A stretch of DNA of 64,000 bases from Vicinamibacterales bacterium (lineage in GTDB: Bacteria; Acidobacteriota; Vicinamibacteria; Vicinamibacterales; CAZQMT01): positions 1,154,849 to 1,218,848 of the forward strand of contig CBDAOD010000002.1 in NCBI GenBank assembly GCA_965197935.1, read 5' to 3'. This document shows positions 1 to 64,000 of the stretch, one piece after another. Both the position numbers and the translations under genes were made by a program. Position 1 is the stretch's first letter. Every line of letters starts with the position of its first letter. Under the pieces are notes generated by a model, which did not search any database, had not been told where the DNA came from, and was given only the letters and a program-made list of their open reading frames with translations.

Positions 1-916
1 CCCGGAAGAGGTGGACGTTGTTGCGCAGCACAGCGCTTAGCTTCCGGCCCTGCTCCAGGGTGAGATTCCACGGGTTCTTCAGCAGCGCGAATCGCGTGCC
101 CTTGGTCACCTTCGCCTCGTCGGGGTCGCCCGCGGTTCGCCGCTTCCGCTGCTGATCGCGCCGCACCTCCTCGACGGCGTTCGTCGAGAGCTGCTGGACG
201 TGGAAGCGGTCGAAGATGATCGTGGCGTTGGGGAGGCGGTCCGTGATGGCCTTCTCGTACGCGGCGGACATATCGCTGGTGACCAGCTGAATGCCCGCGC
301 ATTGCTCCGGGCCGATGAGGTCGAAGAAGGTGCACAGGGTCTCGGCGTTCTTCCCCTTCGCCGCCCAGACGACCTTCCCCGTGTCGTGATCCAGCACGAC
401 CGTCAGGTAGTGATGCCGCTTGCGATAGGAGAATTCATCCACGCCGATGCGCGTGAGGCCCGTATAGCGTTCGGGATCAAGGCGCGCCTCCCCAACTCGC
501 CGCACGATCCGACCGACGGTGCGCCACGCGATGCCGAGCAGCCGCGTCACCGACGTGCTGTCCGTCTGCCGGGCCAGGAACGCGGTCAGTTCCTCCATGC
601 GGTGGGTGAACTGCGTGCCCGCCGCGGCCCAGGGCACCCGTTCAGTGCGCGGCTCCCCACCGCAGCGGGCACACGTGACCCGCCGGCACCGATACACCAG
701 GTAGATTCTGACCGGTCCCCAGTTGAGATCCTGCCATCTCCCGACTGACCGAGGATGGTCATACTGCGGGGCTCGCTTGCCACATCCGGCACAACGGGGC
801 GTGCGCCACGTCGGCGTCACCTCGATCGACAGCACATCGTCCCGATCCATGACGAGCCCACGGACGTACAGGTGCGTGACACCGACCAGCTTTTTGAGTA
901 CAGATCTGAAGCTCAC
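1..916 (-). CDS. ISL3-family transposase, 3' partial
   Basis: Hand translation from GTG 916 (RBS GGAGG) gives CAGC...CARC Zn-finger, IGVDEFSYRKRHHYLTVVLD, VTSDMSAAY and IFDRFHV. The frame is open to the window edge, so it is absent from the ORF track. Confidence 0.9.
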   Translation of the reverse strand, partial: MSFRSVLKKLVGVTHLYVRGLVMDRDDVLSIEVTPTWRTPRCAGCGKRAPQYDHPRSVGRWQDLNWGPVRIYLVYRCRRVTCARCGGEPRTERVPWAAAGTQFTHRMEELTAFLARQTDSTSVTRLLGIAWRTVGRIVRRVGEARLDPERYTGLTRIGVDEFSYRKRHHYLTVVLDHDTGKVVWAAKGKNAETLCTFFDLIGPEQCAGIQLVTSDMSAAYEKAITDRLPNATIIFDRFHVQQLSTNAVEEVRRDQQRKRRTAGDPDEAKVTKGTRFALLKNPWNLTLEQGRKLSAVLRNNVHLFR

Positions 917-1082
917 GGGAACCTCCGTTGGATAGTTGTGTGTTGTAACCCAACTGTACAACATGTTCCCGTGCGTCTCTCCAGCATAACTCCAGCGCCA
1001 TCAAGCACATACGCTCCAAACGGCGGCATGGCCTTTGGTAGCCTCAATCATGACTTCGACCCACTTTGATGTCAGGAGAGCC
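1..1082 (-). mobile_element. ISL3-family insertion sequence (other end outside the window)
   Basis: Minus strand begins GGCTCTCCTGAC at 1082, an ISL3-like GGCTCT terminus. The rloC-like reading frame resumes immediately at 1083. Confidence 0.75.
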
Positions 1083-2149
1083 TTCTGTTTGTCGTCAGCA
1101 GTCTCATCAAAGGTTTGTGTGACGAGGTCCGAGCGGGTACCGGACACATCAAGCAGGTCTTTGTCCTCACCCACAACGTCTATTTTCACGGTTCCTCTCA
1201 CGAATGTATGCAAGGAGAGTAAGTCCTCTCCGCGTTTAAACTGTGTAGAATCAGCCACTTGCGAGAGTCAGCAATGACCCGGTATCTAAGATGTGGATGC
1301 GGGGGCCTGGACCGCCGGCTGCACTTGAGGGCGCGTGGTACCAGGCCGCCAGCTTTCGAGGCGGTGGAGGGAAGCTCCGGGCGCGCGATGGCCATCGGGG
1401 CGAGTCAGCCGCGAGTTTCACCTGGCTGCATGATCGTCACGGCGTAAACATCTTCGTATCAGCATCTTACGTCGGAACAGGCTGCCGCCGAGCAGGCCCC
1501 CCACCAAAAGCGGGGCCCGCGCAGGCGGCGGTCGATTCAGCTACGGAAGCCCCTGAATCCGGCTGGTTTCTGGCCTATTCCTCATCTTGAGGCCGACGCG
1601 TGATCGGCGAGATCATTCCAGAATCGTGCATACATTTGTGTGAGGAACCATTTTCACAAAGAGGTAACGTTCAATCCGAGGCGCGTGAATGGCGCGATGA
1701 ACGAAGAGACCTTTTGGGTCGTTCGGAAAGTCGGCGTGCAATCAAAGGTTGAAAGACACACTACGAATCCGATCAGGACTTCTTACGAGTTGCTGTGGGC
1801 CGAAGTCCGGAGGTCAGATCGTTCGATACTAACGATTCAGAACACCCTGCGGCGGTTTGTTGAGCACTACTTCAAGATCTTGGGTGGAGTCGATCCCGCC
1901 GAGATTTGGGGGATGTTTGAGGGCAAAGATAGGTTGATTTGCAAGTCGCTATTCTCCTGGGTTCACGATGGTTCGCATTATGCCCATGATGATTTATATC
2001 TGGCGATTGACGACGCGATGGTCGAGGCCTACCTGAAGGTGTCCAGGGCCGTCTTCGGAAGGTCAGGCCATCTCGCTCATTACGGAATGATGATGGGGAG
2101 TGCCCGTGCTGAAGAGCCAGCAACCTCGGTCCTGCATGAGCCAAGCTGA
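1083..2149 (+). pseudogene. C-terminal part of an RloC-like (AAA_13 ATPase + HEPN) anticodon nuclease, interrupted
   Basis: LFVVSSLIKGL...QVFVLTHNVYFH joins in frame to KEVTFNP...NTLRRFVEHYF...SWVHDGSH once 1190-1649 and one target copy are removed. Confidence 0.75.
1190..1649. mobile_element. 460-bp non-autonomous MITE with ISL3-like ends
   Basis: 23-bp terminal inverted repeats GGTTCCTC(T/A)CAC(G/A)AATGTATGCA (21/23 match). 8-bp target duplication ATTTTCAC at 1182-1189 and 1650-1657. No transposase. Confidence 0.9.
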
Positions 2150-2302
2150 ATCGTGAACGGCCGGACACATCGTGGCAGTAGACACACTCAAGGCTCCATT
2201 GGGCTCATGCGTCAGGGCACGGTCTGTTGAACGAGGCGCTGCATTAGTGTCACAGACTGCGGAGCCCGATCAGTAGAGCACATCCGCATGGCCGCCCGGT
2301 CA

Positions 2303-4015
2303 TCACGTTCCTGAATGTTCATTCCGCGCCCCGAGCTTCTCGAGCAGTCCAGTCCGCCGTGGCGGGCGCTGCTGACAGGCGACGCGCAAGGCCCCCTCGT
2401 CGGCCGCGAGCAAGATCCGTGATCGCGCCCGGGTCACGCCGGTGTAGAGCAGCTCTGGGCCGGCCAGTTCGTGCGGCTGGGGGGGGAGCACCAGTAGCAC
2501 CGATTCGAATTCGCTGCCTTGCGAGCGGTGGACGGTCATGGCCCAGGCGGTGTCGTGGCTGGGTAGGGCGGCCAGCGGGACGCTGCGCGGTTCGTGGAGG
2601 CCGGGGAACCAGGCCGTGATGCCGCGCCCATCCTCTCTGTTCAGCAGCACGCCGACGTCGCCGTTGAAGAGTCCCGTGTGGGGGTCGTTGCCGGTGACCA
2701 GCACGGGTCGGCCATGGGCCCATTCGCCGGCGGGTAGGCCCTCGCGGCGCAGTCTGGACTCGACGCGGGCGTTGACGCCTTCGACGCCGTACGGGCCACG
2801 CCGGAGGGCGCACAGGATACGAATGCGGGCCAGGGCGGCGAGGGCCTCGTCCGGAGTTGACGCTCGGACGACGGCCATGACCTGGGGCCAGACCTGTTCC
2901 AGGGCGTCGTTCACCTGTGCGGAGGAGTAATGGAACAGTTCCTCCCGATAGTCTTCGTTGGTCAAGGTCTGCACCGTGGTGTCGCCGTCGTAGTTGCGAA
3001 TGGCGATGGCGAGGCGGCTGATGCCGGGGTGCGACTCGAACCGGTAGTTGCGGTCCAGCTCGACGTGGCAGTCGGTCAGGGCGCCTTGTCCTCCGCCATT
3101 GGCTTCACCAGTGGCTGCGACGATCATCTCGGCCAGCACCCGTCCGGGTTGCACGCTCTCGAGCTGTCGGTGGTCGCCGAGCACGACGAGGCGGGTGCCG
3201 CGTCCGAGGGCGGAGAGCAGGCGGTCCCAGAGGACGAGGTCGAGCATGGAGGCTTCGTCGACGACCACCACGTCATAAGGCAGGGGGTTGGCGGCGTGGA
3301 ATCGGCAGCGGTCGGTGCGCGGATGCCAGCCCAGAAGGCGGTGCAGCGTTCGCGCCTGGAACGCGGCTCGCTCGAGCCGGGGACGAACACTGGCCAGCGG
3401 TCCGTCGATTTCACTGGCGGCCTGGGCAATGGCTTCACCGAGGCGGGCCGCAGCCTTGCCGGTGGGTGCGGCCAGTGCGACGCGGATGCCTAGTTCGCGG
3501 TTGGCGAGCAGGGCGAGCAGGCGCGCGGCTGTGGTGGTCTTGCCGGTTCCGGGACCGCCGGTCACCAGAGCGAGGGCTCGCCGGAGGCCCAGCTCTGCCG
3601 CGCGCCGTTGGGCCGACTGTGAATCGGGAAAGAGCTGCGCGAGATCGTCAGCGTCGCCAGGGCCAGGTGTGTTGGAACCCTCCTCCGGGCTAGCGGCGCC
3701 GTTGGGAGTGTAGCCGGCGGGAACCTGGACATGTTCACTGGCCAGTTCCCGCAACCTGGCGGCCACGCGAGTCTCGGCCTGGTCCAGTCGCCAGGACTGC
3801 AGCCGAGTGCCTCGCAAGACCAGTGGCGCGGGACTGCGGCCGTCGCTGCCCGTAGTGACGGCGGCGCTGCCGGCAAGAAGGCCGGCTTCTTCGTGGGTCA
3901 GCTCGAGCGACGTGTGGCCGGCGGCCCAAGAAGTGAAGAAGCGTTCCAGCACCGGGGCGGCTGCGTCGGGAAGGCCCCAGCGGCGCTTCAACATGTGAAT
4001 GGCTGCCAGGCTCAC
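2303..4015 (-). CDS. recD: Exodeoxyribonuclease V alpha subunit (SF1B helicase)
   Basis: GGPGTGKT, AAPTGKAA, TLHRLLG, VVVDEASM, GDHRQLESV, TVHRSQGSEF, LYTGVTRAR. 570 aa; GTGA overlap with recB. Confidence 0.95.
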   Translation of the reverse strand: MSLAAIHMLKRRWGLPDAAAPVLERFFTSWAAGHTSLELTHEEAGLLAGSAAVTTGSDGRSPAPLVLRGTRLQSWRLDQAETRVAARLRELASEHVQVPAGYTPNGAASPEEGSNTPGPGDADDLAQLFPDSQSAQRRAAELGLRRALALVTGGPGTGKTTTAARLLALLANRELGIRVALAAPTGKAAARLGEAIAQAASEIDGPLASVRPRLERAAFQARTLHRLLGWHPRTDRCRFHAANPLPYDVVVVDEASMLDLVLWDRLLSALGRGTRLVVLGDHRQLESVQPGRVLAEMIVAATGEANGGGQGALTDCHVELDRNYRFESHPGISRLAIAIRNYDGDTTVQTLTNEDYREELFHYSSAQVNDALEQVWPQVMAVVRASTPDEALAALARIRILCALRRGPYGVEGVNARVESRLRREGLPAGEWAHGRPVLVTGNDPHTGLFNGDVGVLLNREDGRGITAWFPGLHEPRSVPLAALPSHDTAWAMTVHRSQGSEFESVLLVLPPQPHELAGPELLYTGVTRARSRILLAADEGALRVACQQRPPRRTGLLEKLGARNEHSGT

Positions 4016-7000
4016 GCAGGGACCTCACTGACAGGGCTGCCAGGGCTGACAGCGCTCACGAACAGCCCGTCGAGGTCGTCCAGCAACGCCTCGGGCGGAG
4101 TGATCTCGAGGACACCGTGGCTGGCTTCGGGGAGGACGCCACGCAGAAACAGCAGGCTCCCGGAGACGGCCTGCGTCCCGGGGCCGTAGAGCCCCAGGTA
4201 GCGACGCAGGGCGACGAGGTACAGATGGACCTGCAGCACGTAGTGCTGCCCCGCCGCGCACCGCCACATTGCTTGCCGGCTGTAGTCAGCGTAACGGGGT
4301 CCCAGATAGTTGCTCTTCCAGTCGACGACGCCCCAGCGGCGATCGGCCCGCACCAGGCGGTCGATATACCCGGTCAGCATGCCGGACAGGGCCTGGCCCG
4401 GCAGACCCGCAAGGTCGAGAGCATAGTCGCGTTCGTCGTCGTTCCGGGCATGACGGGCGAAGATGTTCGACAGTGCCTGGCCGGTGATGCCGGCCCGACC
4501 GAGTGGCAGCAGGAACTCCCATTCAGACAGGCCCCTGTCGGCGGCGGCCGTCTCGAGGCTGGCGTCCAGGCTGTCGAGGCGGGTGGTCTTGAGATCGTCG
4601 AGCGTGTGCCGCACAGCCCCCACCGCATCTTCGGAATGGAGTCGGTGGCGCTGCAAGGCTCGGTCGACCAGTGCCGTGGAGTCTTCCTGGAAATCCCAGT
4701 GCTCCAGCAGCTCGTGCAGGCAGTTGCCGGCGTGGGTGCCGCGAGCGAAGGCCGCGAGCGGCACCTCGGTGGCGGGGGCGTCCTCCGGATCCGTCATGGC
4801 TTCGGCCACCGCATCACGGCGTTCCCGTTCTTCGTGTCGGCCATGGGCCAGCCGCGAGAAGCTGGTGAGGTTCCAGGCCTGCAGATCGAGCGCGGGGGCG
4901 GCGCGCGCGTGCATGGGTGCTTCGGCATGGCCGCCGCCTGTCCAGGTCGTCTCGCTGGGCGAGGGCGGGACAGACACGGTGATCACGTCTGGCTGCGCCT
5001 CTTGAAGGCGGCGCAGCGTGTCGCCGTGTTCGCATCCTGATGCACTCTTCTTTTGAGCGGCGGTGGCCGCGTACCAGTCTTCCAGGCTGTCTGCCTGGTC
5101 GTCGGTCCGCAGCAGCCAATCGAGCGAGGTCGGGGGCAGGGTGGCCCTCGCGGTGTACCCCAGGGGGCCGGCGAGCAGCGTCACGCGGCGGCGGGCGCGG
5201 GTCAGGGCCACGTAGGCCAGACGCAGGTCTTCGAGCAGGCGCTCGGCGGTCACGGCGCGGTGCTCTGCCTGGTTGTCTCGCTGTGTACCGTCGGCCAGCA
5301 TCCAGCCGTCGTCGCCGCGCACCAGCAGACGCTGGTTGGCACCGGGGTCCGGCATCACCGACCAGAGGTAGGGGCAAAACACGAAGTCGAATTCTAGCCC
5401 TTTCGCCCGGTGCACGGTGACGACCTGCACGGCGTCGCCGTCTTCATCCAGGCGGCGCAGGCGTTCGTCCGACGCGCTGTCCTCCGACATCCGCTCGCCC
5501 TCGAACCATTGCAGCAGCTTTTCGGGGGTTCGCTGCCCCTCGGCTTCCCGCGCCTGCAGCAGGTCTTCGAGATGTCGCAAATCGGTGAGGTGCCGCTCGC
5601 CGGAGGGGGCACGGGCCAGGCGAAGCGTGGCCTCGGAATGAGCTTCCAGTCCGGCCATGAGCGCGGCAATGCCCCGACGACGCCACAGCTCGCTCCACTC
5701 CGAGAAACTGGCCAGCCGCTGTTCCGTATCCGCACTGGTGATGTCGGCCAGCATGGCCGAGTCGTAGCCAAACAGGCGGGTCGCCATGGCGGCCCGTCGC
5801 CACCCGGGATGGGTGGGCGAGAGCACCGCCTTCAGAATGGACGCGAGGTCGGACGCCGTCTCGCTCCGCATGACGTCGCCGTCGTCGCGGACCACGGTCG
5901 GTACGCCCCGCGTGCGCAACGCCTGGTAGACCAGCTGCGCTTCGAGATTGGTACGGGTCAGCACGGCGACGTGCGACGGAGTGACCGTTTCCGCGTCGGC
6001 GCCCATCGTCCGGCCCAGCAGGTCCACGATAGCCGCGGCGGTGCAGGCTGCCGCGCGCTCTCGACGTGGCTGGGCACGAACCCACTGCTCGCTGTCTGCT
6101 TCGGGCACCACCCACGTCACCAGTCGCCCGTGCCCGTCCGCGGGCATGGGCAGGTCTGCATCCTGGCGGGCAGCCGTCGCCTCTGGATGCACCAGGGCGG
6201 GGTTGCCGAAGGCGCGGGGCCGTCCGAACAAGGTGTTCAGGGCCACCACCAGGCCATGGGCCGATCGATAGGTGGTGGCCAGGTCGCTCACGCGGGCCTC
6301 GTCCGTTGGCCGGGCAGACAGATACGCGTCGAGGTCTCCACCGCGAAAGCTGTAAATGGCCTGCTTGGGATCACCCACCAGGATGAGCCGTCCGGGACCC
6401 GTCCCGCGGTCGAAGATGGCCCTGAAGATTTCCAGCTGCTGCTGGTCGGTGTCCTGGCTCTCGTCGATCAGGCCCACCTTCCACTTAGCCGACAGCCGTT
6501 GGGTGAGAGCGGCGCGGTTCGGCCCCGAGCACAGGGCTCGGTGTAGCTTCTCGATCAAGCCATCGAAGGTGACGGCGTTGTCGCGTCGCAGGCTTCGCTC
6601 GAATCGTTGCCCCGCCGCCTGGTCCAGGTGCGCGAGCCAGGCCCAGCCGGTGGCGCCGACAGTGGCTTGCACCGCTTCGGCTATGGCCACCATCGCCAAT
6701 GCGCCCGCCTCATCCGAAGCGGCCTTGCCCACCGCGCCTTTCCGGCTAAACCAGGAACCCGCGCCCGCCAGCCGCCCTGCGATATGAAAGATCTCCACCG
6801 GGGGCTGCTGCGGGTCCAGGGTCTCGAGCAGCGTGTGCCAGGCGTCGAGCTGGGCCACCGAATCGGTGCCTGGCTTCTGTGTCGAGCTGTTCAGCTTCAC
6901 CGTGTCCCGGCCGCCAATCTCCTGCAGTCGACGAATGTCGGCGCGGGCATCCTTCAAGGCTTCGAGCGCCTGCGCTACCCTGTTTCGCGCCTCCCGAAGA

Positions 7001-7632
7001 GAGGCCGGCTTCGGTTCCATGCAGGTCGACGGCCGCTGCGTCAACGAGCGCCACGCCTTGAGATCGCCCTCGACCGACCACTTGCCAAGAGCCGCCACGG
7101 CGGCCAGCAACGAATCGGCGGCGAGATCGGTGCGCCACGTATCTTTGACGGCATCCGACTTCAGCTCGCTGGCGTCCGGCAGCACCTCGAATCCGGCGGG
7201 CATGCCGCACAGAAAACTCTCGGACGCCAGCACCTGCTTGCAGAAGGAATGGATGGTCGACACCGCGAGCTGGTCGCTCTCATCCAGCGCCAGGCGCAGA
7301 CTCAACATGGCCGCGTCCCGTTCCGGGGCAGCGAGTGCGCCGAGGCGGTCCAGCAGAACACGAATGCCCTCCTCATCGTCCCCAGGCCGTGTGTCGGCGT
7401 CGGCATGGGCCACCAGGGTCGCCAGATGGCGGCGGGTCCGCTCGCCCAGCTCGCGGGCCGCGTCCTCGGTAAAGGTGACCAGCAGCACCTCGCCGATGTC
7501 GCTGACGACCCCGTCCACCAGCAGGCGCGGCAGCAGGTGGGAGATCGTCCAGGTCTTCCCGGTGCCCGCGCTGGCTTCGATGACCGACAGGCCCTTGGGC
7601 ACCTCGGTCACGTGCAGGTGGAAGTTAGCCAC
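4012..7632 (-). CDS. recB: Exodeoxyribonuclease V beta subunit (helicase + nuclease)
   Basis: Likely start GTG 7632 (VANFHL). EASAGTGKT, LIDESQDT, VGDPKQAIYSFRG, TVHRAKGLEF, YVALTRAR. The C-terminal nuclease motifs GYID...DWKSN...QVHLY are intact. Confidence 0.95.
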   Translation of the reverse strand: MANFHLHVTEVPKGLSVIEASAGTGKTWTISHLLPRLLVDGVVSDIGEVLLVTFTEDAARELGERTRRHLATLVAHADADTRPGDDEEGIRVLLDRLGALAAPERDAAMLSLRLALDESDQLAVSTIHSFCKQVLASESFLCGMPAGFEVLPDASELKSDAVKDTWRTDLAADSLLAAVAALGKWSVEGDLKAWRSLTQRPSTCMEPKPASLREARNRVAQALEALKDARADIRRLQEIGGRDTVKLNSSTQKPGTDSVAQLDAWHTLLETLDPQQPPVEIFHIAGRLAGAGSWFSRKGAVGKAASDEAGALAMVAIAEAVQATVGATGWAWLAHLDQAAGQRFERSLRRDNAVTFDGLIEKLHRALCSGPNRAALTQRLSAKWKVGLIDESQDTDQQQLEIFRAIFDRGTGPGRLILVGDPKQAIYSFRGGDLDAYLSARPTDEARVSDLATTYRSAHGLVVALNTLFGRPRAFGNPALVHPEATAARQDADLPMPADGHGRLVTWVVPEADSEQWVRAQPRRERAAACTAAAIVDLLGRTMGADAETVTPSHVAVLTRTNLEAQLVYQALRTRGVPTVVRDDGDVMRSETASDLASILKAVLSPTHPGWRRAAMATRLFGYDSAMLADITSADTEQRLASFSEWSELWRRRGIAALMAGLEAHSEATLRLARAPSGERHLTDLRHLEDLLQAREAEGQRTPEKLLQWFEGERMSEDSASDERLRRLDEDGDAVQVVTVHRAKGLEFDFVFCPYLWSVMPDPGANQRLLVRGDDGWMLADGTQRDNQAEHRAVTAERLLEDLRLAYVALTRARRRVTLLAGPLGYTARATLPPTSLDWLLRTDDQADSLEDWYAATAAQKKSASGCEHGDTLRRLQEAQPDVITVSVPPSPSETTWTGGGHAEAPMHARAAPALDLQAWNLTSFSRLAHGRHEERERRDAVAEAMTDPEDAPATEVPLAAFARGTHAGNCLHELLEHWDFQEDSTALVDRALQRHRLHSEDAVGAVRHTLDDLKTTRLDSLDASLETAAADRGLSEWEFLLPLGRAGITGQALSNIFARHARNDDERDYALDLAGLPGQALSGMLTGYIDRLVRADRRWGVVDWKSNYLGPRYADYSRQAMWRCAAGQHYVLQVHLYLVALRRYLGLYGPGTQAVSGSLLFLRGVLPEASHGVLEITPPEALLDDLDGLFVSAVSPGSPVSEVPA

Positions 7633-10600
7633 TCGCCGGCCCCGCTTTCGCCGTGGGCGCGGTGTTCGCGAACCAGTCTTCCACCGGGACGAAGACCTCG
7701 GTGGCGAGGCGGCGCCACTCGTCGAAGTTGCCCTCGGCGAAGGGGTCCAGATCGCGCCACGCCAGTTGGGCCGAGGCGCTATCGCCCTCACCGGGTGGAC
7801 CCTTGGGTTGTTGTTCCCATGCCTTCAGGGCCCTGTCGGTTTCATCGACGCCGCGCCGGCCCGCGTCCAAGATCGCAAAGCTGGTCTTTGGCCCGAACGG
7901 TAAGGGGCGCATCCGCGCCTGCCGGCAAAGCTGCAGCAGGCTGTCGAGCGCGGCTCGTGCCTGCCGCTGGGCCATGGGCGGCATGCGGTCGACTCTGGCA
8001 CGCTCCCCATCCTTGGAGACCACGAGGGTGTCGCCGCGGATGCCGCAGGCGGCGGCAAAGGTCGCGCGAACCCAGGCATCCAGACGATGATGGGGCCGTC
8101 CCTTCAGCTCGGTGGGCATGACCAGCACCTGCAGGCTGCCCTCGGCATTGACGGTGATGTTGCCGGCGACCTGCGGGCTCCCTTCCCGGTACACCAGCCG
8201 CTGGGGCTGCAGGCGGCCACCCGCCTGCCGCACGGCGAGTCGGGCCAGGGACACGGCCTCCTGCACACTCTGTCTGCCCATAGCGGTGCCGAGGTTCCCA
8301 TAGGGCATCAGGCGGTCGGCCGCCAGGCGCTCTTCCAGGAACGTGGTCCGTCCTTCCAGCACGGCGCCGATGACCTCGGTCTGAATCTGCCACCGGTTCA
8401 GGCCCGTTGGGGCAGCCACCGGTTCCCTGTCCATGGCGAACGGATCGTCCCCGGCCTGGGGCAGTACGACCCCCAGGGAACCCAGCCAGGCCGACCAGGG
8501 ATCTTTCAGCATCCGGATCATCTCGTGCAGCTCGAGATCGCCCGACTGGACCTCTTCGGGCGGCGCGAAGACGCCGGCCTGGAACGGCGCGGCCACGTCC
8601 TGTCGCTCCTGGCAAGCGCGGGCAATCTCGAGGTGGGCGGTGTCGAACGAGGCTCGCGGGCCGGTGAAGCAGGTGGGGTTGAACGGCTGCAACGGGTGGT
8701 CTTCGATCAGGGCCCGGTAGACCTCTTCCCGGGTGTCGGCACTGCCGGACACGGTCGCGGCGGCCACCCGCAAGAATTCATCGACGCAGGCCGAGAGCGG
8801 CTCTTCCTTGTTGCTGCGGATGTTGCGGGCCGTGGCTGTCAAGATGATCCGGTCGCCGGCCGCTAGAAGGGCGTCGAGAAAGAGCTGCCGGTCTTCGCGC
8901 ACCGGGTCTCGGTCGCCGGGGCGCGGCGCCGCCGCCAGCAGGTCCCAGGCGGGCGCCGTGGCCCTGCGTGGAAAGGCGGCATCCTGCAGGCCCATCACCG
9001 CGAGCACCCGACAGGGGATGGCGCGCATTGGCTTGAACCCACCCATGGCCATGGCCCCGCCCACCCTCGACACGGCACGAATCTCATCCTGGACGGCCTT
9101 GTCGAGCCAGTCGACCACAGCGGCCGCGTCCATCGGCAGGGCGCACGCATGTTCGGTCTCGGCGGCACGCAACTGGTCGATGAGGTCCACGGCCGCCGTC
9201 GAGTCGAACCTTCCGTCCTCTGTAGCAAGGATCTGGTCGAGCGCCTGGTTGAGACGGCTGGCCCACCGGCCCGGGCTGGCCTCGAGTTGCCAGTCTTGGA
9301 GCAGGCTCACGAGGCCGTCCAGCCAGTCGAGTGACGCGCTCATCGACGCGGGGTTCGCCCCCAGGTCACCTGAAACCGGCAGGGCCGGGCGGTGCTGAGC
9401 GTCTGATGCGGCTTGCGCATCACCAAGCCACAATCCGGCCAGCAATCGGTCCAGGCCAGCACGCCACGTGCCCGTATCCTGGTTGCCGGCGTCCATCGCC
9501 TGGCGATGGGCCGCGTTGAGCCCCCAGGTAATGCCGGAGGCACGCAGGCGATCGGCGAGCATCTCCGGGTCGGTGCCGCGCGATTCGACGCAGGCGGCAA
9601 CGGCGGGTAGTTCCAGCAGGGCCAGGCCTTCGCTCAGCGGCGCGCGGCCGGCAGCCAGGCGCAGCACCGTCTGCATGCCTCGCACCAGCGGGTCGCTGCG
9701 ATCGAGACGACGCTCCGAGAGGCGCAATGGCAACGAGGGGTCGCCTTCCCGCAAGATCGCCTCGGCCACCGGACCGTAGGTGTCCAGGTCGGGGGCCAGA
9801 ATCAAGACCTCACTCGCGGTCAGACCGGGTAGGCTGCCAAACGCGTCCAGCAGTTCATCGCGCAGCACTTCCACCTCGCGCCGCGCGCCGTGGCAGCGAT
9901 GCACACGCACCGAGCGGTCAGACTCGATCGACGTGACGCCGTCCACCGCTTCCGCGTTACCCGGCTGCCGCGCCGCGCGGATATCAGCCTGGAGGCGGGC
10001 CAGCAACGTGTCGGAGCTGGACTCGGGCAGCGCGATGACGTCGTACTCCTGACCTTCGGTGACGAGTGCCTCTTCGAAGCTGCGAAAGCTGTCGACGGCT
10101 TGCTTTCCCAGGTGCGACAGCAGGGGATGCCCTTCCCAGGCGGGGTCCACTTCCTTTCCCGCTCGCATCTGCGCGCGTCCGGCTCGCATGTCGCCAAGAT
10201 ATTCGGTGGATGGCAGCAAGGCGCGCAGGCAGACACGGGTTCTGGTAGCCAGGGCACGTAGCAGGGGCAAGATAGTGGGGGGCAAGGGCCCGGTGGCGAG
10301 CACTTCGAGCGAGGCCGGCAGCTCGCCATCGCCCTGTTGGATACGCGCGACCAGCTCCTGCAGGCGGACGGCTGGATTGTGATGGTCCGCCAGACTCTCC
10401 GACAAGCGCCGCCATAGCTCCCGTTGCCAGGCCTCGTCCCCTTGGGCCGGCTCGGGCAAGCCATCCCAGGCTTCCCCTCGGTCCCACGCGGCGATCATCG
10501 ACGGTCTGAAATACAGATACTGGTCGAAGCGGTCGGCCACCTCGGCGGCCAGCGCCTGCCGCGCCCGGGCATCCATGCACGCCGACTCCAGGCGCGGGGT

Positions 10601-10918
10601 GTGGCCTTCCTCGACCATGGCCGCCAGGAGCGGCACCAGTCGCCAGGCCAGGCCCTGCGGCCGCCAAGAGGGATGCACCGGGTCCAGACCGACCAGCCGG
10701 GCCATGCGTTCGATGAAGGAGCCGGGCAGGAGAAACTCCACCCCCATGGCGACCCCGTGACGGCGGGCCAGCTCTGCCTTGGTGCGGTCCACCAGCGGCA
10801 GCGATGGCATCAGCACCGGTACCACGACACCGGCGGGACTGCTTGGCCTGCCCAGCGAGTCCACCAAGTCCGTGAGCAGCACTGTCGCGTCAGACGCGTA
10901 CTTCAGCTCGAGTGCCAT
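7625..10918 (-). CDS. recC: Exodeoxyribonuclease V gamma subunit
   Basis: 1097 aa. FDQYLYFRP, CHGARREVEVLRDELL, GGFKPMRAIPCRVLAVMGL and DREDRQLFLDALLAA-type RecC segments. Lies upstream of recB and recD. Confidence 0.92.
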   Translation of the reverse strand: MALELKYASDATVLLTDLVDSLGRPSSPAGVVVPVLMPSLPLVDRTKAELARRHGVAMGVEFLLPGSFIERMARLVGLDPVHPSWRPQGLAWRLVPLLAAMVEEGHTPRLESACMDARARQALAAEVADRFDQYLYFRPSMIAAWDRGEAWDGLPEPAQGDEAWQRELWRRLSESLADHHNPAVRLQELVARIQQGDGELPASLEVLATGPLPPTILPLLRALATRTRVCLRALLPSTEYLGDMRAGRAQMRAGKEVDPAWEGHPLLSHLGKQAVDSFRSFEEALVTEGQEYDVIALPESSSDTLLARLQADIRAARQPGNAEAVDGVTSIESDRSVRVHRCHGARREVEVLRDELLDAFGSLPGLTASEVLILAPDLDTYGPVAEAILREGDPSLPLRLSERRLDRSDPLVRGMQTVLRLAAGRAPLSEGLALLELPAVAACVESRGTDPEMLADRLRASGITWGLNAAHRQAMDAGNQDTGTWRAGLDRLLAGLWLGDAQAASDAQHRPALPVSGDLGANPASMSASLDWLDGLVSLLQDWQLEASPGRWASRLNQALDQILATEDGRFDSTAAVDLIDQLRAAETEHACALPMDAAAVVDWLDKAVQDEIRAVSRVGGAMAMGGFKPMRAIPCRVLAVMGLQDAAFPRRATAPAWDLLAAAPRPGDRDPVREDRQLFLDALLAAGDRIILTATARNIRSNKEEPLSACVDEFLRVAAATVSGSADTREEVYRALIEDHPLQPFNPTCFTGPRASFDTAHLEIARACQERQDVAAPFQAGVFAPPEEVQSGDLELHEMIRMLKDPWSAWLGSLGVVLPQAGDDPFAMDREPVAAPTGLNRWQIQTEVIGAVLEGRTTFLEERLAADRLMPYGNLGTAMGRQSVQEAVSLARLAVRQAGGRLQPQRLVYREGSPQVAGNITVNAEGSLQVLVMPTELKGRPHHRLDAWVRATFAAACGIRGDTLVVSKDGERARVDRMPPMAQRQARAALDSLLQLCRQARMRPLPFGPKTSFAILDAGRRGVDETDRALKAWEQQPKGPPGEGDSASAQLAWRDLDPFAEGNFDEWRRLATEVFVPVEDWFANTAPTAKAGPASG

Positions 10919-13158
10919 TACGGATTGGCTCCTTGGCGGGAGGCGAGGATCTCCTTCGCCGCTTCACGTGCGCCCGGCTCGTCGAAGTGGCGGGACGCAT
11001 AGTCCACCGGACGAAGCTCTGGTGAGAGCGCCCAATCGTACTTCTCCTCGATCTGGTTCGCCGCCAGCGTGGCGAGTGCGGGCCCGCCGGGCACCTCGCC
11101 GCGGACGATTCGAGCCAGCGCCGCCACGACCCGTTCGGGCTCCACTTCGCGTACGCCGATCGCAATCCCCTCGATCCAGGCGGAAAGCTTCAGTGCATTC
11201 AGTTGCAGGCACAGGGTGTGTAGCACGCGGTCCCCGCGCCAGGGGAACAGCAGAGCGGAGCCCTCCCTCTCGACCATGCGATGCTGAGATAGATCCCAGC
11301 GATCGAAGGTATCTCGACCCTCGGTGAGGAGCTCCTTGGCCGTGGCGTCGAGGTAGACCGGCACCGTCCGGGAGGCGTAAATCCGGTGCATCTCGGCCCG
11401 CACGCGATCATGAACGTCGCAGCCTCCGCCCTCGAACCGCGGCGCCCGTCCGCCATGAGCCTGCGTCAGCTCGATCACGCGAGCTGTCTCGTCGATGGAA
11501 CGAACCTGCCACCGCCGGCCAGCGAAGATCAGATGGCTTCCGGGCGCGAGCGGTTGGGTGATCGGCATCGTGCCGAGCGTCTTGCTGCCTGCGACCAGAC
11601 GGTACTCCTCTGGGGTGACGAACGCGACGTAGAACGAGTAGTGGTCGACGAGTGTCTCGCCTCGGTCGCCCAGGGTCAGCGTTCCATCGCTCGTCTGGGT
11701 CAGGATGTGTTGCTCGCCGAGGCTGTGGAGGAGCCGCCCGAAGAGCTCGCTATCGACGCCACGGAAGGGCCCCGACCTGCACAGCGCACTGTAGAGGTCC
11801 TTTGCCAGGACGCCCCCGTGCTGGGCGATGACGGACAGGACCTGCTGCACGAGGGTCGACAGGTGTAGCTGCCGGGGTGCCGGTGGCTCGCACCACCGAG
11901 CCAGCAGCAGTTGCACCATGGCAATCGACTGGACGAGCTGCGCACGGAGCTCGTCGTGCAGCGTCGAGGTCTTGCCCAGCTCTTCCTCGACGACGAAGCC
12001 CCGGAGCACGGCCGGCTCGTCGGCCCGGCGCCCCGAGCGCCCAAGGCGCTGCCGCAGCGCCGTGACCGATGGGGGAGATCCCACCTGGGCGATGCTGGCG
12101 ACGCTTCCGATGTCAATGCCCAGCTCAAGAGTGCTGGTGCACACGACAGATGTCGGCTTCGAGGTGTTCTTGACCCGGGCTTCCGCTTCTTCCCGGATCT
12201 CGCGGGAGAGATTCCCGTGATGCGCGAAGAACTCGTTGGGAACGTGTGCCCGCTCGGACAAGTCGCGCAAGTGGTCGGTCAGTTCCTCGACGCGGCTGCG
12301 GCTGTTCGCAAAGACGAGATTATCCTGGCCGCGCAAGGCCTCGTACAGGTCACCAACCAGCCGCGTGGCGTCTCCCTTGTCGTCGGGGGCCTGGGGCGAG
12401 CCACCGGGCGCCGGTGGACGCGACCGGTACCCGCGCAGTTGCAGTCGCAGCTCGCGGCCGTCGCCCGTTCCCTCGATGAGCACGACCGCATCTCCCGCGC
12501 CGGGTCGCAAGGCTTCCGCGGCCAGTCGCATGTCGCCGAGCGTGGCCGACAGGGCCACGCGCGGGACCCGTCTGCGGATGGCGAGCTCCATGCGGTTCAG
12601 CAGGGACTGGAGCTGGCGACCTCGCTCGCTCCCTATGAAGCTATGAAGCTCGTCCACGACGACGTGGGTCAGGCCGGAGAAGAGGCTCGGGATCTTGCTT
12701 CCGCGCAGGACGAAGAAGGCCTCGAGCGACTCCGGCGTGATCAGCAAGACGCCCTGCTTCTCTTTCAGCAGCTTCTGTTTCCGGCTCTGGGGAACGTCGC
12801 CGTGCCAGGGGGTGAGCGGCAGGCCCACCCGCTCGAAGAGCGGGGTCAGGCGGGCGGCCTGGTCGTTGATCAGGGCCTTGAGCGGGCTCACGCACAGGCA
12901 GGCGATTCCATCAACCTCGCTCTTTGCGAGCTTCGAGGCTATCGGGAGGAAGGCCGCCTCGGTCTTTCCGCCGGCGGTGGGTGCAGAGATGATGACGTCG
13001 GCATCCCCGTCCAGGATCTGCTGTGCCGCATGCTCCTGAACCAGCCTGAGCGCCGTCCACCCCTGTTCCCAGATCCACCGCTGCACGCCGGTGTGGAAGC
13101 GCTCGAACGCGAAGGAAGGCGTCGGGTCAGAGCTGGAACGAGGCGAGTCCATCGTCAT
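10918..13158 (-). CDS. Lhr-like DEAD/DEAH SF2 helicase (Shango SngC-like)
   Basis: APTAGGKTEAAF, DELH, SATLG, TSTLELGID, QRLGRSGRR. The stop TAA shares its last base with the recC ATG. Confidence 0.88.
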   Translation of the reverse strand: MTMDSPRSSSDPTPSFAFERFHTGVQRWIWEQGWTALRLVQEHAAQQILDGDADVIISAPTAGGKTEAAFLPIASKLAKSEVDGIACLCVSPLKALINDQAARLTPLFERVGLPLTPWHGDVPQSRKQKLLKEKQGVLLITPESLEAFFVLRGSKIPSLFSGLTHVVVDELHSFIGSERGRQLQSLLNRMELAIRRRVPRVALSATLGDMRLAAEALRPGAGDAVVLIEGTGDGRELRLQLRGYRSRPPAPGGSPQAPDDKGDATRLVGDLYEALRGQDNLVFANSRSRVEELTDHLRDLSERAHVPNEFFAHHGNLSREIREEAEARVKNTSKPTSVVCTSTLELGIDIGSVASIAQVGSPPSVTALRQRLGRSGRRADEPAVLRGFVVEEELGKTSTLHDELRAQLVQSIAMVQLLLARWCEPPAPRQLHLSTLVQQVLSVIAQHGGVLAKDLYSALCRSGPFRGVDSELFGRLLHSLGEQHILTQTSDGTLTLGDRGETLVDHYSFYVAFVTPEEYRLVAGSKTLGTMPITQPLAPGSHLIFAGRRWQVRSIDETARVIELTQAHGGRAPRFEGGGCDVHDRVRAEMHRIYASRTVPVYLDATAKELLTEGRDTFDRWDLSQHRMVEREGSALLFPWRGDRVLHTLCLQLNALKLSAWIEGIAIGVREVEPERVVAALARIVRGEVPGGPALATLAANQIEEKYDWALSPELRPVDYASRHFDEPGAREAAKEILASRQGANP

Positions 13159-14440
13159 CTGCGTCGGACCCCTCAACCGGTGCGAGGTCGGGATTGCCCT
13201 CGTCGGGGATCTCGACCGTTCCCACGAGCTGCTGCCAGGACGTCTCTGGATTTTGCTCCAACACGGCGAGCAGGTTCACAAACTCCTTGATCGTGTTGCG
13301 GGGCGTTCTGAAGTAGGCCTCTCCGACGCGCTGGGAGCAGTGCTGCATGAAGGCGTGGAGCGCTTCGTCAGGGACGAGATCGCCGGCGGAATGGCTCCCC
13401 GCGTAGACGTGTCGGATCTTCCCGAGCAAGACGTAGAGGTCTTCGGGCGAGAGGTTGGCCAGTCGCACGATGGGGCCGGTCATGTCGACGAGCCCGTCGT
13501 GGGCGAACGAGTTCTTCGCGAGACGCGATTGCAGCGCCTCGTAGCTGTAGAGGCCCTTCCGCGTGTCGAGCAGGAACTCCGGTGTTCCGCCCAGCACGAA
13601 GCCAAGTCCCACAGCCGCACCCTGCAGGCTGTCGTTCAAGATCCGGAGAATCTGCTCGTAGTTTGCGCTGCGTGCCCGTCCGCTGGGCAGCTTGTAGAGA
13701 TTGACCATCTCATCCAGACAGACTAGGAAGCCGCTGTAGCCCGCCAGGCGCACGAATCGCGCCATCAGCTTGAGGTGGTCATAGATGTTCGAGTCGTCGA
13801 CGATCGTGCGCACGCCGAGGGCCTTGCGAGCGTCGGTCTTCGTCGCGAATTCTCCGCGCAGCCACCGGACGGCACTCGCCTTGACCCCGTCGTCTCCCGT
13901 CTCGTGCCCCCGCCAGTAGGCGGCGACCACCTCTGCGAAGTCGTAGCCCCCGACCATCTCGGTCAGGGCCGCGAGCCGTTCGCGGATGATTGCCTCCGCG
14001 GCGACGCCGTCATCGCGAGCCCGGGAACGTGCGCTCGACACGAATCGCTCGACCACGTTCTGGAGCGCTCCCCCGTCGGGCTTTGATCGAGTGGCCAGGC
14101 TGCGCATCAGCTCCCGGTAGAGCGAGCGCGCCTGCCCTCCACTGGCATGCAGCCGGCGGTCCGGGTTGAGATCGGCGTGCGCGGAGACGAGCTTTTTCTC
14201 CAGCGCGATCGAGCGGACCAGGTTCAAAAAGAAGGTTTTCCCAGAGCCGTAGTCGCCGATTACGAGGCGGAAGCTCGCGCCGCCGTCGCCGATGCGATCG
14301 ATGTCACAGATGAGGGCCTGCACCTCGTCCGCGCGCCCCACCTGGATGTGCGCTTGTCCGACTCGCGGCGTCACGCCGGCTCGGAGGGACTGGAGGATGG
14401 CGTCTCGAACCCTGGGGCGAATCTTGCGATCGGACGTCAT
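13127..14440 (-). CDS. DUF2791/BrxD-like P-loop ATPase (Shango SngB-like)
   Basis: Begins LQSLRAGVTPRVG; Walker A GDYGSGKT; Walker B CLDEMVN; YEALQSRL. 437 aa. Confidence 0.88.
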   Translation of the reverse strand: MTSDRKIRPRVRDAILQSLRAGVTPRVGQAHIQVGRADEVQALICDIDRIGDGGASFRLVIGDYGSGKTFFLNLVRSIALEKKLVSAHADLNPDRRLHASGGQARSLYRELMRSLATRSKPDGGALQNVVERFVSSARSRARDDGVAAEAIIRERLAALTEMVGGYDFAEVVAAYWRGHETGDDGVKASAVRWLRGEFATKTDARKALGVRTIVDDSNIYDHLKLMARFVRLAGYSGFLVCLDEMVNLYKLPSGRARSANYEQILRILNDSLQGAAVGLGFVLGGTPEFLLDTRKGLYSYEALQSRLAKNSFAHDGLVDMTGPIVRLANLSPEDLYVLLGKIRHVYAGSHSAGDLVPDEALHAFMQHCSQRVGEAYFRTPRNTIKEFVNLLAVLEQNPETSWQQLVGTVEIPDEGNPDLAPVEGSDADDDGLASFQL

Positions 14441-16746
14441 GCCTGCAGCTCCCGTAACACACCGAGGTTCACCTCCACCGGGTCCTCTCCCTCCAGCAGA
14501 GGGCTGTCGACTCCCTCGAACGCCGCCTCGTTGAGCGTCTCGTAGGCTCCGTCGGCAAGCAGGTCCAGGCGCTCGGCGATCTTCTCAAACTCCTCGCCGC
14601 TCAGCTCGGCACGGCCGTCGAGAGCCCGCAGGAGGGCCGTGTGTCTAGCGTCGAGGCCCGCGACCGTGTTCGGTGCGACGCGATCCACTTCCGGATCGTC
14701 CTGTTCTGAGGGCTCCTCCGTGAAAACCTCGGCGAGCACTCGGGAAATAGCCTCGGTCTCGGCGAGCGTGCGCTCCACCCGGTCCATGTCGAGATCAATC
14801 CGACCCGTCTCCGGGACCGATGGCTGCGACGGAGGCGCGGGGATCGCGCGTCCCGCTTTGGTAGCCTCAGGCGGACGCACCGTGATCGGGCGTTCCGCAG
14901 GGCGCCAGGCATCGCCGGCCTGGAGCGAGTGGACGTCCCCGTACGCCTGCTTCGGGTCGAAACCCAGCAGACGGTAGATCTTCTCAATCGTCCGGACCTC
15001 CTCTCGATCGATGACGCCGTCGACGGCGGCCGTCCCGATCGCGAATTCCGCAAGGAGCCGGCGCCGGCCGGCATCGACGCCAGCCAGCCGGCTCTTGATT
15101 CCGGCGACGCTCGGCTTCTCGGCGATCAGCCACTTCGAATGAGCGCGCAGGCGCCGGGCTTCCTCATCATCGAGGTGCATCGATTGCTCGAGGTGTTTTT
15201 CGAGATGGCGCTCTTCGCTCTCGCCTACATCTCCGTCACTCGCTGCCACGAGTGCGGCGAGGTGTAGCACCAAGGTGGCGGCTCGGTACGCTGGCGTGGC
15301 GGCGGCGAGTCGCCCTGGGCCGAGTGGGAACAGGATGACCTTCTGATCAGCCCGGACGCCTCCACCCCCGAAGCGGGGGTCTGGCTCGACGCCGTAGCCG
15401 AGCGACTCCAGGGCTCGAGAAAACCCTCCAAGCTCTCCCTTGCCCATGCGGTCTGCGCGCGCGCAGTCCCAGTGCGTCATGAGGTCGGACCCGGCGGCGG
15501 CCGCGCCATCTCCATCACCCAGGCTCGCAGTGATCCAGCTTCGGAGGCGTTCGGAGGCTGGGGTCTTACGGGATTCGGCGAGCTCCGGAGGCAGCAGCGC
15601 CCGTCCTTCCAAGGTGCGTGCCTTCTCGGGGCACCGGCCGACCAGCCGGCTGTAGCCCTCGAGCTCGGACATAGCATTCTCGGCGATCTCCCGCAGTAAC
15701 CGCACTGGCCTCGTGAGGGCGCCGACGTCCGGAACGTTGTCGAAGGGAACGTCCACCGGGCCCCCGAACGACGCGCTCGAAGGCTGGTGAGAGACCTTCA
15801 GCCGACGCTTGTTCGGCTTCAGAGTCATCCCGCTTCCGAATTTCTCCTGGTAGCGCCGAACGAAGAGCTGCCGGAACTCGTCCGGGCAACGCCGCGCGGG
15901 TGTTCGGAGACGGGTTTCAGGATGGCCCACTACCCAGGCAAGTGCCCACTCCGCTGGGATCGGTTTGCCCGCCGCGACGAGCTGACCGAGTGCCAGACGA
16001 ACGTCCAGGGGAAGCTCGCCGCTTCGTTGGCCGACGGTCGGCGGGCGCTCCCAGGCACTGCCTGTCGACCACAGCGCGTGGGCTACCTGTACCAGCGAGG
16101 AGCTGTAGCGGTCGAACGAGCGGTTCCCGCCGTAGATTGAGCGCAGGCGGTCGACTTCGGCAATGAGCGCAGGGGCCTCACCTCGACGCTCGGGAAGGTA
16201 CTGAAGTTCGAAGAGAAGCCGGCGCTCGAGGCCATAGAAAAAGAGGAACACATACCCGATGTAGGCGTTCACCTCTGACCGTCCGCCTGCAAGCCAATCA
16301 AGATAGGCGACGCGAGACTCGGCTGAGATCTGGCGATACGAGGGCCAGTAGTCCATGCCTTCGCCGGAATAGTCGCCTCGGCCCCGCCCGACCTTCAGGG
16401 CGGGGATGATCAGAGCGGGCTCACAGTCCCGCCACTCTCCGATCGGCAGGAGTGAAGGGCCTACGTAGACCATTCCGCCAGAGATTACGCGATTCCGAAC
16501 TTTCGCTGTGGAATCCGGCGAGACCCACAGGCGGTCGCCGGCTCGCGCGAGCTTGGCCGGTTCGACGCGCTGGCGAGTCGTGGATGGGAACTGAAGCCCC
16601 CCGTCTGACCCGATGTCGATCGAGATCGTCACCCGCGGCGAGCGCGAGAGAACCCGATCGCGCGAAGGCGGTTTCGATTGCGACCGGGCCCGGAGCAGCC
16701 CGTAGATCAACAGGCCGATCAGAACGAATCCAACGAAGGTGCTCAT
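14437..16746 (-). CDS. TerB_N/TerB/TerB_C domain protein with N-terminal TM helix (Shango SngA-like)
   Basis: Hydrophobic N-terminus; YWPSY...AYLDWLAGGR...GYVFLFFYGLERRL; TerB-like AASDGDV...AAVDGVIDREE. ATGA overlap with the next gene. Confidence 0.88.
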   Translation of the reverse strand: MSTFVGFVLIGLLIYGLLRARSQSKPPSRDRVLSRSPRVTISIDIGSDGGLQFPSTTRQRVEPAKLARAGDRLWVSPDSTAKVRNRVISGGMVYVGPSLLPIGEWRDCEPALIIPALKVGRGRGDYSGEGMDYWPSYRQISAESRVAYLDWLAGGRSEVNAYIGYVFLFFYGLERRLLFELQYLPERRGEAPALIAEVDRLRSIYGGNRSFDRYSSSLVQVAHALWSTGSAWERPPTVGQRSGELPLDVRLALGQLVAAGKPIPAEWALAWVVGHPETRLRTPARRCPDEFRQLFVRRYQEKFGSGMTLKPNKRRLKVSHQPSSASFGGPVDVPFDNVPDVGALTRPVRLLREIAENAMSELEGYSRLVGRCPEKARTLEGRALLPPELAESRKTPASERLRSWITASLGDGDGAAAAGSDLMTHWDCARADRMGKGELGGFSRALESLGYGVEPDPRFGGGGVRADQKVILFPLGPGRLAAATPAYRAATLVLHLAALVAASDGDVGESEERHLEKHLEQSMHLDDEEARRLRAHSKWLIAEKPSVAGIKSRLAGVDAGRRRLLAEFAIGTAAVDGVIDREEVRTIEKIYRLLGFDPKQAYGDVHSLQAGDAWRPAERPITVRPPEATKAGRAIPAPPSQPSVPETGRIDLDMDRVERTLAETEAISRVLAEVFTEEPSEQDDPEVDRVAPNTVAGLDARHTALLRALDGRAELSGEEFEKIAERLDLLADGAYETLNEAAFEGVDSPLLEGEDPVEVNLGVLRELQA

Positions 16747-16811
16747 AGGTGCCGTTCATTGTGCAACAAGCTGTCGCTTCCCGGATCCCTTTTCAGTGGG
16801 AGGAACCATAG

Positions 16812-17015
16812 TATCAAGCAGAGCTGCGGTCGGTGATTGACGCCAAGATCGCCGGCGAGGAGTTCGTCGTCCACGAGGCCGAGGCACCCGCCAAAGTGGT
16901 CGATCTGATGGCGGCGCTCCGCAAGAGCCTCGACAGCGTCAGCGAGTCGAAGAAGAAGCCGGCGAAGTCGTCCACCACCCGGAAGATAACCAAGGCCAAG
17001 CGCAGACGCGCCTGA
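16812..17015 (+). pseudogene. C-terminal remnant of Ku (NHEJ end-binding protein)
   Basis: YQAELRSVIDAKIAGEE...KVVDLMAALRKSL plus a basic tail. The N-terminal core is missing. Confidence 0.75.
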
Positions 17016-17049
17016 CCCCGGTTTCCCCACGTGCCTGTAGTAGAAAGGC

Positions 17050-17446
17050 CTTCAGGCCCGTCCCTGGGGTCCACGCGGGGCCACCGCGCCGGGATCAGCC
17101 ACCGGCTCACCCGGCCACAGACCACACAGCGGGTCGGCTCGGGCGCGGGCGCCGGTGGCACCTCAAGGGCGTGGAGTCTGGCGTACCGGAGGACGGCAGG
17201 GGAAGAGTGATCCCTCACGCGGCACCGGGTGCGATAGGTGCGTTGATGGTCTCGGTGATCGAGACGCCCTTCCGGACTGCGCTGATGGCGGGCCTTGGCG
17301 GCCTGCACCGAGCGACGGCGGGCCAGGAGACGGCAGCGTGCCGAGCAGTAGGCGTGGCCGCGGACGTTCTTGCGCTTGTGCCACTGACACCGTTGCACCA
17401 GGGCGCGGTGGCGGAACGCTTTCCGGCCGGCCGCTCGAAGTCCCTC
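17050..17446 (-). pseudogene. Mosaic: IS256-like transposase fragment fused in frame to a Cys/Arg-rich hypothetical protein fragment
   Basis: 17363-17446 encodes RALVQRCQWHKRKNV (IS256-type QRCxxHKxxN motif), followed by RGHAYCSARCR...HQRSPEGRLDHRDHQR. Confidence 0.5.
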
Positions 17447-17447
17447 C

Positions 17448-19095
17448 GGTCGGCCTGGCGGAAGAAGCCCTCACCGCCGCGAATCTCCGTGCTGTATTTC
17501 TTGTCGTACGCCGCCTGTCTGTGCGGCAGCACGTACCGGAGAGGGGCGTACGAGGCGAGGTTCAGACGGCGGATCTCGTTGTTGATCTCCCGGATCGATT
17601 GGAACTCGCCGGCAACGTCCACGTCAGCCTTGATGTTGATCGGCTTCAGGCGGTCAGGGAAGCGCCCGGTCTCGGCGGTGCCATAGTACTTTCCCACATG
17701 CTTGCGCGACCGGGCGATGGTCAGGCGATCGAGCAAGGTGAAGTAGTCGAACCCGAGCATCTCAACCAGCCGCGATGGTGTCCGTTCGACGTTATCGAGG
17801 TCCATCCAGCGGTTGAACTGCTTCTGCGCGAGGCGCGTCGTGCTGTCGATGCTACTGATGCCGTGATCGAGCAATGCCGTGTCGTCGCCCTCGGTGGCGA
17901 AGGCGATCTGGTTGCGCAGGTCAGCCATGCGATTGTTGACCGGGGTTGCAGACAGCATGAGCACGCGGGTCTTGACGCCTTCCTTGATGATCTTGCGCAT
18001 CAGGCGGTCATAGCGCGTCTCGTTGCCGACTCGTGGCGTCTTCTTGTTACGGAAATTGTGCGACTCGTCGATCACGACGAGGTCGTAGTTACCCCAGTTG
18101 ACGTGAGCAAGATCGATGTCTCCCGACTGGCCACCGTCTCGCGATAGGTCGGTGTGATTCAGGACGTCGTAATTGAAGCGATCTGGCGCAAGGAAGTTCC
18201 GGCGGTCGTTGGCCTTGTACAGCGTCCAGTTGTCGCGCAGGAGCTTTGGCACCAGCACGAGCACACGGTCGTTCCGGAGTTCGTGGTATTTGATGATCGC
18301 CAGCGCCTCGAACGTCTTGCCGAGGCCGACGCTGTCAGCGATGATGCAGCCGCCGTAGCGCTCGAGCTTGGCAATCGCACCGACCACGCCATCACGCTGG
18401 AACCTGTAGAGCTTCTTCCAGACCACCGTGTTGCGGATGCCGGTTGCCGTCTTGATCACGCGCTCTTCGTCGAGATCCTCGCCACGGTCGCGGAAGAGGT
18501 GGTGCAGGATGAGCGTGTAGACGAGGAACGGGTCACGGTGTGCTGCGAGTGATTGCAGGTCGCCGATTAAGACGTTCTTGGCACCTGGGTCGGCCACAAG
18601 ACTGGACCACTGGACATCGAACCATTGACTGAGCAGGTGAGCTTCTTCGGGCGTCTCTGACGCCTGGATCAAGCTCAAAGGGTTACCGGGAGCCAACCCG
18701 AGGCCATCGGTACTGAATGCGAGCGACCCGAGAAGAGCCTGGAGGGGGTGCCCTTCCCCGTCTCGCAGAACAAGTGCGCCTTGGGGAACCGCGCCTGGGG
18801 CTCGCCGGACTTCGGCCCTGTCAGCCAGCCACTGGGAGAGCCGTTCGGCAAGCCAGCGCGTTTGCAAGCAGTTGCGAGCGGCGCGGTCGGCGTCCGATCC
18901 CAAGACCGCCAAGTCTGTACTGGCCGGCGGCAGTAGCAGGCGGCAACGCGTCAGCGAATCGACTTCATTCTGCAGTTCTGAGAAGGCGAACACGGACAGG
19001 GAGGGAGTCACCACGTCGAGCTGGCCGCCTGTCGTGAGACTCGGGCGAAGAAGATCGACGACGCGGTCCGTACCCGCGTTGCGGACAATCTTCAT
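17448..19095 (-). pseudogene. SNF2-related helicase with N-terminal PLD-like region, C-terminally truncated
   Basis: ADSVGLGKTFEAL, VVIDESHNFRN, MLSATPVNN. Homology-like sequence ends after GEGFFRQADR, so the helicase C-terminal domain is absent. Confidence 0.8.
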
Positions 19096-19117
19096 GCAGC
19101 CCTCGCCTCAAAGGGCG

Positions 19118-19342
19118 TCACGTAGCGGGACCGTTGCGTGACGCGACACGTTTCCGGACGGTCCCTTTCGTCTTCTCAGCCTTGACCTTCCTCGCCTCCG
19201 CAGCCGCCTTGCTGGCCTTCTTTCCCCTTGCGGCTCGCTGTGCGGCCGTCATCGTCTCCAAGGATCTCTTGCCGCCAATCCGCCCGCCTCTGGCACCCTG
19301 CTCTTTGAAGAACTGGAGAACGTCGAATGGCAGTTTCTTCAT
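19118..19342 (-). CDS. Small basic protein (GARGGRIGGKR / Ala-Lys-rich)
   Basis: About 74 aa, Lys/Arg/Ala-rich, directly upstream of the SNF2 gene on the same strand. Confidence 0.5.
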   Translation of the reverse strand: MKKLPFDVLQFFKEQGARGGRIGGKRSLETMTAAQRAARGKKASKAAAEARKVKAEKTKGTVRKRVASRNGPAT

Positions 19343-19399
19343 CGTGAGGCACATCTTAACCCCGTTGTGGTGGCAGGCATCGGTTCTCGTTGTTACGCG

Positions 19400-20281
19400 G
19401 TCACAGTACGGCTTTTATCTTCAGACCGACGCGGATCGCTCGCGGGCGTGTCGCTTCGTCCGAATCCTGCCGGATCGTGGCGTGGCGGCGGAAGACGATC
19501 GGGCCATCTTTCCCGGCGGCGCGCTGGCCGTTCACATCACGCACCAACCGATCTACCGGGCGCTCGGCATCGAGAACGTGAAACACCGCCGAGGCGCGAA
19601 GGACACCACCACGCTGGTCCTCATGCGGCGGCTGCTGTCGCTCGATTACCTCATCGGACGGCCAACGCTTGGGTGGCTCCCGACCGAGGCGGACAAGGTG
19701 CAGCAGTTTGAGGCGCTGGGCATCGACCGAGCCGTCTTGCCGTACCGAAAATATGGCGCGGCCGGGAAGGCGCAAACTCGATGTTTTGCGCTGAAACTTC
19801 CGATCGCGCCGGACGAGCACGCAGCGACGTTTGTGTACGTCGATCCGGGGCAGTCCACCGATAGCGAGTTGGGCGCGTGGGGCGTGGCCCACGCGCCCCT
19901 CTGGGCCGCGCTCCGGGCGCGGACTTTCGCCCCGTGCACATTGTCGCCGTCGGCACGGGCGTAGCGGCCGCGGAACGCGCCGCGCCCGTCCTGAAACGCT
20001 GGACCCAGGACGGCAACGGCCAGGGCGCGGCGGACCCGGCCGGGCCGACCAAGGCCGACCCGGGAATCCGCCAGGAAATCGCCCGGCTTGAGAAAGCCAT
20101 TACCGCCGGCAATCGTGACCTCTTGCGCGCGGCCGGCGGGTTCGACACGGCGGCCGATCGTCTTGAGTTGTTGCAACAACTCCCCGACGGCACGCCCACC
20201 ACGGCGACGGCACGAGGGGCGATTGACCGCTTCACGATCTGGCCCACCGTCCGGCTGACCACCCCCGAGGTGGCGATCTGA
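19400..20281 (+). pseudogene. Frameshifted ICE-associated hypothetical protein (paralog of 26690-27792)
   Basis: Shares YRALG.E..RHRR...RRLLSLDY and ATFVYV...WG..HA.LWAALR with the second copy. Frameshift near 19930; the 5' end is missing. Confidence 0.65.
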
Positions 20282-20305
20282 TGGTGCCCCCGAACCGTGC
20301 CCCGT

Positions 20306-20353
20306 TCCGTGGCAGGCTCCGTGGCGGGCTCCGTGGCGGGCTCCGTGGCAGGG
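20306..20353. repeat. 4 x 12-bp tandem repeat TCCGTGGC(A/G)GG(C/G)
   Basis: Copies start at 20306, 20318, 20330 and 20342. Confidence 0.9.
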
Positions 20354-20372
20354 AACACGGGACGCGGACAGC

Positions 20373-20590
20373 GGGGGGGGTGTCCCAAGAACAGCCGGGG
20401 GGGGTGTCCCATCCCCCTCTTCCATTTTTCGCTGTCGTTGTTCGGGTTTGTCGTCCTAGACCGGCCGACCCGAACCGCGCCAGCGGAGAGGGGAGAGACG
20501 GGAGCGACCCCCCCTTTTTAACCGCTAGCGCGGTTCGGCAAAGGGGGGGGTGTCCCACCCAGTGTCCCACCGGGTGTCCCATCCCCCCCG
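20373..20590. other. Repeat/hairpin region, candidate oriT
   Basis: Five GTGTCCCA copies, three preceded by G8 runs, flanking a CCCCCCCTTT..AACCGC-TAGC-GCGGTT..AAAGGGGGGGG inverted repeat. Motifs are shared with 32263-32360. Confidence 0.4.
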
Positions 20591-20684
20591 CCGTTGGGGA
20601 GGTCGCTCCCGTCTGTAGGTATCCCTGCGGGAAGGCTCCCCGGCCCGCGTGCGGGCCGGACGACGAGCCGAGACGAGCGGCCCC

Positions 20685-22340
20685 ATGCTTGACCGACTCA
20701 TCCGCGCGTTCCTTGTCGTCGGCGGCGTCAGTGTCGGGTGCGCCTGGACGTGGCCCGGCGCGTTTCCCGAGGCCGATCCCGTGGCGGTGCTCGTCCGCTA
20801 TCACACCCCGAACGTGTACCGCGCCGTCGTCGCGTGGTACTTACGTCGCGCCCGGCGTGGCGGTGTTCCTCGCCGGGCAATTCCTCATCAGCACATCCCG
20901 GATCTGGTTCGCCCGGATGGGCGTCCGTGTGGGGCGCCGGTCCCGCCTTCCGCGCTGGCCCCTTTCGCCTTCGGCGGACGGGCCGGCGATCGTCGTCGGC
21001 GAGGTCCATCACCCGGTCAGAGCCATCGAGAGCCCGGCTCCCGAATGGCTGACGATCCCGGAGCGGGGCCTCTATACCGGCGTGGCGATTTTCGGCGCCG
21101 TCGGATCCGGCAAGACGTCGGCGTGTATGCACCCGTTCGCGCGCCAACTCTTCGGCTGGCAAGCGGACAATCCCGAGCGGCGCGCCGCCGCGCTCGTGCT
21201 GGAAGTGAAGGGCGATTTTTGTCACGACATCCGCCGGATGCTGACCGAGCTGGACCGGGGCGAGGACTACATCGAGCTGTCCCTGGACGGCCGGCTGACG
21301 TGGAATCCGCTGAGTGCCACCTGGCTCGATTCGTACTCGCTCGCGTACACGGTCGCGTCCCTCTTGAATCAACTGTTCGGCAAGGGGAAGGAACCCTTCT
21401 GGCAACAGGCCTACACCAACCTCGTCCGCTAGGCGCTGTTCGCCCAGAAGATTCAACAGGCCCAGACCTACGCGGCCGATATGTCCGACACGCGGATCAC
21501 CATCGCGGCGACGGCGCTGACAGGTGACCACCTGACCCCGCTGCGCCGTCTCGGCTTTCAGCCGAACCCGGCCGACCTGACCCGCTTCCAGACGCGCGCG
21601 GACCCGGCCGCGTTCGAGTACCTCAAGACCCACACGATCACGTACGACCGAGAGCGGTTCGAGAGTACGACCGCGCAGGAGATCCGGCTCCGCGTCGAAG
21701 CCGTGCATCGCTGGTACGTCCACGACTGGAACACCCTCGACAACAAGATTCGTTCGAGCATCGTGGAAGGGGTGTCCGTGTTCCTGTCGATGTTCGACGT
21801 GCCGTCCGTGGCTCGCGTGTTTTGCCCGGCCGCGCCCGAGGCGCGGCGGTTCCACGACCCGGCCGGCGACGCGCACGACGCGCCCGGCACCGACACCACG
21901 CCGCTCGCGGCGACCACCATGAAAGGCGTCGATCTTCCGCCCCTCGATGCACTGATCGAGCGCGGGAAGGTGCTGGCCCTCAACATGCCCACCGGCACCA
22001 ACCCGGCGCTGGCCCGCGCCGTCGGCGTCATGCTGAAAAATGCGTGGCTCCAATCGCTGTTGCGCCGACCGGCGGCGATGAAGAACGCGCCCGGCCGCTA
22101 CGTCCGGCCGGCCGTGTTTATCTGTGACGAATACCAAGCCTTCGCCAGCGTCGGCGAGGACGATCCGAGCGGCGACGAGAAAGCCTTTGCCCTCACCCGG
22201 CAGTGCCGGGTGATCCCCATTGTCGCCACACAATCCATCAGTTCGTTGCGGTCCGTGCTGGGCAGTTCCGAGGCATGGCGGACGCTCCTGCAGACGCTCC
22301 GCACCCGCATCTTTTTGAGCTTGAGCGACGAGGCCAGCGC
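20685..22340 (+). pseudogene. VirD4/TraG-like coupling protein, degraded copy
   Basis: GAVGSGKTSACM, LVLEVKGDF, DEYQAFA...DEKAFALTRQ. Frameshift near 20840, stop at 21432, truncated near 22340. Confidence 0.85.
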
Positions 22341-23027
22341 CGGCTCCTGGTCGGGGCGCGGCCTGCCAGGACCGTGGTGTGTCCCGGCTGCGAAGCCGAC
22401 TGCGTCATGCTGGTGCAGACGATCCCCGCCGGGCCGCGCGCGGCGGCACGCTCATCGTCTGTGACAAACGGAGTGACATCAACCGGGTGGCGCTCACGAC
22501 GGCACACGTGGACCAATGGAAATGTGATGCCGAGGCCCTCGCCCGGTCTGTCGTCGAGCAGCTGGGCCTGCGCCGGAGCCGGCACCGGATCGACGATTCA
22601 GGGACGCGGCCCCTCGGGCTCGCCGCTGGCGACACGCGGCACCAGATGCTGGGCCTGCGCACGCGCGGGGACGTGACGCTGGTCGTCGCGGACACGGCGG
22701 GTGGCCCTGGCGGACCTGATCGACTTCGAGCGCGGCGCCTACATGCTGGACACCGCCGCCATTCGCCACTTCGTCGATGCGGCGACGACCGCCGACCCGC
22801 ACTACACGCCGAGCACGACGCGGCGCGAGGCCCACACGCGCGACACGCAGGCACGGTACGCGCGCTGGCAAAAGGCCTGCCGCGCGCTGAAGCAGCGGCG
22901 CCCGCACATGTCCGACGTGTTGTACGCTCGGCAGATTGCCGCGCAGGCGGTCGCGGCCGGCTGCCACGCGAGCACCATCCGCAAACACACGACGCGACGG
23001 CCGGGGGCCATCACGCGGTGCGGCTGA
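22340..23027 (+). pseudogene. Frameshifted remnant of a genomic-island hypothetical protein
   Basis: CPGCEADC, IVCDKRSDINRV and YTPSTTRREAHTRDTQARYARWQKA...IRKH are spread across three frames. Confidence 0.45.
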
Positions 23028-23326
23028 CGCGACGGGCACGGGGGCGCTCAGCGCGATGAGCGGTCGCTCGAGCGGACCGACATTGGCCCCCAGGATCGCG
23101 TCGAGAGACCTCATCCCCTGATCACAGTCCCGCGCGAGATCCTGGGAAACCGGCGTCCTCTCACCCCTCCGTGTCGCGGACGCTCTCGACATGACGCCCG
23201 GCGCCTGGGTGCTGATCGTCCCGTCGTGGCCCAGATGCTCCGAGTGTGTATTATAGACATAAACGTATACGTTTACTGGATGTAGTCCTGTAAATAATTT
23301 ATATTTAAACACTTACAGAAGTGATA

Positions 23327-23403
23327 TGGCGCGCCAGGCAGGATTCGAACCTGCGACCCTCGGCTTAGAAGGCCGATGCTCTATCCAGCTGAGCTACGGG
23401 CGC
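23327..23403 (-). tRNA. tRNA-Arg(TCT)
   Basis: 77 nt. Anticodon arm TCGGC-CTTCTAA-GCCGA, T arm GCAGG-TTCGAAT-CCTGC, encoded CCA. One C-U mismatch in the acceptor stem. Confidence 0.95.
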
Positions 23404-23651
23404 CGGCCGGTGTGCGCGGAGCAATCTATCACTGGCACAGGGCGTGGGCGACAGTGGTGGAGATGATGGCGTTGCTGGACGGGAGGATGCGGCGCGAGGC
23501 CACAGTGGCGGGGGAGCCGGCGCTCGAGATCACGATCCTTGCGGACCTGTCCAAGTTGCCGACGACGTCCCCGTGGCTCTCAGATTGGCTCTCAGCGGCA
23601 TGGTGCCCTGGCAATTTGTTGGACAGATGTGTCTATTTTACTAATAAAAAC

Positions 23652-23727
23652 TGGAGCCGGCGCGCGGACTCGAACCGCGGACCTGCTGATTACGAATCAG
23701 CTGCTCTACCAACTGAGCTACGCCGGC
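23652..23727 (-). tRNA. tRNA-Thr(CGT), intact (island 1 junction)
   Basis: 76 nt, GCCGGCGTAGCTCAGTTGGTAGAGC...GCTGA-TTCGTAA-TCAGC...GGTTCGAGTCC...CCA. Confidence 0.97.
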
Positions 23728-23767
23728 ATACCTTTAGAATAAGTGACTTACGAGGATATAGAAATTA

Positions 23768-23814
23768 CTGCCAGCCGTTTCTGCCAGCCAAACGACACGT
23801 GGCGCGGCTGGCAG
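23768..23814. repeat. Putative integrase arm-type sites (CTGCCAGCC x2 direct, x1 inverted)
   Basis: Direct at 23768-23776 and 23781-23789; inverted at 23806-23814. Confidence 0.6.
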
Positions 23815-23929
23815 AAGAGCCCCAGCGGCGGAGGAGGCGGGCACGACAGGATCCTGATCCTCACTGTCACGAGGTCCCTATTGTAGTCCGTTCCCGGTGT
23901 GGGGTGCGACCTTCGAGAGAGCTCCATCG

Positions 23930-24345
23930 TCACGGGTTGGCCACGACACGCAGCCGCCGGATCGCGTCGCGCTGCTTGGTGAGCGTCGGGGCCGCGTAGA
24001 TCCGCGTCGTCGTCGGGTCAGTGTGGCCGTAGAGGTCCTGAATGTCCGCGAGGTCAGCCCCGGCGTGCCGGAGCCACGTCGCGAACGTGTGGCGAATCTG
24101 ATACACGGTGAACGGTTCCAAATTCGCTTTTCGGGCTACCGTGCGGATCGCCTTGTTCGCACTCGGCGTGGACCAGGGGCCGAAGGCCTCGCTCTCGATG
24201 AACGCGCGTGCCGCCGCGACTGGGTCGTCCACCAGCGGGATTGTGGCCAGACGGCCGTGCTTCCCGCGCGGGACGGACACGTACGGGATGGACTCCTGAA
24301 GGTGGAAGTCGGCGCGGGTCAGACGCCCCATCTGGGATGGCCGCA
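23930..24345 (-). pseudogene. Tyrosine recombinase C-terminal fragment 1
   Basis: GMRPSQ (catalytic R), YQIRHTFAT (HxxR-box variant), LYGHTD, RIYA. The N-terminal domains are missing. Confidence 0.85.
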
Positions 24346-24424
24346 TGCCGTCCGGTCCTCGCCCTCCGCAGCAACTCGCCCCCTGGCCACACCCCCCGGG
24401 CAACTCTTCCGCGCGCCTAAGGGC

Positions 24425-24794
24425 AAAGACGAATTCGCACAGCGTGGGGTTGGTGTGGGCGCAAGCTGGTTGGGAGATGTACTGGGCACTAGTGGACGCC
24501 CACGGTTTCGACCCCGAGTTGTTCAACGCTAGTGGTAGCGCCGGAAACCAAAGAGCAATGCTCTACGTTACCGAAGGACTCATGAATACCGCCTGTAGTC
24601 CAACGTTCGTCGATGTGCGTGATGCGATCATACAGGCGGCGATTGACAACCATGGCGGCGACGGTGTCTGTCGGCTGTGGAACTCGTTTGCTGCGTTCGG
24701 GCTGGGGCTCGATGCCTTTGGCGGTGGGCCCAACACTACATCTTCTGTCAACAATGGCCACGAGACCCCTTCCACCTGCACTGCAGACAAGTAG
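24425..24794 (+). pseudogene. C-terminal fragment of an M36/M4-like metallopeptidase
   Basis: HSVGLVWA...WEMYWALV...PTFVDVRDAIIQA...RLWNSFAAFGLG. No HExxH region is present. Confidence 0.6.
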
Positions 24795-24841
24795 ATTAGT
24801 ACGCTTCCTGACGCCGCCGTACAGGTGGCTCTAGGCCAGGG

Positions 24842-25825
24842 CTAGACCGGATTCAGGATACCAGGAAGTTTCTTCGTTCGAATGTTCCAGATCGACCTTG
24901 CAAGCAGAATCTCGTTCGTTGGGATTTCCCAGGCTTTTGTGACGGCCGTGATGAGCTCGGTGTCCGCAGGATAGAGGGTGATCAGTTCGGCGGCGCCTTG
25001 TATAAGGCTAATAAGGCTTGTCGTGTAGGCGGGTTGTTGGACTTGACGGTGAAAGGTGTCCTGCAGCTTCTCATCATGGACCGTGTTGGGAATTGGTCCA
25101 TGCTCGTTAAACATTAGCTTGAGAAGCAGCGCATCCGGCAACCCATGGGCGAATGTGCAGAGAAACACATACTCCCGATACAAGCGGTCGAGCATCCGTC
25201 GCTTATCGCTGTTTTCTCGAAGGCTGTCGAGGGCACGTGACGGTGACGGGAACCGTGAAATGTATTCCGCCGCGGTTCCCGCCGGCAGCGGTATGCCAAG
25301 TTCATCGTGTTCGATGGTGGCCACTTGGGCGTCAGTAATCCCATGTAATTGGCGGAGGGCGTTCAAATTGGCGGGGGCTGACTGCGTACAGAAATCGCGA
25401 AAGCGCAGTAGATTCTTTGTTTCCTCGCATTCCAAGAGCAACCGGGTGTACTGCTTCTTCCATCCATCCTTGAGATAGGCGTCTACCCACGAGGCGTCCT
25501 CGAACATGAGGCAAAGGGTGTAGAGTCCCTCAAGCGGCAGGCGAGCAAGTGCGAGTGCATCAATGGATTCGGGGTTCTGCCAACCGGCAGCGAGAACTTT
25601 TCGAACTAGTCGGTGGGTCGAAAGCATAGACAGGTACACGGTCTGGATGATCCGTCGCTGGAAGTCCGTGTGTGTCGAAGTATGGTTGTCCAGGGCCAGA
25701 AGGGCGCGGTGCATGGCAGCTTGCATGGCGGCTTCTAGCTGTTCGGCGTTGACGTGGTGGTCGGGGTCCACGTCCTCGTTGTGGACGTATGCGCACTCTC
25801 TAATCGGCTTCACATCAAGTTCCAC
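24842..25825 (-). CDS. Hypothetical helical protein, DUF5677/HEPN-like
   Basis: 327 aa, lower GC. ALARLPLEGLY and LYREYVFLCTFAHG resemble HEPN-derived family motifs. Confidence 0.55.
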   Translation of the reverse strand: MELDVKPIRECAYVHNEDVDPDHHVNAEQLEAAMQAAMHRALLALDNHTSTHTDFQRRIIQTVYLSMLSTHRLVRKVLAAGWQNPESIDALALARLPLEGLYTLCLMFEDASWVDAYLKDGWKKQYTRLLLECEETKNLLRFRDFCTQSAPANLNALRQLHGITDAQVATIEHDELGIPLPAGTAAEYISRFPSPSRALDSLRENSDKRRMLDRLYREYVFLCTFAHGLPDALLLKLMFNEHGPIPNTVHDEKLQDTFHRQVQQPAYTTSLISLIQGAAELITLYPADTELITAVTKAWEIPTNEILLARSIWNIRTKKLPGILNPV

Positions 25826-26157
25826 CTCAGTGGCCGGGGCTGCGCCGGCAGGACTACCCGCTCAATCGGTTCGGAGCCTCTAGTGCGGCTTGCCGAGCGT
25901 GACCTCTTGCCGGGTTCGGGAGCCGCGTGTCGCGCGACCGCGGACCAAAGAGAGGAGGTTGAGGGCCAGGCCAAGCTGGGATTCCGGTCGTTGCAGATTC
26001 GCGCAACGGTGTTTGTCAGCCAAAAGGGCGCGCAACGGCTGGCACAAGCCGTTGGGGTGACCGGGGCGAGCCCGACCGGTTCCGGATCTTCGTTGTCACG
26101 AGGTCCCTATTGTAGTCCGTTCTCGGTGGGGGTGCGACCTTCGAGAGAGCTCCATCG

Positions 26158-26405
26158 TCACGGGTTGGCCACGACACGTAGCCGCCGGATCGCGTCGCGC
26201 TGCTTGGCGAGCGTCGGGGCCGCGTAGATCCGCGTCGTCGTCGGGTCAGTGTGGCCGTAGAGGTCCTGAATGTCAGCGAGGTCAGCCCCGGCGTGCCGGA
26301 GCCATGTCGCGAACGAGTGGCGAATCTGATACACCGTGAACGGTTCAAGATTCGCTTTTCGGGCTGCCGTGCGGATTGCCTTGTTCGCACTCGGCGAGGA
26401 CCAGG
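26158..26405 (-). pseudogene. Tyrosine recombinase C-terminal fragment 2 (near-duplicate of fragment 1)
   Basis: PWSSPSANKAIR...IRHSFATWLRHAGADLADIQDLYGHTDPTTTRIYAAP. The downstream non-coding DNA is also nearly identical to 23870-23930. Confidence 0.85.
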
Positions 26406-26409
26406 GGTC

Positions 26410-26682
26410 GCGCTCGTGGCAGCCGGCCTCGCGGCGGAGGAGCTCGTCGTTGAGGATGTCTCGGTGCGGATCCTGCCGCAGCCGGCGGAGCCGCACAACG
26501 CGGCGGCCACGTTCGATCTGGTCCGGATGCGGGCCGGGCAGGAAATCGCACGGGAGTCGTGGTCGGTGTCGATGCAATTTCGCTTTCTGCCGGAGATCCC
26601 TGGGGAGCTGGTCGTCTGGAATCCGATGGGCCTTGTGATCAGCTTTCTTCAAGGGGACCGGATCGTGACGTCCAGTCGGTAG
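26410..26682 (+). pseudogene. C-terminal remnant of a VirB8/TrbF-like T4SS protein
   Basis: ...ATFDLVRM...WSVSMQFRFLPEIP...NPMGLVISF resembles the VirB8 NPLG C-terminal motif. It lies upstream of the virD4-virB11 block. Confidence 0.55.
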
Positions 26683-26689
26683 CTTGCTG

Positions 26690-27792
26690 ATGATCGCCCA
26701 TCTCACGGATCGGGCGGTGGCGCTCGCCGCGCTCGGGTGGACGGGCCAGGATGCGGAGTGGCTGGCCTTCGTCTGTCTGCATAGTGGCGTGTTTCTGCGC
26801 GCGCAATATCTGACGTTCACCGGTGAAGCATCCCCGTCTGCGGCCGCCCGCTTTGTCGAACGGTGCGGGGCGGCGGCGGTCGAGGAGACGTTGAACGGGA
26901 GCGGCCGGCTCTTAGAGTCTCCCTCTGGGATGGGTGAAACCCCTCGCCTTTAGGCGAAGCCTTCAGGAGGCCGCAGGGCCGGACCTCTTCGGGCTCTGGG
27001 ACGTGCGCCGTGATAGTCGGCTTCAGCCGACGCGGCGCACTGATTCCCTCGCCTTCAGGCGAGGGAGACTCAATGTGTCGGATCGTCGCGCGGCCGGTGT
27101 ACCGGGCGCTCGGGGCGGAGCACATTCGGCACCGGCGCGCGGCGTCGCATGGGCTGGTGGTGCGGCGGTTGCTGTCGCTCGATTACGTCCTTGACCATGC
27201 GGCGCGGCCGTGGCTGGTGACGGAGGAGGAAAAGGTCACGGCGTTGACGGCGGCGGGGGTGCCGGAGGCGGTGCTGCCGCGGCGTGTGTATGAGGGGCAC
27301 CAGCCGGGCACGGGGCAAACCCGGTACTTCGTCCACAAGTTGCCGGTCGCGCTCGATACGGACCGGGCGACGTTCGTGTTTGTCCAGCCCCCTGGGGACA
27401 TCACGCAGCAGGCGTTGCGCTCGTGGGGCGCGTCGCACGCGGCGCTGTGGGCGGCGCTGCGGGCGGCGGGTCGCGTGGTCACGGTCGTCGTCGTGGGGCA
27501 GGATCCGGAGCGGCTGGCTGCGGCGCAGCACGTGGTGAACGGCTGGACGGCGACCGGGCCAGCGGCCCAGGCCGGGGGGAAGGATGTGGCGGCTGAGCTG
27601 GCGGCGCTCCGCTCCGCCGTGATCGCGGGGGACCCGGAGGTGCTGCGCCGCGAGGGTGGACTAAATGGGGCACTGGTGCGCCTCGCGGCACTGCAACAGC
27701 AGCGGGACGAGACGCAGGCCGGTGCGACGGGCATCGCGCCACACATCACGAGCGGGGAGACGTGGCGCTCGCGGCGGGTGGCGGTCCCATGA
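26690..27792 (+). pseudogene. ICE-associated hypothetical protein interrupted by the 158-bp element
   Basis: Removing 26916-27073 gives the in-frame junction GRL-LV-CRIVARPVY. ATGA overlap with virD4. Confidence 0.75.
26916..27073 (+). mobile_element. 158-bp non-autonomous IS200/IS605-type element, copy 1
   Basis: Follows TTAG, ends TCAA, no target duplication, subterminal CCCTCGCCTTYAGGCGA hairpins. Identical by eye to 50583-50740 and 57094-57251. Confidence 0.9.
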
Positions 27793-29807
27793 TCGTGATG
27801 CTGGTGCTGCTGGTCGTGGGCGCGAGCTGGTGGTGGATCGCCCCGTTCCCTGGGCCGGGCGCGGATCCGGTCGTGGATCTGCTGGCGGCGCGGTCGCCGT
27901 GGCTGCACGAGGCGATCCGGGCCTGGCATTACCTCGCGCCGGGCGTCGCGCTGGTGGGCGGTTGGTTGGTCGCGCGGGCGGTCGGGCGCGTGTGGTTCGC
28001 GTCACGCGGGCTGCCGGCCTGGCAGATCGCCGCCAGCGATGCGACGCCGGCCATCGTGGTCGGGGAAGTCCATCATCCGGTGGCGCTCCGGGAAGTGCCG
28101 GCGCCCCGCTGGCTCACGATTCCGGAGCGGGGCCTCTATACGGGCATCCTCGTCGTCGGCGCGATCGGCTCGGGGAAAACCTCCGCGTGCATGCGGCCGT
28201 TCGCGCGGCAACTGCTCGCCTGGCAGGCGGACGATTCGCGGCGGCGCATGGCGGGCCTGGTACTCGAGGTCAAGGGCGATTTTTGTCATCAGGTCCGGGA
28301 CATCTTGATCGCGGCGGGCCGCGGCGAGGACTACATTGAACTCGGCCTCGGCGGGCGTTGGCAGTGGAACCCGCTGAGCGCGCATTGGCTCGACAGCTAC
28401 TCGCTGGCGTACACCGTCGCCAGCTTGATCAATCAACTGTTCGGCAAGGGTAGTGAACCGTTCTGGCAACAGGCGTACACGAACCTGGTCCGCTGGCTGA
28501 TCGAACTGCACCGGATGCGCCCCGGCGGCTGGGTGACGCTCCGGGACGTGTACCGCTGCGCGCTGGAACCGGAGCGGATTGCCACGCTGATTGCCGAGGT
28601 CGCGGCGGAGGTGGACCCGCCGCAAACAGTCCGGATCGAGAACGCGGTGGCGGTCGAGTACGCCGAGGCCCTGACCAAGGACTGGGTGTGGTCGGAGGAG
28701 GTGCCGGGGTTCGCCGAGACGAGGGATTCGGCGGAGGTCCGACACACACTCGAGGCCTTGGGCATCACGTTCACGGTCGAGGGCGGGCCGACGGCCGGCG
28801 GCGACCCGGCGCAGCGGGAACGGCTCGAGGCGGTGCGGCGGTGGTTCACCCACGATTGGGGCAAGCTCGACAAGAAAATCGGTTCGACCGTCTCCGAGGG
28901 GCTGTCCGTGTTCCTGTCGGTGTTCGATCTGCCGGAGGTGGCGTCGGTGTTCTGTCCGCCCGCGCCGCCGCCGCGGGCCACGCGGGCGAAGGCGACGGCC
29001 GGCGATGAGGCGGAGCTGCCAGCGGTCGGCGATGAGGCGGACCTGCCAGAGGCCGGGGCCGGCGTGACGCGGCCGCTTCCACCGCTCGACGAGGTGATTG
29101 AGTCGGGGAAGGTGCTGGCACTGAATATGCCGGCGGGGACGAATGCGGCGCTGGCGCGCGCGGTCGGCGTGATGCTCAAACAAGCCTGGCTCCAGACGTT
29201 GCTGCGCCGGCCGGCGCAGATGCAACGGGCGCCGAATCGGGTCTTTCGACCGGCCATGTTCCTGTGCGACGAGTATCAGAGTTTCGCCACCGTCGGCGAA
29301 GAGGATCCGAGTGGCGACGAGAAGGCGTTTGCGCTCACGCGGCAGTGCCGGCTGATTCCGATTGTGGCGACGCAATCCATCTCGTCACTCCGGGCCGTGC
29401 TCGGGCGCGGGGAAGCGTGGCGGGCGCTCCTCCAGACGCTCCGGACGCGGATCTTCCTGTCGCTGTCCGATGATGCGTCGGCGCAGATCGCCAGCGGGTT
29501 GTGCGGGCAGGTCGCCAAGATGAAAGCGAGCTACACCGTCTCGGAGCAGACGGCGCGCGCGAGCGCGTCGCTGCTGTCGGGGGCGGCCGGTGGCGGGACC
29601 GGCAGCGTCGGCGCGAGCAAGGCGTTTGCTGAACGCCGGGAACCGCTGTTCCATCCGCGGGACTTCACCATCCTCGGCAACTGTCAAGCCATCGTGCAAC
29701 CGTACGACGGGAGCCGATCACTCGATGCCACGCGCTGCTACCTCAAACCGGACTTTCTGCCGTCGGATCGGCCGTACTGGCGGGCGCGTGAGGCCGGGGA
29801 ACTGTAG
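27789..29807 (+). CDS. virD4: Type IV secretion coupling protein (VirD4/TraG-like)
   Basis: N-terminal TM helices; GAIGSGKT; EVKGDF; DEYQSF; ATQS. Intact. Confidence 0.85.
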   Translation: MIVMLVLLVVGASWWWIAPFPGPGADPVVDLLAARSPWLHEAIRAWHYLAPGVALVGGWLVARAVGRVWFASRGLPAWQIAASDATPAIVVGEVHHPVALREVPAPRWLTIPERGLYTGILVVGAIGSGKTSACMRPFARQLLAWQADDSRRRMAGLVLEVKGDFCHQVRDILIAAGRGEDYIELGLGGRWQWNPLSAHWLDSYSLAYTVASLINQLFGKGSEPFWQQAYTNLVRWLIELHRMRPGGWVTLRDVYRCALEPERIATLIAEVAAEVDPPQTVRIENAVAVEYAEALTKDWVWSEEVPGFAETRDSAEVRHTLEALGITFTVEGGPTAGGDPAQRERLEAVRRWFTHDWGKLDKKIGSTVSEGLSVFLSVFDLPEVASVFCPPAPPPRATRAKATAGDEAELPAVGDEADLPEAGAGVTRPLPPLDEVIESGKVLALNMPAGTNAALARAVGVMLKQAWLQTLLRRPAQMQRAPNRVFRPAMFLCDEYQSFATVGEEDPSGDEKAFALTRQCRLIPIVATQSISSLRAVLGRGEAWRALLQTLRTRIFLSLSDDASAQIASGLCGQVAKMKASYTVSEQTARASASLLSGAAGGGTGSVGASKAFAERREPLFHPRDFTILGNCQAIVQPYDGSRSLDATRCYLKPDFLPSDRPYWRAREAGEL

Positions 29808-30797
29808 TGGAACTCTCGCTCAACGATCTGAAGCCGTTTCTTCCTGGGCTGGAATCCGTGCTCGATGACGACGAGGTGTCGGAACTGATGGTGAACGGGC
29901 CGGGGACGGTGTTTGTGGAGCGTGGCGGTCGCATGACGGCCATGCGGGTACCGGAGCTCGACGAGGCGGCGGTGCTCCGGGCGGCGGTCCAGATCGCGCG
30001 GCCGTTGGGGCGTGATCCACACACGGAGCCGATCATCGATGCGCGGCTCGGGGACGGCTCGCGCGTCGCGATTTGCAGTCCGCCGGCGTCGCCGTGTGCG
30101 GCGATCACGATCCGCCGGTTCGGCGGGCGGGCGTTCACGATGGCGGAGCTGGTGGCCAGCGGCGCCGTCTCACCGGTGGTCGTCGACGAGGCGCGGCACG
30201 TCCTGCAGTATGGCGGCAACATCTTGATTGCCGGGGGCACGGGCTCCGGCAAAACCACGCTGCTCAATGCACTCGTGGCGCTGCTCCCCGAGGCCGGGCG
30301 CATCGTGTCGATCGAGGACACGCTCGAGCTCCAGCTCCGCCGCGCGAACTGTGTCCGGTTCGAGGCGCGGGGGTTGACGGGCGCGGTGACGATTCGGGAC
30401 TTGGTGCGCCACGCGCTGCGGCACCGGCCGGATCACATTGTCGTCGGCGAGGTCCGCGGCGCGGAAGCGGCGGACTTGCTCCAGGCGCTCAACACCGGAC
30501 ACGGGGGGCTCGCTGGCGACGGTCCACGCGAATCATGCGACGGCGGCGCTCTCGCGGTTGGCGAGCTGCGCGATGCAAGCGAGCGATGCGCTGCCCTGGT
30601 CGGTCGTCTGTCGCGGGGTGGTCGATGGGATCGAGGCGGTGATTCAACAGGCGCGGTCGCCGGAGGGTGTGCGCCAGGTCATGCAGATGGTGCGCGTGCG
30701 GGACTATGACGCGACGCGCAATACGTGGATCGTCGAGGACGTGTGGCCGTCGTCGGCGGCGGGCGCGGCCGCGGCATCGGAGCGGTGTCAGGAATGA
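29807..30797 (+). pseudogene. virB11: VirB11/CpaF-family secretion ATPase with a +1 frameshift
   Basis: GGTGSGKTTLLNAL, IEDTLEL, PDHIVVGEVRG, LNTGHGG. SLATVHAN continues in another frame after a G6 run near 30503-30508. Confidence 0.85.
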
Positions 30798-30815
30798 GGG
30801 ACGAAGGGAGAGACC

Positions 30816-31043
30816 ATGCGAGTACGAACAGGGCACGTCGATCCAACGGGCGAGGACATCCCCACGCGGCTGGCGGCAGGCGAGCCGCCGCCGATCACAG
30901 TCGAAACACGGGAAGCGTTTGCGCAGGCGGTCGCCACGATGCTCCGGACGGGTCGGCCGATTCGCGTCCCGTCGCGCGAGGATCTGGAGGCGTGGGTCGG
31001 GCCGCTCGACGAGCTGGACGAGGGGGATCAATACGATGGCTAA
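30816..31043 (+). CDS. Small hypothetical protein
   Basis: 75 aa ORF overlapping the ardC start; compatible operon position. Confidence 0.4.
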   Translation: MRVRTGHVDPTGEDIPTRLAAGEPPPITVETREAFAQAVATMLRTGRPIRVPSREDLEAWVGPLDELDEGDQYDG

Positions 31044-32109
31044 CGCAGACAACACGCCGTCCCGCGTGGACGCCTACCATGAACAGTTCGCCGACAAGAT
31101 GATCACGGCGCTGGAAGCGGGCACCGCTCCGTGGCAAAAGCCGTGGGCACCAGGGGAGCAGATTAGTCCGCAGAATTTCAGCTCGTCGCGGGACTACCGC
31201 GGCGGCAACGCGATCTACCTGGCGGTCGCCGCGGCAGAAAAGGGCTATACAGATCCACGCTGGGGCGGGTACCGGCAGATTTCGGAGGCCGGCGGGCATG
31301 TCCGCAAGGGTGAGAAGGGCACGCCGATCATGTACGTGGAGTACCAGTCGCGGACGCTGGAGAAAGACGACCAGGGCCAGCCGAAGCGGGACGCCGACGG
31401 AAATCAACAGTATCGCGTCGAGCAACGGGACCGGCCGATGGTGCGAATCCATACCGTGTTCAACGTCGAGCAAACGGAGGGGCTGAGGCTGCCCGAGCTC
31501 GGGAAGCGCGAGGCGCCGGCGTGGGAGGGCCACAAGCGCGTCGAGGCGGTGATGCGAGGGAGTGAGGTGACGATCACGCATGAGCCTGGCGACCGGGCGT
31601 TCTATCACAAGGCGCAGGATCGGGTCGTGCTCCCGTCGCCGTCGCAGTTCCCGACGCAGGCCGGGTACGCGCACACGGCGCTGCACGAGCTGGCGCACGC
31701 CACGGGACACGAGACACGGTTGAATCGGCCGACGTTGATGAAACACGAGGGATTCGGATCGGAGACGTACGCCCGTGAGGAACTGCGCGCGGAAATGTCG
31801 GCCATGATGGCCGGCGAGCAGCTCGGCGTCGGGCACGAACCGCGGCACGGCACGGCGTACGTGGCGTCGTGGATCAAAGCCGTACAGAACGACCCGCGTG
31901 AAATCCGGCTCGCGGCTGTGGATGCACAGAAGGCGGCCGACTGGCTCGTCACGCGGGAGCGGACCATGGAGCGGGAACCGACCATGGACCAAGCCGGCCG
32001 CAAGGATGCGCTGCCGCCGCCGCCGCCCACGCCGCCGCCGGTGACGCGGACGCCGGAGCAGCCGACGCCGGCTCCCGACATGGAGCGGGATTTTGGGCCG
32101 AGTCTCTAG
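31036..32109 (+). CDS. ardC: ArdC-like antirestriction ssDNA-binding protein with zincin-like metallopeptidase domain
   Basis: LEAGTAPWQKPW, YRGGNAIYL, RWGGYRQ, VRKGEKG, HELAHATGH, YAREELRAE. Probable start ATG 31036. Confidence 0.9.
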   Translation: MANADNTPSRVDAYHEQFADKMITALEAGTAPWQKPWAPGEQISPQNFSSSRDYRGGNAIYLAVAAAEKGYTDPRWGGYRQISEAGGHVRKGEKGTPIMYVEYQSRTLEKDDQGQPKRDADGNQQYRVEQRDRPMVRIHTVFNVEQTEGLRLPELGKREAPAWEGHKRVEAVMRGSEVTITHEPGDRAFYHKAQDRVVLPSPSQFPTQAGYAHTALHELAHATGHETRLNRPTLMKHEGFGSETYAREELRAEMSAMMAGEQLGVGHEPRHGTAYVASWIKAVQNDPREIRLAAVDAQKAADWLVTRERTMEREPTMDQAGRKDALPPPPPTPPPVTRTPEQPTPAPDMERDFGPSL

Positions 32110-32262
32110 TGGCCGCCGCGGGCGTCGGTCGGCTGAGGGTCGTCAAGACGTCGGACTGGAGCATGGCATCACGATCCAGAACGGCCATGATGGTCGCTCG
32201 GTGTGTGAGCGACATAGCGTCAGTGTCCGGGGTGTGCGCCCCCCTTCCTGGAAGGAATAATC

Positions 32263-32360
32263 GGACCTGAGCGACCCCACCGGGGGGGTGTCCTGTTTGC
32301 GAAATAGGACACCTCTCCGGGGCCACAAATCGACCGATTTGAGGGGGGTCGCTCAGGTCC
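32263..32360. other. Nested inverted-repeat element, candidate oriT
   Basis: Perfect 16-bp IR GGACCTGAGCGACCCC (32263-32278 / 32345-32360) enclosing GGTGTCCTGTTT/AAATAGGACACC and AAATCG/CGATTT hairpins. Confidence 0.5.
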
Positions 32361-32573
32361 AGAGCTTTTTTGATTTGGGTCCAGTGGATGCGAAAACAGC
32401 AATACCTACCGGGCGGAACGTGGCCTGATGGTGCGAAAAGCCAGGCTGGAAGTGTGCGAAATAGGGGCCGAAGGTATTTCGCACGTGATGTGGGTCCAGA
32501 GCGGGTATTTTGAGCGTGTCACGGAGGGGCGGAGTATAGTGACCATCATGGCCGCGCCGGTCGGTCGAAAGCC

Positions 32574-33497
32574 ATGAAACTCGACGTGGACTACTCCCCG
32601 GAACCGGCGGTTTCCGAACGGGACCACGGGCACGGTCGGGACCAACAACAGGAACGGGACCCTGGGCGCGATCGGGACGTGCGCCGGAGCGGCCATCGAC
32701 GAGAGTTCGACGCGAGACAGCTGCGCCGATCGCTCTCGGATCGGGTTGAGGGCGTGGTGCGCGATGTCGGGACGTTCCGGGTGGTAGCGCTGGCGGATAT
32801 CGTCAACCGGCAGTTCGACGGGCACCCGTTCGCCGCGCGGCAGGGGATCGCGCAGGCGGAGCAGCAGGGCTGGATCGTGCGGCAGCAGGCGCAGGGTCCG
32901 AAGGGGAGACCCTACACGATCCTCGTGGCGACGCGGGCCGGCGCGGCACGGGCGGCGGTGCTGTTTGCTAGCGCCGGCCGGGCGGACCAGCAGGTTCACA
33001 GCGGGGCGGTCAAGGCAGCGGACGTGGGGCACGAGGTCGCGGTGTATCGCGCCGCGTGCACGGCGCAGGCGCGGATCGAGGCGGCGGGCGGGCGCGTCGC
33101 CCGGATCCGGATCGATGCCGAACTCAAGGGGCAGGTGGCCGCCAGGGCGGAGCGTGCGCGGCAGGTGACGGGCCGCGCGGCGGCAGAGGCGGCGCGGCGC
33201 CGCGCCGCGGCGGAGCTGCACCTGCCGGTCGAGCACGGCACGGTGCTCTTTCCGGACGCACAGATCGAGTACGTCACCACGGCGGGCTTGGCCGGGCGCT
33301 GTAACGTCGAGGTCGCGTCGGCGCATTACGGTGGTGGGGCCATTCGCGCGAAGGCGGCGGCCGGGTTCCAGATGTACGCGGCCTCAGGCCGCGCCGCTAC
33401 GGTGGTGCGGCGGGCGCTCGCGGGCGGTGACGCGAGTGGCGGGCGCAAGCGCGGCCGCAGCGGTGGGACTCGAGAGTACGAGGTGTTCGAGCTGTGA
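32574..33497 (+). CDS. Putative replication-relaxation-like protein (wHTH + PD-(D/E)xK-like)
   Basis: HEVAVYR...FPDAQIEY...NVEV...HY resembles the Replic_Relax layout. Adjacent to the candidate oriT. Confidence 0.5.
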   Translation: MKLDVDYSPEPAVSERDHGHGRDQQQERDPGRDRDVRRSGHRREFDARQLRRSLSDRVEGVVRDVGTFRVVALADIVNRQFDGHPFAARQGIAQAEQQGWIVRQQAQGPKGRPYTILVATRAGAARAAVLFASAGRADQQVHSGAVKAADVGHEVAVYRAACTAQARIEAAGGRVARIRIDAELKGQVAARAERARQVTGRAAAEAARRRAAAELHLPVEHGTVLFPDAQIEYVTTAGLAGRCNVEVASAHYGGGAIRAKAAAGFQMYAASGRAATVVRRALAGGDASGGRKRGRSGGTREYEVFEL

Positions 33498-33811
33498 GGC
33501 CGTGGCGGGTGGCTGTCGGGCTGACGATGACGGGCGGGGCGCTCGCGGTGTGGGCGCTGTGGCTCGAACTCGCGTACCTGCGGCCGTATGGGGCAGTCCT
33601 GCTGGTGGACTATGGGTGGTATGTCGGGGCGCATGGCGGGCTGGCGCTGGTGACGCTCGGGGCCAGCGTGTACGTCGCGGCCCGGTCGATGTCATTGGGC
33701 GCGGTGGGCCGCAAGGTGGATGTGGTCGAGCGGACGATTCGCCGGGGAACGGGGCAGGATCCGGAGCTGGCGGAGGCGCTGGCTCGTGACGAGTCGGGAG
33801 ACTACAGCTAA
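33494..33811 (+). CDS. Small membrane protein
   Basis: 105 aa with two hydrophobic segments; GTGA overlap with the upstream gene. Confidence 0.6.
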   Translation: MRPWRVAVGLTMTGGALAVWALWLELAYLRPYGAVLLVDYGWYVGAHGGLALVTLGASVYVAARSMSLGAVGRKVDVVERTIRRGTGQDPELAEALARDESGDYS

Positions 33812-33964
33812 TGGGCCTGAATCTGAAGGATGACCCGTCCGGTGCTGAGAAGGAAGAAGGACAATAAGGACAGCGTGTCCACACTGTCGATATTCCTCAT
33901 CGTCGGTGCGGCTTCAAGTCCTTAACTTTTGTCGTTATTATCTCCACGCGTTCATGTATAGGTC

Positions 33965-34243
33965 GTGTCGCGATTCAAAGACAATGACACCGAACATCTT
34001 TTCCAAGGACGCCACGTTCTCCGTCTGCCGGCTGACATCCAACGCCGGGCACGCATGCGGCTCCAGCGTGTGGTGGCGGCCACCGCCTTATCCGACCTGC
34101 GGCTCCCGCCGTCACATCGCCTCAAAGCGTTGAGCGGCGACCGAAAAGGCCAGAACAGCATCCGCATCAACGACCAATGGCGCGTGTGTTTTTACTGGAC
34201 AGAGCACGGCGCAATGGAAATCGAAATCACAGACTACCACTGA
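33965..34243 (+). CDS. higB: HigB (RelE/ParE-family) toxin
   Basis: PPSHRLKALSGDRKGQNSIRINDQWRVCF...ITDYH. Confidence 0.92.
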   Translation: MSRFKDNDTEHLFQGRHVLRLPADIQRRARMRLQRVVAATALSDLRLPPSHRLKALSGDRKGQNSIRINDQWRVCFYWTEHGAMEIEITDYH

Positions 34244-34253
34244 GGATAAAGCT

Positions 34254-34541
34254 ATGACCAAGATCGACCCGATTCATCCTGGAGAACACTTGGCAGAGAT
34301 TCTCGACGAACTCGGAATCAGCCAATACCGCTTGGCGAAAGTGATCGACACGCCTCCGCGCCGCATCAATGAAATCATCCACGGACGCCGCTCCATCACG
34401 GCGGATACGGCGCTGCGTTTAGGGCAGGCTCTCGGAATCACACCGGAGTTCTGGCTGAACTTGCAAAATTTGTATGACCTTGATCTTGCCCGCGCCTCAA
34501 TCGATGTCGGAACCATCGAAGCATTGAGTGTGGCTCCATAG
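34254..34541 (+). CDS. higA: HigA antitoxin (HTH)
   Basis: IHPGEHL...RRINEIIHGRRSITADTALRL...FWLNLQ. Confidence 0.92.
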   Translation: MTKIDPIHPGEHLAEILDELGISQYRLAKVIDTPPRRINEIIHGRRSITADTALRLGQALGITPEFWLNLQNLYDLDLARASIDVGTIEALSVAP

Positions 34542-34664
34542 CCACGCACGTCAATTCAGAGGCAGACGCTCCGGAAGTTGAAAGTCCCGCAGATAGAAGC
34601 GTCGAAGGCGAACGACTTAAGGCAGGCGTACGTTGTGCGAAAGACACAGGTCTTGGGAGGTGAA

Positions 34665-37151
34665 ATGGCGAAGAAGAACGGAAGGAAACCCAAGACTGCG
34701 CCAAAGACGCCGTTTCCGGCGGCTTCTAACAAGCTGCATGAGCATGACGGCTGGCTCTGGATTCCCTTGCGAGATGAATGGCGAAACGTGGCTGACAAGC
34801 CGGAGGAAATCGTCCGTCAACACTTCATTCGCCACCTGTGCGACAACTACGGCTACGTGCTCGACCAGATGGATCAGGAACGGCGGACCATGCATGGGCA
34901 CAAGAGCCCGCGCGCCGATATCGTGATCTGGGAAACACGCGAGGCCAAGGCCGCGAAGAAAACGCCGGTTCTCGTGATCGAGTGCAAGGCCGAGAACGTC
35001 GATATCAACATCAAGGACTATTACCAGGGCGAGAGCTACACCAGAGCTGTCGGCTGCGAGTTCTTCATCGCCCACAATGCTCGCTACACCGCCGTTTTCA
35101 GGCTGGTTCCCGGCCTGCCGGGCGAGTTCATACAAATCAACGAGATCGCGAAGGCGACGGATTGGGGCGATGCCAAGCGGATCGAGGAAATCAAAAACAA
35201 GCTCCGGGTTTTCAACCGAAAGGAGTTCCAGGATCTCCTGTTCAAGTGCCACTCGATCCTGCGCGACGTGCACAAAATGGACCCCGGACGCGCATTCGAT
35301 ACGATCTCGAAGGTCCTGTTCGTGAAGATGTACGTGGAACGCACGGGCATGCACGGCACGTTCACAGTCGACTTCCTCGACCGCCGCGCTTCGACGCGCC
35401 TGCCGACCGATCTGCTTGTTCACGATGGCTTGTTCGAGCAGACGAAGGACCACTACAAGGCCGACGATCTTTTCGCCACGACCGACCGTCTTGAAATCAC
35501 CGAGGAGACCTTCCGCCGGATCGTGAAGGAACTCGCGCGTTTCGATCTCTCGAAGACCGGCGACGACATCAAGGGACTGGCCTTCGAGAAGTTCCTTGGC
35601 ACCACGTTCCGGGGTGAACTCGGCCAGTTCTTCACGCCCCGCCCTATCGTGGACTTCATGGTCAACCTGCTCGATCCACGGGAAGGCGAATTGATCTGCG
35701 ACCCCGCGGCGGGGTCGGGCGGATTCCTAATCCGCGCCTTCGAGCACGTCCGCGGTCAGATCGCCGCCGCCGTTCAGGCTGAAAAGGACAGGGAGCGGGC
35801 CGAGATCGAAGCGAAGGGTCTCGACCCAGAGGAGGAAGAGGCCCAGATTGATACGGCCTTCGCCACGCTCAACCGTGAGCTTTTGTCCTCAAATGATCAG
35901 AACCAGCCAGTCAATACCCGTGTCGGCAAGCTCGCTTGGCGCTGCGTCTTCGGTTGCGATGCCGAACCCCGCGCCGCGCGCACCGCCAAGATGAATATGA
36001 TCATGCACGGTGACGGTCATGGCGGCATTCACTACCATGACGGCCTTGTCGACGTGAACGGCATCTTCCCGACGCGTTTCGATATTGTCGTCACTAATCC
36101 GCCTTTCGGCTCGAACGTGGGCAACGACCAGAAAGTCACCGGGAACGACGGGACGCACATACACGAGGACGCTACCTATCGCGACGACTGTCTGGAACGT
36201 TACGGCGACGCGTGGGGACGGAGCTACCAGCGCATGCTGGATGCGACCGGAACGAATATTCTCGACCTGTTCGAGATCGGCAAGGGCAAGGCGAATCGAG
36301 CCAGCGAGATCATCTTCGTCGAACGCTGCCTAAGCCTGCTCAAACCCGGTGGGCGCATGGGCATCGTCCTGCCCGATGGCAACCTCAATAACCCGTCGCT
36401 GGCATGGCTGCGCCGCTGGTGCGAGGGCAAGGCGCGAATCCTGGCGGTCGTCAGTCTGCCCGAGGAGACATTTCGTTCGGCCGACGCGACCGTGAAGGCG
36501 TCCCTGGTCTTTCTCCGACGCTTCACGGCCACCGACGAGGCGATGTGGGAAGCCTCGTGGACGGAGGCTCACGCCGATCACGACGACGCATTCAATGCCA
36601 AACGCGATGCGCTCTGCGCCGACCTCGGGCGGCGGATCGTGACGGGAGAGAACGCGACTGTCGAGAAGATCGTTGATGAACTGGCCATGCTCGGGATTGA
36701 GCGCACGGAGCCCGCATGGAGTGCCGGGAAGCCGCCCGACTATCCACGCGGCATCGGCCCGAGTAAGTTGGCGAACCCGCGCTGGAACGGGTCTGCGAGC
36801 GAGAGGAAGCGAGCCGCCCAAGCTAAACTGGACTACGCGACCGTCTTCAATGGCGACGAGGACACTAAAAGGCGGGCGGACGTGCTCTGTCGCGAGCTGC
36901 GAGCAGGTCTGCGAAGCATCGACGAAGCGCACAACATCGCGCTGTGGACCACGGTACGCGAGGCGTTCGACTATCCGGTCTTCATTGCCGCGCCCAAGAC
37001 TGTCGGCATCTCCTCTACCGGTGAGACGGGCGAGAATGTACCGGACGAACTACCGCAATTACTGGACGCCTATCACGCCTTCGAAACATGGGTTGAGGCT
37101 GGAGCCATACCGGAGAACGTGCCGGATTTCCACCTGCCCTCCGTTGCCTGA
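34665..37151 (+). CDS. N6-adenine DNA methyltransferase with N-terminal HsdR_N-like nuclease domain
   Basis: PEEIVRQ...ADIVIW...IECK, GQFFTPR, DPAAGSGGFL, NPPFG. Probable start MAKKNG at 34665. Confidence 0.9.
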   Translation: MAKKNGRKPKTAPKTPFPAASNKLHEHDGWLWIPLRDEWRNVADKPEEIVRQHFIRHLCDNYGYVLDQMDQERRTMHGHKSPRADIVIWETREAKAAKKTPVLVIECKAENVDINIKDYYQGESYTRAVGCEFFIAHNARYTAVFRLVPGLPGEFIQINEIAKATDWGDAKRIEEIKNKLRVFNRKEFQDLLFKCHSILRDVHKMDPGRAFDTISKVLFVKMYVERTGMHGTFTVDFLDRRASTRLPTDLLVHDGLFEQTKDHYKADDLFATTDRLEITEETFRRIVKELARFDLSKTGDDIKGLAFEKFLGTTFRGELGQFFTPRPIVDFMVNLLDPREGELICDPAAGSGGFLIRAFEHVRGQIAAAVQAEKDRERAEIEAKGLDPEEEEAQIDTAFATLNRELLSSNDQNQPVNTRVGKLAWRCVFGCDAEPRAARTAKMNMIMHGDGHGGIHYHDGLVDVNGIFPTRFDIVVTNPPFGSNVGNDQKVTGNDGTHIHEDATYRDDCLERYGDAWGRSYQRMLDATGTNILDLFEIGKGKANRASEIIFVERCLSLLKPGGRMGIVLPDGNLNNPSLAWLRRWCEGKARILAVVSLPEETFRSADATVKASLVFLRRFTATDEAMWEASWTEAHADHDDAFNAKRDALCADLGRRIVTGENATVEKIVDELAMLGIERTEPAWSAGKPPDYPRGIGPSKLANPRWNGSASERKRAAQAKLDYATVFNGDEDTKRRADVLCRELRAGLRSIDEAHNIALWTTVREAFDYPVFIAAPKTVGISSTGETGENVPDELPQLLDAYHAFETWVEAGAIPENVPDFHLPSVA

Positions 37152-37246
37152 TCCGGCAGTGGAGGGCTCTCGAACCCTGGATCACTGCGGAAGCCGTCGA
37201 GAGCTGGCATTCGCGTTTTCCGCCCATATCGCTTCGCGACGGTGTT

Positions 37247-38515
37247 TTGCAGAGGCGGGAGGTAGTTGCCGTCACTGACTCGTTCGGCAACTGGACGCCA
37301 ATCACCGTGCATCTGACGGGCGAGATATCAGCTCGCAGTCGAACGACGCCCTATAAGGGCGGCATGTTCGCCGCCTATTCCGGGGATATCGTGTTCTCCA
37401 AAATCGATGCCCGTAATGGTGCTATCGGCGTCCTTCCTTCCGAGATTTCCAAGGCGGTCGTTACATCGAAGTTCCCCGTCCTCATCCCGATTCCCGATCG
37501 CCTTCATAGCGAGTTCGTTAAGCTGGTGCTGAGGACCGGCGGTTTTCTCTCCGCGCTCCGCGCCAAAGCCAGTGGCACAAGCGGACGCAAGCGCATCACG
37601 CCGGAAGCGTTCCTCGACCTCCGCATCCCGTTGCCGCCGCTGGACGAGCAGCGCACCATCGCTGCTGCCTATCACACGGCGCTGAACCTTGCGGCTGGTC
37701 TGGATAGAGAAGCTGGCGAAACTGAAGCGCGGGCGGCAGAGGCGTTTGAGGAGGCGCTTGGTTTCGGCCCGCCCACGCCCTTGCCCGATCGCCCTGTCTT
37801 CGTCGCTTCCTTCAAGGACCTCGACCGTTGGAGCCATGAAGGGATTCTTCGTCAGAGCGCCGAAACCCATACGGCCCATACATCACCCTATCCGATTGTC
37901 CAACTCTGCGACGTGATCGCTAACCTCGTCGTTGGCTGGAGCCCAAAATGCCTCAATCGTCCTGCCGACAAGAGCGAATGGGGAATATTAAAGCTGAGTG
38001 CTATGACATCTGGTCACCTGAAACCGTCTGAGAATAAAGCGCTACCATCGGAGGTGGAGCCACGACCGGAACTTGAGGTGAAACGTGGAAATGTACTGAT
38101 TACTCGCGGTAGCGGCGTGACCCGGCTCGTTGGAGCGACGACCTTTGTCGCTGATGAGCCACCGGGTAAGCTAATGATCTGCGATCTAATTTTCCGGGTG
38201 CTTTTCAAGAAAGCAAGCGAAATCGATCCCGCTTTCCTTGCAGTAACACTTGCAACAACGCGCCTGCGTAGTCAGATTGAAGAGCGACGGACAGGGGCCG
38301 CTCCAATGATGCAGAAAATCACGAAGTCGGCGCTGATGTCCCTTCGGCTTCCTCTCCCACCGAAGCCCGAGCAAATAACTATGGCCAAGGCCCTCACCGA
38401 CGCCCGCGCTAGAGCCACCGATCTCCGAGGGCAGGCCCGAACGGCACGCGCCCAAGCATGGAGGGACTTCGGAGCCTCGGTCTACGCAGTGGAGGACGAA
38501 ACCGAGGCTTGCTGA
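37247..38515 (+). CDS. hsdS: Type I-style RM specificity subunit, N-terminus apparently damaged
   Basis: GDIVFSKIDARNGA, IPLPPLDEQRTI, LPLPPKPEQITM (two TRD + conserved-helix units). The natural start seems to be about 37144 in another frame. Confidence 0.8.
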   Translation: MQRREVVAVTDSFGNWTPITVHLTGEISARSRTTPYKGGMFAAYSGDIVFSKIDARNGAIGVLPSEISKAVVTSKFPVLIPIPDRLHSEFVKLVLRTGGFLSALRAKASGTSGRKRITPEAFLDLRIPLPPLDEQRTIAAAYHTALNLAAGLDREAGETEARAAEAFEEALGFGPPTPLPDRPVFVASFKDLDRWSHEGILRQSAETHTAHTSPYPIVQLCDVIANLVVGWSPKCLNRPADKSEWGILKLSAMTSGHLKPSENKALPSEVEPRPELEVKRGNVLITRGSGVTRLVGATTFVADEPPGKLMICDLIFRVLFKKASEIDPAFLAVTLATTRLRSQIEERRTGAAPMMQKITKSALMSLRLPLPPKPEQITMAKALTDARARATDLRGQARTARAQAWRDFGASVYAVEDETEAC

Positions 38516-38695
38516 CTTGGGCAGCAGCTGACGCGCCGGAGGCAGTGTCGGCGGGGAACACCAGTAGCGAGGAGCACGTAAACGTGATCTCGTCACGGCG
38601 GCGACGACGCGTTCCGTACCTCGCTCTGGGCGAGTATGAGGGGTCTGATCCGGCCAGCCAAAATGGAAATCCTGGCTTGGAGGGAAGACTACGAG

Positions 38696-39147
38696 ATGGC
38701 CATACGGAAGTTTCCGAGGGACACTGTAAAGGATTACAGCGAGTTCCGACACGAAATCCAGCCCGGGGATCTACTATTGTGCTCTGGTTCCAGCCCATTC
38801 TCCCGCGCCATTCAGATGGCAACTGGAAGCCAGTGGAGCCACGTTGGATTCGTAATGCCGCTCAGCGTGATCAATCGAGTCATGGTGCTGGAGAGCGTCG
38901 AAACAATAGGCGTTCCACAGTTCCCTTGAGTAAGTATCTCAATGACTATGACAACAATAGAAAACCCTATCCGGGCGGCCTCGTCATCGCGCGACACGAC
39001 GACTTTCCCTTTAACAAGGAGGATGTCCTGCGTAAATTTTCACAGCTTGCTGTCGACATGTTTGGTTACCCCTATGACAACAACGAAATCGCTAGGATAA
39101 CTCTGCGCATCATCGCGTCCGTCCTGCCCGGCCCACGCACGCGCTGA
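38696..39147 (+). pseudogene. Permuted papain-like amidase (YaeF/YiiX-like), frameshifted and truncated
   Basis: IQPGDLLLCSG...SQWSHVGFV...VLES, then GYPYD in another frame. No catalytic CSE segment. Confidence 0.7.
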
Positions 39148-39407
39148 GCAACCACCTTGCCGTGAAATTTGTGCAGCACAACTGGACCGCGGTAGAAATC
39201 GCGCACCAGATACGTCAGGATGCGATGTCTAGTTTTGGACCCAGGCGATTGCTGCCCTGGCTAGCCTTGATCGCGGCCGTAGTGGGCTTGATCCGATTCG
39301 GTGGACGGTTTCGTTATGCTGCCTGAGTTGATCGTTGTTCGAACTCCGCCGGGCTAATCTGTCCGAGCGTGGAGTGTCGACGACGCTGGTTATAGAACGT
39401 ACAGCGC

Positions 39408-39703
39408 CTAGAGGAGGAGGGCCCGCAGCAACTGCTCCGGCGGGACCGACGGCCGACCGACGTGGACGTACATCATGCCGAAGCGCGGCGAGAGACGCTG
39501 CAAGGCGCGATCGGTGATGCGCCGCACGGCACGCAATGGATGGTCGGCCGGCACGCGCTCCTCCAGCGACACGGAGCTGAACATCGATCCCGGTTGCTCG
39601 TCGGCTCCACGCATCAGGCGGCTCCCTTCATGAATGGGAGCATGGTAGTACGTCGGGATCGATCTGTCGATCCCCTTAGGGTTGCTTTTTCAGCAACCTG
39701 CTA
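39408..39703 (-). mobile_element. IS5-family fragment (left end + transposase N-terminus)
   Basis: VSLEERVPADHPLR...GRPSVPPEQLLRALLL then stop. CAGGTTGCTGAAAAAG-type end next to CTAG. Confidence 0.7.
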
Positions 39704-39913
39704 GAACGCTATGAGCCCTACCGGAGTATGTGGGCATTTTCCGTTAGCAATAACGGAGGCGAAACCGCGTTAGATCTTGCCCTCGACATGCCGAACGACG
39801 GCATCGCGCTCGTGAGAGGTGACGGAAGACCAGTCGACACACATGAGTCCGTCGCGGCGCATGACGGCCCTTGTTCGCCCTGTCGGTCCGTCGTCGGCGA
39901 TAATCGGCCTGCC

Positions 39914-42469
39914 ATGATCAAGAGCCACGTCGCACTCAGCCAGGCGATCGAGAAGTTCGTCCGATCGCCCACAAATCCGGCCGCCGAAGGGTATCGATCG
40001 CAGCGTACCGAGATCCTGAAGCGCTTTCCACGCGACAAGTGGCCAGAAATGCGGCTGGACGATTACGCGCTGGGCCAGCCAGTGGTGGAAGACACTTACT
40101 GCCGCTGGCTGGAGTACAAGTCTCAGTGGATGGGCAGCATGCGAGGTGGATCCGCCAGGAAGCTGATCATCTACAAACGGAAGGATCGGGAGGAATGGTA
40201 CTTTCCGAAGGCGTTTTCAAATGAGCGGGAGGCGTGGGACCGGTTACGGAGCGAGTTCTCGCAGGCATTCGAGCTAGCAGCGCGTGGCGAGTGGGAACGC
40301 ATCGACGAGCTCGAGACGCTGGGACTCGGGCCGGCGGTGAAGCTGAAGTCGCTCCACGTGTATTTCCCCGACGAGGTGCTGCCCGTCTACGCGACCGCCC
40401 ACCTGCGACATTACCTGCGTTCGTTGGATCGCCCCTCGGAGGAGGTCAACGCGTCGTCGGTGGTGGCGCTGAATCGGTTCTTGCTTGCGGCCCTGCGGCG
40501 CGAACCTGCGGTGGAGGGCTGGAACACTGAGGAGCTGCAGCGGCTGCTCTACAACTGGCGCGATCCGCGCGAGACGAAGCGGGTGTTGAAAATTGCGCCA
40601 GGCGAGGATGCGCGGTTCTGGGACGATTGCTTGCGGGAGAGCTACATCTGCGTCGGCTGGGACGAGGTGGGCGATCTCTCGCAGTTCGAATCGAAGGAGG
40701 TATTCCGTACTCGGTTCGAGGAGGCCTACCCCTACAAGGGGCACCTTCCCCAGGCGAGACGGAAGGGCAACGAGCTGTGGACGCTTACCGAGCTGGAGCC
40801 CGGCGACCTCGTCGTCGCCAATCAAGGTATCGGCCGAGTGCTTGCCTTGGGAGAGGTTGTCCAACCGGGATATCGATGGGCCGATGAGCGTCCCGAGTAC
40901 CAGCACACGGTAGCGGTGAAGTGGAACACGACCTACGAGCAACGTGTGGCACCACAGAAGAGCTGGGCAACCGTGACGGTCGCCAAGGTGCCTGACACGC
41001 TGCTGAGGACCATCGTGAGGGGCAAGAAGGCGCGCCCGATGGTGGTCGATGCTGTGTACGGGCGCATCGCCACGGCCCTCGAGCGCAAAGGCCAGGTGAT
41101 TCTGTATGGGCCACCGGGCACCGGAAAGACCTACCAGGCCAGGCGATTCGCGGTCTGGTGGTTGTTGAGACAGATCGGCCGTGAGGGGGCCGACACGGTG
41201 CTTGGCGATTCTGATCGGTTGCGCGAGGAGGAGCGTGAGCTCTCGACCTCCCAGGTGTCGTCGCGGGTCTGGTGGGTGGTGGCCAACCCGAAGCAGTGGA
41301 GCTGGGACCGGCTCTTTCTGGACGGCAAGGTCGACTATCGATACGGTCGCCTCAAACGGAACTATCCGCTGGTACAACGGGGCGATCTGGTGATTGGGTA
41401 CCAGAGTACGCCAGACAAGCGCGTTGTGGCCCTTGCACGGGTGAGTCGGGAACTCCAGAGCGTCGGCGACAACGCCCCAACGATTGAGCTAGAGCCTGTC
41501 GAGCAACTCAACCGCGGACTGAGCTATGACGAGCTGATGCAAGACGCGGTACTGGCGAAGAGTGAGCCGATGCGGTTCAACAACCAGGGCACGCTCTTCG
41601 CGCTGACGGAGACCGAAGCGGAGCACCTCTTCGTGCAGCTAGCGGAACGTCATCCACAGCGTGCCATCCTGGAGCAGGCCGGTGATTCGGGCACGACGGC
41701 CAGCGTGGGCTCGCTGACCCGCGTGACGTTTCACCCCTCCTACACGTACGAGGACTTCATCGAAGGGTTTCGTCCTGTCGCGGGCGGAGCTGGCGGGTTG
41801 TCGCTGGCGCTCGACGACGGCGTCTTCAAAAGGGTCTGCCGCGCCGCTCAGGCGAATCCCGGTCGTCCGTATCTCCTGCTGATAGACGAGATCAATCGTG
41901 GCAACGTCGCCAAGATCATGGGCGAGCTACTGACGCTGCTCGAGCGAGACAAGCGTGGCCTCACCCTGACCCTGCCGCAGAGCAAGGAGACCTTCAGCGT
42001 GCCGTGCAACATGTTTCTGCTGGGCACGATGAATACCGCTGATCGCAGCATCAAGCTGCTCGACGCCGCCCTGCGACGGCGCTTCGCGTTTCTCGAGTGC
42101 ATGCCCGACAGCGAGCTGCTGCACGGCGCCGCCGTCGGTGACCTCGCGCTCGACGACTTCCTCGATGGGCTGAATCAGCGGATCGCCCGAGTCGAGGGAC
42201 GTGAGAAACAAGTGGGTCATTCGTATCTACTGGTCGACGGTCGGCCGGTAGACGAGGTCGAGGAGTTCGCGGCCCGGTTCCGAGAGGAGATTCTGCCGCT
42301 GCTCCAGGAATACTGCTACGACGAGTACGCGACGCTGGCGAAGTTCATAGGCAGTGAGCTGGTCGATGCCGCCGCCGGCACACTGGACGCGGAGAAGGTT
42401 GCCGACGCCGAGCAACTGGTTGCGGCGTTGGCGCGAGAGTTCGGTGAGGGTGAGGTCTCCTCGGCATGA
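39914..42469 (+). CDS. mcrB: McrB-family AAA+ GTPase with N-terminal reader domains and an EVE-like insertion
   Basis: GPPGTGKT, FHPSYTYEDFIEG, IDEINRGN, MNTADRS, LRRRF. Probable start MIKSHV at 39914. Confidence 0.9.
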   Translation: MIKSHVALSQAIEKFVRSPTNPAAEGYRSQRTEILKRFPRDKWPEMRLDDYALGQPVVEDTYCRWLEYKSQWMGSMRGGSARKLIIYKRKDREEWYFPKAFSNEREAWDRLRSEFSQAFELAARGEWERIDELETLGLGPAVKLKSLHVYFPDEVLPVYATAHLRHYLRSLDRPSEEVNASSVVALNRFLLAALRREPAVEGWNTEELQRLLYNWRDPRETKRVLKIAPGEDARFWDDCLRESYICVGWDEVGDLSQFESKEVFRTRFEEAYPYKGHLPQARRKGNELWTLTELEPGDLVVANQGIGRVLALGEVVQPGYRWADERPEYQHTVAVKWNTTYEQRVAPQKSWATVTVAKVPDTLLRTIVRGKKARPMVVDAVYGRIATALERKGQVILYGPPGTGKTYQARRFAVWWLLRQIGREGADTVLGDSDRLREEERELSTSQVSSRVWWVVANPKQWSWDRLFLDGKVDYRYGRLKRNYPLVQRGDLVIGYQSTPDKRVVALARVSRELQSVGDNAPTIELEPVEQLNRGLSYDELMQDAVLAKSEPMRFNNQGTLFALTETEAEHLFVQLAERHPQRAILEQAGDSGTTASVGSLTRVTFHPSYTYEDFIEGFRPVAGGAGGLSLALDDGVFKRVCRAAQANPGRPYLLLIDEINRGNVAKIMGELLTLLERDKRGLTLTLPQSKETFSVPCNMFLLGTMNTADRSIKLLDAALRRRFAFLECMPDSELLHGAAVGDLALDDFLDGLNQRIARVEGREKQVGHSYLLVDGRPVDEVEEFAARFREEILPLLQEYCYDEYATLAKFIGSELVDAAAGTLDAEKVADAEQLVAALAREFGEGEVSSA

Positions 42470-43830
42470 CTGATCCGGAGGGTGTGCGACGCCTTGGGCC
42501 CTTGTCCGAGTGGACGAGTGAGGTCTACCACGGCGTCGCGCTCACACCGGAGGACCGCGCCGTTGTCGAGAAGTGGTCGGCCTCGGCCGATGACCGGCTG
42601 CAGATCGAGGAGCTGCGTCGGGGGCTGCGCGTTCGGACCCGATCGTGGGTGGGCGTCGTGCGCCTACCGACCGTCGAAATTCGGGTCGTACCGAAGGTGA
42701 CCGGCGACCTGCTCGGGCTGGTGCGGCTCCTCGAGTACGCGTCGGGGCTCGATGCGCTGATTCGCCTTCGTGACGGTGCGACTTTTGAGGCTTCCGGCGA
42801 CAGCCTGCTTGAGCTCATCGTCCTGCTCTTCGTGGAGGCCAGCGAGCGGGTGCTAGGGCGGGGCCTGCTGTCAGGCTATGTTGAACGCGAGGACGACCTG
42901 CCGATCGTGCGCGGACGAATTCTCGGCGACCGCCAGCTACTCGAACGCTTCGGCCAGCTCGACCGCATCATCTGCCGCTTCGACGAGTTGGAACACGACG
43001 TTGTCGAGAACCAGTTGCTGACTGCGGCCCTCCAGGTAGCGTCTCCGCGAGTCACCTCCGTCGGACTCCAACGCCGCATCTCGCGGCTCCGGGGCGTGCT
43101 CGAGCCCATATGCGACACCGACCAGCTCAACCTCGCGGGCGCGCGGACGACCATGACCTACAACCGGTTGAACGCGCACTACGAGACGGCCCACCAGTTG
43201 GCATGGCTGCTGTTCGATGCTCTAGGCATCGATGACCTGTTCGCGCCCGGTGCGGCCCAGTCGTTTTCGTTTCTGTTGAACATGAACCAGTTGTTCGAGC
43301 GCTTTGTGACCCGAGTCGTCGAGCAGGTCCTGCCGGCGGCCCGGTATCGCGTGACGTTTCAGCGCCCTTTCAAGTCCGTTGTGTGGAATGTCTCGAGCCA
43401 GCGTCCTTACACGAGCATCATCCCGGATGTCGTCGTCGAGCGGCGGGGAGAGTCGGATGGCCGGGTGGCGATTGACGCCAAGTACAAGCTGTACGATGAG
43501 CGCGGGTTCGATCAGAGCGACATCTACCAGACGTTCCTCTATGCGTTCGCCCTCGGTGTGACAGCCTCGGGTGGGGTGCCGACATCCCTGCTGCTGTATC
43601 CGGCGACGGCTGAAGAGTCTAGAAGCACGCGGCTACGGATTCGTCGGCTGTCCGGGGGAGCGGGAGCGGAAATCGTCGGTATTGGTCTGCCGGTCGCGGC
43701 TCTGCTGAAGGAGGTGACGGCTGGCGCCGGAGAGACGCCGTTACGCGACGGCTTGGCGACAGTCATCGACAAGTCGTTCGGGATTCTTGGTGCGGTGGCA
43801 GTACGTCCCGAGGTCGCCACTTCGGCGTAA
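42466..43830 (+). CDS. mcrC: McrC-family nuclease subunit
   Basis: FLLNMNQLFERFV, IIPDVVV, IDAKYK, DIYQ. ATGA overlap with mcrB. Confidence 0.9.
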   Translation: MTDPEGVRRLGPLSEWTSEVYHGVALTPEDRAVVEKWSASADDRLQIEELRRGLRVRTRSWVGVVRLPTVEIRVVPKVTGDLLGLVRLLEYASGLDALIRLRDGATFEASGDSLLELIVLLFVEASERVLGRGLLSGYVEREDDLPIVRGRILGDRQLLERFGQLDRIICRFDELEHDVVENQLLTAALQVASPRVTSVGLQRRISRLRGVLEPICDTDQLNLAGARTTMTYNRLNAHYETAHQLAWLLFDALGIDDLFAPGAAQSFSFLLNMNQLFERFVTRVVEQVLPAARYRVTFQRPFKSVVWNVSSQRPYTSIIPDVVVERRGESDGRVAIDAKYKLYDERGFDQSDIYQTFLYAFALGVTASGGVPTSLLLYPATAEESRSTRLRIRRLSGGAGAEIVGIGLPVAALLKEVTAGAGETPLRDGLATVIDKSFGILGAVAVRPEVATSA

Positions 43831-44307
43831 CAGCACTTCCGTCTGCACAGGGGGCAGAATGCGGGTGTCCTACAGGCGCAAGAAGGCCTAACTCTGAAGT
43901 CCGTTTCGAAGGCTGATGCGATGCTTGATCACGGTCCGTACACCGCTTCATAGCGCTCCCGCGCCAACGCCTGCTGCTCACGTTTCTCAGAGATCTCGGC
44001 TCCTCGCTTTCCGATGGGTGCGCTGCCGCCTCCGGCCAGTACGGCATGATGGGCTATCTGCACGAGGGCCGACAGTACATCGTCGTGCAGGTGGCTGGCC
44101 CGGACCTGCCCGGATCGCTAGCGGCGCTGCGGTTGCCATGACGGGCAATGGCCTCCCACAGTGACTACGCTTTTCCGCGAGCTTGACTGTCGCCCACGCT
44201 GGTTCGTATCGAAGACAACGCGGGTCACGCTTCGTCCATACGAACTGCAGGATCTCTTTGATCAGATGATATCGATATAGGTATCGGGACTTCAGTCGGG
44301 GACACGC

Positions 44308-47300
44308 ATGACGGACTTTATCGACATCCAACGTCGATTCGTCGACCTGACGGACGCGACACTCGATGATATCGAGCTTCTCCTTTCATTGAGCGAACAT
44401 GAATTCCGCCCGAGTATCGGCTGGTCAGAATTGTTAGAGTACGGTCGGGTCATTTTGCTCGCGGAGGCGGGGGCCGGAAAGACCAAAGAGATGGAAGTGC
44501 AGGTGAAACGCCTCGTTGAAGAAGCTCAGTTCGCCTTTTTTCTCCCACTCGAATCCCTCGATCGCACACCGGTTATCGACCTATTCTCAGCGGCTGATGA
44601 AAGCAATTTCGAAGCCTGGAAACGGGATGGTGACGCGCCAGCTTGGTTTTTCCTTGACGCGGTGGACGAGCTGAAGCTTACGAAGGGCAAGCTCGATAGA
44701 TCGCTTCATTTCTTTTCGAAGGCGATCAACGGCCACCTCGGCCGCGCGCGAGTCATCATTTCTTGCCGTCCCAGCGACTGGCGTCCAAGTCTCGACATGA
44801 CCACGGTGCGGAATAAGCTGCCTGTGCCTGCGAGAGGTGACGATAATGTCTTGAGCGACGGTGACGAAGTGTTCATTGGGGCGCTTAGGCGTGACGTCCA
44901 AGACACGAGCACTGCTACTCCAGAGGCACGGGATGTTGCCGATCAGAATGCCTTCCGAACGGTAGCAATGCTTCCGATGAACGATACACAGATCAAACTC
45001 TTCGCGGAGCAGTCGACCGTGAATGACGCGGCCGCGTTTCTTGCTGAGATCGCCGGACAAAACGCCTGGACATTTGCCCGTCGTCCCTTGGACCTGACGG
45101 AGTTGATCGCAACTTGGACGAGCTCGGGGCGTCTCGGGACTCGGGCAGAGCAGCACGAGACGAACGTCACGACCAGGTTGAGCGACGATCCCGATCGACC
45201 CGACCACGGTGTTCTCACCGACGTTCAGCTTCGCCGGGGTGCGGAGCGCCTCGCGCTCGGGCTCGCGGTCACCCGCACACGTAACATCCGATCCCCAGAA
45301 CAAGCATTGGACATCGACCGAACGGACGGGGTCCTTGATGCGGCGAGCATCCTACGCGACTGGACCGACGCCCAACGGCAAGTGCTACTTCGACGCGCTC
45401 TATTCGACCCTGCCACCTACGGTCGCGTTCGCTTTTATCATCGTTCAGTTCAGGAGTACCTCGCTGCCAAGCAATTGCTGACGCTGCACGAGCAGGGCAT
45501 GTCAACGAAGGCGCTATTTCGTCTACTGTTCGCGGAACGCTATGGCGTTGAAGTCGTGCGTCCATCAATGCGTGCGGTCGCCGCGTGGCTCGCGCTGTGG
45601 AATGACCCGGTGCGCCGCGAGTTGATCAAGCGCGAACCCGTGGCGCTTTTGACGCTCGGCGATCCGGAGACACTCGACCTTCCCGACAGGGGCAACCTCG
45701 TCCGGGCGTGTGTGGCGGCCTACGGCCATGGAGGATGGCTGCGCCTGGACATTCCAGAGGACGAAGTGCGCAGGCTTGCAGACCCGGCGCTTGCACCCGT
45801 AATACGCGAGTGTTGGGGAGACGGACCGGTGAACGACGATGTTCGGGAACTGCTGGTCACGATGATTTGGCTGGGACCAGTCGATAGCTGTGCCGACTTG
45901 GCTCTTGCGGCGGCATGGGACACAACGTGGTGCCCGTACGGGCGCATTATCGCCATCCGGGCGCTTCTTGCCTGTGGCCAGAAGGTCAGCGTCCGAGAGC
46001 TTGCAGATGATATTTTGGCCAGTCATGCGTTCTGGCCAGATAGGGTCGTGCACGGTGTCGCGGCAGATCTATTCCCCAAGATCATCACGGCCGAAGAGCT
46101 GATCACGTTGATGGAGCGAACCCGCGAGCCGAAGCAATCTGTTGGCGGCTTTGGTTGGGTAACGCGGAGGATTGTCGAGACCATTGAGCCGTGGTCGGAG
46201 GCGGCGGTCGGTTTGCGCGACGAAATGAAGAGCCTCATCTGGCGCGGACGTGAGCTAACGCAGAAGTCGTACCACATTTGCGGCAGGTTCAATCACCTCG
46301 CGCCAGCGCTTGCAATACTGTGCTACCGGCAGCTTTCCGAGGCGGCCAAGCAACTGGATGCCGACTTGATCCATGCCTGCGTGATCGCCTCTCGGTTCGG
46401 TGAGAATGAGTCCAGTAGGCATGACACGGTTGCGAAACTCAAGGAGTATTTTGAGATGGACGCAGCATTGCGAAATGAAAGCTTCTGGGTCGAGCTGGCG
46501 TTCATGGACCAGGTCGCTCCGGTAAATGACGACTGGCATCGTTTCTACCAGACGGCGGAATACGGTTTGGTCAGTCATCCAACCGAGGCTGATCGGCCTT
46601 GGCTCGAAACAGCCCTTGCAGACGAGAGCCGGCCGGAACGACGTGCCGTCTCGCTTCATGCTTTGATTCAACTCTGGTATCGGCGAGGGCGAATTGTTGG
46701 AGAACTGAACGCTATCCGAGCAAATCTGAAGGGTGATTCGGTCCTCGAGCAGATCTTGGCAGAACGTACCGCGCCGCCGGAGCAGGCCGAAAGTCTTGAG
46801 AGAATGGAGCGTAAGCGTCGGCGCCGGCAAACCATGGAGGCGCGCCGAGAGGCGGAACGTTTGGAGAAATGGAGGAAATGGCGCGACGAGTTGCTTGCCG
46901 ATCCCGCCAGCGCATTTTCGGAGGAAAAACGAGCAGCGACATTGTCCGACATTTATTCGTGGCTTACCGCAAATTGCGGAGAGCGGAATCGCTACAATAT
47001 TTGGGACAAAGGCGCATTAGAACGGGGGTTCAGTCCGGACATCGCGGCCCGCGTCGAGAAGGCGTTTAAGACGCTGTGGCGTACTACGCGACCGGTGCTC
47101 TGGTCCGCGCGTCCAGTCGAGGAAAGGAATAGGACGCCTCGCGTTTGGATCTATGGGCTACTGGGCGTCTCGGCCGAAGCCGCGACACCGGGATGGGCAG
47201 GGTCTTTGTCGCCCGATGAGGCGCGCATCGCAGCGGCTTACGCGACCATAGAGTTGAATGGACTTGCACCGTTTATTACAGACGTGGCGGAATCGCATCC

Positions 47301-48678
47301 TGCCGAAGTGGAAGAGGTTATAGGCAGCGAGCTGAGCGCCGAGCTTTCAGTTGGCAGCGACCATGATTATCTTCCAACCCTTCAGGATTTGACGTACGCG
47401 GCGGGTAGTCTCAAGCAGCTCTTTGTCCCTCGCCTTCTTGCCGAACTGGAGTCTTGGCCGCAGGCGTGGACCAGCGACACAGCGCAGCGGTGGGCGCGGC
47501 AGCTTGGTCAGGTACTGGACATTCTAGGCGAGGCGAATGACGAGGCGGACCGAAATGCGATAACGCAGGAGTGTGCCAATCGCTACGAGTCCGATCCGGC
47601 CGGAGCGCTGGCGTGTGTGTGGCTCAGAGGTTTGGTGCGGTGCGATGGTGTACGGGGAACGCGGGCGCTGATGGCAGGGCTCGCAGATGCTAACGACCCC
47701 GGCGTCCGATCTCGTGCAATTGAGATATTCGCGGAAGTCTTTGGTCGTGACGGCGTCGTTTTCGATATCAAGGATCCCGTTCAACGTGCATACGCTTTTG
47801 GGCAACTGGTCCGTTGCGCCTACACCTTCATTCGCCCGGAGGACGACGTAGTCCACGAAGGCGTATATTCTCCGAGCAAGCGTGATGATGCGGAAGCCGC
47901 TCGAAGCTTCCTGCTTTCCAGGTTACTCGACACCCCGGGGCCGGTGGCCCGGGGTGTTGTGCTGGAGCTTGCTGCTGATCCCAGTTTTGCGAATGTTTCA
48001 GATTATCTGCGACTGCGTGCTGAACAGCGGACGGCAGCCGACGCGGAGTTCGAAACGCCGTTTGAGCCCGAGGAGGTGAATGCGCTCTCTGCCCGCCTTG
48101 AAGCTCCAGCACAAGATCGGGACGATTTGTTCGTGGTCATAATGGACCGGCTGGACGATCTCGCCCGTGACTTAGCCCATCACGATTTTACAGATCGACG
48201 GACGGTCAGGAGCATCTCGGATGAGTCGGAGATGCAACGTACGCTTGCGTGGCGTATTGCTGACAAAGCGAACGGTGCCTATTTGGTAACACGGGAAGAC
48301 GAGGTCGCCGACCGGAAGCGTACCGACATCCGACTGTTGTCGGTCAAAGGCGGTCAGAGGGCGGTCGTGGAAGTGAAGATCGCGGATAAGCGCTGGACGC
48401 TAACAGATTTTCAACGTGCGCTCCGCAACCAACTAGTAGGTCAGTATTTGCGACACAGGAATTGCAAGGCCGGTTGTCTATTACTTACCGATCACGGAAG
48501 AAGGACGTATTGGGTACATCCTGATACCAGAAAGCACCTCAAGTTTCTGGAGATGGTGGAGTTTCTAAACAATGAAGCGCGAGCTCTCGAGATTGAAACC
48601 ATGCATGATGTTCGCGTTGCAGTTTTTGGCCTGGACCTTTCCGACCCGCCGCTCGCCGGTGCGCATCGCGGAAGTTGA
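44308..48678 (+). CDS. Large STAND/NACHT-like ATPase with C-terminal PD-(D/E)xK nuclease (Avs2-like candidate)
   Basis: LLAEAGAGKT, FFLDAVDE, SCRP, FYHRSVQEYLAA. C-terminal EDEV..RKRTDIRL...VVEVK. 1456 aa, intact. Confidence 0.7.
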   Translation: MTDFIDIQRRFVDLTDATLDDIELLLSLSEHEFRPSIGWSELLEYGRVILLAEAGAGKTKEMEVQVKRLVEEAQFAFFLPLESLDRTPVIDLFSAADESNFEAWKRDGDAPAWFFLDAVDELKLTKGKLDRSLHFFSKAINGHLGRARVIISCRPSDWRPSLDMTTVRNKLPVPARGDDNVLSDGDEVFIGALRRDVQDTSTATPEARDVADQNAFRTVAMLPMNDTQIKLFAEQSTVNDAAAFLAEIAGQNAWTFARRPLDLTELIATWTSSGRLGTRAEQHETNVTTRLSDDPDRPDHGVLTDVQLRRGAERLALGLAVTRTRNIRSPEQALDIDRTDGVLDAASILRDWTDAQRQVLLRRALFDPATYGRVRFYHRSVQEYLAAKQLLTLHEQGMSTKALFRLLFAERYGVEVVRPSMRAVAAWLALWNDPVRRELIKREPVALLTLGDPETLDLPDRGNLVRACVAAYGHGGWLRLDIPEDEVRRLADPALAPVIRECWGDGPVNDDVRELLVTMIWLGPVDSCADLALAAAWDTTWCPYGRIIAIRALLACGQKVSVRELADDILASHAFWPDRVVHGVAADLFPKIITAEELITLMERTREPKQSVGGFGWVTRRIVETIEPWSEAAVGLRDEMKSLIWRGRELTQKSYHICGRFNHLAPALAILCYRQLSEAAKQLDADLIHACVIASRFGENESSRHDTVAKLKEYFEMDAALRNESFWVELAFMDQVAPVNDDWHRFYQTAEYGLVSHPTEADRPWLETALADESRPERRAVSLHALIQLWYRRGRIVGELNAIRANLKGDSVLEQILAERTAPPEQAESLERMERKRRRRQTMEARREAERLEKWRKWRDELLADPASAFSEEKRAATLSDIYSWLTANCGERNRYNIWDKGALERGFSPDIAARVEKAFKTLWRTTRPVLWSARPVEERNRTPRVWIYGLLGVSAEAATPGWAGSLSPDEARIAAAYATIELNGLAPFITDVAESHPAEVEEVIGSELSAELSVGSDHDYLPTLQDLTYAAGSLKQLFVPRLLAELESWPQAWTSDTAQRWARQLGQVLDILGEANDEADRNAITQECANRYESDPAGALACVWLRGLVRCDGVRGTRALMAGLADANDPGVRSRAIEIFAEVFGRDGVVFDIKDPVQRAYAFGQLVRCAYTFIRPEDDVVHEGVYSPSKRDDAEAARSFLLSRLLDTPGPVARGVVLELAADPSFANVSDYLRLRAEQRTAADAEFETPFEPEEVNALSARLEAPAQDRDDLFVVIMDRLDDLARDLAHHDFTDRRTVRSISDESEMQRTLAWRIADKANGAYLVTREDEVADRKRTDIRLLSVKGGQRAVVEVKIADKRWTLTDFQRALRNQLVGQYLRHRNCKAGCLLLTDHGRRTYWVHPDTRKHLKFLEMVEFLNNEARALEIETMHDVRVAVFGLDLSDPPLAGAHRGS

Positions 48679-48822
48679 GGCGGTAGACCGCAAGGCGCTC
48701 AGGTCCCGGTTCATGGACGACGTGAGTGAGCGCCTCCTCGAAATCCTCCGGGGCCGGGCGGGCCTAGAAGTGTTCGAGAACTTGATTTGTGATCGCCTTG
48801 ACCGTATGGGCTACGGGCTTAT

Positions 48823-49412
48823 GGTCACATTCTGGGATGGGTGAACCCCCTCGCCTTCAGGCGAAGCCTTCAGGAGGCTTGCGATACGATGTCCGATGAT
48901 GCGCGAGTATCGTCGAGCTGCCCATACGATCTATACCCTGCACTACCATTTCGTGTTCATCACGAAGTATCGCAAGCCGGTGCTGCGTGGGGATGTGGGC
49001 ACGGAGGTGCGGACCCTGATCCGGGAGATCTGCCGGAGCCACGACATCGAGATTCTGCAGGGGCACATTCGACCGGACCACGTGCACTTGCTGTTGAGCG
49101 TGCCCCCGCACCTGGCGCCGAGTCGGGTGATGCAAGCGATCAAAGGCAAGACGTCGCACCATCTGTTGCAGGATCACCGGAAGCTGCGGTCGTTGTTCTG
49201 GGGGCGGCACCTGTGGGCTCGCGGCTACTTCGTGTGCAGCAGCGGGAATGTGACGGATGAGGTCATCGAGCAGTACATCAAGCTTCAAGGTGCTGAACCC
49301 CAGGACGACGAGCGCTTTCGAGTCAGCGAGTAAGTTCGCTGGGGCGCCGACGCCCCTTCAGTCGACTTCAGTCGACCCGTGAATCCCTCGCCTTCAGGCG
49401 AGGGTTGTTCAA
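48823..49412 (+). mobile_element. IS200/IS605-family element (tnpA only)
   Basis: Follows TTAT, ends TCAA. Subterminal hairpins TCGCCTTCAGGCGA at both ends; guide-like GAAT before the right hairpin. Confidence 0.9.
48896..49333 (+). CDS. tnpA: IS200-type HUH (Y1) transposase
   Basis: HFVFITKYRKPVL, PDHVHLLL (HUH), IKGKTS, LWARGYF, YI. Confidence 0.95.
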   Translation: MMREYRRAAHTIYTLHYHFVFITKYRKPVLRGDVGTEVRTLIREICRSHDIEILQGHIRPDHVHLLLSVPPHLAPSRVMQAIKGKTSHHLLQDHRKLRSLFWGRHLWARGYFVCSSGNVTDEVIEQYIKLQGAEPQDDERFRVSE

Positions 49413-50582
49413 GCGAGTTGGCTCGAGCACTTATCAAAAAGATGGTGACATTGACATTGTCGCGTGGCCCCGCGCGTCATTGTTTCCATTTCTTGTGGCG
49501 GTCCAAGCCAAGCACACCATACGTCCAGAACACAGGATTGGACCTGCACCCGTTCGGGAGCTCCTGGGTGCAGTGCAGCTGCACGGGTTTAATGCTGGGC
49601 TTCTGGTGACCAACACGAGCTTCACTCCAGACGCGGAATGGGTTGCTGAGCGCAGAGCCCTCTTGATGCGGCTACCTAGCGCGCTGGCTGCGCGACGAGT
49701 ATCCACGCGAGGCAGAATGGCGCGAGATACCTGCCGAGATAAAGATATGCCCTGGCGTCGTGATCAAGCTTCCACGACACTAGAAAGGCCTGCGACGCGC
49801 GGCATCAACGGCCTGCGTAGCCCGTGCTGCCCAGTTTCTACACCGCGCATGGTCTCTGAAGTGTCAGGGTGCCTGTCCACTGGTGTCGTAGGCCCAGGTC
49901 GGTCCGAGTCCACGACGATCGTCGCGTCGCCGAACGCGCCGAGAGAGACGGGGGGAAGCCTGGCCCGCTGTTTCAACCCTCGCCCGACCACGTGATCTGC
50001 GATCATGGAGACGGTCCCCGCTGCGGTCGAAGCGGCGCGTATCGCCGGGCCCCCGCCATCGTGGACTCCTTCTCGTATAAGGGTTAGGTGTTCACGAGAA
50101 CGGGGCAAGCCCACTCCGTAGCCGCGAGACGCCCTATATGGCAAACCGTGTGGTGGACGTGCTGTCGCGGATGTTCAACGTGGTCGAGGTTTAGGGTGTG
50201 GTCCCGTGGTGGTTCAGATTACGATTTGTCCGGCTCGGTATTAGATCATCTGCGTGTCCGTGTTGAGGCGAGATCGGAGAGAGTTGCGTTCCATGTCCAG
50301 CGTCAGCGTCACTGACATCGTGAAAATCCTCAGCGGGGTGGGACTCGCGCCCACCGAAACGATAGTCATTCCAGGACGAGACTCCAGGAACAGCCCCGTG
50401 CCCCCAGGGCTGCACACGAGTGTCAAGGCAGTGCTTTCGAGGGATTGTCCAGGCGGTCTCTACTCGCATCAAGCTGCGGCAATCCAACAGATTCTTGATG
50501 GCCGGGACATATGTCTGGCAACGCCAACGGCTTCTGGGAAGAGCCTGGTCTTCATGGCTGCTGCCGCAGAACTCACTCTTAG

Positions 50583-50740
50583 AGTCTCCCTCTGGGATGG
50601 GTGAAACCCCTCGCCTTTAGGCGAAGCCTTCAGGAGGCCGCAGGGCCGGACCTCTTCGGGCTCTGGGACGTGCGCCGTGATAGTCGGCTTCAGCCGACGC
50701 GGCGCACTGATTCCCTCGCCTTCAGGCGAGGGAGACTCAA
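50583..50740 (+). mobile_element. 158-bp non-autonomous IS200/IS605-type element, copy 2
   Basis: TTAG at 50579-50582, ends TCAA. Removal gives LTLR-EQSARVLALYP in frame. Confidence 0.9.
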
Positions 50741-52753
50741 AGAGCAGTCGGCTCGGGTCTTGGCGCTCTATCCAGCCAGGGCACTGATTCAAGATCAGCT
50801 TGCGAAGTGGACACAGTTCCTCGACCCGATGGGCACGTCTGTCGGTTTTGTCGACGGCAGCGTTGCCACCGCGTCTCGTCCGAACATCCTAGCTTCGTCG
50901 CGGGTTGTGGCAATGACTCCGGACGTAGCACATGCGTGGCTCATGAGCCATCTCGGCACTCCTGAGGTGACGAGCTTCCTCAAGAGCTTGTGTCTCGTGG
51001 TCCTCGACGAGGCGCATGTCTACGATGGTGCGTTCGGAACCAACATGGCCTATCTTCTCAGGCGGCTTGCGCTCACCTCAGCGCCCTACAGATTAGTTTG
51101 CAGTACCGCGACGGTCGGGGCTCCGAAGCGGTTCATTCAGCAGCTCACGGGCCGTGAGATGTTGGTTCTCGATGACGGCGACGATGGCAGCGCCCTCTTT
51201 CAGAAGACACTGCTTCAAGTGGAATCTTCCGCCAAGGGCGGCTTCGACCGAATCGTCCAGCTGCTGTCCGGACTGGCGAAGTATGGCCGGGCACGATTCC
51301 TGGCCTTTGGTGATTCCCGAAAGATGGTTGAACTTATCGTCGGCGCGATTCTTCGTGAGTCTGTCAGCGAATCCGATGGCAAAGAGGATGAGACCGATGA
51401 GCTTTCCAATGAGAAGGAGTACAGAGGGTGGCCGAAGCTTGAGCACGTCCTCCCATATCGCTCTGGCTACGAAACGACTGACCGCGAGGCGATTCAGAAA
51501 GCATTGACGAATGGTTCACTAGCTGGTGTTGTCTCGACCAGTGCTCTGGAACTAGGACTGGATATTGGAGACCTCGACGTTGTCGTTCTTCTGAACACAC
51601 CGCCGACAGTCAAGTCGTTCCGGCAACGGATCGGAAGGGCAGGGCGCAGGCGAGATGCTGTCTGCATCCTTATAGACGACCAAGGCGTGATGGCTCCTTT
51701 GCCTCAGTATGTTGACCGGAGCCCAGAACCTAGCTGGTTGTATCTTGACAACCGGTATATTCAGTATGCAAACGCCTTGTGCGCTGCGGCAGAGCTTCAG
51801 ACGGTTGGATTTGTCTCAGTTGAGAATCTCGACTTCGGCGGCCTGCCTGACACCTTTCTACGCTTATTGGAGAATGAGCTGAATCCAACTGCCGCAGTCG
51901 AGAATGACCTCTATGGCCTAAAGCAGCGCGCACAGGCCAATCCTCACTATGAGTTTCCAATTCGCTCTGCTGCCGAACCCAACTTCGAAGTAGAAGGGCC
52001 GTTCGGTTTGAAACTGGGAACATTGTCGTATGGTCAAGCGCTACGAGAAGCGTATCCCGGTGCGGTGTATCACTACATGGCACGCCCTTTTCGGATTCAG
52101 TCGCTCGAGTACAAGAAAGGCCTAATCAGAGCCTCGAAGTCAAAACGCTTCACTACCAAGCCAGTTACAGACACGATGGCTTTTCCAGATTTCCGAAACG
52201 GCCTCATCAAAGCATGGAAGTCCTCCAATGGTTTCGTTGCCGAGGTTGAACTTCAAGTGAACGAACGCGTGAAGGGATTCGTTGAGCGACGTGGCCCGAA
52301 CACACTGCCGGTTCACGAATACGGAACTGGATCACCGTACAGTCAAAAAAGCTTGTCTCGGCTGTTCCGGACCACGGGTGTTTGCTGGACGTTTCCTTCA
52401 AAGTTGGATAGGTCACCAGCCGCCGCGGATCTCCTGATGAAGGCCTTCGCATTTAATTGCGGAATCCATGAACGTGATCTCGGCACCGCTTTCTTTCACT
52501 CCAATGAGGGCCCCTTTTCGTCCGACGCGCTCAAGGGCACGGTCATTTTCGATGCGACAAACGGGAGTTTACGCTTAACGGAACGGCTAGCTCGAGACTT
52601 CGCAAGAATAATTGACTCAGCCATCGGCCACACCGACGTAGGCTCAACGGTCCGAAGTGAGCTAGAAGCCCTGCACCAACTGGTCGACGAACTTGAGCCG
52701 GCTGCATCCGTCTCGGGCCGTGTCAACGACTTTGAGACAACCTGATTCAGCAT

Positions 52754-53869
52754 TTAGTGTAGCGACTCCACGCTGGTAACGAGCGTGGCCGTGCGATCGT
52801 CGATGCGTGGTGGCGGGCCCATCACGCCCGGCTGCAGGTCGTTCGGGGTGACGGTCGTCGTGCTTGGGGCCGCATGGCTGGGGTGTGTCGGTGGCCGATT
52901 GATCCAGACCGCCGTGGGCAGGGTCTCTGGACGTGGTGGCCCTTGCACGAACCGCTCGGGATGGGCCGCGTAGGCGGCCAGGCGCGTGCGGTGACGGGCC
53001 GCCAGGACCGTGGCGGCGCGGCCGTAGTGGACATCGGCGGGCGTCAGATAGCTCAGGCCGCTGTGATGGTGCGCGTCGTTGTACCACGCGAACAGATCGC
53101 GGCTGACGCCGCGCGCGTGTTCGAGTGCGCCGAACCGGCCCGGAAACTCCGGCCGGTACTTCACGGTCCGGAACTGCGCTTCGGAGAACGGATTATCGTT
53201 GCTCACGCGGGGGCGCGCATGACTGGCGGTGATGCCCAGATCCGAGAACAACAGCGCGACGAGCTTGCTGCGCATGGGCGCGCCGCGGTCGGCGTGAATC
53301 GTGAGCTGCTGCGGCTGGATGCACTGCTTTGCGCAGGTCTGCTCGATCAAGCGCTCGGCCAAGTGCGCATTCTCGTGGCGCGCCACCATCCAGCCCACGA
53401 CGTAGCGGCTGAAGAGGTCGAGGATGACGTAGAGCGAGTAGTAGAGATAGGGGACCGGGCCTTTCAGCTTGGTGATGTCCCAGGACCAGACCTGATTCGG
53501 GCTCGTCGCGACGAGTTCGGGGGCGGCATAGGCCGGATGCCGGGCCTGGGCGCGCCGCTCGCGCACTTCGTGGGCCGCGGCGAGCACGCGATACATCGTG
53601 CGCGGGGAGCAGAGGTACGTCTGCTCCTCGAGCAACGTGGCATGGACCTCGGTGGGCGACTGGTCGACGAACCGCGCGCTGTGCAACACGTCGAGCACCG
53701 CCTGGCGCTCGGTCGCGCCCAGCGCGCGCGGCGACCGCGCCCGGGGCCGTGGAGGTGTGGCCGGCGGCGCGGGGCGCCGCCGACGGTAGAGTGACGCCCG
53801 GGACACCCCGACGCTCTGACACAGCGCCGCCGTCTCGCCTGGCGTCGTGACGGCGTCGATGGCCTGCAT
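52754..53869 (-). CDS. IS3 OrfB (DDE transposase)
   Basis: VWSWDITKL, DLFSRYVVGW, HADRG, NDNPFSEAQF. An A9 run upstream at 53925-53933 is a candidate frameshift site. Confidence 0.9.
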   Translation of the reverse strand: MQAIDAVTTPGETAALCQSVGVSRASLYRRRRPAPPATPPRPRARSPRALGATERQAVLDVLHSARFVDQSPTEVHATLLEEQTYLCSPRTMYRVLAAAHEVRERRAQARHPAYAAPELVATSPNQVWSWDITKLKGPVPYLYYSLYVILDLFSRYVVGWMVARHENAHLAERLIEQTCAKQCIQPQQLTIHADRGAPMRSKLVALLFSDLGITASHARPRVSNDNPFSEAQFRTVKYRPEFPGRFGALEHARGVSRDLFAWYNDAHHHSGLSYLTPADVHYGRAATVLAARHRTRLAAYAAHPERFVQGPPRPETLPTAVWINRPPTHPSHAAPSTTTVTPNDLQPGVMGPPPRIDDRTATLVTSVESLH

Positions 53870-54357
53870 TAGTCGGTCTCGTCGTCGTCGAGGGGTGTCA
53901 GGGGGATCCCCAGGATCTCGGCAATTTTTTTTTGGAGCGTGATGATCGTCTCCGCGCGCTGCAACTTCCGCTGCAACCGGCGGTTCTCGGCCTCGAGCTG
54001 GGTCACCCGCGGGTCGACGGGGCGCGGCGTCGGGCCCCGGCGGCGCCGGGGCATCTCCCGCAGGGCGCCCGCCTCGCGCTGTCGCCGCCAGTTCGTCAGG
54101 AGCGACGAATACAACCCCTCGCGACGCAACAGGGCGCCCACCTCGCCGGGTTTCTTGCACGCGTCGACGGCCTTGAGGATGCGGAGCCGATACGCGGCCG
54201 AGAAACGCCGCCGTTGGACCGTCGCCGGCACTTCCGGGTCCGGGGCGCGGGCCGGGGTCGTGGTCGCGGGGCCGGGGCCTCCCGTCGCCCTCCGGGCTCC
54301 CTCCACCCCCGGCCCCGCGACCACCTCGCTCTCCACCGCGTCTGGCATGCGCGTCAT
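53869..54357 (-). CDS. IS3 OrfA (HTH)
   Basis: RRRFSAAYRLRIL...LLRREGLYSSLLTNWRRQ. Confidence 0.9.
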   Translation of the reverse strand: MTRMPDAVESEVVAGPGVEGARRATGGPGPATTTPARAPDPEVPATVQRRRFSAAYRLRILKAVDACKKPGEVGALLRREGLYSSLLTNWRRQREAGALREMPRRRRGPTPRPVDPRVTQLEAENRRLQRKLQRAETIITLQKKIAEILGIPLTPLDDDETD

Positions 54358-55026
54358 CTCTCCAACCTCTCCCGCCCCTACACTAATCTCACTCGGAAGG
54401 TTGTCTCACCGATTATTGGCACAGGGGGTCTCAACGTCTTTACCCGTTGCCGCCGAAGGAGACTGGATTCGCGTTATCGATCGTGAACAACCTGCAATGT
54501 ACCTCAGTGGCGAGGCGCCAGCGGAGGTGAAGGTGCTGGACTTTCGCTATACGCCGCATGGCTTGATGTATCAACTCGAGCCTCTGCGGGACTCCGGCTA
54601 TTCCATGACTGTCGAAAAGGGCAAACTCGGGGCCGAGAAGACGATCACGAGGAATGCTCCTTTGAGATGGATGGTCATCGCTTCCGACATCCAGGCACTG
54701 AGCGGAAGAACAAGGATGGTTCAGTATAACGTTGTAACAGGCGAGGAGGCTTCGGATGTTCAGTCTAGCGACCGCGACTTGTAACGGTTTGCTTTGGATT
54801 ATTGGCGTGCGCCGTTGAATGCCTGCACGTCCCAACGATCGAGCGTAGCTGAGGATTTATCAACTCGGCAGTCTCTCTGCCAGGCCGAAGAGAAAGTCTT
54901 TGATCTCACGGAGTCGGTCGCATGCGATCAAAGAGCTTCCAGAAGCTCCACCGGGGATACCCCGCCACCACGTCTGTCAGAGCCGCGCTGACGAGGGCAT
55001 CCCGTCGACTCGCTAGCACCGGCGAT

Positions 55027-56497
55027 CGTCCCCCCCCCGAATTGAGTAGCGCCTGGGATTAGCGTTCGATCTCAGAGGGAAGGAGATCGGCCGTGAAGAA
55101 GCGGTTCAGCGAGACACAGATCATCGGGTTCCTGCAGGAGGCCGAGGCCGGCCTGCCGGTCAAGCAGCTCTGCCGGCGCCACGGGTTCTCGGAAGCCAGC
55201 TACTCCCTGTGGCGGAGCAAGTACGGCGGGGCGAGTGTCTCCGACGTGAAGCGGCTACGGGAACTGGAAGCCGAGAACACCAGGCTCAAGCAGCGGCTGG
55301 CGGAGTCGCTCCTCGAGAACGAGGTGACCCGCGAGGTGCTGTGCCGAACGTGGTGACCGCACCGGCCGGCCGCGTCCTGGTGCGAAGCATGACCGAACGC
55401 GACCTCAGCGAACGGCGCGCCTTGACCGTCATCGGGATGAGCGCCTCGTCGCTGCGCTACGTCCCGGCTCCCGATCAGAACGGAGCCCTCCGGGCTCGGA
55501 TCGTGGCCTTGGCGCACCGGCACCGTCGGTACGGAGCGGGCATGATCTCCCTCAAGCTGCGACAGGCGGGCGAGCGCGTCAATCATATGCTGTAATCGCT
55601 ACCGTACCCACCGTTGGTAGAGGAAGGTAGGGATGGAACAGTACGTTGGACTGGATGTATCCTAGCAAGAGACGGCGGTCTGTGTGATCGATGGAGGAGG
55701 CACGAGGCTGTGGGAAGACACGTGCCGATCGCCCCCGGCCGTTATTGCCAAGCTCGTGCGTGCCACGGCGCCCAGGGCGAGACGAGTCGGCCTGGAGACC
55801 GGGCCATTGGCCGTCTGGCACTGGCACGAGTTCAAGCGGTTGGGGGTGCCTGTCGTGTGTGTACATGCCAGGCATGTGAAGGCAGCCCTCTCGCTGCAGG
55901 TCAACAAGACTGACGAGAACGATGTCCATGGCCTGGCCCAGATCGTCCGGACGGGTTGGTTCAGGGCGGTCGAGATGAAGAGCCTGGAGAGTCACCAGCT
56001 GCGAACCATGCTCCAGGCTCGCCAGCGCCTCGTCGGTATCCGGACGACGCTGTACAACCAGGTGCGGGGCCTCCTGAAGACCTTTGGCGTGGTACTGCCG
56101 TCTGGGAAAGGCTCGACGTTCCTCGACTTGGTACACGTGCGAGCTCCACGGATCCCTACGCGCTGGAGTTCTGCGGCCGAGCCATGCTGACGTGGGCGTA
56201 CGCGCGCGGCGTAACCCTCCGGCATATTGAGCCGGGCAAGCCGAATCAAAATGCGTACATCGAATCGTTCAACGGGCGCTTACGGGACGAGTGCCTGAAT
56301 GAATACTGGTTCACGAGCCTCGCCCACGCCCAGGTCGTTATCGAAGCCTGGCGCCGCGAGTACAACGAAGAACGACCGAAAAAGGGATTGGGCGGGCTGG
56401 CGCCTGCTCACTACGCGAGGCAACTGATGGCGAATGGCAGTACAGTCACCGTCGGACTCTAAACCGACCCGCTACTGAAAGCGGGAGGACGTCGGCG
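55027..56497 (+). mobile_element. Degraded IS3-family (IS407-group) element with an internal IS110 fragment
   Basis: orfA 55093-55356 (MKKRFSETQII), orfB N-terminus to about 55590, orfB C-terminus ([23 protein letters not shown]) to 56462. Confidence 0.85.
55633..56135 (+). pseudogene. IS110-family transposase N-terminal fragment
   Basis: MEQYVGLDVS then TAG; VGLETG; [12 protein letters not shown]. Truncated. Confidence 0.8.
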
Positions 56498-56559
56498 GGA
56501 CGAAGTACAGTCACTCTCGGACTCTAAATCGATCCGCTACTGAAGACGGGGGGACGTCG

Positions 56560-56960
56560 CCTGAGGCCGATAAAACGCCGCCCGCGACAGCCTCACCACG
56601 CGACAGGCCCGCTGCACCGGCAGTTGGTGCTCGCCGACCAGCATCTCGGCGACCTGTCGCTTCGCGGACGGCCCTATAACTTTCGGCTCAGCACATCCTG
56701 AATGGCCGCGTTCTCGAGCGCCAGGTCGGCGTACAGCCGCTTCACGTTGGAGACACTCGCCCCGCCGTGCTTGCTGCGCCACTTGAAGAAGGTGGCCCGG
56801 CTGACCCCATGCTTCCGCAGCAGGTCGTTGACCGGCACGCCCGCCTCGGCATCCTTCAGGATGCCGACGATCTGGGTCTCACTGAACTTCGACTTGCGCA
56901 TGACCGCTCCTTGAACCGGAGCAGTCTACCCTCGGCTGTCGCTCAATCGGGGAAGCTTAC
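56560..56960 (-). mobile_element. Second IS3/IS407-group fragment
   Basis: orfA 56674-56901 (MRKSKFSETQIVGIL, internally deleted) and the start of orfB. Confidence 0.75.
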
Positions 56961-57018
56961 GAAGAGCCGATCTACAACACTCTTGACGTCTGTTGGGTCG
57001 GCGCATCCGTAGCGTCTT

Positions 57019-57058
57019 CTGCCAGCCGGACTGCCAGCCGTTTCTGGTTCTGTCAGCC
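57019..57058. repeat. Putative integrase arm-type sites (CTGYCAGCC x3 direct)
   Basis: Copies at 57019, 57031 and 57050; same motif as 23768-23814. Confidence 0.6.
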
Positions 57059-57093
57059 ACTTTCTGACCTGTTGTGACCCGTTGTGCTTTTAG

Positions 57094-57251
57094 AGTCTCC
57101 CTCTGGGATGGGTGAAACCCCTCGCCTTTAGGCGAAGCCTTCAGGAGGCCGCAGGGCCGGACCTCTTCGGGCTCTGGGACGTGCGCCGTGATAGTCGGCT
57201 TCAGCCGACGCGGCGCACTGATTCCCTCGCCTTCAGGCGAGGGAGACTCAA
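57094..57251 (+). mobile_element. 158-bp non-autonomous IS200/IS605-type element, copy 3
   Basis: TTAG at 57090-57093, ends TCAA. Lies between the arm repeats and the att core. Confidence 0.9.
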
Positions 57252-57301
57252 TTTTCTCAATGAATACGGGATTCATTGGGTTTACGGAGTGGAACCGAAC
57301 G

Positions 57302-57341
57302 GATTACGAATCAGCTGCTCTACCAACTGAGCTACGCCGGC
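57302..57341 (-). repeat. att site: 5' 40 nt of tRNA-Thr(CGT) (truncated tRNA)
   Basis: Identical to 23688-23727. The match stops just 3' of the anticodon loop. Confidence 0.92.
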
Positions 57342-57507
57342 TGTGGGGCAAATGATAGACCGCTCGCACGAATCGTATCATACCGTCCTGTCCCCCCGTC
57401 CCGTGCCCCGACCCCGTATCGGCTCGCCGCCCGAAGGTTCCACAGGGCTTTCACCGCGGGTTGCCGGGCGTTGGTGCCGGCTGGCACGCCGATGCCGGGG
57501 TGGTATC

Positions 57508-58347
57508 GTGGTCGCGACGAACGAGAACCGAGCCGTGCGCGCGTCCGAGTGGGTCGTCATCGGGTACTTCGCATACTTGGGGATCCTGTCCTGGATCCGA
57601 CCGGCGGCACGAAGCCACTCGCAGATTGCGCTGGTCGCGGCCGGCGTCATCGGCACGGTGCTCGGGCTGGCGCAGCTCCCCGCCGGCCCAGTCGCGCGCG
57701 CCGCGCGCGACTGGCTGCCCGCGGGATACCTGGTGTGCGGCTACTGGCTCTCGGGGAGCTTCTTCCTGGCCCCGATGCCTTCGGTCGAGCGCTGGTTGGG
57801 CGCGGTCGACGACGGACTCGCGGTTCGGTTCGGGATGGCCGGCGTCCTCGCGCGCGTGCCGCGACCGGTGCTCGAGCTCTTCGAGCTGGCCTACCTCGCC
57901 TGCGTCCCACTCATCCCGGCCGGCTTCGCCCTTCTCGTCCTCGCGGGGCACCGGGAGAGCGCGGACTGCTACTGGATCGTCGTGCTGATGGCCAGGTTCG
58001 GGTGCTATGCGATGCTGCCCTGGATCCAGACACGGCCGCCGCGTGCGCTGGAGGGCCCCGGGGTGGTGGATCGACGCCGGGTCGCGGTGCGTCGGCTGAA
58101 CCTCTGGGTCCTGGGACGGGCGAGCATCCAGGTGAACACCGTGCCGAGCGGGCACGCGGCGACCGCGCTAGCCGCCGGTCTGGCCCTGTTCGAGTCCGTG
58201 CCCGTCGCGGGGGTGGGCTTCCTGGTCCTGGCGCTGGGCGTCATGACGGGAGCGGTGCTCGGACGCTATCACTTCACCGTCGATGTCGCCGCCGGCGCGC
58301 CCGTGGCGGTCGCGGCGGCGGGGGTGGCTCGACTGGCGGGGATCTGA
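57508..58347 (+). CDS. PAP2-family membrane phosphatase/phosphoesterase
   Basis: Multiple TM helices; PSGHAA and GRYHFTVDV motifs. Start uncertain. Confidence 0.75.
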   Translation: MVATNENRAVRASEWVVIGYFAYLGILSWIRPAARSHSQIALVAAGVIGTVLGLAQLPAGPVARAARDWLPAGYLVCGYWLSGSFFLAPMPSVERWLGAVDDGLAVRFGMAGVLARVPRPVLELFELAYLACVPLIPAGFALLVLAGHRESADCYWIVVLMARFGCYAMLPWIQTRPPRALEGPGVVDRRRVAVRRLNLWVLGRASIQVNTVPSGHAATALAAGLALFESVPVAGVGFLVLALGVMTGAVLGRYHFTVDVAAGAPVAVAAAGVARLAGI

Positions 58348-58364
58348 GCCACCGCTGGGAGACG

Positions 58365-59414
58365 TCACCGGCGTCCGCGTCGGTTCCACCAGATCAGCAG
58401 CCCGCTGAGGACCTCGGCGGCCAACGCGAGGCTGACGAGGAACGCGATCGCGCGGGTCGGGATGCCCAAGATCTCCCCAGTGTGCACCGCACGCCGCTCG
58501 TTGAGGATGGCGGTCGCAACGTCGCGTTCCCGCGTACTCACGACCTGCACGGCCTCGCCGCTGTATCGATCAAGATACACGACGCTCCGCCCGGCGCCCG
58601 AGCGATCCTCGGGGAATCGCATCTGGATTCGGAGCGCCCGTCGCGGGTCCGTCACCAGGATGAAGGATGCGTCCGCGCCTGGGAGGGTCGCCACGGCCCG
58701 GCGATAGGCTTCTTCCAGATCGATGGGCTCTGCGCCCTCGGCGGGCGGGGTCGAGCCGGGGGCGGGCGGTGGCGTCGGGCTGGCGGTCACGGCCCGCACC
58801 ACGCGGCCCGCGGTCTGGTTCCAGTACATCGCGACCCCGGAAAGCGCAATCAGGAACAACACCGCGCCCGAGTAGAGCCCCAGCACCTGGTGCAGGTCGA
58901 AGTTGACGCCTCGCCAGGACGACCGGCGCCGGAGGCGCATGACCCGGCGCGGCCACCACAGAAAGAAGCCGGTGCCGATCGACACCAGCGTCAGGAGGGT
59001 CGCGCTGGCCACGACGAGGTTGCCGGGCGGGCCGGCCATCAGTCGGAGGTGCAGGTCGAGGAGATGCTCGACGAAGTGGTTGTGGCCGCGGTCGCCCAGC
59101 ACCCTCGGCGTGTAGGGATCGACGAACACCGACAGCCCGCTCCGCAGGCTGACCTCGAACGACTCGTCCGGTCGCGTGGCGAACGTGATCCGGACGATCG
59201 GATCGTCCGGATAGTCCCGCCGGACGACCCGGGCGATGTCGTCCAGCGACGCGCGTCTTTCCTCGGGGAACACGCGCCGCAGGCGCGGATACAGTGCCGC
59301 GTCGATCTCCTGCTCGAAGACGAGCGCGGCGCCTGTGACGCCGAGCACAACGAGGATCGCGCCGGCCACCAGGCCGATGAGCAGGTGCGCCTGGAGCAGG
59401 ATGCGGCGCATCAT
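58365..59414 (-). CDS. PepSY-associated TM helix domain protein
   Basis: HLLIGLVAG...VLGVTGA, FVDPYT, LHLRL, LHQVLG, VHTGEILG. Confidence 0.88.
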   Translation of the reverse strand: MMRRILLQAHLLIGLVAGAILVVLGVTGAALVFEQEIDAALYPRLRRVFPEERRASLDDIARVVRRDYPDDPIVRITFATRPDESFEVSLRSGLSVFVDPYTPRVLGDRGHNHFVEHLLDLHLRLMAGPPGNLVVASATLLTLVSIGTGFFLWWPRRVMRLRRRSSWRGVNFDLHQVLGLYSGAVLFLIALSGVAMYWNQTAGRVVRAVTASPTPPPAPGSTPPAEGAEPIDLEEAYRRAVATLPGADASFILVTDPRRALRIQMRFPEDRSGAGRSVVYLDRYSGEAVQVVSTRERDVATAILNERRAVHTGEILGIPTRAIAFLVSLALAAEVLSGLLIWWNRRGRR

Positions 59415-59565
59415 CTGCGCGGCGGCCGCCGGGTGGAGGGCCGCGGTCCGGCGGGGGCGGTCGCTCGTGACGCGGTGAGGAGAGTCTCATCGAAATTGAA
59501 CATGCGGCGCTGTCCGGACTACGATAGCGTATTTGGGCAAGCCTCGATTTCCCCAGTCGTAGCAG

Positions 59566-62543
59566 GTGATGGCCGAACGCCCTCCCGCTGGCGCGCGCGC
59601 GATCTCGATCCGGGGCGCCAGGACCCACAACCTCCAGCGCATTGATCTCGATCTGCCCGCGCGGCGGCTGATCGTCGTGACCGGCGTGAGCGGCTCGGGC
59701 AAGTCGTCGCTCGCCTTCGACACGATCTATGCCGAGGGTCAGCGCCGCTACGTGGAGTCGCTGTCCGCCTATGCGCGGCAGTTCCTCGAGCGGATGCCGA
59801 AACCGGACGTCGACCGCATCGAAGGCATCTGCCCGGCGATCGCGATTCGACAGAAGAACAGCCATCGCAATCCGCGATCGACCGTCGGGACGACGACCGA
59901 GATTCACGACTACCTCCGCCTCCTCTTCGCGCGCATCGGTCGCACGGTCTGTCGGGGCTGCGGCCAGGAGGTCGTTCGGGAGACGGCGGAGGTCGTGGCC
60001 CAGCGTTTGGGGGCGCTGCCGGCGGGCACCCGGCTGTTGCTCGGCTTCGAGATGCCGGTCGTGGCGGTGCTCGAGACGCCCGCGGCTGGCGTGTCCGAGG
60101 GCTCCGAGGAGAGCGGGTCGGGTGGGAACGGGAACGCCGGCGCGGCCAACGCGCCCGACACGTCCACGGCGGCGCTGCCCCTGGGCGCGGCCGACCCACT
60201 GCCAGAGCCGGCGCTCGATGCGGTGGCCGCCACACTACAGTCGCTGCGCCGGAAGGGCTTCGGGCGGCTGGTGGTCTCCAGTCGCGCGGTCTCGCTCGAC
60301 GACGTAGATCCGGGCGCGCTCGGAGAGCGCCCGGTGCTCCAGGTGGTCGTCGACCGGGTGAAGGTCGGGAGCGACACGCGTACTCGCGTCACCGACTCGA
60401 TCGAGACGGCGTATCTCGAGGGCGGCGGCTCGGCTTTCGCCCTGGAGGTTGCGGAGGACGCCGGGAATCGGCCGCCGACACGGCATCGCTTCAGCGAGCG
60501 GTTCGAATGCCGGCCGTGCGGGATCCTGTACGAGATCCCGCAGCCCAGGCTCTTCTCGTTCAACAACCCCTTTGGGGCGTGTGCGACCTGTCACGGCTTC
60601 GGCAACGTGATCCGCCTGGACATGGATCTCGTCGTGCCGGATTCCACCAAGTCGATTCAGCACAACGCCATCGAGCCGTGGAGCAAGCCGCACTATCGCG
60701 CGCATCTCGCGACCCTCAAGCGGGCGGCGAAGCCACACGGAGTTCGCCTGCACGTGCCCTGGGCCGAGCTGACCGAGGAGGAGCGCCGCTTCGTCGTCGA
60801 GGGCGACGGCGGGGACTACCGCGGCATCGAGGGGTTCTTCGAGTGGCTTGAGCGGAAGAAATACAAGGTGCACGTCCGGGTGTTTCTGAGCCGATACCGG
60901 AGCTATCTGACCTGCCCGGAGTGCGGCGGCGTTCGGCTCCGTCGCGAGGCGCGCGACGTCCAGGTGGGCGGGCGGACCATCGACGCGATCTGTAGCCTGA
61001 CGGTGCGTGAGGCGTCGCGGTTCTTCTCGGAGCTCGCGTTCACGGAGAGCGAGACGGTCATCGCGGCGAAGATCCTGCACGAGGTGCGACGCCGGCTGTC
61101 CTTCCTCTCCGACGTGGGGCTCGACTACCTGACGCTGGACCGGTTGTCCTCGACGCTGTCCGGTGGGGAATCGCAGCGTATCAACCTGGCGACGTCGCTC
61201 GGCGCCGCCTTGGTTGGCACGCTGTACGTGCTCGACGAGCCGTCCGTCGGATTGCATCCGCGGGACAACCAGCGGCTGATCGCGATCCTGCGCCAGCTGC
61301 GCGACCAGGGCAATACCGTCCTGGTGGTGGAGCACGATGCCGACATGATCCGGGTCGCGGACTACCTCGTCGATCTGGGTCTGGGAGCCGGGGAGCAGGG
61401 TGGCCGGGTCGTGTACGCCGGTCCGCCCGAGGGGCTCCTGCGCGAGCCGCGTTCGCTCACGGCGAAGTACCTGCGCGACGAGCTGGCGATCCCGGTGCCC
61501 GCCAAGCGCCGCCGCGGCTCGGGGCAGACGCTACAGCTGCTCGGCGCCCGTGAGCACAACCTGAAGGACATCGATGTCGACATTCCGCTGAATACCCTGA
61601 CCTGTATCACCGGGGTCAGTGGGTCGGGCAAGTCAACCCTGGTCCACGACGTGCTGTACGCGGCGATCAAGCGGATCAAGGGGCAGTGGGACCGGCGCGT
61701 GGGCGTCCACGAAGCCATCGAGGGGACGCAGTTGCTGAGCGACGTCGTGCTCGTCGATCAGGCGCCGATCGGCCGGACACCGCGCTCGAATCCGATCACC
61801 TATCTCAAGGCGTTCGACCCGGTCCGCGCGCTCTTCGCGTCGACGAAGGATGCGCGCTCCCGCGGTTTCACGGCGAGCCACTTCTCGTTCAACGTGCCGG
61901 GCGGCCGCTGCGATGCGTGCGAGGGCGAAGGTCAGATCAAGGTGGAGATGCAGTTCCTGGCCGACGTCTTCGTGCCCTGCGAGCACTGTGACGGCAAGCG
62001 GTTCAAGCCGCAGGTGCTCGAGGTCCGATTCCGGGGGCGCGGCATCGACCAGGTGCTCGACATGACGGTACGGGAGGCGCTGGCGTTCTTCAGCACCGCG
62101 CCCAAGGTGTTGCGCCGCTTGCACCTGCTCGACGAGATCGGGCTCGGCTATCTGCGACTGGGTCAGCCGGCGACCACGCTGTCGGGCGGGGAGGCCCAGC
62201 GCATCAAAATCGCGGCCCACCTGGCGTCTCGTGGCGGGGACCGCATTCTCTACATCCTCGACGAGCCGACCACCGGCCTACACTTCGACGACATCGCCAA
62301 GCTGCTTGCGGCGTTCAAGAAGCTGCTGCAGGCTGGTCACAGCCTCGTGGTCATCGAGCACAATCTCGACGTGATCAAGACGGCCGACTGGATCATCGAT
62401 CTGGGCCCCGAGGGCGGCGAGGAAGGCGGCCGGGTGGTCACGGCTGGCACGCCCGAGCAGGTGGCGCTCGTCGAGTCCTCCCACACCGGCCGATTTCTAC
62501 AGGCCGTCCTGGCGAGCGGTCGGGCGCATGCCTACGCGGGCGG

Positions 62544-62547
<4 letters not shown>
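59566..62547 (+). CDS. uvrA: Excinuclease ABC subunit A (UvrA paralog)
   Basis: [43 protein letters not shown], Zn-finger Cys pairs. Confidence 0.93.
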
Positions 62548-63739
<1,192 letters not shown>

Positions 63740-63743
<4 letters not shown>

Positions 63744-64000
63744 GTTACCTCGACCCGGCGCGCCCCGGACCGGGTCGCCTTGGGAATCGTGATCGCGAGG
63801 ACACCCTCGCGCATGTCCGCCTGGATCCGGCCGGTCTCGACGGCCTGCGGAAAGGAGAAGGTGCGCGAGACCGTGCCGTAGCCCGTTTCGATCTGGTGAT
63901 ACTGCTCCGCATGGTAAGCGGGCTTCGGGCGCCGGCCGAGCACGGTCAGCCGGCCGTCGCGCACGCTGATCTCGATGTCCTCGCGCGCCAACCCCGGGAA
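63740..64000 (-). CDS. Hsp20/alpha-crystallin family protein, 5' partial
   Basis: PGLAREDIEI...YGTVSRTFSFP...MREGVLAITIPK. Confidence 0.85.

What the first reader, a model, noticed from the sequence alone, without database searches (positions are those of the whole stretch)
2303..16746. Six-gene operon joining a Shango-type defence trio to recC-recB-recD
Seen in sequence: six minus-strand genes with no intergenic space at any junction. The overlaps are TerB-domain gene/ATPase ATGA (14437-14440), ATPase/helicase about 30 nt, helicase/recC TAATG (10918), recC/recB 8 nt and recB/recD GTGA (4012-4015). All catalytic motifs look intact. Established knowledge: TerB_N/TerB/TerB_C + DUF2791-type ATPase + Lhr-like helicase is the architecture of the Shango anti-phage system, which as described has no dedicated nuclease, while RecBCD is a helicase-nuclease acting on dsDNA ends. 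Inference: this may be an undescribed Shango variant whose effector or partner is a dedicated RecBCD (membrane-anchored sensor, then ATPase/helicase, then end-dependent degradation of phage DNA). I know of no description of this six-gene unit.
Basis: partly seen in the sequence, partly recalled or inferred. Interest (0 to 1): 0.9.

Follow-up and report, generated by a model that had tools for sequence, protein, structure and literature searches.

The report
Shango defence genes fused to recCBD
A standard three-gene Shango anti-phage system sits directly in front of the bacterium's own RecBCD DNA-end-processing genes, forming one six-gene array that recurs in related bacteria and once independently, which hints, without proving it, that Shango works together with such enzymes.

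Summary
Six minus-strand genes run from 16746 to 2303 with overlaps of 4, about 30, 1, 8 and 4 nt. They are SngA, SngB and SngC (PADLOC E 1e-85 to 7e-270) followed by RecC, RecB and RecD, with catalytic motifs intact.

The array is not unique. Diverged copies (SngC 85-90% identical) occur on other Vicinamibacteria-like contigs. Two sister species keep decayed sngC 3' ends in front of recC. An Archangium MAG has an independent sngABC-recCBD array (RecC 27% identical).

RecBCD here is not a dedicated Shango effector. It is the resident operon:
- It sits at the same locus without Shango in sister and outgroup genomes.
- It stays intact in every clade locus where Shango has decayed or been lost.

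Shango is also normally self-sufficient. It is a three-gene cassette on 685 plasmids and in 475 E. coli genomes. No locus of the clustering set outside the window clade and Archangium has a linked RecBCD-class gene.

Still, RecB/AddA-type helicase-nucleases are among Shango's most recurrent neighbours. Six of 182 species-level loci have one, all within one gene. Control genes score 0-1.

Best reading: separable modules, with a loose functional partnership plausible (about 0.45). Verdict: new variant of a known kind, moderately interesting.

The parts
14437..16746 (-). sngA: TerB_N-TerB-TerB_C protein, 769 aa, with a hydrophobic N-terminal segment (MSTFVGFVLIGLLIYGLL). It is the presumed membrane-associated sensor of Shango.
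   Evidence: ORF table. Pfam TerB_N 2.5e-50, TerB 1.1e-13, TerB_C 8.8e-21. PADLOC SngA 1.1e-85. N-terminus printed.
13127..14440 (-). sngB: BrxD-like (PF10923) ATPase, 437 aa, Walker A GDYGSGKT. Its ATG overlaps the sngA stop by 4 nt.
   Evidence: BrxC_BrxD 2.2e-154; SngB 1.4e-181.
10918..13158 (-). sngC: Lhr/BrxHI-like DEAH-box helicase, 746 aa from the ATG at 13158, with motifs TAGGKT, DELH, SAT and QRLGRSGR. Its TAA stop shares one base with the recC ATG (TAATG). An AAGGAG Shine-Dalgarno-like hexamer for recC lies in its last codons.
   Evidence: (SngC 7.4e-270; profile covered 4-718 of 720).
7625..10918 (-). recC: exonuclease V gamma subunit, 1097 aa.
   Evidence: Pfam Exonuc_V_gamma 3e-49 and RecC_C 8.7e-27. 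TIGR01450 3.6e-154, below its cut-off. An identical protein lies on 8 metagenome contigs.
4012..7632 (-). recB: exonuclease V beta subunit, 1206 aa from GTG 7632. It is an SF1A helicase (GTGKT) with a C-terminal PD-(D/E)XK nuclease (GYID...VVDWKS). Its start overlaps the recC stop by 8 nt.
   Evidence: TIGR00609 1.6e-173; gene called at 1206 aa.
2303..4015 (-). recD: exonuclease V alpha subunit, 570 aa. It is an SF1B helicase (GGPGTGKT, DEASM, TVHRSQG). Its GTG start overlaps the recB stop by 4 nt.
   Evidence: (TIGR01447 3.5e-123, above its cut-off).
16747..17363 (.). Upstream non-coding or leader region of sngA, the presumed Shango promoter region. It is the last stretch shared with the near-identical contigs. 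Beyond about 17316-17363 every contig has a different flank, marking the edge of a hypervariable island.
   Evidence: Megablast of L001-L006 against the window. Gene tables of L001-L005.

Best explanation
The six genes are two separable machines placed in one co-directional, tightly packed array.

The upstream machine is an ordinary Shango anti-phage system. It has a membrane-associated TerB protein (SngA), a BrxD-like ATPase (SngB) and an Lhr/BrxHI-like helicase (SngC).

The downstream machine is the lineage's resident RecC-RecB-RecD operon, the end-dependent helicase-nuclease that repairs double-strand breaks and degrades linear DNA. It is not a Shango-specific paralogue.

Shown by comparison:
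- Shango entered once, directly upstream of recC, in the ancestor of a small Vicinamibacteria-like clade.
- The original context was coxE-coxG-bamB-like / sngABC / recCBD.
- The array was then inherited with both halves diverging in parallel.
- It has since been eroded repeatedly by loss of Shango, never by loss of recCBD in that clade.
- In the window, Shango sits at the recC-proximal edge of a roughly 40-kb strain-variable island between uvrA and recC. That island holds conjugation-type genes (TraG/TrwB-like, ArdC), a type I methylase with its specificity subunit, and McrBC-like genes.

Inferred:
- The array is probably read as one transcript, with recC translationally coupled to sngC.
- The linkage is probably favoured but not required, because the two machines act in one pathway on phage DNA.
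- Shango has no nuclease of its own. It would expose, unwind or break invading DNA, and the host's end-dependent helicase-nuclease (RecBCD here, AddAB elsewhere) would degrade it, in trans in most bacteria and in cis here.
For: Identity of the parts.

Recurrence of the array with parallel divergence:
- L102: Sng proteins 90-93% identical, Rec proteins 86-91%.
- L103: Sng 79-90%, Rec 81-86%.
- L106: Sng 76-90%, Rec 79-85%.

Ancestral context, seen in L106: coxE, coxG, bamB-like, sngABC, a 24-nt spacer, then recCBD. The same cox and bamB-like genes precede recC in the Shango-less loci L007, L008 and L015.

Pseudogene remnants of the sngC 3' end directly upstream of recC:
- L015: residues 635-745, 65% identical, frameshifted.
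- L007: residues 718-746, 79% identical.

The RecC+RecB tree puts Shango-bearing and Shango-less loci in one clade. That implies one gain and at least three losses.

Resident status of recCBD:
- SRAP and SbcCD-like genes are conserved downstream.
- uvrA lies 7.8 kb upstream of recC in L013 and 49 kb upstream in the window.

Independent second array in Archangium L183 (RecC 27%, RecB 26%, RecD 41% identical to the window). Its sister L257 has recCBD alone, and homology starts at the sngC stop.

Non-random neighbourhood:
- In 182 unique species-level Shango loci, six have a RecB/AddA-class complex zero or one gene away. These are L183, L072, L241, L030, L031 and L039, representing four lineages. 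L109 adds one more from outside that set.
- Seven control genes give 0-1 hits each, none adjacent.
- Poisson probability for direct adjacency is 4e-5 to 2e-3.
- In an unbiased clustering of 1314 neighbour ORFs, AddA-like (6 loci) and RecB (5 loci) rank among the top five families.
- recC is not generally next to defence genes.

Published work treats RecBCD as a hub that other defences rely on or watch (abstracts listed). In S. maltophilia, the RecBCD operon is conserved beside a nuclease-less JetABC (PMC11680222).
Against: - The linkage is rare and labile. No locus in the clustering of 193 unique Shango loci outside the window clade and L183 has a RecB-class neighbour, and the first 80 species-level loci have no RecC within 10 kb.
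- The nearest SngC relatives of each linked locus lack the linkage.
- L105, L107 and L108 nest inside the six-gene clade but carry Shango alone.
- The position of the partner varies: downstream, upstream or divergent. The sngC-recC junction varies too: 1-nt overlap, 16-nt overlap, 24-nt spacer, 64-nt spacer.
- Shango is a self-contained cassette on 685 plasmids and in 475 E. coli chromosomes.
- With a lax model (any RecB-class operon within 10 kb, two or three per genome) the enrichment is not significant (P 0.14-0.5).
- The AddA proteins of L072 and L241 are 48% identical across phyla. Some of these partners may therefore themselves be mobile island genes.
- No transcript, interaction or phenotype data exist.
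- I could not check whether the window's genome has a second recBCD or an addAB.
Confidence: 0.45

Rival explanations
1. Accidental neighbours. Shango is one passenger of a variable island that happens to abut the resident recCBD. The tight junction arose by deletion, and the two systems have no functional relation beyond sharing a transcript.
For: - The flank upstream of sngA differs in every near-identical contig and is full of IS elements.
- The uvrA-recC interval varies from 7.8 to 49 kb. In the window it holds TraG/TrwB-like, ArdC, type I RM and McrBC-like genes.
- An integrase lies just upstream of recC in L010 and L016, and the same family lies nearby in L021.
- Both modules occur alone in close relatives.
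- Shango is lost repeatedly.
- The junction is not conserved.
- Plasmid and E. coli Shango systems are stand-alone.
Against: - There are two independent co-directional insertions directly upstream of recC, in different phyla.
- There are three or four further lineages with addAB directly adjacent.
- This is against about 0.2-0.7 events expected by chance, and 0-1 hits for control genes.
- recC-upstream neighbours in about 50 other RecC loci are mostly not defence genes.
Confidence: 0.35
2. Guard model. Shango monitors the integrity of the host end-processing enzyme and fires when a phage inhibitor (Gam-, gp5.9- or Abc2-like) disables RecBCD or AddAB. Linkage keeps guard and guardee matched.
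For: - The adjacency statistics are the same as for the partnership model.
- The partners are each lineage's own diverged RecBCD or AddAB rather than one co-travelling clade. RecC is 27% identical between the window and L183, and AddA proteins are 23-28% identical apart from the L072-L241 pair. A guard that must fit the local enzyme would show this pattern.
- There is published precedent for defences that respond to RecBCD inhibition: retron Ec48, OLD and Gabija (titles and abstracts listed).
Against: - Known guards are not linked to recBCD.
- Shango on broad-host-range plasmids would have to recognise many different RecBCDs.
- No toxic effector domain is evident in SngABC.
- There are no experimental data.
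Confidence: 0.1
3. This is an obligate six-gene Shango variant in which a dedicated RecBCD paralogue is the effector nuclease.
For: - All five junctions are tight and no terminators lie inside the block.
- Both halves co-diverge.
- recCBD of this type looks horizontally mobile and dispensable in some relatives. It is 79-80% identical in a Longimicrobiales and a Trueperaceae MAG, and it is broken in L011 and L017.
- L014 also carries an AddA-like gene nearby.
Against: - recCBD persists intact, at the same locus, after Shango is deleted: L007, L008, L015, and L006 at strain level.
- recCBD predates Shango in the clade.
- Nothing distinguishes the Shango-linked RecBCD from its unlinked sisters in length or domains.
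- The Shango of this clade also occurs alone.
Confidence: 0.05

Closest known systems
Shango (SngABC) anti-phage system (Millman et al. 2022 preprint 10.1101/2022.05.11.491447; Johnson et al. 2023, PMC10250203)
   Same: It has the same three genes in the same order, with the same domains: a TerB_N/TerB/TerB_C protein, a PF10923 ATPase and a DEAD/DEAH helicase. All three PADLOC models match nearly full length. Gene sizes and overlaps match those on Klebsiella and Salmonella plasmids and in E. coli.
   Different: Described Shango systems are stand-alone three-gene cassettes in islands or on plasmids. Here sngC abuts recC with no spacer. The mechanism of Shango is still unknown according to the papers I could read.
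RecBCD (exonuclease V), recC-recB-recD operon
   Same: It has the full domain set and intact helicase and nuclease motifs. The gene order is recC-recB-recD, with overlapping stops and starts. DNA-repair genes lie nearby: SRAP, an SbcCD-like pair and uvrA.
   Different: - RecC and RecB score below the NCBIfam equivalog cut-offs.
- The operon is 79-80% identical in MAGs assigned to two other phyla.
- It is disrupted in two related species, so it may not be essential in this group.
- It is preceded by a defence system instead of its own upstream region.
BREX accessory pair BrxD + BrxHI
   Same: SngB hits BrxD (4.8e-48) and SngC hits BrxHI (4.9e-121) as second-best PADLOC families. It is the same pairing of an ATPase with an Lhr-like helicase.
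   Different: There is no PglX methyltransferase, PglZ, BrxA/B/C or BrxL here. A TerB protein replaces them, and the best matches are the Shango models.
Defences that depend on or watch RecBCD in trans (retron Ec48, P2 OLD, Gabija; RecBCD as 'immunity hub', PMC9836394)
   Same: These show a functional interplay between an accessory defence system and the host end-processing enzyme. That interplay is what the recurrent adjacency suggests here (abstracts listed).
   Different: None of those systems is reported as genetically fused to recBCD, and no experiment links Shango to RecBCD. The resemblance is by analogy only.
S. maltophilia defence island #27: RecBCD operon conserved next to JetABC lacking JetD (PMC11680222)
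   Same: A nuclease-less defence module sits beside the resident RecBCD operon.
   Different: It is a different defence system (Wadjet I), a different phylum, and is not described as a single overlapping array.

Membership tests
Shango (SngABC) | SngA: a protein with TerB_N, TerB and TerB_C domains | tested here: met
   Pfam 2.5e-50, 1.1e-13 and 8.8e-21. PADLOC SngA 1.1e-85, covering profile positions 28-524 of 528.
Shango (SngABC) | SngB: PF10923 (DUF2791/BrxD-like) ATPase with Walker A | tested here: met
   BrxC_BrxD 2.2e-154. PADLOC SngB 1.4e-181 over the full length. Walker A GDYGSGKT.
Shango (SngABC) | SngC: Lhr-like DEAD/DEAH helicase with intact motifs | tested here: met
   PADLOC SngC 7.4e-270. 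Motifs DELH, SAT and QRLGRSGR. TAGGKT is conserved in alignment A1.
Shango (SngABC) | The three genes are contiguous and co-directional in the order A-B-C | tested here: met
   The same order occurs in 177 of 193 unique loci.
Shango (SngABC) | Confers protection against phages | not testable with these tools
   Shown only for the E. coli and P. aeruginosa systems in the literature.
RecBCD (exonuclease V) | RecC with Exonuc_V_gamma and RecC_C domains | tested here: met
   TIGR01450 covers positions 34-1061 of 1063 but scores 515 bits against a cut-off of 583.
RecBCD (exonuclease V) | RecB: SF1A helicase plus C-terminal PD-(D/E)XK nuclease with catalytic D...D.K | tested here: met
   UvrD-helicase, UvrD_C and PDDEXK_1. 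GTGKT and GYID...VVDWKS. TIGR00609 scores 580 bits against a cut-off of 696.
RecBCD (exonuclease V) | RecD: SF1B helicase | tested here: met
   TIGR01447 scores 412 bits against a cut-off of 310. Motifs.
RecBCD (exonuclease V) | Is the cell's housekeeping, single-copy end-processing enzyme | tested here: inconclusive
   For: syntenic recCBD without Shango in sister and outgroup genomes, and repair genes nearby.
Against or open:
- It is broken in L011 and L017.
- There are cross-phylum near-identical copies.
- There is an AddA-like gene in L014.
- The rest of the window's genome could not be searched.
Single six-gene operon | One transcript spanning sngA to recD | not testable with these tools
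   Only indirect evidence exists: overlapping junctions and no consensus promoter or terminator above chance.
Obligate Shango-RecBCD composite system | The two halves are always found together and are lost together | tested here: not met
   recCBD occurs alone in L007, L008, L015, L006 and L257. Shango occurs alone in L105, L107 and L108.

The most novel reading that the evidence does not exclude
Shango, whose mechanism is unknown and which encodes no nuclease, works through the host's end-dependent helicase-nuclease (RecBCD or AddAB), either as its executioner or as the thing it guards. The rare fused arrays would then be Rosetta-stone traces of a partnership that normally operates in trans. 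Those arrays are:
- sngABC-recCBD in Vicinamibacteria-like bacteria and in Archangium.
- addBA next to sngABC in cyanobacteria, Nitrosomonas, Bryobacterales and L109.
Probability: 0.4. Interest if true: 0.8.

Novelty: new variant of a known kind. Interest (0 to 1): 0.58.

Why it matters
Shango is widespread. Yet the papers I could read still call its mechanism unknown.

Gene-neighbourhood evidence tying it to RecBCD or AddAB would give a concrete and cheap experiment. One would test existing Shango clones in recB, recD and nuclease-dead hosts, and with phage RecBCD inhibitors.

If the link holds, Shango would join the group of defences organised around the RecBCD 'hub', and this would be the first case seen hard-wired in cis.

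If the link fails, the locus is still a clear worked example of how a mobile defence cassette becomes welded to a core repair operon and then decays.

Tried and rejected
1. Consensus promoter and terminator scan of 1500-18000. Counts were at the shuffle expectation, with nothing at the sngC/recC junction. It cannot decide between one and two transcripts, and sigma-70 consensus may not apply to Acidobacteriota.
2. Search for recC remnants downstream of the Shango-only relatives L105, L107, L108 and L109. None were found, so I cannot say whether they lost recCBD or never had it.
3. RecC-centred scan of JGI metagenomes with the Archangium-type RecC alignment. None of 80 loci has Shango. This is uninformative because Shango itself is rare.
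4. Test of 'recC is a general defence hotspot'. I ran PADLOC on 127 upstream neighbours of about 50 RecC loci. Only WYL regulators (6) and a few single hits appeared, and none was SngC-like. The general form of the idea is rejected. The Vicinamibacteria locus is clearly variable, though.
5. Six-gene cassette as a composite transposon. The flanks differ and IS elements abound. However, downstream synteny (AAA_13 remnant, SRAP, SbcC-like) and uvrA synteny argue for one chromosomal site scrambled by IS elements. I did not adopt this idea.
6. Literature searches for Shango with RecBCD, and for SngA/B/C. No mechanistic link was reported.
7. PADLOC on the AddA- and AddB-like partners. There was only generic UvrD-helicase similarity to GajB, and no known defence family.
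8. My crude ORF caller mis-called antisense ORFs in high-GC DNA. I used it only for clustering, never for gene boundaries.
I could not check for a second recBCD or addAB in the window's genome, nor sample the remaining roughly 400 Shango loci.

Full report
**1. The observation**

The window carries six co-directional minus-strand genes with no intergenic space:
- sngA 14437-16746
- sngB 13127-14440
- sngC 10918-13158
- recC 7625-10918
- recB 4012-7632
- recD 2303-4015

Reading the junctions confirms TAATG at 10918. It confirms GTGGCTAA (an 8-nt overlap) at 7625-7632. It confirms a 26-32-nt overlap of sngB and sngC, depending on which ATG is used. The ORF coordinates give the two 4-nt overlaps.

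PADLOC assigns the first three genes to SngA (1.1e-85), SngB (1.4e-181) and SngC (7.4e-270). Pfam and NCBIfam assign the last three to RecC, RecB and RecD over essentially full length. RecD is above the curated cut-off, and RecC and RecB are somewhat below it.

Walker, DExH, SF1 and PD-(D/E)XK motifs are present. No promoter- or terminator-like signal exceeds the shuffle expectation inside the block.

**2. Whose genome, and is the array unique?**

An identical RecC lies on eight metagenome contigs. Five of them carry the six genes at 99% identity or more. Their DNA matches the window only up to about 17316-17363 upstream of sngA, and they are interrupted by different IS elements on both sides.

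At strain level Shango is already eroding. L004 lacks the first 148 codons of sngA. In L006 an IS has removed sngA, sngB and the 5' end of sngC. In both, recCBD is untouched.

Species-representative genomes with the closest recCBD (75-89% amino-acid identity) are mostly Vicinamibacterales or Acidobacteria MAGs. The window therefore comes from a Vicinamibacteria-like acidobacterium. None of those 15 genomes has an intact Shango next to recC.

**3. History of the fusion**

Proteins 85-90% identical to SngC lead to further six-gene arrays:
- L102 has a truncated sngA. A TAA-to-CAA change lets sngC run 16 nt into recC.
- L103 and L104 are intact and have the same TAATG junction.
- L106 has a 24-nt spacer.

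Both halves diverge in parallel. L106 shows the likely original setting: MoxR-like ATPase, CoxE, CoxG, a BamB-like beta-propeller, then sngABC, then recCBD. The same cox and bamB-like genes precede recC in the Shango-less genomes L007, L008 and L015.

Between them and recC, L015 retains a frameshifted remnant of SngC residues 635-745. L007 retains the last 29 codons.

A RecC+RecB tree places L106, L008 and L015 in one subclade. It places L103, L102, L007 and the window in its sister. The simplest history is one insertion of Shango directly upstream of recC, then at least three independent losses of Shango with recCBD retained.

In the SngB+SngC tree, the Shango-only loci L105, L107 and L108 nest inside the six-gene clade. 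They sit in IS-rich or plasmid-like contexts. This Shango can therefore also leave recCBD.

**4. Is the RecBCD dedicated?**

The evidence says it is the resident operon.
- It is present at the same locus with and without Shango.
- Downstream it is followed, in several species, by an SRAP peptidase and an SbcC/SbcD-like pair.
- Upstream, uvrA lies 7.8 kb from recC in L013 and 49 kb from it in the window, in the same orientation.

The extra roughly 40 kb in the window contains:
- an HKD-Snf2 fragment
- tRNA-Arg and tRNA-Thr
- TraG/TrwB-like and ArdC genes
- a type I methylase and specificity subunit
- an EVE-AAA5 McrB-like and McrC pair
- a 1456-aa orphan

So Shango sits at the recC-proximal edge of a mobile, defence-rich island.

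Three caveats apply:
- This recCBD type is 79-80% identical in MAGs labelled Longimicrobiales and Trueperaceae.
- It is clearly disrupted in L011 and L017.
- L014 has an AddA-like gene 8.5 kb away.

It may therefore be neither essential nor strictly vertically inherited. I could not search the rest of the window's genome for another end-processing enzyme.

**5. Is Shango usually linked to such enzymes?**

Three scans of species-representative genomes gave 193 unique Shango loci once the 11 look-up loci L102-L112 are included. Of these, 177 have sngA-sngB-sngC. The great majority are stand-alone.

Shango also occurs as a bare three-gene cassette on 685 PLSDB plasmids. It occurs in 475 of 5426 complete E. 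coli genomes. The one E. coli example I examined lies in a tRNA-Arg island.

The survey also produced an independent sngABC-recCBD array in an Archangium MAG (L183). Its RecC is only 27%, RecB 26% and RecD 41% identical to the window's. The sister contig L257 (RecC 85% identical) has recCBD alone. Nucleotide homology between the two begins exactly at the sngC stop codon, which leaves the native 64-70-nt recC leader in place.

AddB-like plus AddA-like pairs lie directly beside Shango in several other lineages:
- Three cyanobacteria have the pair upstream on the same strand: L031, L030 and L039. One intervening gene is present in L030 and L039.
- A Nitrosomonas MAG (L072) has the pair downstream on the same strand.
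- A Bryobacterales MAG (L241) has the pair in divergent orientation.
- L109 has the pair upstream.

**6. Is that more than chance?**

Among the 182 unique species-level loci, six (four lineages) have a RecB/AddA-class complex zero or one gene away. Seven control genes (UvrA, Def, PBP1, AsnB, an SbcC-like gene, SRAP, CoxE) give 0-1 hits each within 10 kb, and none is adjacent.

A Poisson model for direct adjacency gives P = 4e-5 to 2e-3. A deliberately lax model, with two or three such operons per genome anywhere within 10 kb, gives 0.14-0.5.

An unbiased clustering of 1314 neighbour ORFs ranks AddA-like (6 loci) and RecB (5 loci) among the five most recurrent neighbour families. The others at that level are:
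- an ion-channel gene directly downstream of sngC (8 loci)
- an RNase_H_2-SF1 helicase of about 1160 aa (8 loci)
- an unknown protein of about 640-710 aa (6 loci)

Conversely, recC is not generally flanked by defence genes.

Against a strong functional tie, the linkage is labile. The nearest SngC relatives of every linked locus lack it. The partner's position and the junction are not conserved. The AddA proteins of L072 and L241 are 48% identical across phyla, so some partners may be island genes themselves.

**7. Mechanism**

Shown: a canonical Shango and a complete RecBCD share a gap-free co-directional array. The two are evolutionarily separable, and RecBCD is the older resident.

Inferred: the array is co-transcribed, with recC translation coupled to sngC. 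An AAGGAG lies 10 nt before the recC ATG, inside sngC.

My preferred reading (0.45) is a loose partnership. SngA senses an infection cue at the membrane. SngB and SngC act on the invading DNA. The end-dependent helicase-nuclease of the host then completes destruction of the DNA. This happens in trans in most bacteria and in cis here.

The alternatives are:
- accident at an island edge (0.35)
- a guard of RecBCD or AddAB integrity (0.10)

**8. Comparison, novelty and verdict**

The trio is a member of Shango by every sequence criterion. The downstream trio is RecBCD by architecture and motifs. What is new is the arrangement. I found no description of it.

The closest published parallel is the RecBCD operon conserved beside a JetD-less Wadjet in S. 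maltophilia.

I rate it a new variant of a known kind. It is interesting mainly as a testable lead to Shango's unknown mechanism, not as a new six-gene defence system.

Noticed in passing
window 17215-48678: Upstream of Shango lies a strain-specific, mobile, defence-rich island. It contains:
- an HKD+Snf2 fragment (17215-19095, PADLOC C3a139)
- tRNA-Arg (23327-23403) and tRNA-Thr (23652-23727)
- TraG/TrwB-like coupling proteins (21481-22464, 27762-29807)
- ArdC (30667-32109)
- a type I methylase (34578-37151) and S subunit (37247-38515), with no R subunit seen
- an EVE-AAA5 McrB-like gene (39728-42469) plus McrC (42466-43830)
   Followed up: partly
window 44308-48678 (+): A 1456-aa ORF next to the McrBC-like pair has no Pfam or PADLOC match at E <= 1e-3 or 1e-5. 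It is a large orphan in a defence island.
   Followed up: no
window 1640-2149 (+): A 169-aa ORF matches only the C-terminal 150 residues of PADLOC PDC-S06 (1.9e-60). It is a remnant of an AAA_13-type gene that lies downstream of recD as two adjacent AAA_13 ORFs in L106.
   Followed up: partly
L009 and L018 (recCBD at about 10001-18550): recCBD 74-80% identical to the window's lies in complete-chromosome MAGs labelled Longimicrobiales and Trueperaceae. That is the same level of identity as many Vicinamibacterales. It suggests cross-phylum transfer of the operon, or mislabelled MAGs.
   Followed up: no
L011:13278-13709; L017:10001-13108; L018:12673-12706: recCBD is inactivated in two related species. 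In L011, recB is cut after residue 144 and recD is gone. In L017, recC residues 1-857 are joined to recD residues 397-566. In L018, recC is frameshifted, which may be a long-read sequencing error.
   Followed up: partly
L010:8021-9840; L016:3049-5235; L021:7526-9061; L014:9001-9840; L020:8658-9842: In the outgroup genomes, recC is preceded by a nucleoside 2-deoxyribosyltransferase-family gene. In L010 and L016 a tyrosine integrase lies beside it, and in L021 a gene of the same integrase cluster lies nearby. This is another sign that the recC-upstream site receives mobile DNA.
   Followed up: partly
L027:12274-13122 and 7 other loci (L028, L037, L046, L135, L143, L178, L180): A 282-aa Ion_trans/Ion_trans_2 channel gene sits a median of 37 nt downstream of sngC in eight diverse Shango loci. 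It is a possible fourth gene or membrane effector of a Shango subtype.
   Followed up: partly
L112:2840-6316; L108:17123-20626; also L051, L082, L087, L107, L170, L224, L144: A roughly 1160-aa protein with an RNase_H_2 exonuclease-like domain and an SF1 helicase (AAA_11/AAA_12; PADLOC MkoA-like C-terminus) recurs next to Shango in 8-9 loci. It is another helicase-nuclease neighbour.
   Followed up: partly
L110:4105-8722: Two tandem sngA paralogues (740 and 774 aa) precede sngB-sngC.
   Followed up: no
L109:12259-12966; L112:12247-12966: A 235-239-aa gene overlaps the sngC stop in two related Shango loci. The two copies are 67% identical. The only family signal is a weak BRCT hit.
   Followed up: no
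L023:13068-16606; L024:13647-17156; L043:14871-18098: SbcCD-like genes (a Metallophos nuclease, AAA_27 or AAA_23 ATPases) recur within a few kb downstream of Shango in several loci. This echoes the SbcCD-like pair downstream of recD in the window's clade.
   Followed up: no
L291, L295, L299, L303, L323, L332 (about 1 kb upstream of recC, opposite strand): A conserved roughly 345-aa gene lies divergent from recC in six metagenomic RecC loci. PADLOC also reports WYL-domain hits for six members of the same scanned set. I did not check that these are the same six proteins. If they are, this gene is a possible damage-response regulator of recCBD.
   Followed up: no
PLSDB and E. coli collections: Shango is very common on enterobacterial plasmids. 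It was found on 685 records, of which 449 are Klebsiella, 144 are Salmonella and 540 are conjugative. It is also in 475 of 5426 complete E. coli genomes.
   Followed up: partly

Follow-up and report, generated by a model that had tools for sequence, protein, structure and literature searches.

A decayed 33.6-kb island in a Vicinamibacterales genome that very probably carried the 5' half of its target tRNA gene

Nearly all elements that target tRNA genes rebuild the 3' end of their target, a rule on which programs for finding islands rely (PMC1635311), so that elements of reverse polarity can be missed or misbounded. Reverse polarity at tRNA genes is rare but already published, and the element described there (Zhao & Williams 2002) recombines with the 5' part of the tRNA gene and leaves a displaced 5' fragment upstream of the regenerated gene. 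The island analysed here, within a 64,000-nucleotide stretch of Vicinamibacterales DNA (the window), has the same arrangement and would thus be another example of a phenomenon that is not itself new. We consider it very probable that positions 23728-57301, together with one 40-nt core, are an integrated mobile element, more specifically a decayed integrative mobilisable or conjugative element with anti-phage cargo, whose tyrosine integrase recombines at the tRNA anticodon loop with reversed polarity. The tRNA gene and its partial copy are as follows.

23652..23727, minus strand: intact tRNA-Thr(CGT), 5' end at 23727 (ARAGORN); its 3' half occurs once in the window, and the gene is a likely chimera of element (positions 1-40) and host (41-76)
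23688..23727, minus strand: attL core, repeat copy 1, tRNA positions 1-40 (repeat and probe search)
57302..57341, minus strand: attR core, repeat copy 2, displaced host 5' half of tRNA-Thr(CGT) (repeat and probe search)

Consistent with the first-pass annotation, which had read a 40-bp repeat as the 5' half of this tRNA, 23688-23727 and 57302-57341 form an exact 40-nt direct repeat of tRNA positions 1-40. The repeat runs from the 5' terminus of the gene to the end of the 7-nt anticodon loop and 2 nt into the 3' strand of the anticodon stem. Searched with up to 3 mismatches, a 28-nt probe of the 5' half matched the two repeat copies only (0 matches in shuffles), and a 38-nt probe of the 3' half had a single match in the 64-kb window, at the intact gene. 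The identity ends precisely at tRNA +1, where the following base is 'a' (23728) at one copy and 't' (57342) at the other. Direct repeats of a tRNA part thus lie at both island ends beside one intact tRNA, as in tRNA-targeting tyrosine-integrase islands, and the identity block includes the anticodon loop, which the symmetric anticodon stem flanks; the crossover would fall within the loop. Conventional polarity would leave a displaced 3' portion downstream of the intact gene; the fragment found comprises positions 1-40 and lies upstream, as does the integrase-bearing element. Nothing is missing from the regenerated gene, whose acceptor stem is paired throughout.

The end of the island beside the target tRNA carries a tyrosine recombinase, recognised by its PF00589 remnant.

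23930..24349, minus strand: tyrosine-integrase remnant, residues 204-341 of a 342-aa family protein (Pfam PF00589; 86% identity to P0003)
24842..25825, minus strand: 327-aa ORF between two integrase remnants (no Pfam or PADLOC match)
26010..26410, minus strand: second partial integrase copy, residues 262-341 with the 3' flank and part of the first arm site (repeat families D2/D11, tblastn, alignment)

The first remnant lies 208 nt from tRNA +1, co-oriented with the tRNA and transcribed toward its 5' end, and its identity to P0003 is confined to residues 204-341. The second copy has no attached tRNA fragment and suggests an earlier tandem or recombined state. The N-terminal 195 residues of the integrase matched no Pfam family; the best match among cultured phages was the Pseudomonas phage D3 integrase (30% identity) over approximately the C-terminal half only, and the best plasmid matches likewise cover only roughly that half. 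A second contig (L004) encodes an identical 138-aa integrase product, with a 323-aa gene upstream that is close to the 327-aa ORF in length, the only property compared.

The island ends also hold short motifs and one longer repeat.

23738..23750, minus strand: IHF-consensus-like site (YAANNNNTTGATW), 7/9, at -23 to -11 relative to tRNA +1, overlapping a TATTCT box (23736-23741)
23768..23814, both orientations: putative arm-type integrase-binding sites GGCTGGCAG of the integrase-proximal arm, at 23768-23776 and 23781-23789 on the minus strand and inverted at 23806-23814
57019..57058, minus strand: arm-type sites of the far arm, GGCTGGCAG at 57019-57027 and 57031-57039 and a degenerate GGCTGACAG at 57050-57058
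57086..57252, unstranded: 167-nt structured repeat between the far-arm sites and the core (repeat family D1; fold z-score -6.3)

All five occurrences of GGCTGGCAG in the 64-kb window are at the two island ends (1.1 expected in 64 kb), and in relatives the GGCTGGCAG pair lies at an equal distance from the tRNA. Sites of this type also occupy the equivalent far-arm position in L067 (three) and L029 (two). The IHF-consensus site recurs at the equivalent position with 9/9 in L008, L011 and L029 and 8/9 in L005 and L018, against a background of 15 per 128,000 positions at 8/9 or better, and reading by eye gives 9/9 in L069 and L070. The 167-nt repeat has two further copies (26908-27074 and 50575-50741; 99-100% identical); once it is subtracted, the arm-to-core spacing is 76 nt, compared with 88 nt in L067 and 107 nt in L029. 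Different tRNAs are preceded by conserved arm sites and a conserved IHF-like block, whereas tRNA 3' halves and 3' flanks vary between hosts, which argues that the upstream DNA is of element origin.

In 13 distinct loci besides the window, full-length homologues of the integrase (342 aa) are co-oriented with a tRNA and point toward it, and eight tRNA species, that of the window included, are found beside integrases of this clade.

Thr-CGT: L005-9
Arg-TCT: L011, L012, L070
Arg-CCG: L018, L024
Arg-TCG: L019, L088, plus a partial tRNA at a contig end in L017
Arg-CCT: L028, L029
Gly-CCC: L014
Ser-TGA: L069
Lys-TTT: L067

Two complete elements at other tRNAs have the geometry seen in the window, with the integrase inside: a 7.2-kb element in L029 with a 44-nt 5'-half repeat at both ends, and a 7.65-kb element in L067, which comes from a closed Vicinamibacterales chromosome, with a 41-nt 5'-half repeat. 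A 44-nt 5'-half repeat also lies at both ends of a stretch in L045, with no family integrase between the copies, and the repeats in the window, L029, L045 and L067 all end 2 nt after the anticodon loop. The common integrase-to-tRNA layout in the 13 loci, combined with the 5'-half repeats, suggests that carriage of the 5' half in attP characterises the clade. Polarity is not uniform within it, as the arm sites of L015 (a clade member, 56% identity) adjoin a tRNA 3' end; the arm-to-anticodon-loop distance there is nearly equal (71 against 74 nt, by our own count from the sequences). Conventional arrangements occur too: in a distant relative (L052, 31% identity) a 52-nt repeat of the 3' half occupies this sublocation, starting 4 nt before the loop, and a viral contig (L082) has the same arm motif beside a tRNA 3' half. 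Polarity may flip within the clade, and the L015 arrangement suggests that which tRNA half the element carries depends on how the symmetric anticodon-stem core is oriented relative to the arms, so that inversion of the core would suffice to change it. Tentatively, and with somewhat less than even confidence, we propose a clade of tyrosine integrases (~340 aa) not described before, occurring in Vicinamibacterales-like Acidobacteriota and systematically of reverse polarity, with the 5' half in attP, at least eight tRNA species as targets, fixed IHF/GGCTGGCAG spacing and possible polarity flips; as part of the same proposal, the window element may have decayed in place and left the host tRNA permanently reliant on foreign upstream DNA.

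The island is a decayed composite of 33.6 kb with a truncated integrase, a point absent from the first-pass annotation, as is the earlier publication of reverse polarity. Its gene content is as follows.

27762..32109, plus strand: transfer module (Pfam, NCBIfam)
27762..29807, plus strand: type IV coupling protein (Pfam/NCBIfam)
29807..30709, plus strand: VirB11/TadA-like ATPase (Pfam/NCBIfam)
30667..32109, plus strand: ArdC-like protein (Pfam/NCBIfam)
34578..52745, plus strand: defence cargo with one insertion sequence inside (Pfam, PADLOC, NCBIfam), comprising the next eight entries
34578..37151, plus strand: type I methylase
37247..38515, plus strand: type I S subunit
39728..42469, plus strand: McrB-like protein with EVE domain
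42466..43830, plus strand: McrC
44308..48678, plus strand: NACHT antiphage protein HyoA (1290.6 bits, cut-off 1200)
48896..49333, plus strand: IS200-type transposase, the insertion sequence inside the cargo
49405..49995, plus strand: Mrr-type nuclease
50601..52745, plus strand: BrxH-like DEAD helicase
52754..56901, unstranded: insertion-sequence debris, with an rve transposase (52754-54160), HTH_Tnp_1 ORFs and an IS110 fragment

An ICE would encode a complete type IV secretion system and a relaxase besides its coupling protein. In the island ORFs scanned (Pfam/NCBIfam) the three proteins of the transfer module were detected but no relaxase or VirB4, which fits a mobilisable or decayed element. 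The insertion-sequence debris includes 153-nt inverted repeats (55104-55256 and 56735-56887). The window copy is probably no longer mobile, as its integrase lacks residues 1-203 and the 167-nt repeat splits one attachment arm. Island GC is mostly 0.56-0.66, rising to 0.68-0.71 over about 26-33 kb; flank GC is 0.68-0.70 on the right and immediately left of the tRNAs, and lower in parts of the left flank. Genes of mobile appearance, namely defence genes and the remnant of a coupling protein, occur to the left of the tRNAs as well.

These data bear out the first-pass proposal that the truncated copy lies behind host DNA and the intact tRNA behind island DNA. The displaced 5' half adjoins housekeeping-type genes of the right flank (PAP2 phosphatase, PepSY membrane protein, UvrA and HtrA-like protease), and the integrase remnant and arm-type motifs stand at the tRNA-proximal end. 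The further claim that attP supplied the 5' half is well supported by these tRNA-proximal features, the GC drop and the shared geometry of L029 and L067. No empty site was found, the host being without a close relative in the collections searched: the best match of the flanking PAP2 protein had 52% identity and no synteny, and an exact look-up of the PepSY-protein ORF as read from the window gave no match, which a differing start-codon call would also produce. DNA like that from 23728 onward precedes tRNA-Thr(CGT) in L005 and L008 too, with a full-length integrase and different tRNA 3' flanks. The first-pass annotation had taken such DNA before the tRNA in relatives as grounds for rejecting its model; the observation is ambiguous, as these are occupied sites in other hosts and not empty ones.

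We posit that the attP of the element carried tRNA positions 1-40, with an IHF-type site and two GGCTGGCAG arm-type sites on the integrase side of the core and two or three more on the other arm. Crossover within the anticodon loop would have joined the element 5' half to the host 3' half, giving the intact gene at 23652-23727, and moved the host 5' half with its upstream region 33.6 kb away to 57302-57341. The promoter consequences of the insertion are ones that we infer. The TATCAT box previously reported upstream of the truncated copy is present (57352-57357, minus strand), 10 nt from the fragment, and forms part of a longer site.

57352..57381, minus strand: host-side sigma-70-like site ATGATA-18-TATCAT, 9/12, directed toward the tRNA fragment (match to the consensus only; 0.2 such sites expected in the region)

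The TATTCT-like box reported before the intact tRNA is likewise present (23736-23741, minus strand, 8 nt upstream) but fails as a promoter match, as no site on the island side upstream of the intact tRNA passes the sigma-70 scan, a crude consensus test in a phylum whose promoters are poorly known. The conserved block including TATTCT appears better explained as an IHF-type site than as a sigma-70 promoter. For the reverse-polarity element described earlier, the authors reportedly concluded that the promoter has to come from the element itself. Here transcription of the intact tRNA would start in element DNA, at a weak promoter within the 208 nt between integrase and tRNA or, with read-through, further upstream among the minus-strand genes, and the host promoter-like site would now drive a 40-nt tRNA stub into the island.

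It is possible, if on balance doubtful, that the same geometry involves no dedicated island promoter and that the chimeric tRNA is co-transcribed with int or upstream minus-strand genes and then processed. The failed island-side scan favours this, as do the constant co-orientation of integrase gene and tRNA and the location of the 327-aa ORF and the integrase remnant on the tRNA strand; it is a live alternative because the integrase stop in L069 is only 12 nt from tRNA-Ser, with no space for an intergenic promoter. Set against it are the crudeness of the scan, AT-rich hexamers upstream of the tRNA in most elements (TATTCT or GATTCT at about -14 to -8, TAAGTT at about -22 to -17) and the possibility that a promoter lies within the 3'-terminal part of the integrase gene. 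An unlikely alternative is that the chimeric tRNA is poorly expressed or silent. tRNA-Thr(CGT) reads ACG only, and tRNA-Thr(UGU) can read ACG too; with decoding covered in this way by another tRNA-Thr elsewhere in the genome, the island could be tolerated without supplying a promoter, in keeping with the poor island-side promoter match, but the gene is fully preserved and the clade regenerates a complete gene every time in eight tRNA species, which argues for selection on function. That the element does not lie between the repeats is effectively refuted: the mobile-looking genes left of the tRNAs and the lack of an empty site for comparison would permit it, but direct repeats can bracket only intervening DNA, inward of the repeats lie the integrase remnant, the IHF-like site and the arm motifs, the repeat boundaries are identical in L029, L045 and L067, and the window has no additional 3'-half copy.

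Read as an integrated element of reversed polarity, the locus and its relatives offer a natural example set with eight tRNA species and clear att landmarks. This set could help to show what determines polarity at a target that is almost symmetric, how tRNA expression proceeds after element DNA has replaced the promoter, and whether decay of the element obliges a host to retain foreign DNA. In practical terms the gain is modest, namely better annotation of Acidobacteriota islands and candidate integrase/att pairs.

Compared with the element of Zhao & Williams 2002, the trait here belongs to a clade whose 342-aa integrases come from Vicinamibacterales-like Acidobacteriota metagenomes, involves eight tRNA species and a defined arm and IHF-like architecture, and is represented in the window by a decayed copy. 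As in a lambda-type attP (core, H' IHF site, P' arm sites, int), the order is core, YAANNNNTTGATW, tandem arm repeats and integrase, with more arm repeats on the other arm, although integrase and IHF binding is here predicted from position and conservation only. The window element also resembles conventional anticodon-loop islands and prophages, as classified by Williams 2002 (summarised in PMC1635311), in its tyrosine integrase at the tRNA end, the loop and symmetric stem within the identity block and the regeneration of an intact tRNA, as well as in arm-type repeats on both attP arms and an IHF-like site between core and arm. The distant relatives L052 and L082 share the anticodon-loop sublocation, and L082 the arm motif too. 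Unlike conventional islands, the window element carries positions 1-40 and not the segment from the loop to the 3' end, and it is the host promoter, not the host terminator, that has been separated from the tRNA gene.

Two tRNA genes were predicted in the window by ARAGORN, both on the minus strand:

23327-23403, minus strand, tRNA-Arg(TCT)
23652-23727, minus strand, tRNA-Thr(CGT), 5' end at 23727

The 5' half of tRNA-Thr(CGT) occurs twice, as an exact 40-nt direct repeat (repeat family D15; 23688-23727 and 57302-57341) that reads GCCGGCGTAGCTCAGTTGGTAGAGCAGCTGATTCGTAATC on the tRNA strand and corresponds to tRNA positions 1-40, comprising the acceptor and D arms, the 5' strand of the anticodon stem, the 7-nt loop TTCGTAA and two nucleotides of the 3' stem strand. 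Repeat identity begins exactly at tRNA +1. A 28-nt probe for the 5' half, allowing up to three mismatches, matched only these two copies in the window and nothing in shuffled sequence, while the 3' half of the tRNA has a single occurrence in the window. The description and coordinates of the repeat in the first-pass annotation were therefore correct. The T-run at the end of tRNA-Thr implies that the two genes are probably transcribed separately, and an extended -10-like sequence of its own, TGATAGATT, precedes tRNA-Arg(TCT) by about 23 nt.

An integrase remnant lies directly upstream of the intact tRNA and is transcribed towards it:

23930-24526, minus strand, tyrosine-recombinase catalytic domain

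Full-length relatives of about 340 aa were found in the protein database, the best being P0003 (342 aa, 86% identical), and the genomic contexts of such full-length homologues were compared. Integrase followed by a tRNA on the same strand was observed at 13 distinct loci, representing eight tRNA species when that of the window is counted, an order which places the integrase-bearing element upstream of the tRNA 5' end.

Loci of integrase relatives by associated tRNA
Thr-CGT: L005-L009
Arg-TCT: L011, L012, L070
Arg-CCG: L018, L024
Arg-TCG: L019, L088; L017 (partial tRNA at contig end)
Arg-CCT: L028, L029
Gly-CCC: L014
Ser-TGA: L069
Lys-TTT: L067

The second element end is present in three loci. 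In L029 the repeat is 44 nt long (3 nt plus positions 1-41 of tRNA-Arg(CCT)) and brackets a 7.2-kb element; L067, on a closed Vicinamibacterales chromosome, has a 41-nt repeat (2 nt plus positions 1-39 of tRNA-Lys(TTT)) bracketing 7.65 kb; and at L045 (12140-20361) two 44-nt copies of the 5' half of tRNA-Arg(TCT) enclose about 8 kb, with no recognisable family integrase between them and the sole family integrase fragment on the 3' side of the tRNA. In all three, as in the window, repeat identity ends 2 nt past the anticodon loop. Other family integrases (L020-L022, L023, L025 and L026) carry frameshifts and have no intact tRNA downstream, and appear to be decayed copies; in L020 a degenerate tRNA-Arg-like stub comes after a retained IHF-like block. 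In the window tRNA-Arg(TCT) (upstream stretch 23404-23450) is unoccupied; elsewhere this tRNA is a favoured target of the integrase clade (L011 and L070).

Both ends of the island carry a short motif, GGCTGGCAG, with five occurrences in the 64-kb window where 1.1 would be expected, all of them at the island ends:

23768-23776, 23781-23789 and 23806-23814, GGCTGGCAG sites by the intact tRNA
57019-57027 and 57031-57039, GGCTGGCAG sites by the tRNA fragment
57050-57058, degenerate copy by the tRNA fragment

These paired repeats look like putative arm-type integrase-binding sites; in L067 three arm motifs lie by the tRNA fragment and two by the intact gene. Elements at different tRNAs share a strikingly conserved block between the arm sites and tRNA +1, and at a fixed position this block matches the IHF consensus YAANNNNTTGATW at 9/9 in L008, L011 and L029, 8/9 in L005 and L018 and 7/9 in the window, with L069 and L070 also read as 9/9 from sequence (background at 8/9 or better, 15 per 128,000 positions). 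The order is that of a lambda-type arm, namely core, IHF-like site, arm repeats and integrase gene. Together with the integrase and the geometry of L029 and L067, the arm motifs at the island ends bear out the first-pass annotation's structural reading that attP carries the 5' half of the tRNA. The island represents, in decayed form, an integrase clade from Vicinamibacterales-like Acidobacteriota that targets the anticodon loop with reverse polarity.

Elements of conventional polarity, which carry the 3' part of the tRNA, are found among the relatives. In the distant relative L052 (31% identity) the repeat spans 52 nt, starting 4 nt ahead of the loop and extending to the 3' end, and on the viral contig L082 the 3' half of tRNA-Met comes after a copy of the same arm motif. 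Combined with the repeat ends, these relatives indicate that the family uses the anticodon-loop sublocation and that the window's clade carries the opposite tRNA half. Reverse-type loci group together in a rough neighbour-joining tree. Within the clade, L015 (1867-2090), which shares 56% identity with P0003, has the usual pair of GGCTGGCAG arm sites and, next to them, the 3' end of tRNA-Arg(CCT), encoded on the opposite strand; the distance between arm and anticodon loop is nearly unchanged (about 74 vs 71 nt by our own count). This locus, the other end of which is off the contig, has apparent conventional polarity, and one or more switches back may have taken place in the clade. Scanning viral contigs for a free attP by paired arm motifs returned mostly chance matches and the conventional-polarity relatives L082 and L085, and an integrase-profile scan found no free attP and one added reverse-type locus, L088.

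Whether the DNA upstream of the intact tRNA belongs to the element or to the host was addressed in relatives, since the first-pass annotation held that 23728-like DNA at this position would count against an attP-borne 5' half. Such DNA does occur upstream of tRNA-Thr(CGT) in L005 and L008, but with a full-length integrase in each case and with tRNA 3' halves and 3' flanks that differ from those of the window, so that it travels with the element rather than the host. The regenerated tRNA of L005 (11207-11282) has a T6-G67 acceptor-stem wobble (5' GCCGGTG vs 3' CGCCGGC), unlike the perfectly paired stems of the window and L008; the wobble may be left over from a 5' half that was brought by the element and matched the host 3' half imperfectly. 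Searches with the flanking PAP2 and PepSY proteins recovered no island-free close relative of the host in the collections searched: PAP2 hit only three loci in genome contigs (47-49% identity), none with a tRNA nearby, and its next-best protein homologue was 52% identical, while exact look-up of the PepSY-protein ORF returned nothing, as would also result from a differing called start codon.

The integrase of the window is truly truncated. The possibility that it is merely frameshifted, with its N-terminus elsewhere, was rejected, as tblastn with the full-length homologue as query recovered, from the whole window, only P0003 residues 204-341 (23936-24349) and, in a second copy, residues 262-341 (26164-26403); the N-terminal 203 residues were found nowhere. 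The second copy also duplicates the integrase 3' flank up to the first arm site, within which homology ends, and no relic tRNA fragment that would mark a tandem array was found there. Truncation and the second partial copy point to a decayed composite element, which very probably cannot excise unaided. A further sign of decay is the insertion in the attachment arm, between the far-arm sites and the core, of a strongly structured 167-nt repeat (57086-57252; fold z-score -6.3), without which arm-core spacing would be 76 nt, a value near those of L067 (88 nt) and L029 (107 nt). Three copies of this repeat are 99-100% identical (26908-27074, 50575-50741 and 57086-57252), with related stretches at 48818-48878 and 49380-49404. 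Its ends resemble the flanks of an IS200-type Y1 transposase gene (48896-49333), and the repeat has the appearance of a miniature, non-autonomous derivative moved by that transposase.

From the geometry it follows that transcription of the regenerated tRNA now depends on element DNA. This part of the first-pass claim holds; an island-encoded promoter, its other part, is conjectural, and nothing on the island side passes a promoter scan. The conserved TGATTCTAAAG / TAAG block was dropped as a candidate because the IHF consensus fits 8-9 of its 9 positions, and conservation explained by recombination is no evidence for a promoter. Weak hexamers are present at about -14 to -8 (TATTCT or GATTCT) and about -22 to -17 (TAAGTT, 18 nt after CTGGCA). 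Transcription from within int, or together with int, is as good a possibility as a promoter at these hexamers, co-transcription being in line with L069, where the integrase stop lies only 12 nt from the tRNA. On the host side, a sigma-70-like scan by consensus match alone, with 0.2 sites expected in the region, identified ATGATA-18-TATCAT (9/12; 57381-57352 on the tRNA strand), ending 10 nt before the fragment. This fits a former tRNA promoter, now orphaned, which would fire a half-tRNA transcript into the island as the first-pass annotation proposed.

Between the repeats the genes are those expected of a mobile element:

27762-29807, type IV coupling protein
29807-30709, VirB11/TadA-like ATPase
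30667-32109, ArdC-like protein
34578-38515, type I methylase and S subunit
39728-43830, McrBC pair
44308-48678, NACHT antiphage protein HyoA (1456 aa; 1290.6 bits on the NCBIfam equivalog, cut-off 1200; no match in Pfam or PADLOC)
49405-49995, Mrr-type nuclease
50601-52745, BrxH-like helicase

The island also contains several insertion sequences. GC content is 0.56-0.66 across most of 23.7-57.3 kb vs 0.68-0.70 in the right flank and just left of the tRNAs, although about 26-33 kb of the island remains at 0.68-0.71 and the left flank is partly lower too. Right of 57341 are ordinary chromosomal genes (PAP2 phosphatase, PepSY membrane protein, UvrA and an HtrA-like protease). Left of the tRNAs, 19134-22464 is without integrase, arm motifs or tRNA fragment; beyond it lie defence-type genes (SNF2 helicase, TerB-domain protein, BrxC/D-family ATPase and DEAD helicase) and then RecBCD.

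The closest matches to the clade integrase among deposited phages and plasmids show no more than 30% identity, confined to approximately the C-terminal half of the protein, and it belongs to no named family beyond PF00589. In the standard account, as outlined in PMC1635311, it is the 3' part of the tRNA that travels on the element; reverse polarity has been described in one bacterial element (Zhao & Williams 2002) and in several from archaea (PMC6563490). Though rare, the phenomenon is already published, and what is worth following up here is its consistency across the clade, together with the defined att architecture and a possible flip in polarity.

Follow-up and report, generated by a model that had tools for sequence, protein, structure and literature searches.

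A 158-bp, probably PATE-type element present in three identical copies within a decaying genomic island

Palindrome-associated transposable elements (PATEs) are short, non-autonomous derivatives of the IS200/IS605 family with near-terminal palindromes; they carry no transposase and make no target duplication. The original description comes from Haloquadratum walsbyi (PMC3119063), and Geobacillus stearothermophilus provides a bacterial example (PMC10055086). Here we describe a 158-bp element that occurs three times in the window (the whole 64,000-nt stretch of DNA that was analysed). The three copies very probably represent one homogeneous PATE, a transposase-less derivative of the IS200 group that would be mobilised in trans by TnpA through single-stranded DNA and may still be active. 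We make this assignment because hairpins, guides and cleavage sites all fit, as does the absence of a target duplication, and it upholds the preliminary description, which had proposed a miniature, non-autonomous element of the TnpA (IS200/IS605) type. The element is thus a further example of a well-known kind.

Like PATEs, the element is too short to encode a transposase, has palindromes close to its ends that are akin to those of a resident IS200/IS605 element, has a fixed short oligonucleotide at its left flank and is not flanked by a target duplication. Its many near-identical copies are those of a "homogeneous" PATE family. Unlike known PATEs, it resides in a high-GC bacterial host, probably of the Acidobacteriota (Vicinamibacteria-like), from a host-associated community, and its ends are complementary (see below). 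It also differs in having no tnpB remnant or omega RNA, because its parent is a tnpA-only IS200-group element.

Three copies after TTAG

The three copies are 100% identical by sequence comparison and BLAST, and chance cannot account for a perfect 158-mer in triplicate. All lie on the + strand, directly 3' of TTAG, and have TCAA as their last 4 nt (Table 1). Beyond the element, identity stops after 4-7 nt on the left (TTAG, plus CTC common to copies 1 and 2) and 0-1 nt on the right, and therefore no copy has a target duplication. Thus, sequence comparison confirmed the original claim of three identical copies that follow TTAG, end in TCAA and lack a duplication. TTAG is also the target of three sister elements with the same termini in JGI metagenomes (L082, L085 and L087), and the base after it is T or A in all six cases. 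Four of the six reading frames of the element contain stop codons, and the other two (one per strand) span at most 52 codons. Misassembly was ruled out as an origin of the copies: filled junctions and the element recur across several independent runs and also in L080, a second assembly.

Table 1. Positions of the element copies, their parts and neighbouring features in the window
Feature	Position	Strand	Remarks
Element (probable PATE), copy 1, 158 bp	26916..27073	+	3' of TTAG 26912-26915; interrupts conserved conjugation-module gene; exact copy
Element, copy 2	50583..50740	+	3' of TTAG 50579-50582; interrupts BrxHI/SngC-like helicase gene
Element, copy 3	57094..57251	+	3' of TTAG 57090-57093; intergenic
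Left guide (G_L) AAAC	50604..50607 (element 22-25; same offset in other copies)	+	pairs with flank TTAG
Left-end sub-terminal hairpin CCCTCGCC-TTTA-GGCGAAG	50608..50626 (element 26-44)	+	presumed TnpA binding site
Interior nested hairpin GTGCGCCG..GTCGGC-TTCA-GCCGAC..CGGCGCAC	50670..50707 (element 88-125)	+	compensatory changes in relatives
Right guide (G_R) GATT	50709..50712 (element 127-130)	+	pairs with right cleavage site TCAA
Right-end hairpin CCCTCGCC-TTCA-GGCGAGGG (element 131-150), AGAC, TCAA (50737-50740)	50713..50740	+	
Autonomous IS200-type IS, 590 bp	48823..49412	+	same hairpins; left guide AACC, right guide GAAT; ends TCAA
tnpA, 145-aa Y1 HUH transposase	48896..49333	+	PF01797, E = 5e-42; HVH motif and GYF tyrosine present
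Interrupted conserved gene	26690..27792	+	314 aa once element removed; just upstream of type IV coupling protein gene
Interrupted DEAD/DEAH helicase gene	50293..52745	+	764 aa from ATG once element removed
Left 40-nt direct repeat (5' half of tRNA-Thr)	23688..23727	.	island boundary
Right 40-nt tRNA-Thr repeat, attR-like boundary	57302..57341	.	boundary repeat

Hairpins, guides and cleavage sites

The element folds far more stably than shuffled versions of itself (z = -6.5 as DNA or RNA). The complementary ends, two sub-terminal hairpins and nested interior hairpin listed in the preliminary description are all in place. The first 10 nt of the element (AGTCTCCCTC) are complementary to positions 146-155 (GAGGGAGACT; 50728-50737 in copy 2), with an offset of 3 nt from the right tip and an overlap with an arm of the right-end hairpin. 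A similar 12-nt complementarity is present in one relative (L003) and missing from most others. For a family that is described as having no terminal inverted repeats, an end complementarity of 10 nt is unusual. A further small hairpin, TCYC..GRGA, directly follows the left cut, and the motif GCYTTCAGSC occurs four times within the element.

The tetramers AAAC and GATT stand directly 5' of the left and right hairpins, respectively, so that, as in IS608 and ISDra2, a guide tetranucleotide is found at the 5' side of each hairpin foot. The pair TTAG/AAAC parallels TTAC/AAAG in these models, and TCAA/GATT parallels TCAA/GAAT. The pairing crosses over as it does in these models, with T-4 opposite guide base 2 and base -3 opposite guide base 1. 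The third base of AAAC faces nucleotide +1 of the element, and this match to the nucleotide after the cut is also made in ISDra2 (PMC5934647). The right-end hairpin is followed on its 3' side by the two bases A and G, as in IS608 (PMC3201880). Unlike both models, the element has TTAG as its target instead of TTAC or TTGAT, carries no tnpB, has the extra hairpin after the left cut and is spaced differently (25 nt from left cut to hairpin and 8 nt from right hairpin to cut); its mechanism is likened to theirs from sequence.

If this likeness holds, a dimeric Y1 HUH TnpA provided in trans, by the IS at 48823-49412 or a relative of that IS, would bind the left-end and right-end hairpins on top-strand single-stranded DNA. 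DNA-DNA pairing of AAAC with the flanking TTAG and of GATT with the terminal TCAA would set the cleavage sites. TnpA would then cut 3' of TTAG and 3' of TCAA, which would release a single-stranded circle and reseal the donor, and the circle would re-insert 3' of another TTAG, preferably one followed by T or A, without target duplication.

Guide and cleavage site co-vary at both ends in a set of about 90 related elements drawn from many phyla. At the left end, guide position 4 tracks flank position -1 (C:G, T:A, A:T and G:C) and guide position 3 tracks nucleotide +1 of the element. The guides AAAC and AACC occur with TTAG; AAAT, AACT and AAGT with TTAA; AAAA with TTAT; GAAG with TCAC; ATTT with ATAA; and GATA with TCAT. 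At the right end, the guide/cleavage-site pairs are GAAT/TCAA, GAAC/TCAG, GAAG/TCAC and CAAC/TGAG. This co-variation agrees with the published T-4:A and C-3:G pairs of IS608 and the +1 pair of ISDra2 (PMC3201880, PMC5934647, PMC5027513). It also agrees with the earlier proposal that AAAC and GATT fit the IS608 pairing rule, as do their own matches to TTAG and TCAA. The guide/target pairs cleanly confirm, in natural sequences, the DNA-guided cleavage-site rule that was established with IS608 and ISDra2; the rule holds, including its fifth (+1) position, in a very widespread, uncharacterised IS200 subgroup.

The left-end hairpin motif itself is conserved in at least 79 loci of many phyla (genome-collection scan), and the closest left end among the matches listed belongs to a Vicinamibacterales IS (L005/L051). 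The element interior had no exact match in JGI metagenome contigs, and a looser left-end-gap-right-end pattern recovered 6 related elements there. In related elements, pairing of the interior inner stem is kept through two-sided changes at 2 of its 6 pairs. RNAalifold on 8 relatives favoured cross-pairing of left-end with right-end hairpin arms; we do not rely on this result, because the two hairpins are nearly identical and cross-pairing is therefore indistinguishable from two local hairpins.

A neighbouring tnpA-bearing IS

A candidate source of transposase lies close by: the tnpA of the 590-bp IS is intact by sequence, is 1.2 kb from copy 2 and has 6616 homologues (best 90% identity). The IS interrupts a gene for an Mrr-type restriction endonuclease, with Mrr_cat halves on both sides and a frame that is restored once 590 bp are subtracted. 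Empty alleles of this insertion are present in 4 runs, and the interior of the IS has ~5x the depth of its flank. The plasmid collection held no DNA match to it. Like Salmonella IS200, it is tnpA-only and belongs to the ~0.6-0.7 kb class. Its tnpA is preceded by an AGGAGG ribosome-binding sequence, which a stem-loop (GCCT-TCAGG-AGGC) overlaps; we take this stem-loop to resemble the hairpin of IS200 that sequesters the ribosome-binding site. The DNA sequences are unrelated to those of Salmonella IS200, from which the 158-bp element further differs as a gene-less derivative.

By BLAST, positions 9-56 of the element match 48831-48878 of the IS at 96%, and positions 126-150 match 49380-49404, also at 96%. 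The sequence common to the two therefore amounts to 48 nt at the left end and 25 nt at the right end, both hairpins included, and the IS carries an equivalent of the interior hairpin (GTCGAC-TTCA-GTCGAC, 49358-49373). The likeness of ends noted in the preliminary description stands to this extent, but the IS follows TTAT, which is atypical and non-matching, instead of TTAG, and its left guide is AACC instead of AAAC. Its hairpin loop (TTCA versus TTTA) and first 8 nt also differ from those of the element, and it has no terminal complementarity. Because of these differences, the IS may not be the parent; it could nevertheless supply transposase to the element.

Interrupted genes, empty sites and alternative explanations

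All three copies and the IS lie in a ~33.6-kb mobile defence island between the 40-nt tRNA-Thr repeats. Removal of copy 1 yields a 321-codon open frame whose product has 1179 full-length homologues (best 83% identity) and belongs to a conserved conjugation-module gene of 309-320 aa; in L081, an intact orthologue is located between VirB8 and TraG/T4CP. Removal of copy 2 yields a 780-codon frame in which a DEAD domain spans the junction; the insertion lies between motif I and motif Ia, and the best PADLOC matches of the restored helicase are BrxHI and SngC. Removal of exactly 158 bp thus restores both frames, as had been claimed. Copy 3 lies within the island, 50 nt from its right boundary repeat, and no long ORF crosses the insertion site. 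The island shows several signs of decay: (i) a truncated integrase, (ii) T4SS genes missing relative to L081, (iii) the IS in Mrr and (iv) an rve-type IS. Here the insertions simply inactivate a gene for a defence helicase and one of the conjugation module, both within a degenerating integrated element.

Empty sites, in which the left flank is joined exactly to the right flank, exist in related strains. For copy 1, metagenome contigs and L081 carry an exact 158-nt empty site (...GGCTGTTAG joined to TGTGCC...), and for copy 2, contigs in runs X2 and X4 skip exactly 50583-50740. Empty TTAG sites, which the preliminary description had proposed to look for, were therefore found for two of the copies; contigs yielded no exact one for copy 3 and none on the same haplotype. 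Every empty allele comes from a diverged haplotype (6+38, 13+12 and 5+19 differences); the alleles therefore reflect insertion polymorphism instead of excision.

These alleles bear on the proposal that the element is an adaptive on/off switch of defence and conjugation genes, which would be restored by TnpA excision at a useful frequency. IS200/IS605 excision does reseal the donor precisely (PMC5027513), and exact removal restoring both frames, presence/absence polymorphism in natural populations and an intact tnpA nearby are all compatible with such a switch. Nothing in this is specific to a switch, however, because any IS200/IS605 insertion is reversible in principle. Moreover, neither a same-haplotype empty site nor a circle junction was seen in assembled contigs, from which rare variants are dropped, and the contigs of X1, the run in which most of the window is present, contained no excision joint at copy 2. 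Since, in addition, one copy is intergenic and the disrupted genes belong to a decaying island, the proposed reversible switch is not supported, and we regard it as improbable. If real, it would amount to transposon-based phase variation of anti-phage defence. It is similarly doubtful that the conserved interior module (the TTCA-loop hairpin and the recurring GCYTTCAGSC) serves as an extra TnpA-binding or regulatory site or as a small RNA, and that, in this host-associated Acidobacteriota population, frequent insertion and precise excision at rare TTAG sites would produce reversible variation in defence and conjugation genes at the population level.

Very improbable, in our view, is a role as carrier of a functional RNA, either a guide (omega) RNA that would serve a TnpB or IscB from another locus or a small RNA of some other kind made from the structured interior and right end. 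No credible Rfam match was obtained, whether at gathering score or at E <= 10 (a side check of the 250-nt L012-type element gave sub-threshold matches only), and a sequence scan found neither promoter-like nor terminator-like sites inside the element. The ~100 nt to the right of the left end are, to our knowledge, short for known omega RNA scaffolds. No tnpB or iscB and no OrfB/TnpB domain was found among the window ORFs tested, in line with the earlier remark that tnpB is missing here, and the parent IS type has tnpA only. The suggested right-end RNA is thus not borne out, although genes for trans-acting omega RNAs are frequent in PATEs (PMC10055086). Four metatranscriptome assemblies contain the element, but their RNA contigs hold all of it together with unrelated flanks at a depth of 3-9, a pattern that read-through or DNA carry-over would be expected to give. 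Pairing of the interior hairpin is kept through compensatory changes, and the hairpins could equally work as single-stranded DNA.

REP/BIME-type repeats are domesticated, handled by a RAYT and serve host functions; this reading is barely credible for the present copies, even though they are hairpin-rich and numerous and some TnpA homologues are automatically named "REP-associated tyrosine transposase" in the database, since the unit, at 158 bp, is no 20-40 nt palindrome and its two ends are distinct and equipped with guides and cleavage sites, two of the three copies interrupt genes, and tnpA sits in a bounded, multi-copy IS that interrupts a gene. REP/BIME units, as far as they are characterised in one account (PMC3333891), are 20-40 nt, intergenic and palindromic and flank a single-copy RAYT gene.

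The PATE reading is accompanied by a high copy number without sequence divergence. In run X1, an element-specific 125-nt contig has a depth of 835 versus 10-13 for its single-copy flanks, and 33 contigs run over the element ends. Host-associated metagenomes contain the element in abundance, at about 65-80x flank depth, and the element/flank ratio varies between runs from 1.4 to about 118; copy number per genome is uncertain from these depths, as the element may also reside in other members of the community. It will break short-read assemblies of these genomes. For annotation, the insertions explain three pseudogene calls: the helicase, the conjugation-module gene and, through the candidate-parent IS, Mrr.

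Anatomy and classification of the miniature element

The preliminary description had reported three identical 158-bp copies preceded by TTAG, ending in TCAA and lacking a target duplication, and this was exact on rechecking the three loci. The copies are mutually identical by sequence comparison and by BLAST within the window. Outside the element, sequence shared between loci extends only 4-7 nt leftward (TTAG, plus CTC common to copies 1 and 2) and 0-1 nt rightward, and thus there is no target duplication. [quoted passage not shown]

Coordinates of the miniature element, the neighbouring insertion sequence and features of the island
Feature	Position	Strand	Remarks
Miniature element, copy 1	26916-27073	+	158 bp, after TTAG, end TCAA
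Miniature element, copy 2	50583-50740	+	158 bp, after TTAG, end TCAA
Miniature element, copy 3	57094-57251	+	158 bp, after TTAG, end TCAA
End complementarity, 10 nt	element 1-10 and 146-155		
LE hairpin	element 26-44		CCCTCGCC-TTTA-GGCGAAG; AAAC directly before
Nested interior hairpin	element 88-125		
RE hairpin	element 131-150		CCCTCGCC-TTCA-GGCGAGGG; GATT before, then AGAC-TCAA
tnpA, IS200-type Y1 transposase	48896-49333		PF01797, E = 5e-42
tRNA-Thr(CGT) 5'-half direct repeat	23688-23727 and 57302-57341		40 nt, exact; bounds ~33.6-kb island
Tyrosine integrase ORF	26158-26820	-	Pfam profile matched in C-terminal part only
1456-aa ORF	44308-48678		between McrC and Mrr
rve/IS481- or IS3-like transposase gene	52754-54160	-	

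Judged by its sequence, the element is very probably a PATE, as it displays every testable feature that defines this class (PMC3119063, PMC10055086) apart from "no terminal inverted repeats", against which its offset 10-nt complementarity may or may not count; its identification in the preliminary description is upheld. A single-stranded circle would carry the RE-LE joint ...GGAGACTCAA^AGTCTCCCTC..., and the offset complementarity would form a hairpin across this junction (GAGGGAGACT-CAA-AGTCTCCCTC). The element is not a REP/BIME. An omega-RNA carrier was also considered, and the element does not look like one.

The proposed resemblance of its ends to the tnpA-bearing insertion sequence (IS) at 48823-49412 was borne out by BLAST, which gave two matches of 96% identity: 48 nt on the left (IS 48831-48878, element 9-56) and 25 nt on the right (IS 49380-49404, element 126-150). 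The HVH motif and GYF tyrosine are legible in the TnpA product, which has 6616 homologues (top identity 90%). This IS splits a Mrr_cat restriction endonuclease gene into a left half that ends in ...LDRMGYGL and a right half (49405-49995) whose Pfam match begins only at profile position 25. Taking out exactly 48823-49412 (590 bp) fuses both Mrr frames, which fixes the IS boundaries; these give an 8-nt offset before TCTGGG, equal to that of the miniature element.

The IS has left guide AACC (guide: the tetranucleotide directly 5' of the sub-terminal hairpin) and right guide GAAT, and its left flank is TTAT (48819-48822), not TTAG. Mrr alleles without the IS in metagenome contigs read CTT(G/C)A^GCGAG at the insertion point (^), and a second copy of this IS, located elsewhere, has the flank ...TTTAG^GGTCACAT at a loose contig end. 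The uninterrupted Mrr alleles and this second copy indicate that TTAG is the normal target of the IS. There are two possibilities for TTAT: either the insertion was off-target or a flank mutation immobilised the window copy. The flank no longer fits guide AACC, and excision of the window copy would be impaired.

Guide-target co-variation and the conserved interior

In a scan that took a single genome from each species, the LE motif turned up at no fewer than 79 loci. The loci listed are mostly from Acidobacteriota; other hosts among the matches listed include Myxococcota, Cyanobacteriota, Cloacimonadota, Bacteroidales and Parcubacteria. At the left end of these relatives, the tetranucleotide preceding the hairpin changes in step with the flank: target TTAG goes with guides AACC and AAAC, TTAA with AAAT, AACT and AAGT, TTAT with AAAA, TCAC with GAAG, ATAA with ATTT and TCAT with GATA, with a few lone exceptions (loci L040, L042 and L052, and the window IS). 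At the right end, guides GAAT, GAAC, GAAG and CAAC go with cleavage sites TCAA, TCAG, TCAC and TGAG, respectively. The guides and targets of the relatives follow the pairing known from IS608, in which guide bases 1, 2 and 4 pair with target bases -3, -4 (T) and -1, respectively (PMC3201880, PMC5934647). The guide-pairing rule had been rightly applied in the preliminary description. The chief added value of the analysis lies in these natural guide-target co-variation data and in the evidence that the element expanded recently and on a large scale within a host-associated community.

In the window (50604-50606 with 50583) and in relatives, guide base 3 tracks nucleotide 1 of the element (C:G, G:C, A:T or A:A, T:A or T:G). 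It likewise tracks the nucleotide with which the right flank begins, which is G with C at guide position 3, C with AAGT, and T or A with AAAC elements. The target of the miniature element is therefore effectively a pentanucleotide, TTAG followed by T or A. This fifth recognition position is ISDra2-like; in ISDra2 the documented pair is G+1:C+15 (quoted in PMC5934647).

A pattern search of JGI metagenomes (LE, gap, RE) retrieved six short elements, of which L082, L085 and L087 have the termini AGTCTCCCTC...GAGGGAGACTCAA and the architecture of the miniature element, and L083, L086 and L084 are remoter relatives. Loci L056 and L050 of the genome set are additional gene-less derivatives. In an alignment of eight elements, pairing of the inner hairpin (GNCGRC-TTCA-GYCGNC) is kept through two-sided changes at two of its six pairs, and the IS has a counterpart, GTCGAC-TTCA-GTCGAC, which follows the tnpA stop codon and precedes the right guide. 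Because of the two-sided changes and the equivalent hairpin in the IS, the interior is taken as a retained, constrained piece of the right end of the parent, which may act as DNA or as RNA.

One Acidobacteriota MAG holds 15 or more gene-less elements of ~250 nt that share this left end (guide AACC) but have a different structured cargo. Such ~250-nt elements lie at L012, L020, L022, L025, L030, L031, L043, L045, L048, L057, L058, L061, L064 and L065; at L064 a tandem pair is present, in which the TCAA of the first element is directly followed by the start of the second. Against Rfam they gave sub-threshold matches only.

Interrupted genes, empty sites and the island

Removal of copy 2 yields a 780-codon open frame in which DEAD and Helicase_C domains cross the junction; the copy sits between TPTASGKS and the following motif, and the top matches of this helicase in a defence library are BrxHI and SngC. 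Removal of copy 1 yields a 314-aa protein without a Pfam family; its full-length homologues, 300-320 aa in size, number 1179 (top identity 83%). On L081, a related 1.89-Mb contig, the intact orthologue is flanked by VirB8 and the type IV coupling protein (T4CP), inside a complete T4SS module. Copy 3 is intergenic.

Contigs from sequencing runs X2 and X4 omit exactly 50583-50740 (copy 2), and those from X1, X2 and X3 omit exactly 26916-27073 (copy 1); the search for an empty copy-3 site found none. At the copy-1 locus, L081 reads ...GGCTGTTAG^TGTGCC... where the window reads ...GGCTCTTAG^(158 bp)^TGTGTC.... The empty sites establish where the element begins and ends and that no target was duplicated, yet they are no proof of reversibility. 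Because they differ from the window at many further positions, the empty alleles represent related strains or paralogous islands never hit by the insertion and not excision products. The earlier suggestion of a reversible gene switch remains speculation.

The IS and each of the three copies fall within the ~33.6-kb island. It is unusual for integration to duplicate the 5' half of a tRNA gene in place of the 3' half. The island carries a tyrosine integrase fragment, T4CP, a VirB11-like ATPase, ArdC, a type I methylase with S subunit, McrBC, the interrupted Mrr and helicase genes and an rve-type IS, and it lacks the T4SS genes found upstream of the copy-1 gene in L081. The integrase ORF abuts a truncated VirB8-like remnant (26406-26915). 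This remnant and the partial integrase suggest that the island is now incapable of excision or transfer. It is an integrative conjugative element that has degenerated and carries defence cargo, which makes gene loss through mobile-element insertion the simplest reading of the interruptions. The 1456-aa ORF, a large uncharacterised protein amid defence genes, had no Pfam or PADLOC match. Outside the island, UvrA has 75-78% identity to Acidobacteria and Vicinamibacterales proteins; the contig from which the window comes measures 2.65 Mb.

TTAG occurs four-fold below base-composition expectation, and no tetramer is more strongly depleted in the chromosomal part (1-23727 and 57302-64000; observed/expected 0.11), where each strand has 5 sites over 30 kb, against 22-26 on each strand of the island. 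Other TA-containing words are also depleted in the chromosomal part, and the scarcity may reflect target avoidance or mere TA-word depletion in a high-GC genome. The family prefers the top strand on the lagging-strand template, with which the positive GC skew of the island + strand weakly accords.

Abundance and transcription

Word depth in run X1 was 10-13 for single-copy flanks, 64 for the IS interior, 835 for an element-specific 125-nt contig and 40,000-46,000 for the shared LE hairpin region (window 50597-50636), and 33 contigs of this run cross element ends. The LE region of the IS200 subgroup has a depth of 40,000-46,000 in runs with the genome at about 10; this left end occurs in extreme abundance throughout the members of these host-associated communities. 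Between runs, the element/flank depth ratio varies from 1.4 to about 118, a ratio that gives no per-genome copy number since the element is probably carried by several genomes. No position of the 125-nt contig is variant, an indication that the element has spread recently. Metagenome depth reaches 800-8000 over the segment around the rve-type gene (52698-54539), a further high-copy IS of the same community.

The whole element occurs in four sponge metatranscriptome assemblies within longer contigs with unrelated flanks (depth 3-9). No discrete element RNA was evident in these assemblies, and the contigs are compatible with read-through transcription or DNA carry-over. The element matched no Rfam family, and a scan found no promoter-like or terminator-like site within it; the earlier proposal that the interior might be transcribed as an RNA remains speculation. 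One RNA contig from run X9 (window 50658-50741) contains the element right end and AT, followed by a second partial copy of the interior (84 nt back), which suggests a tandem or rearranged element variant somewhere in the community.
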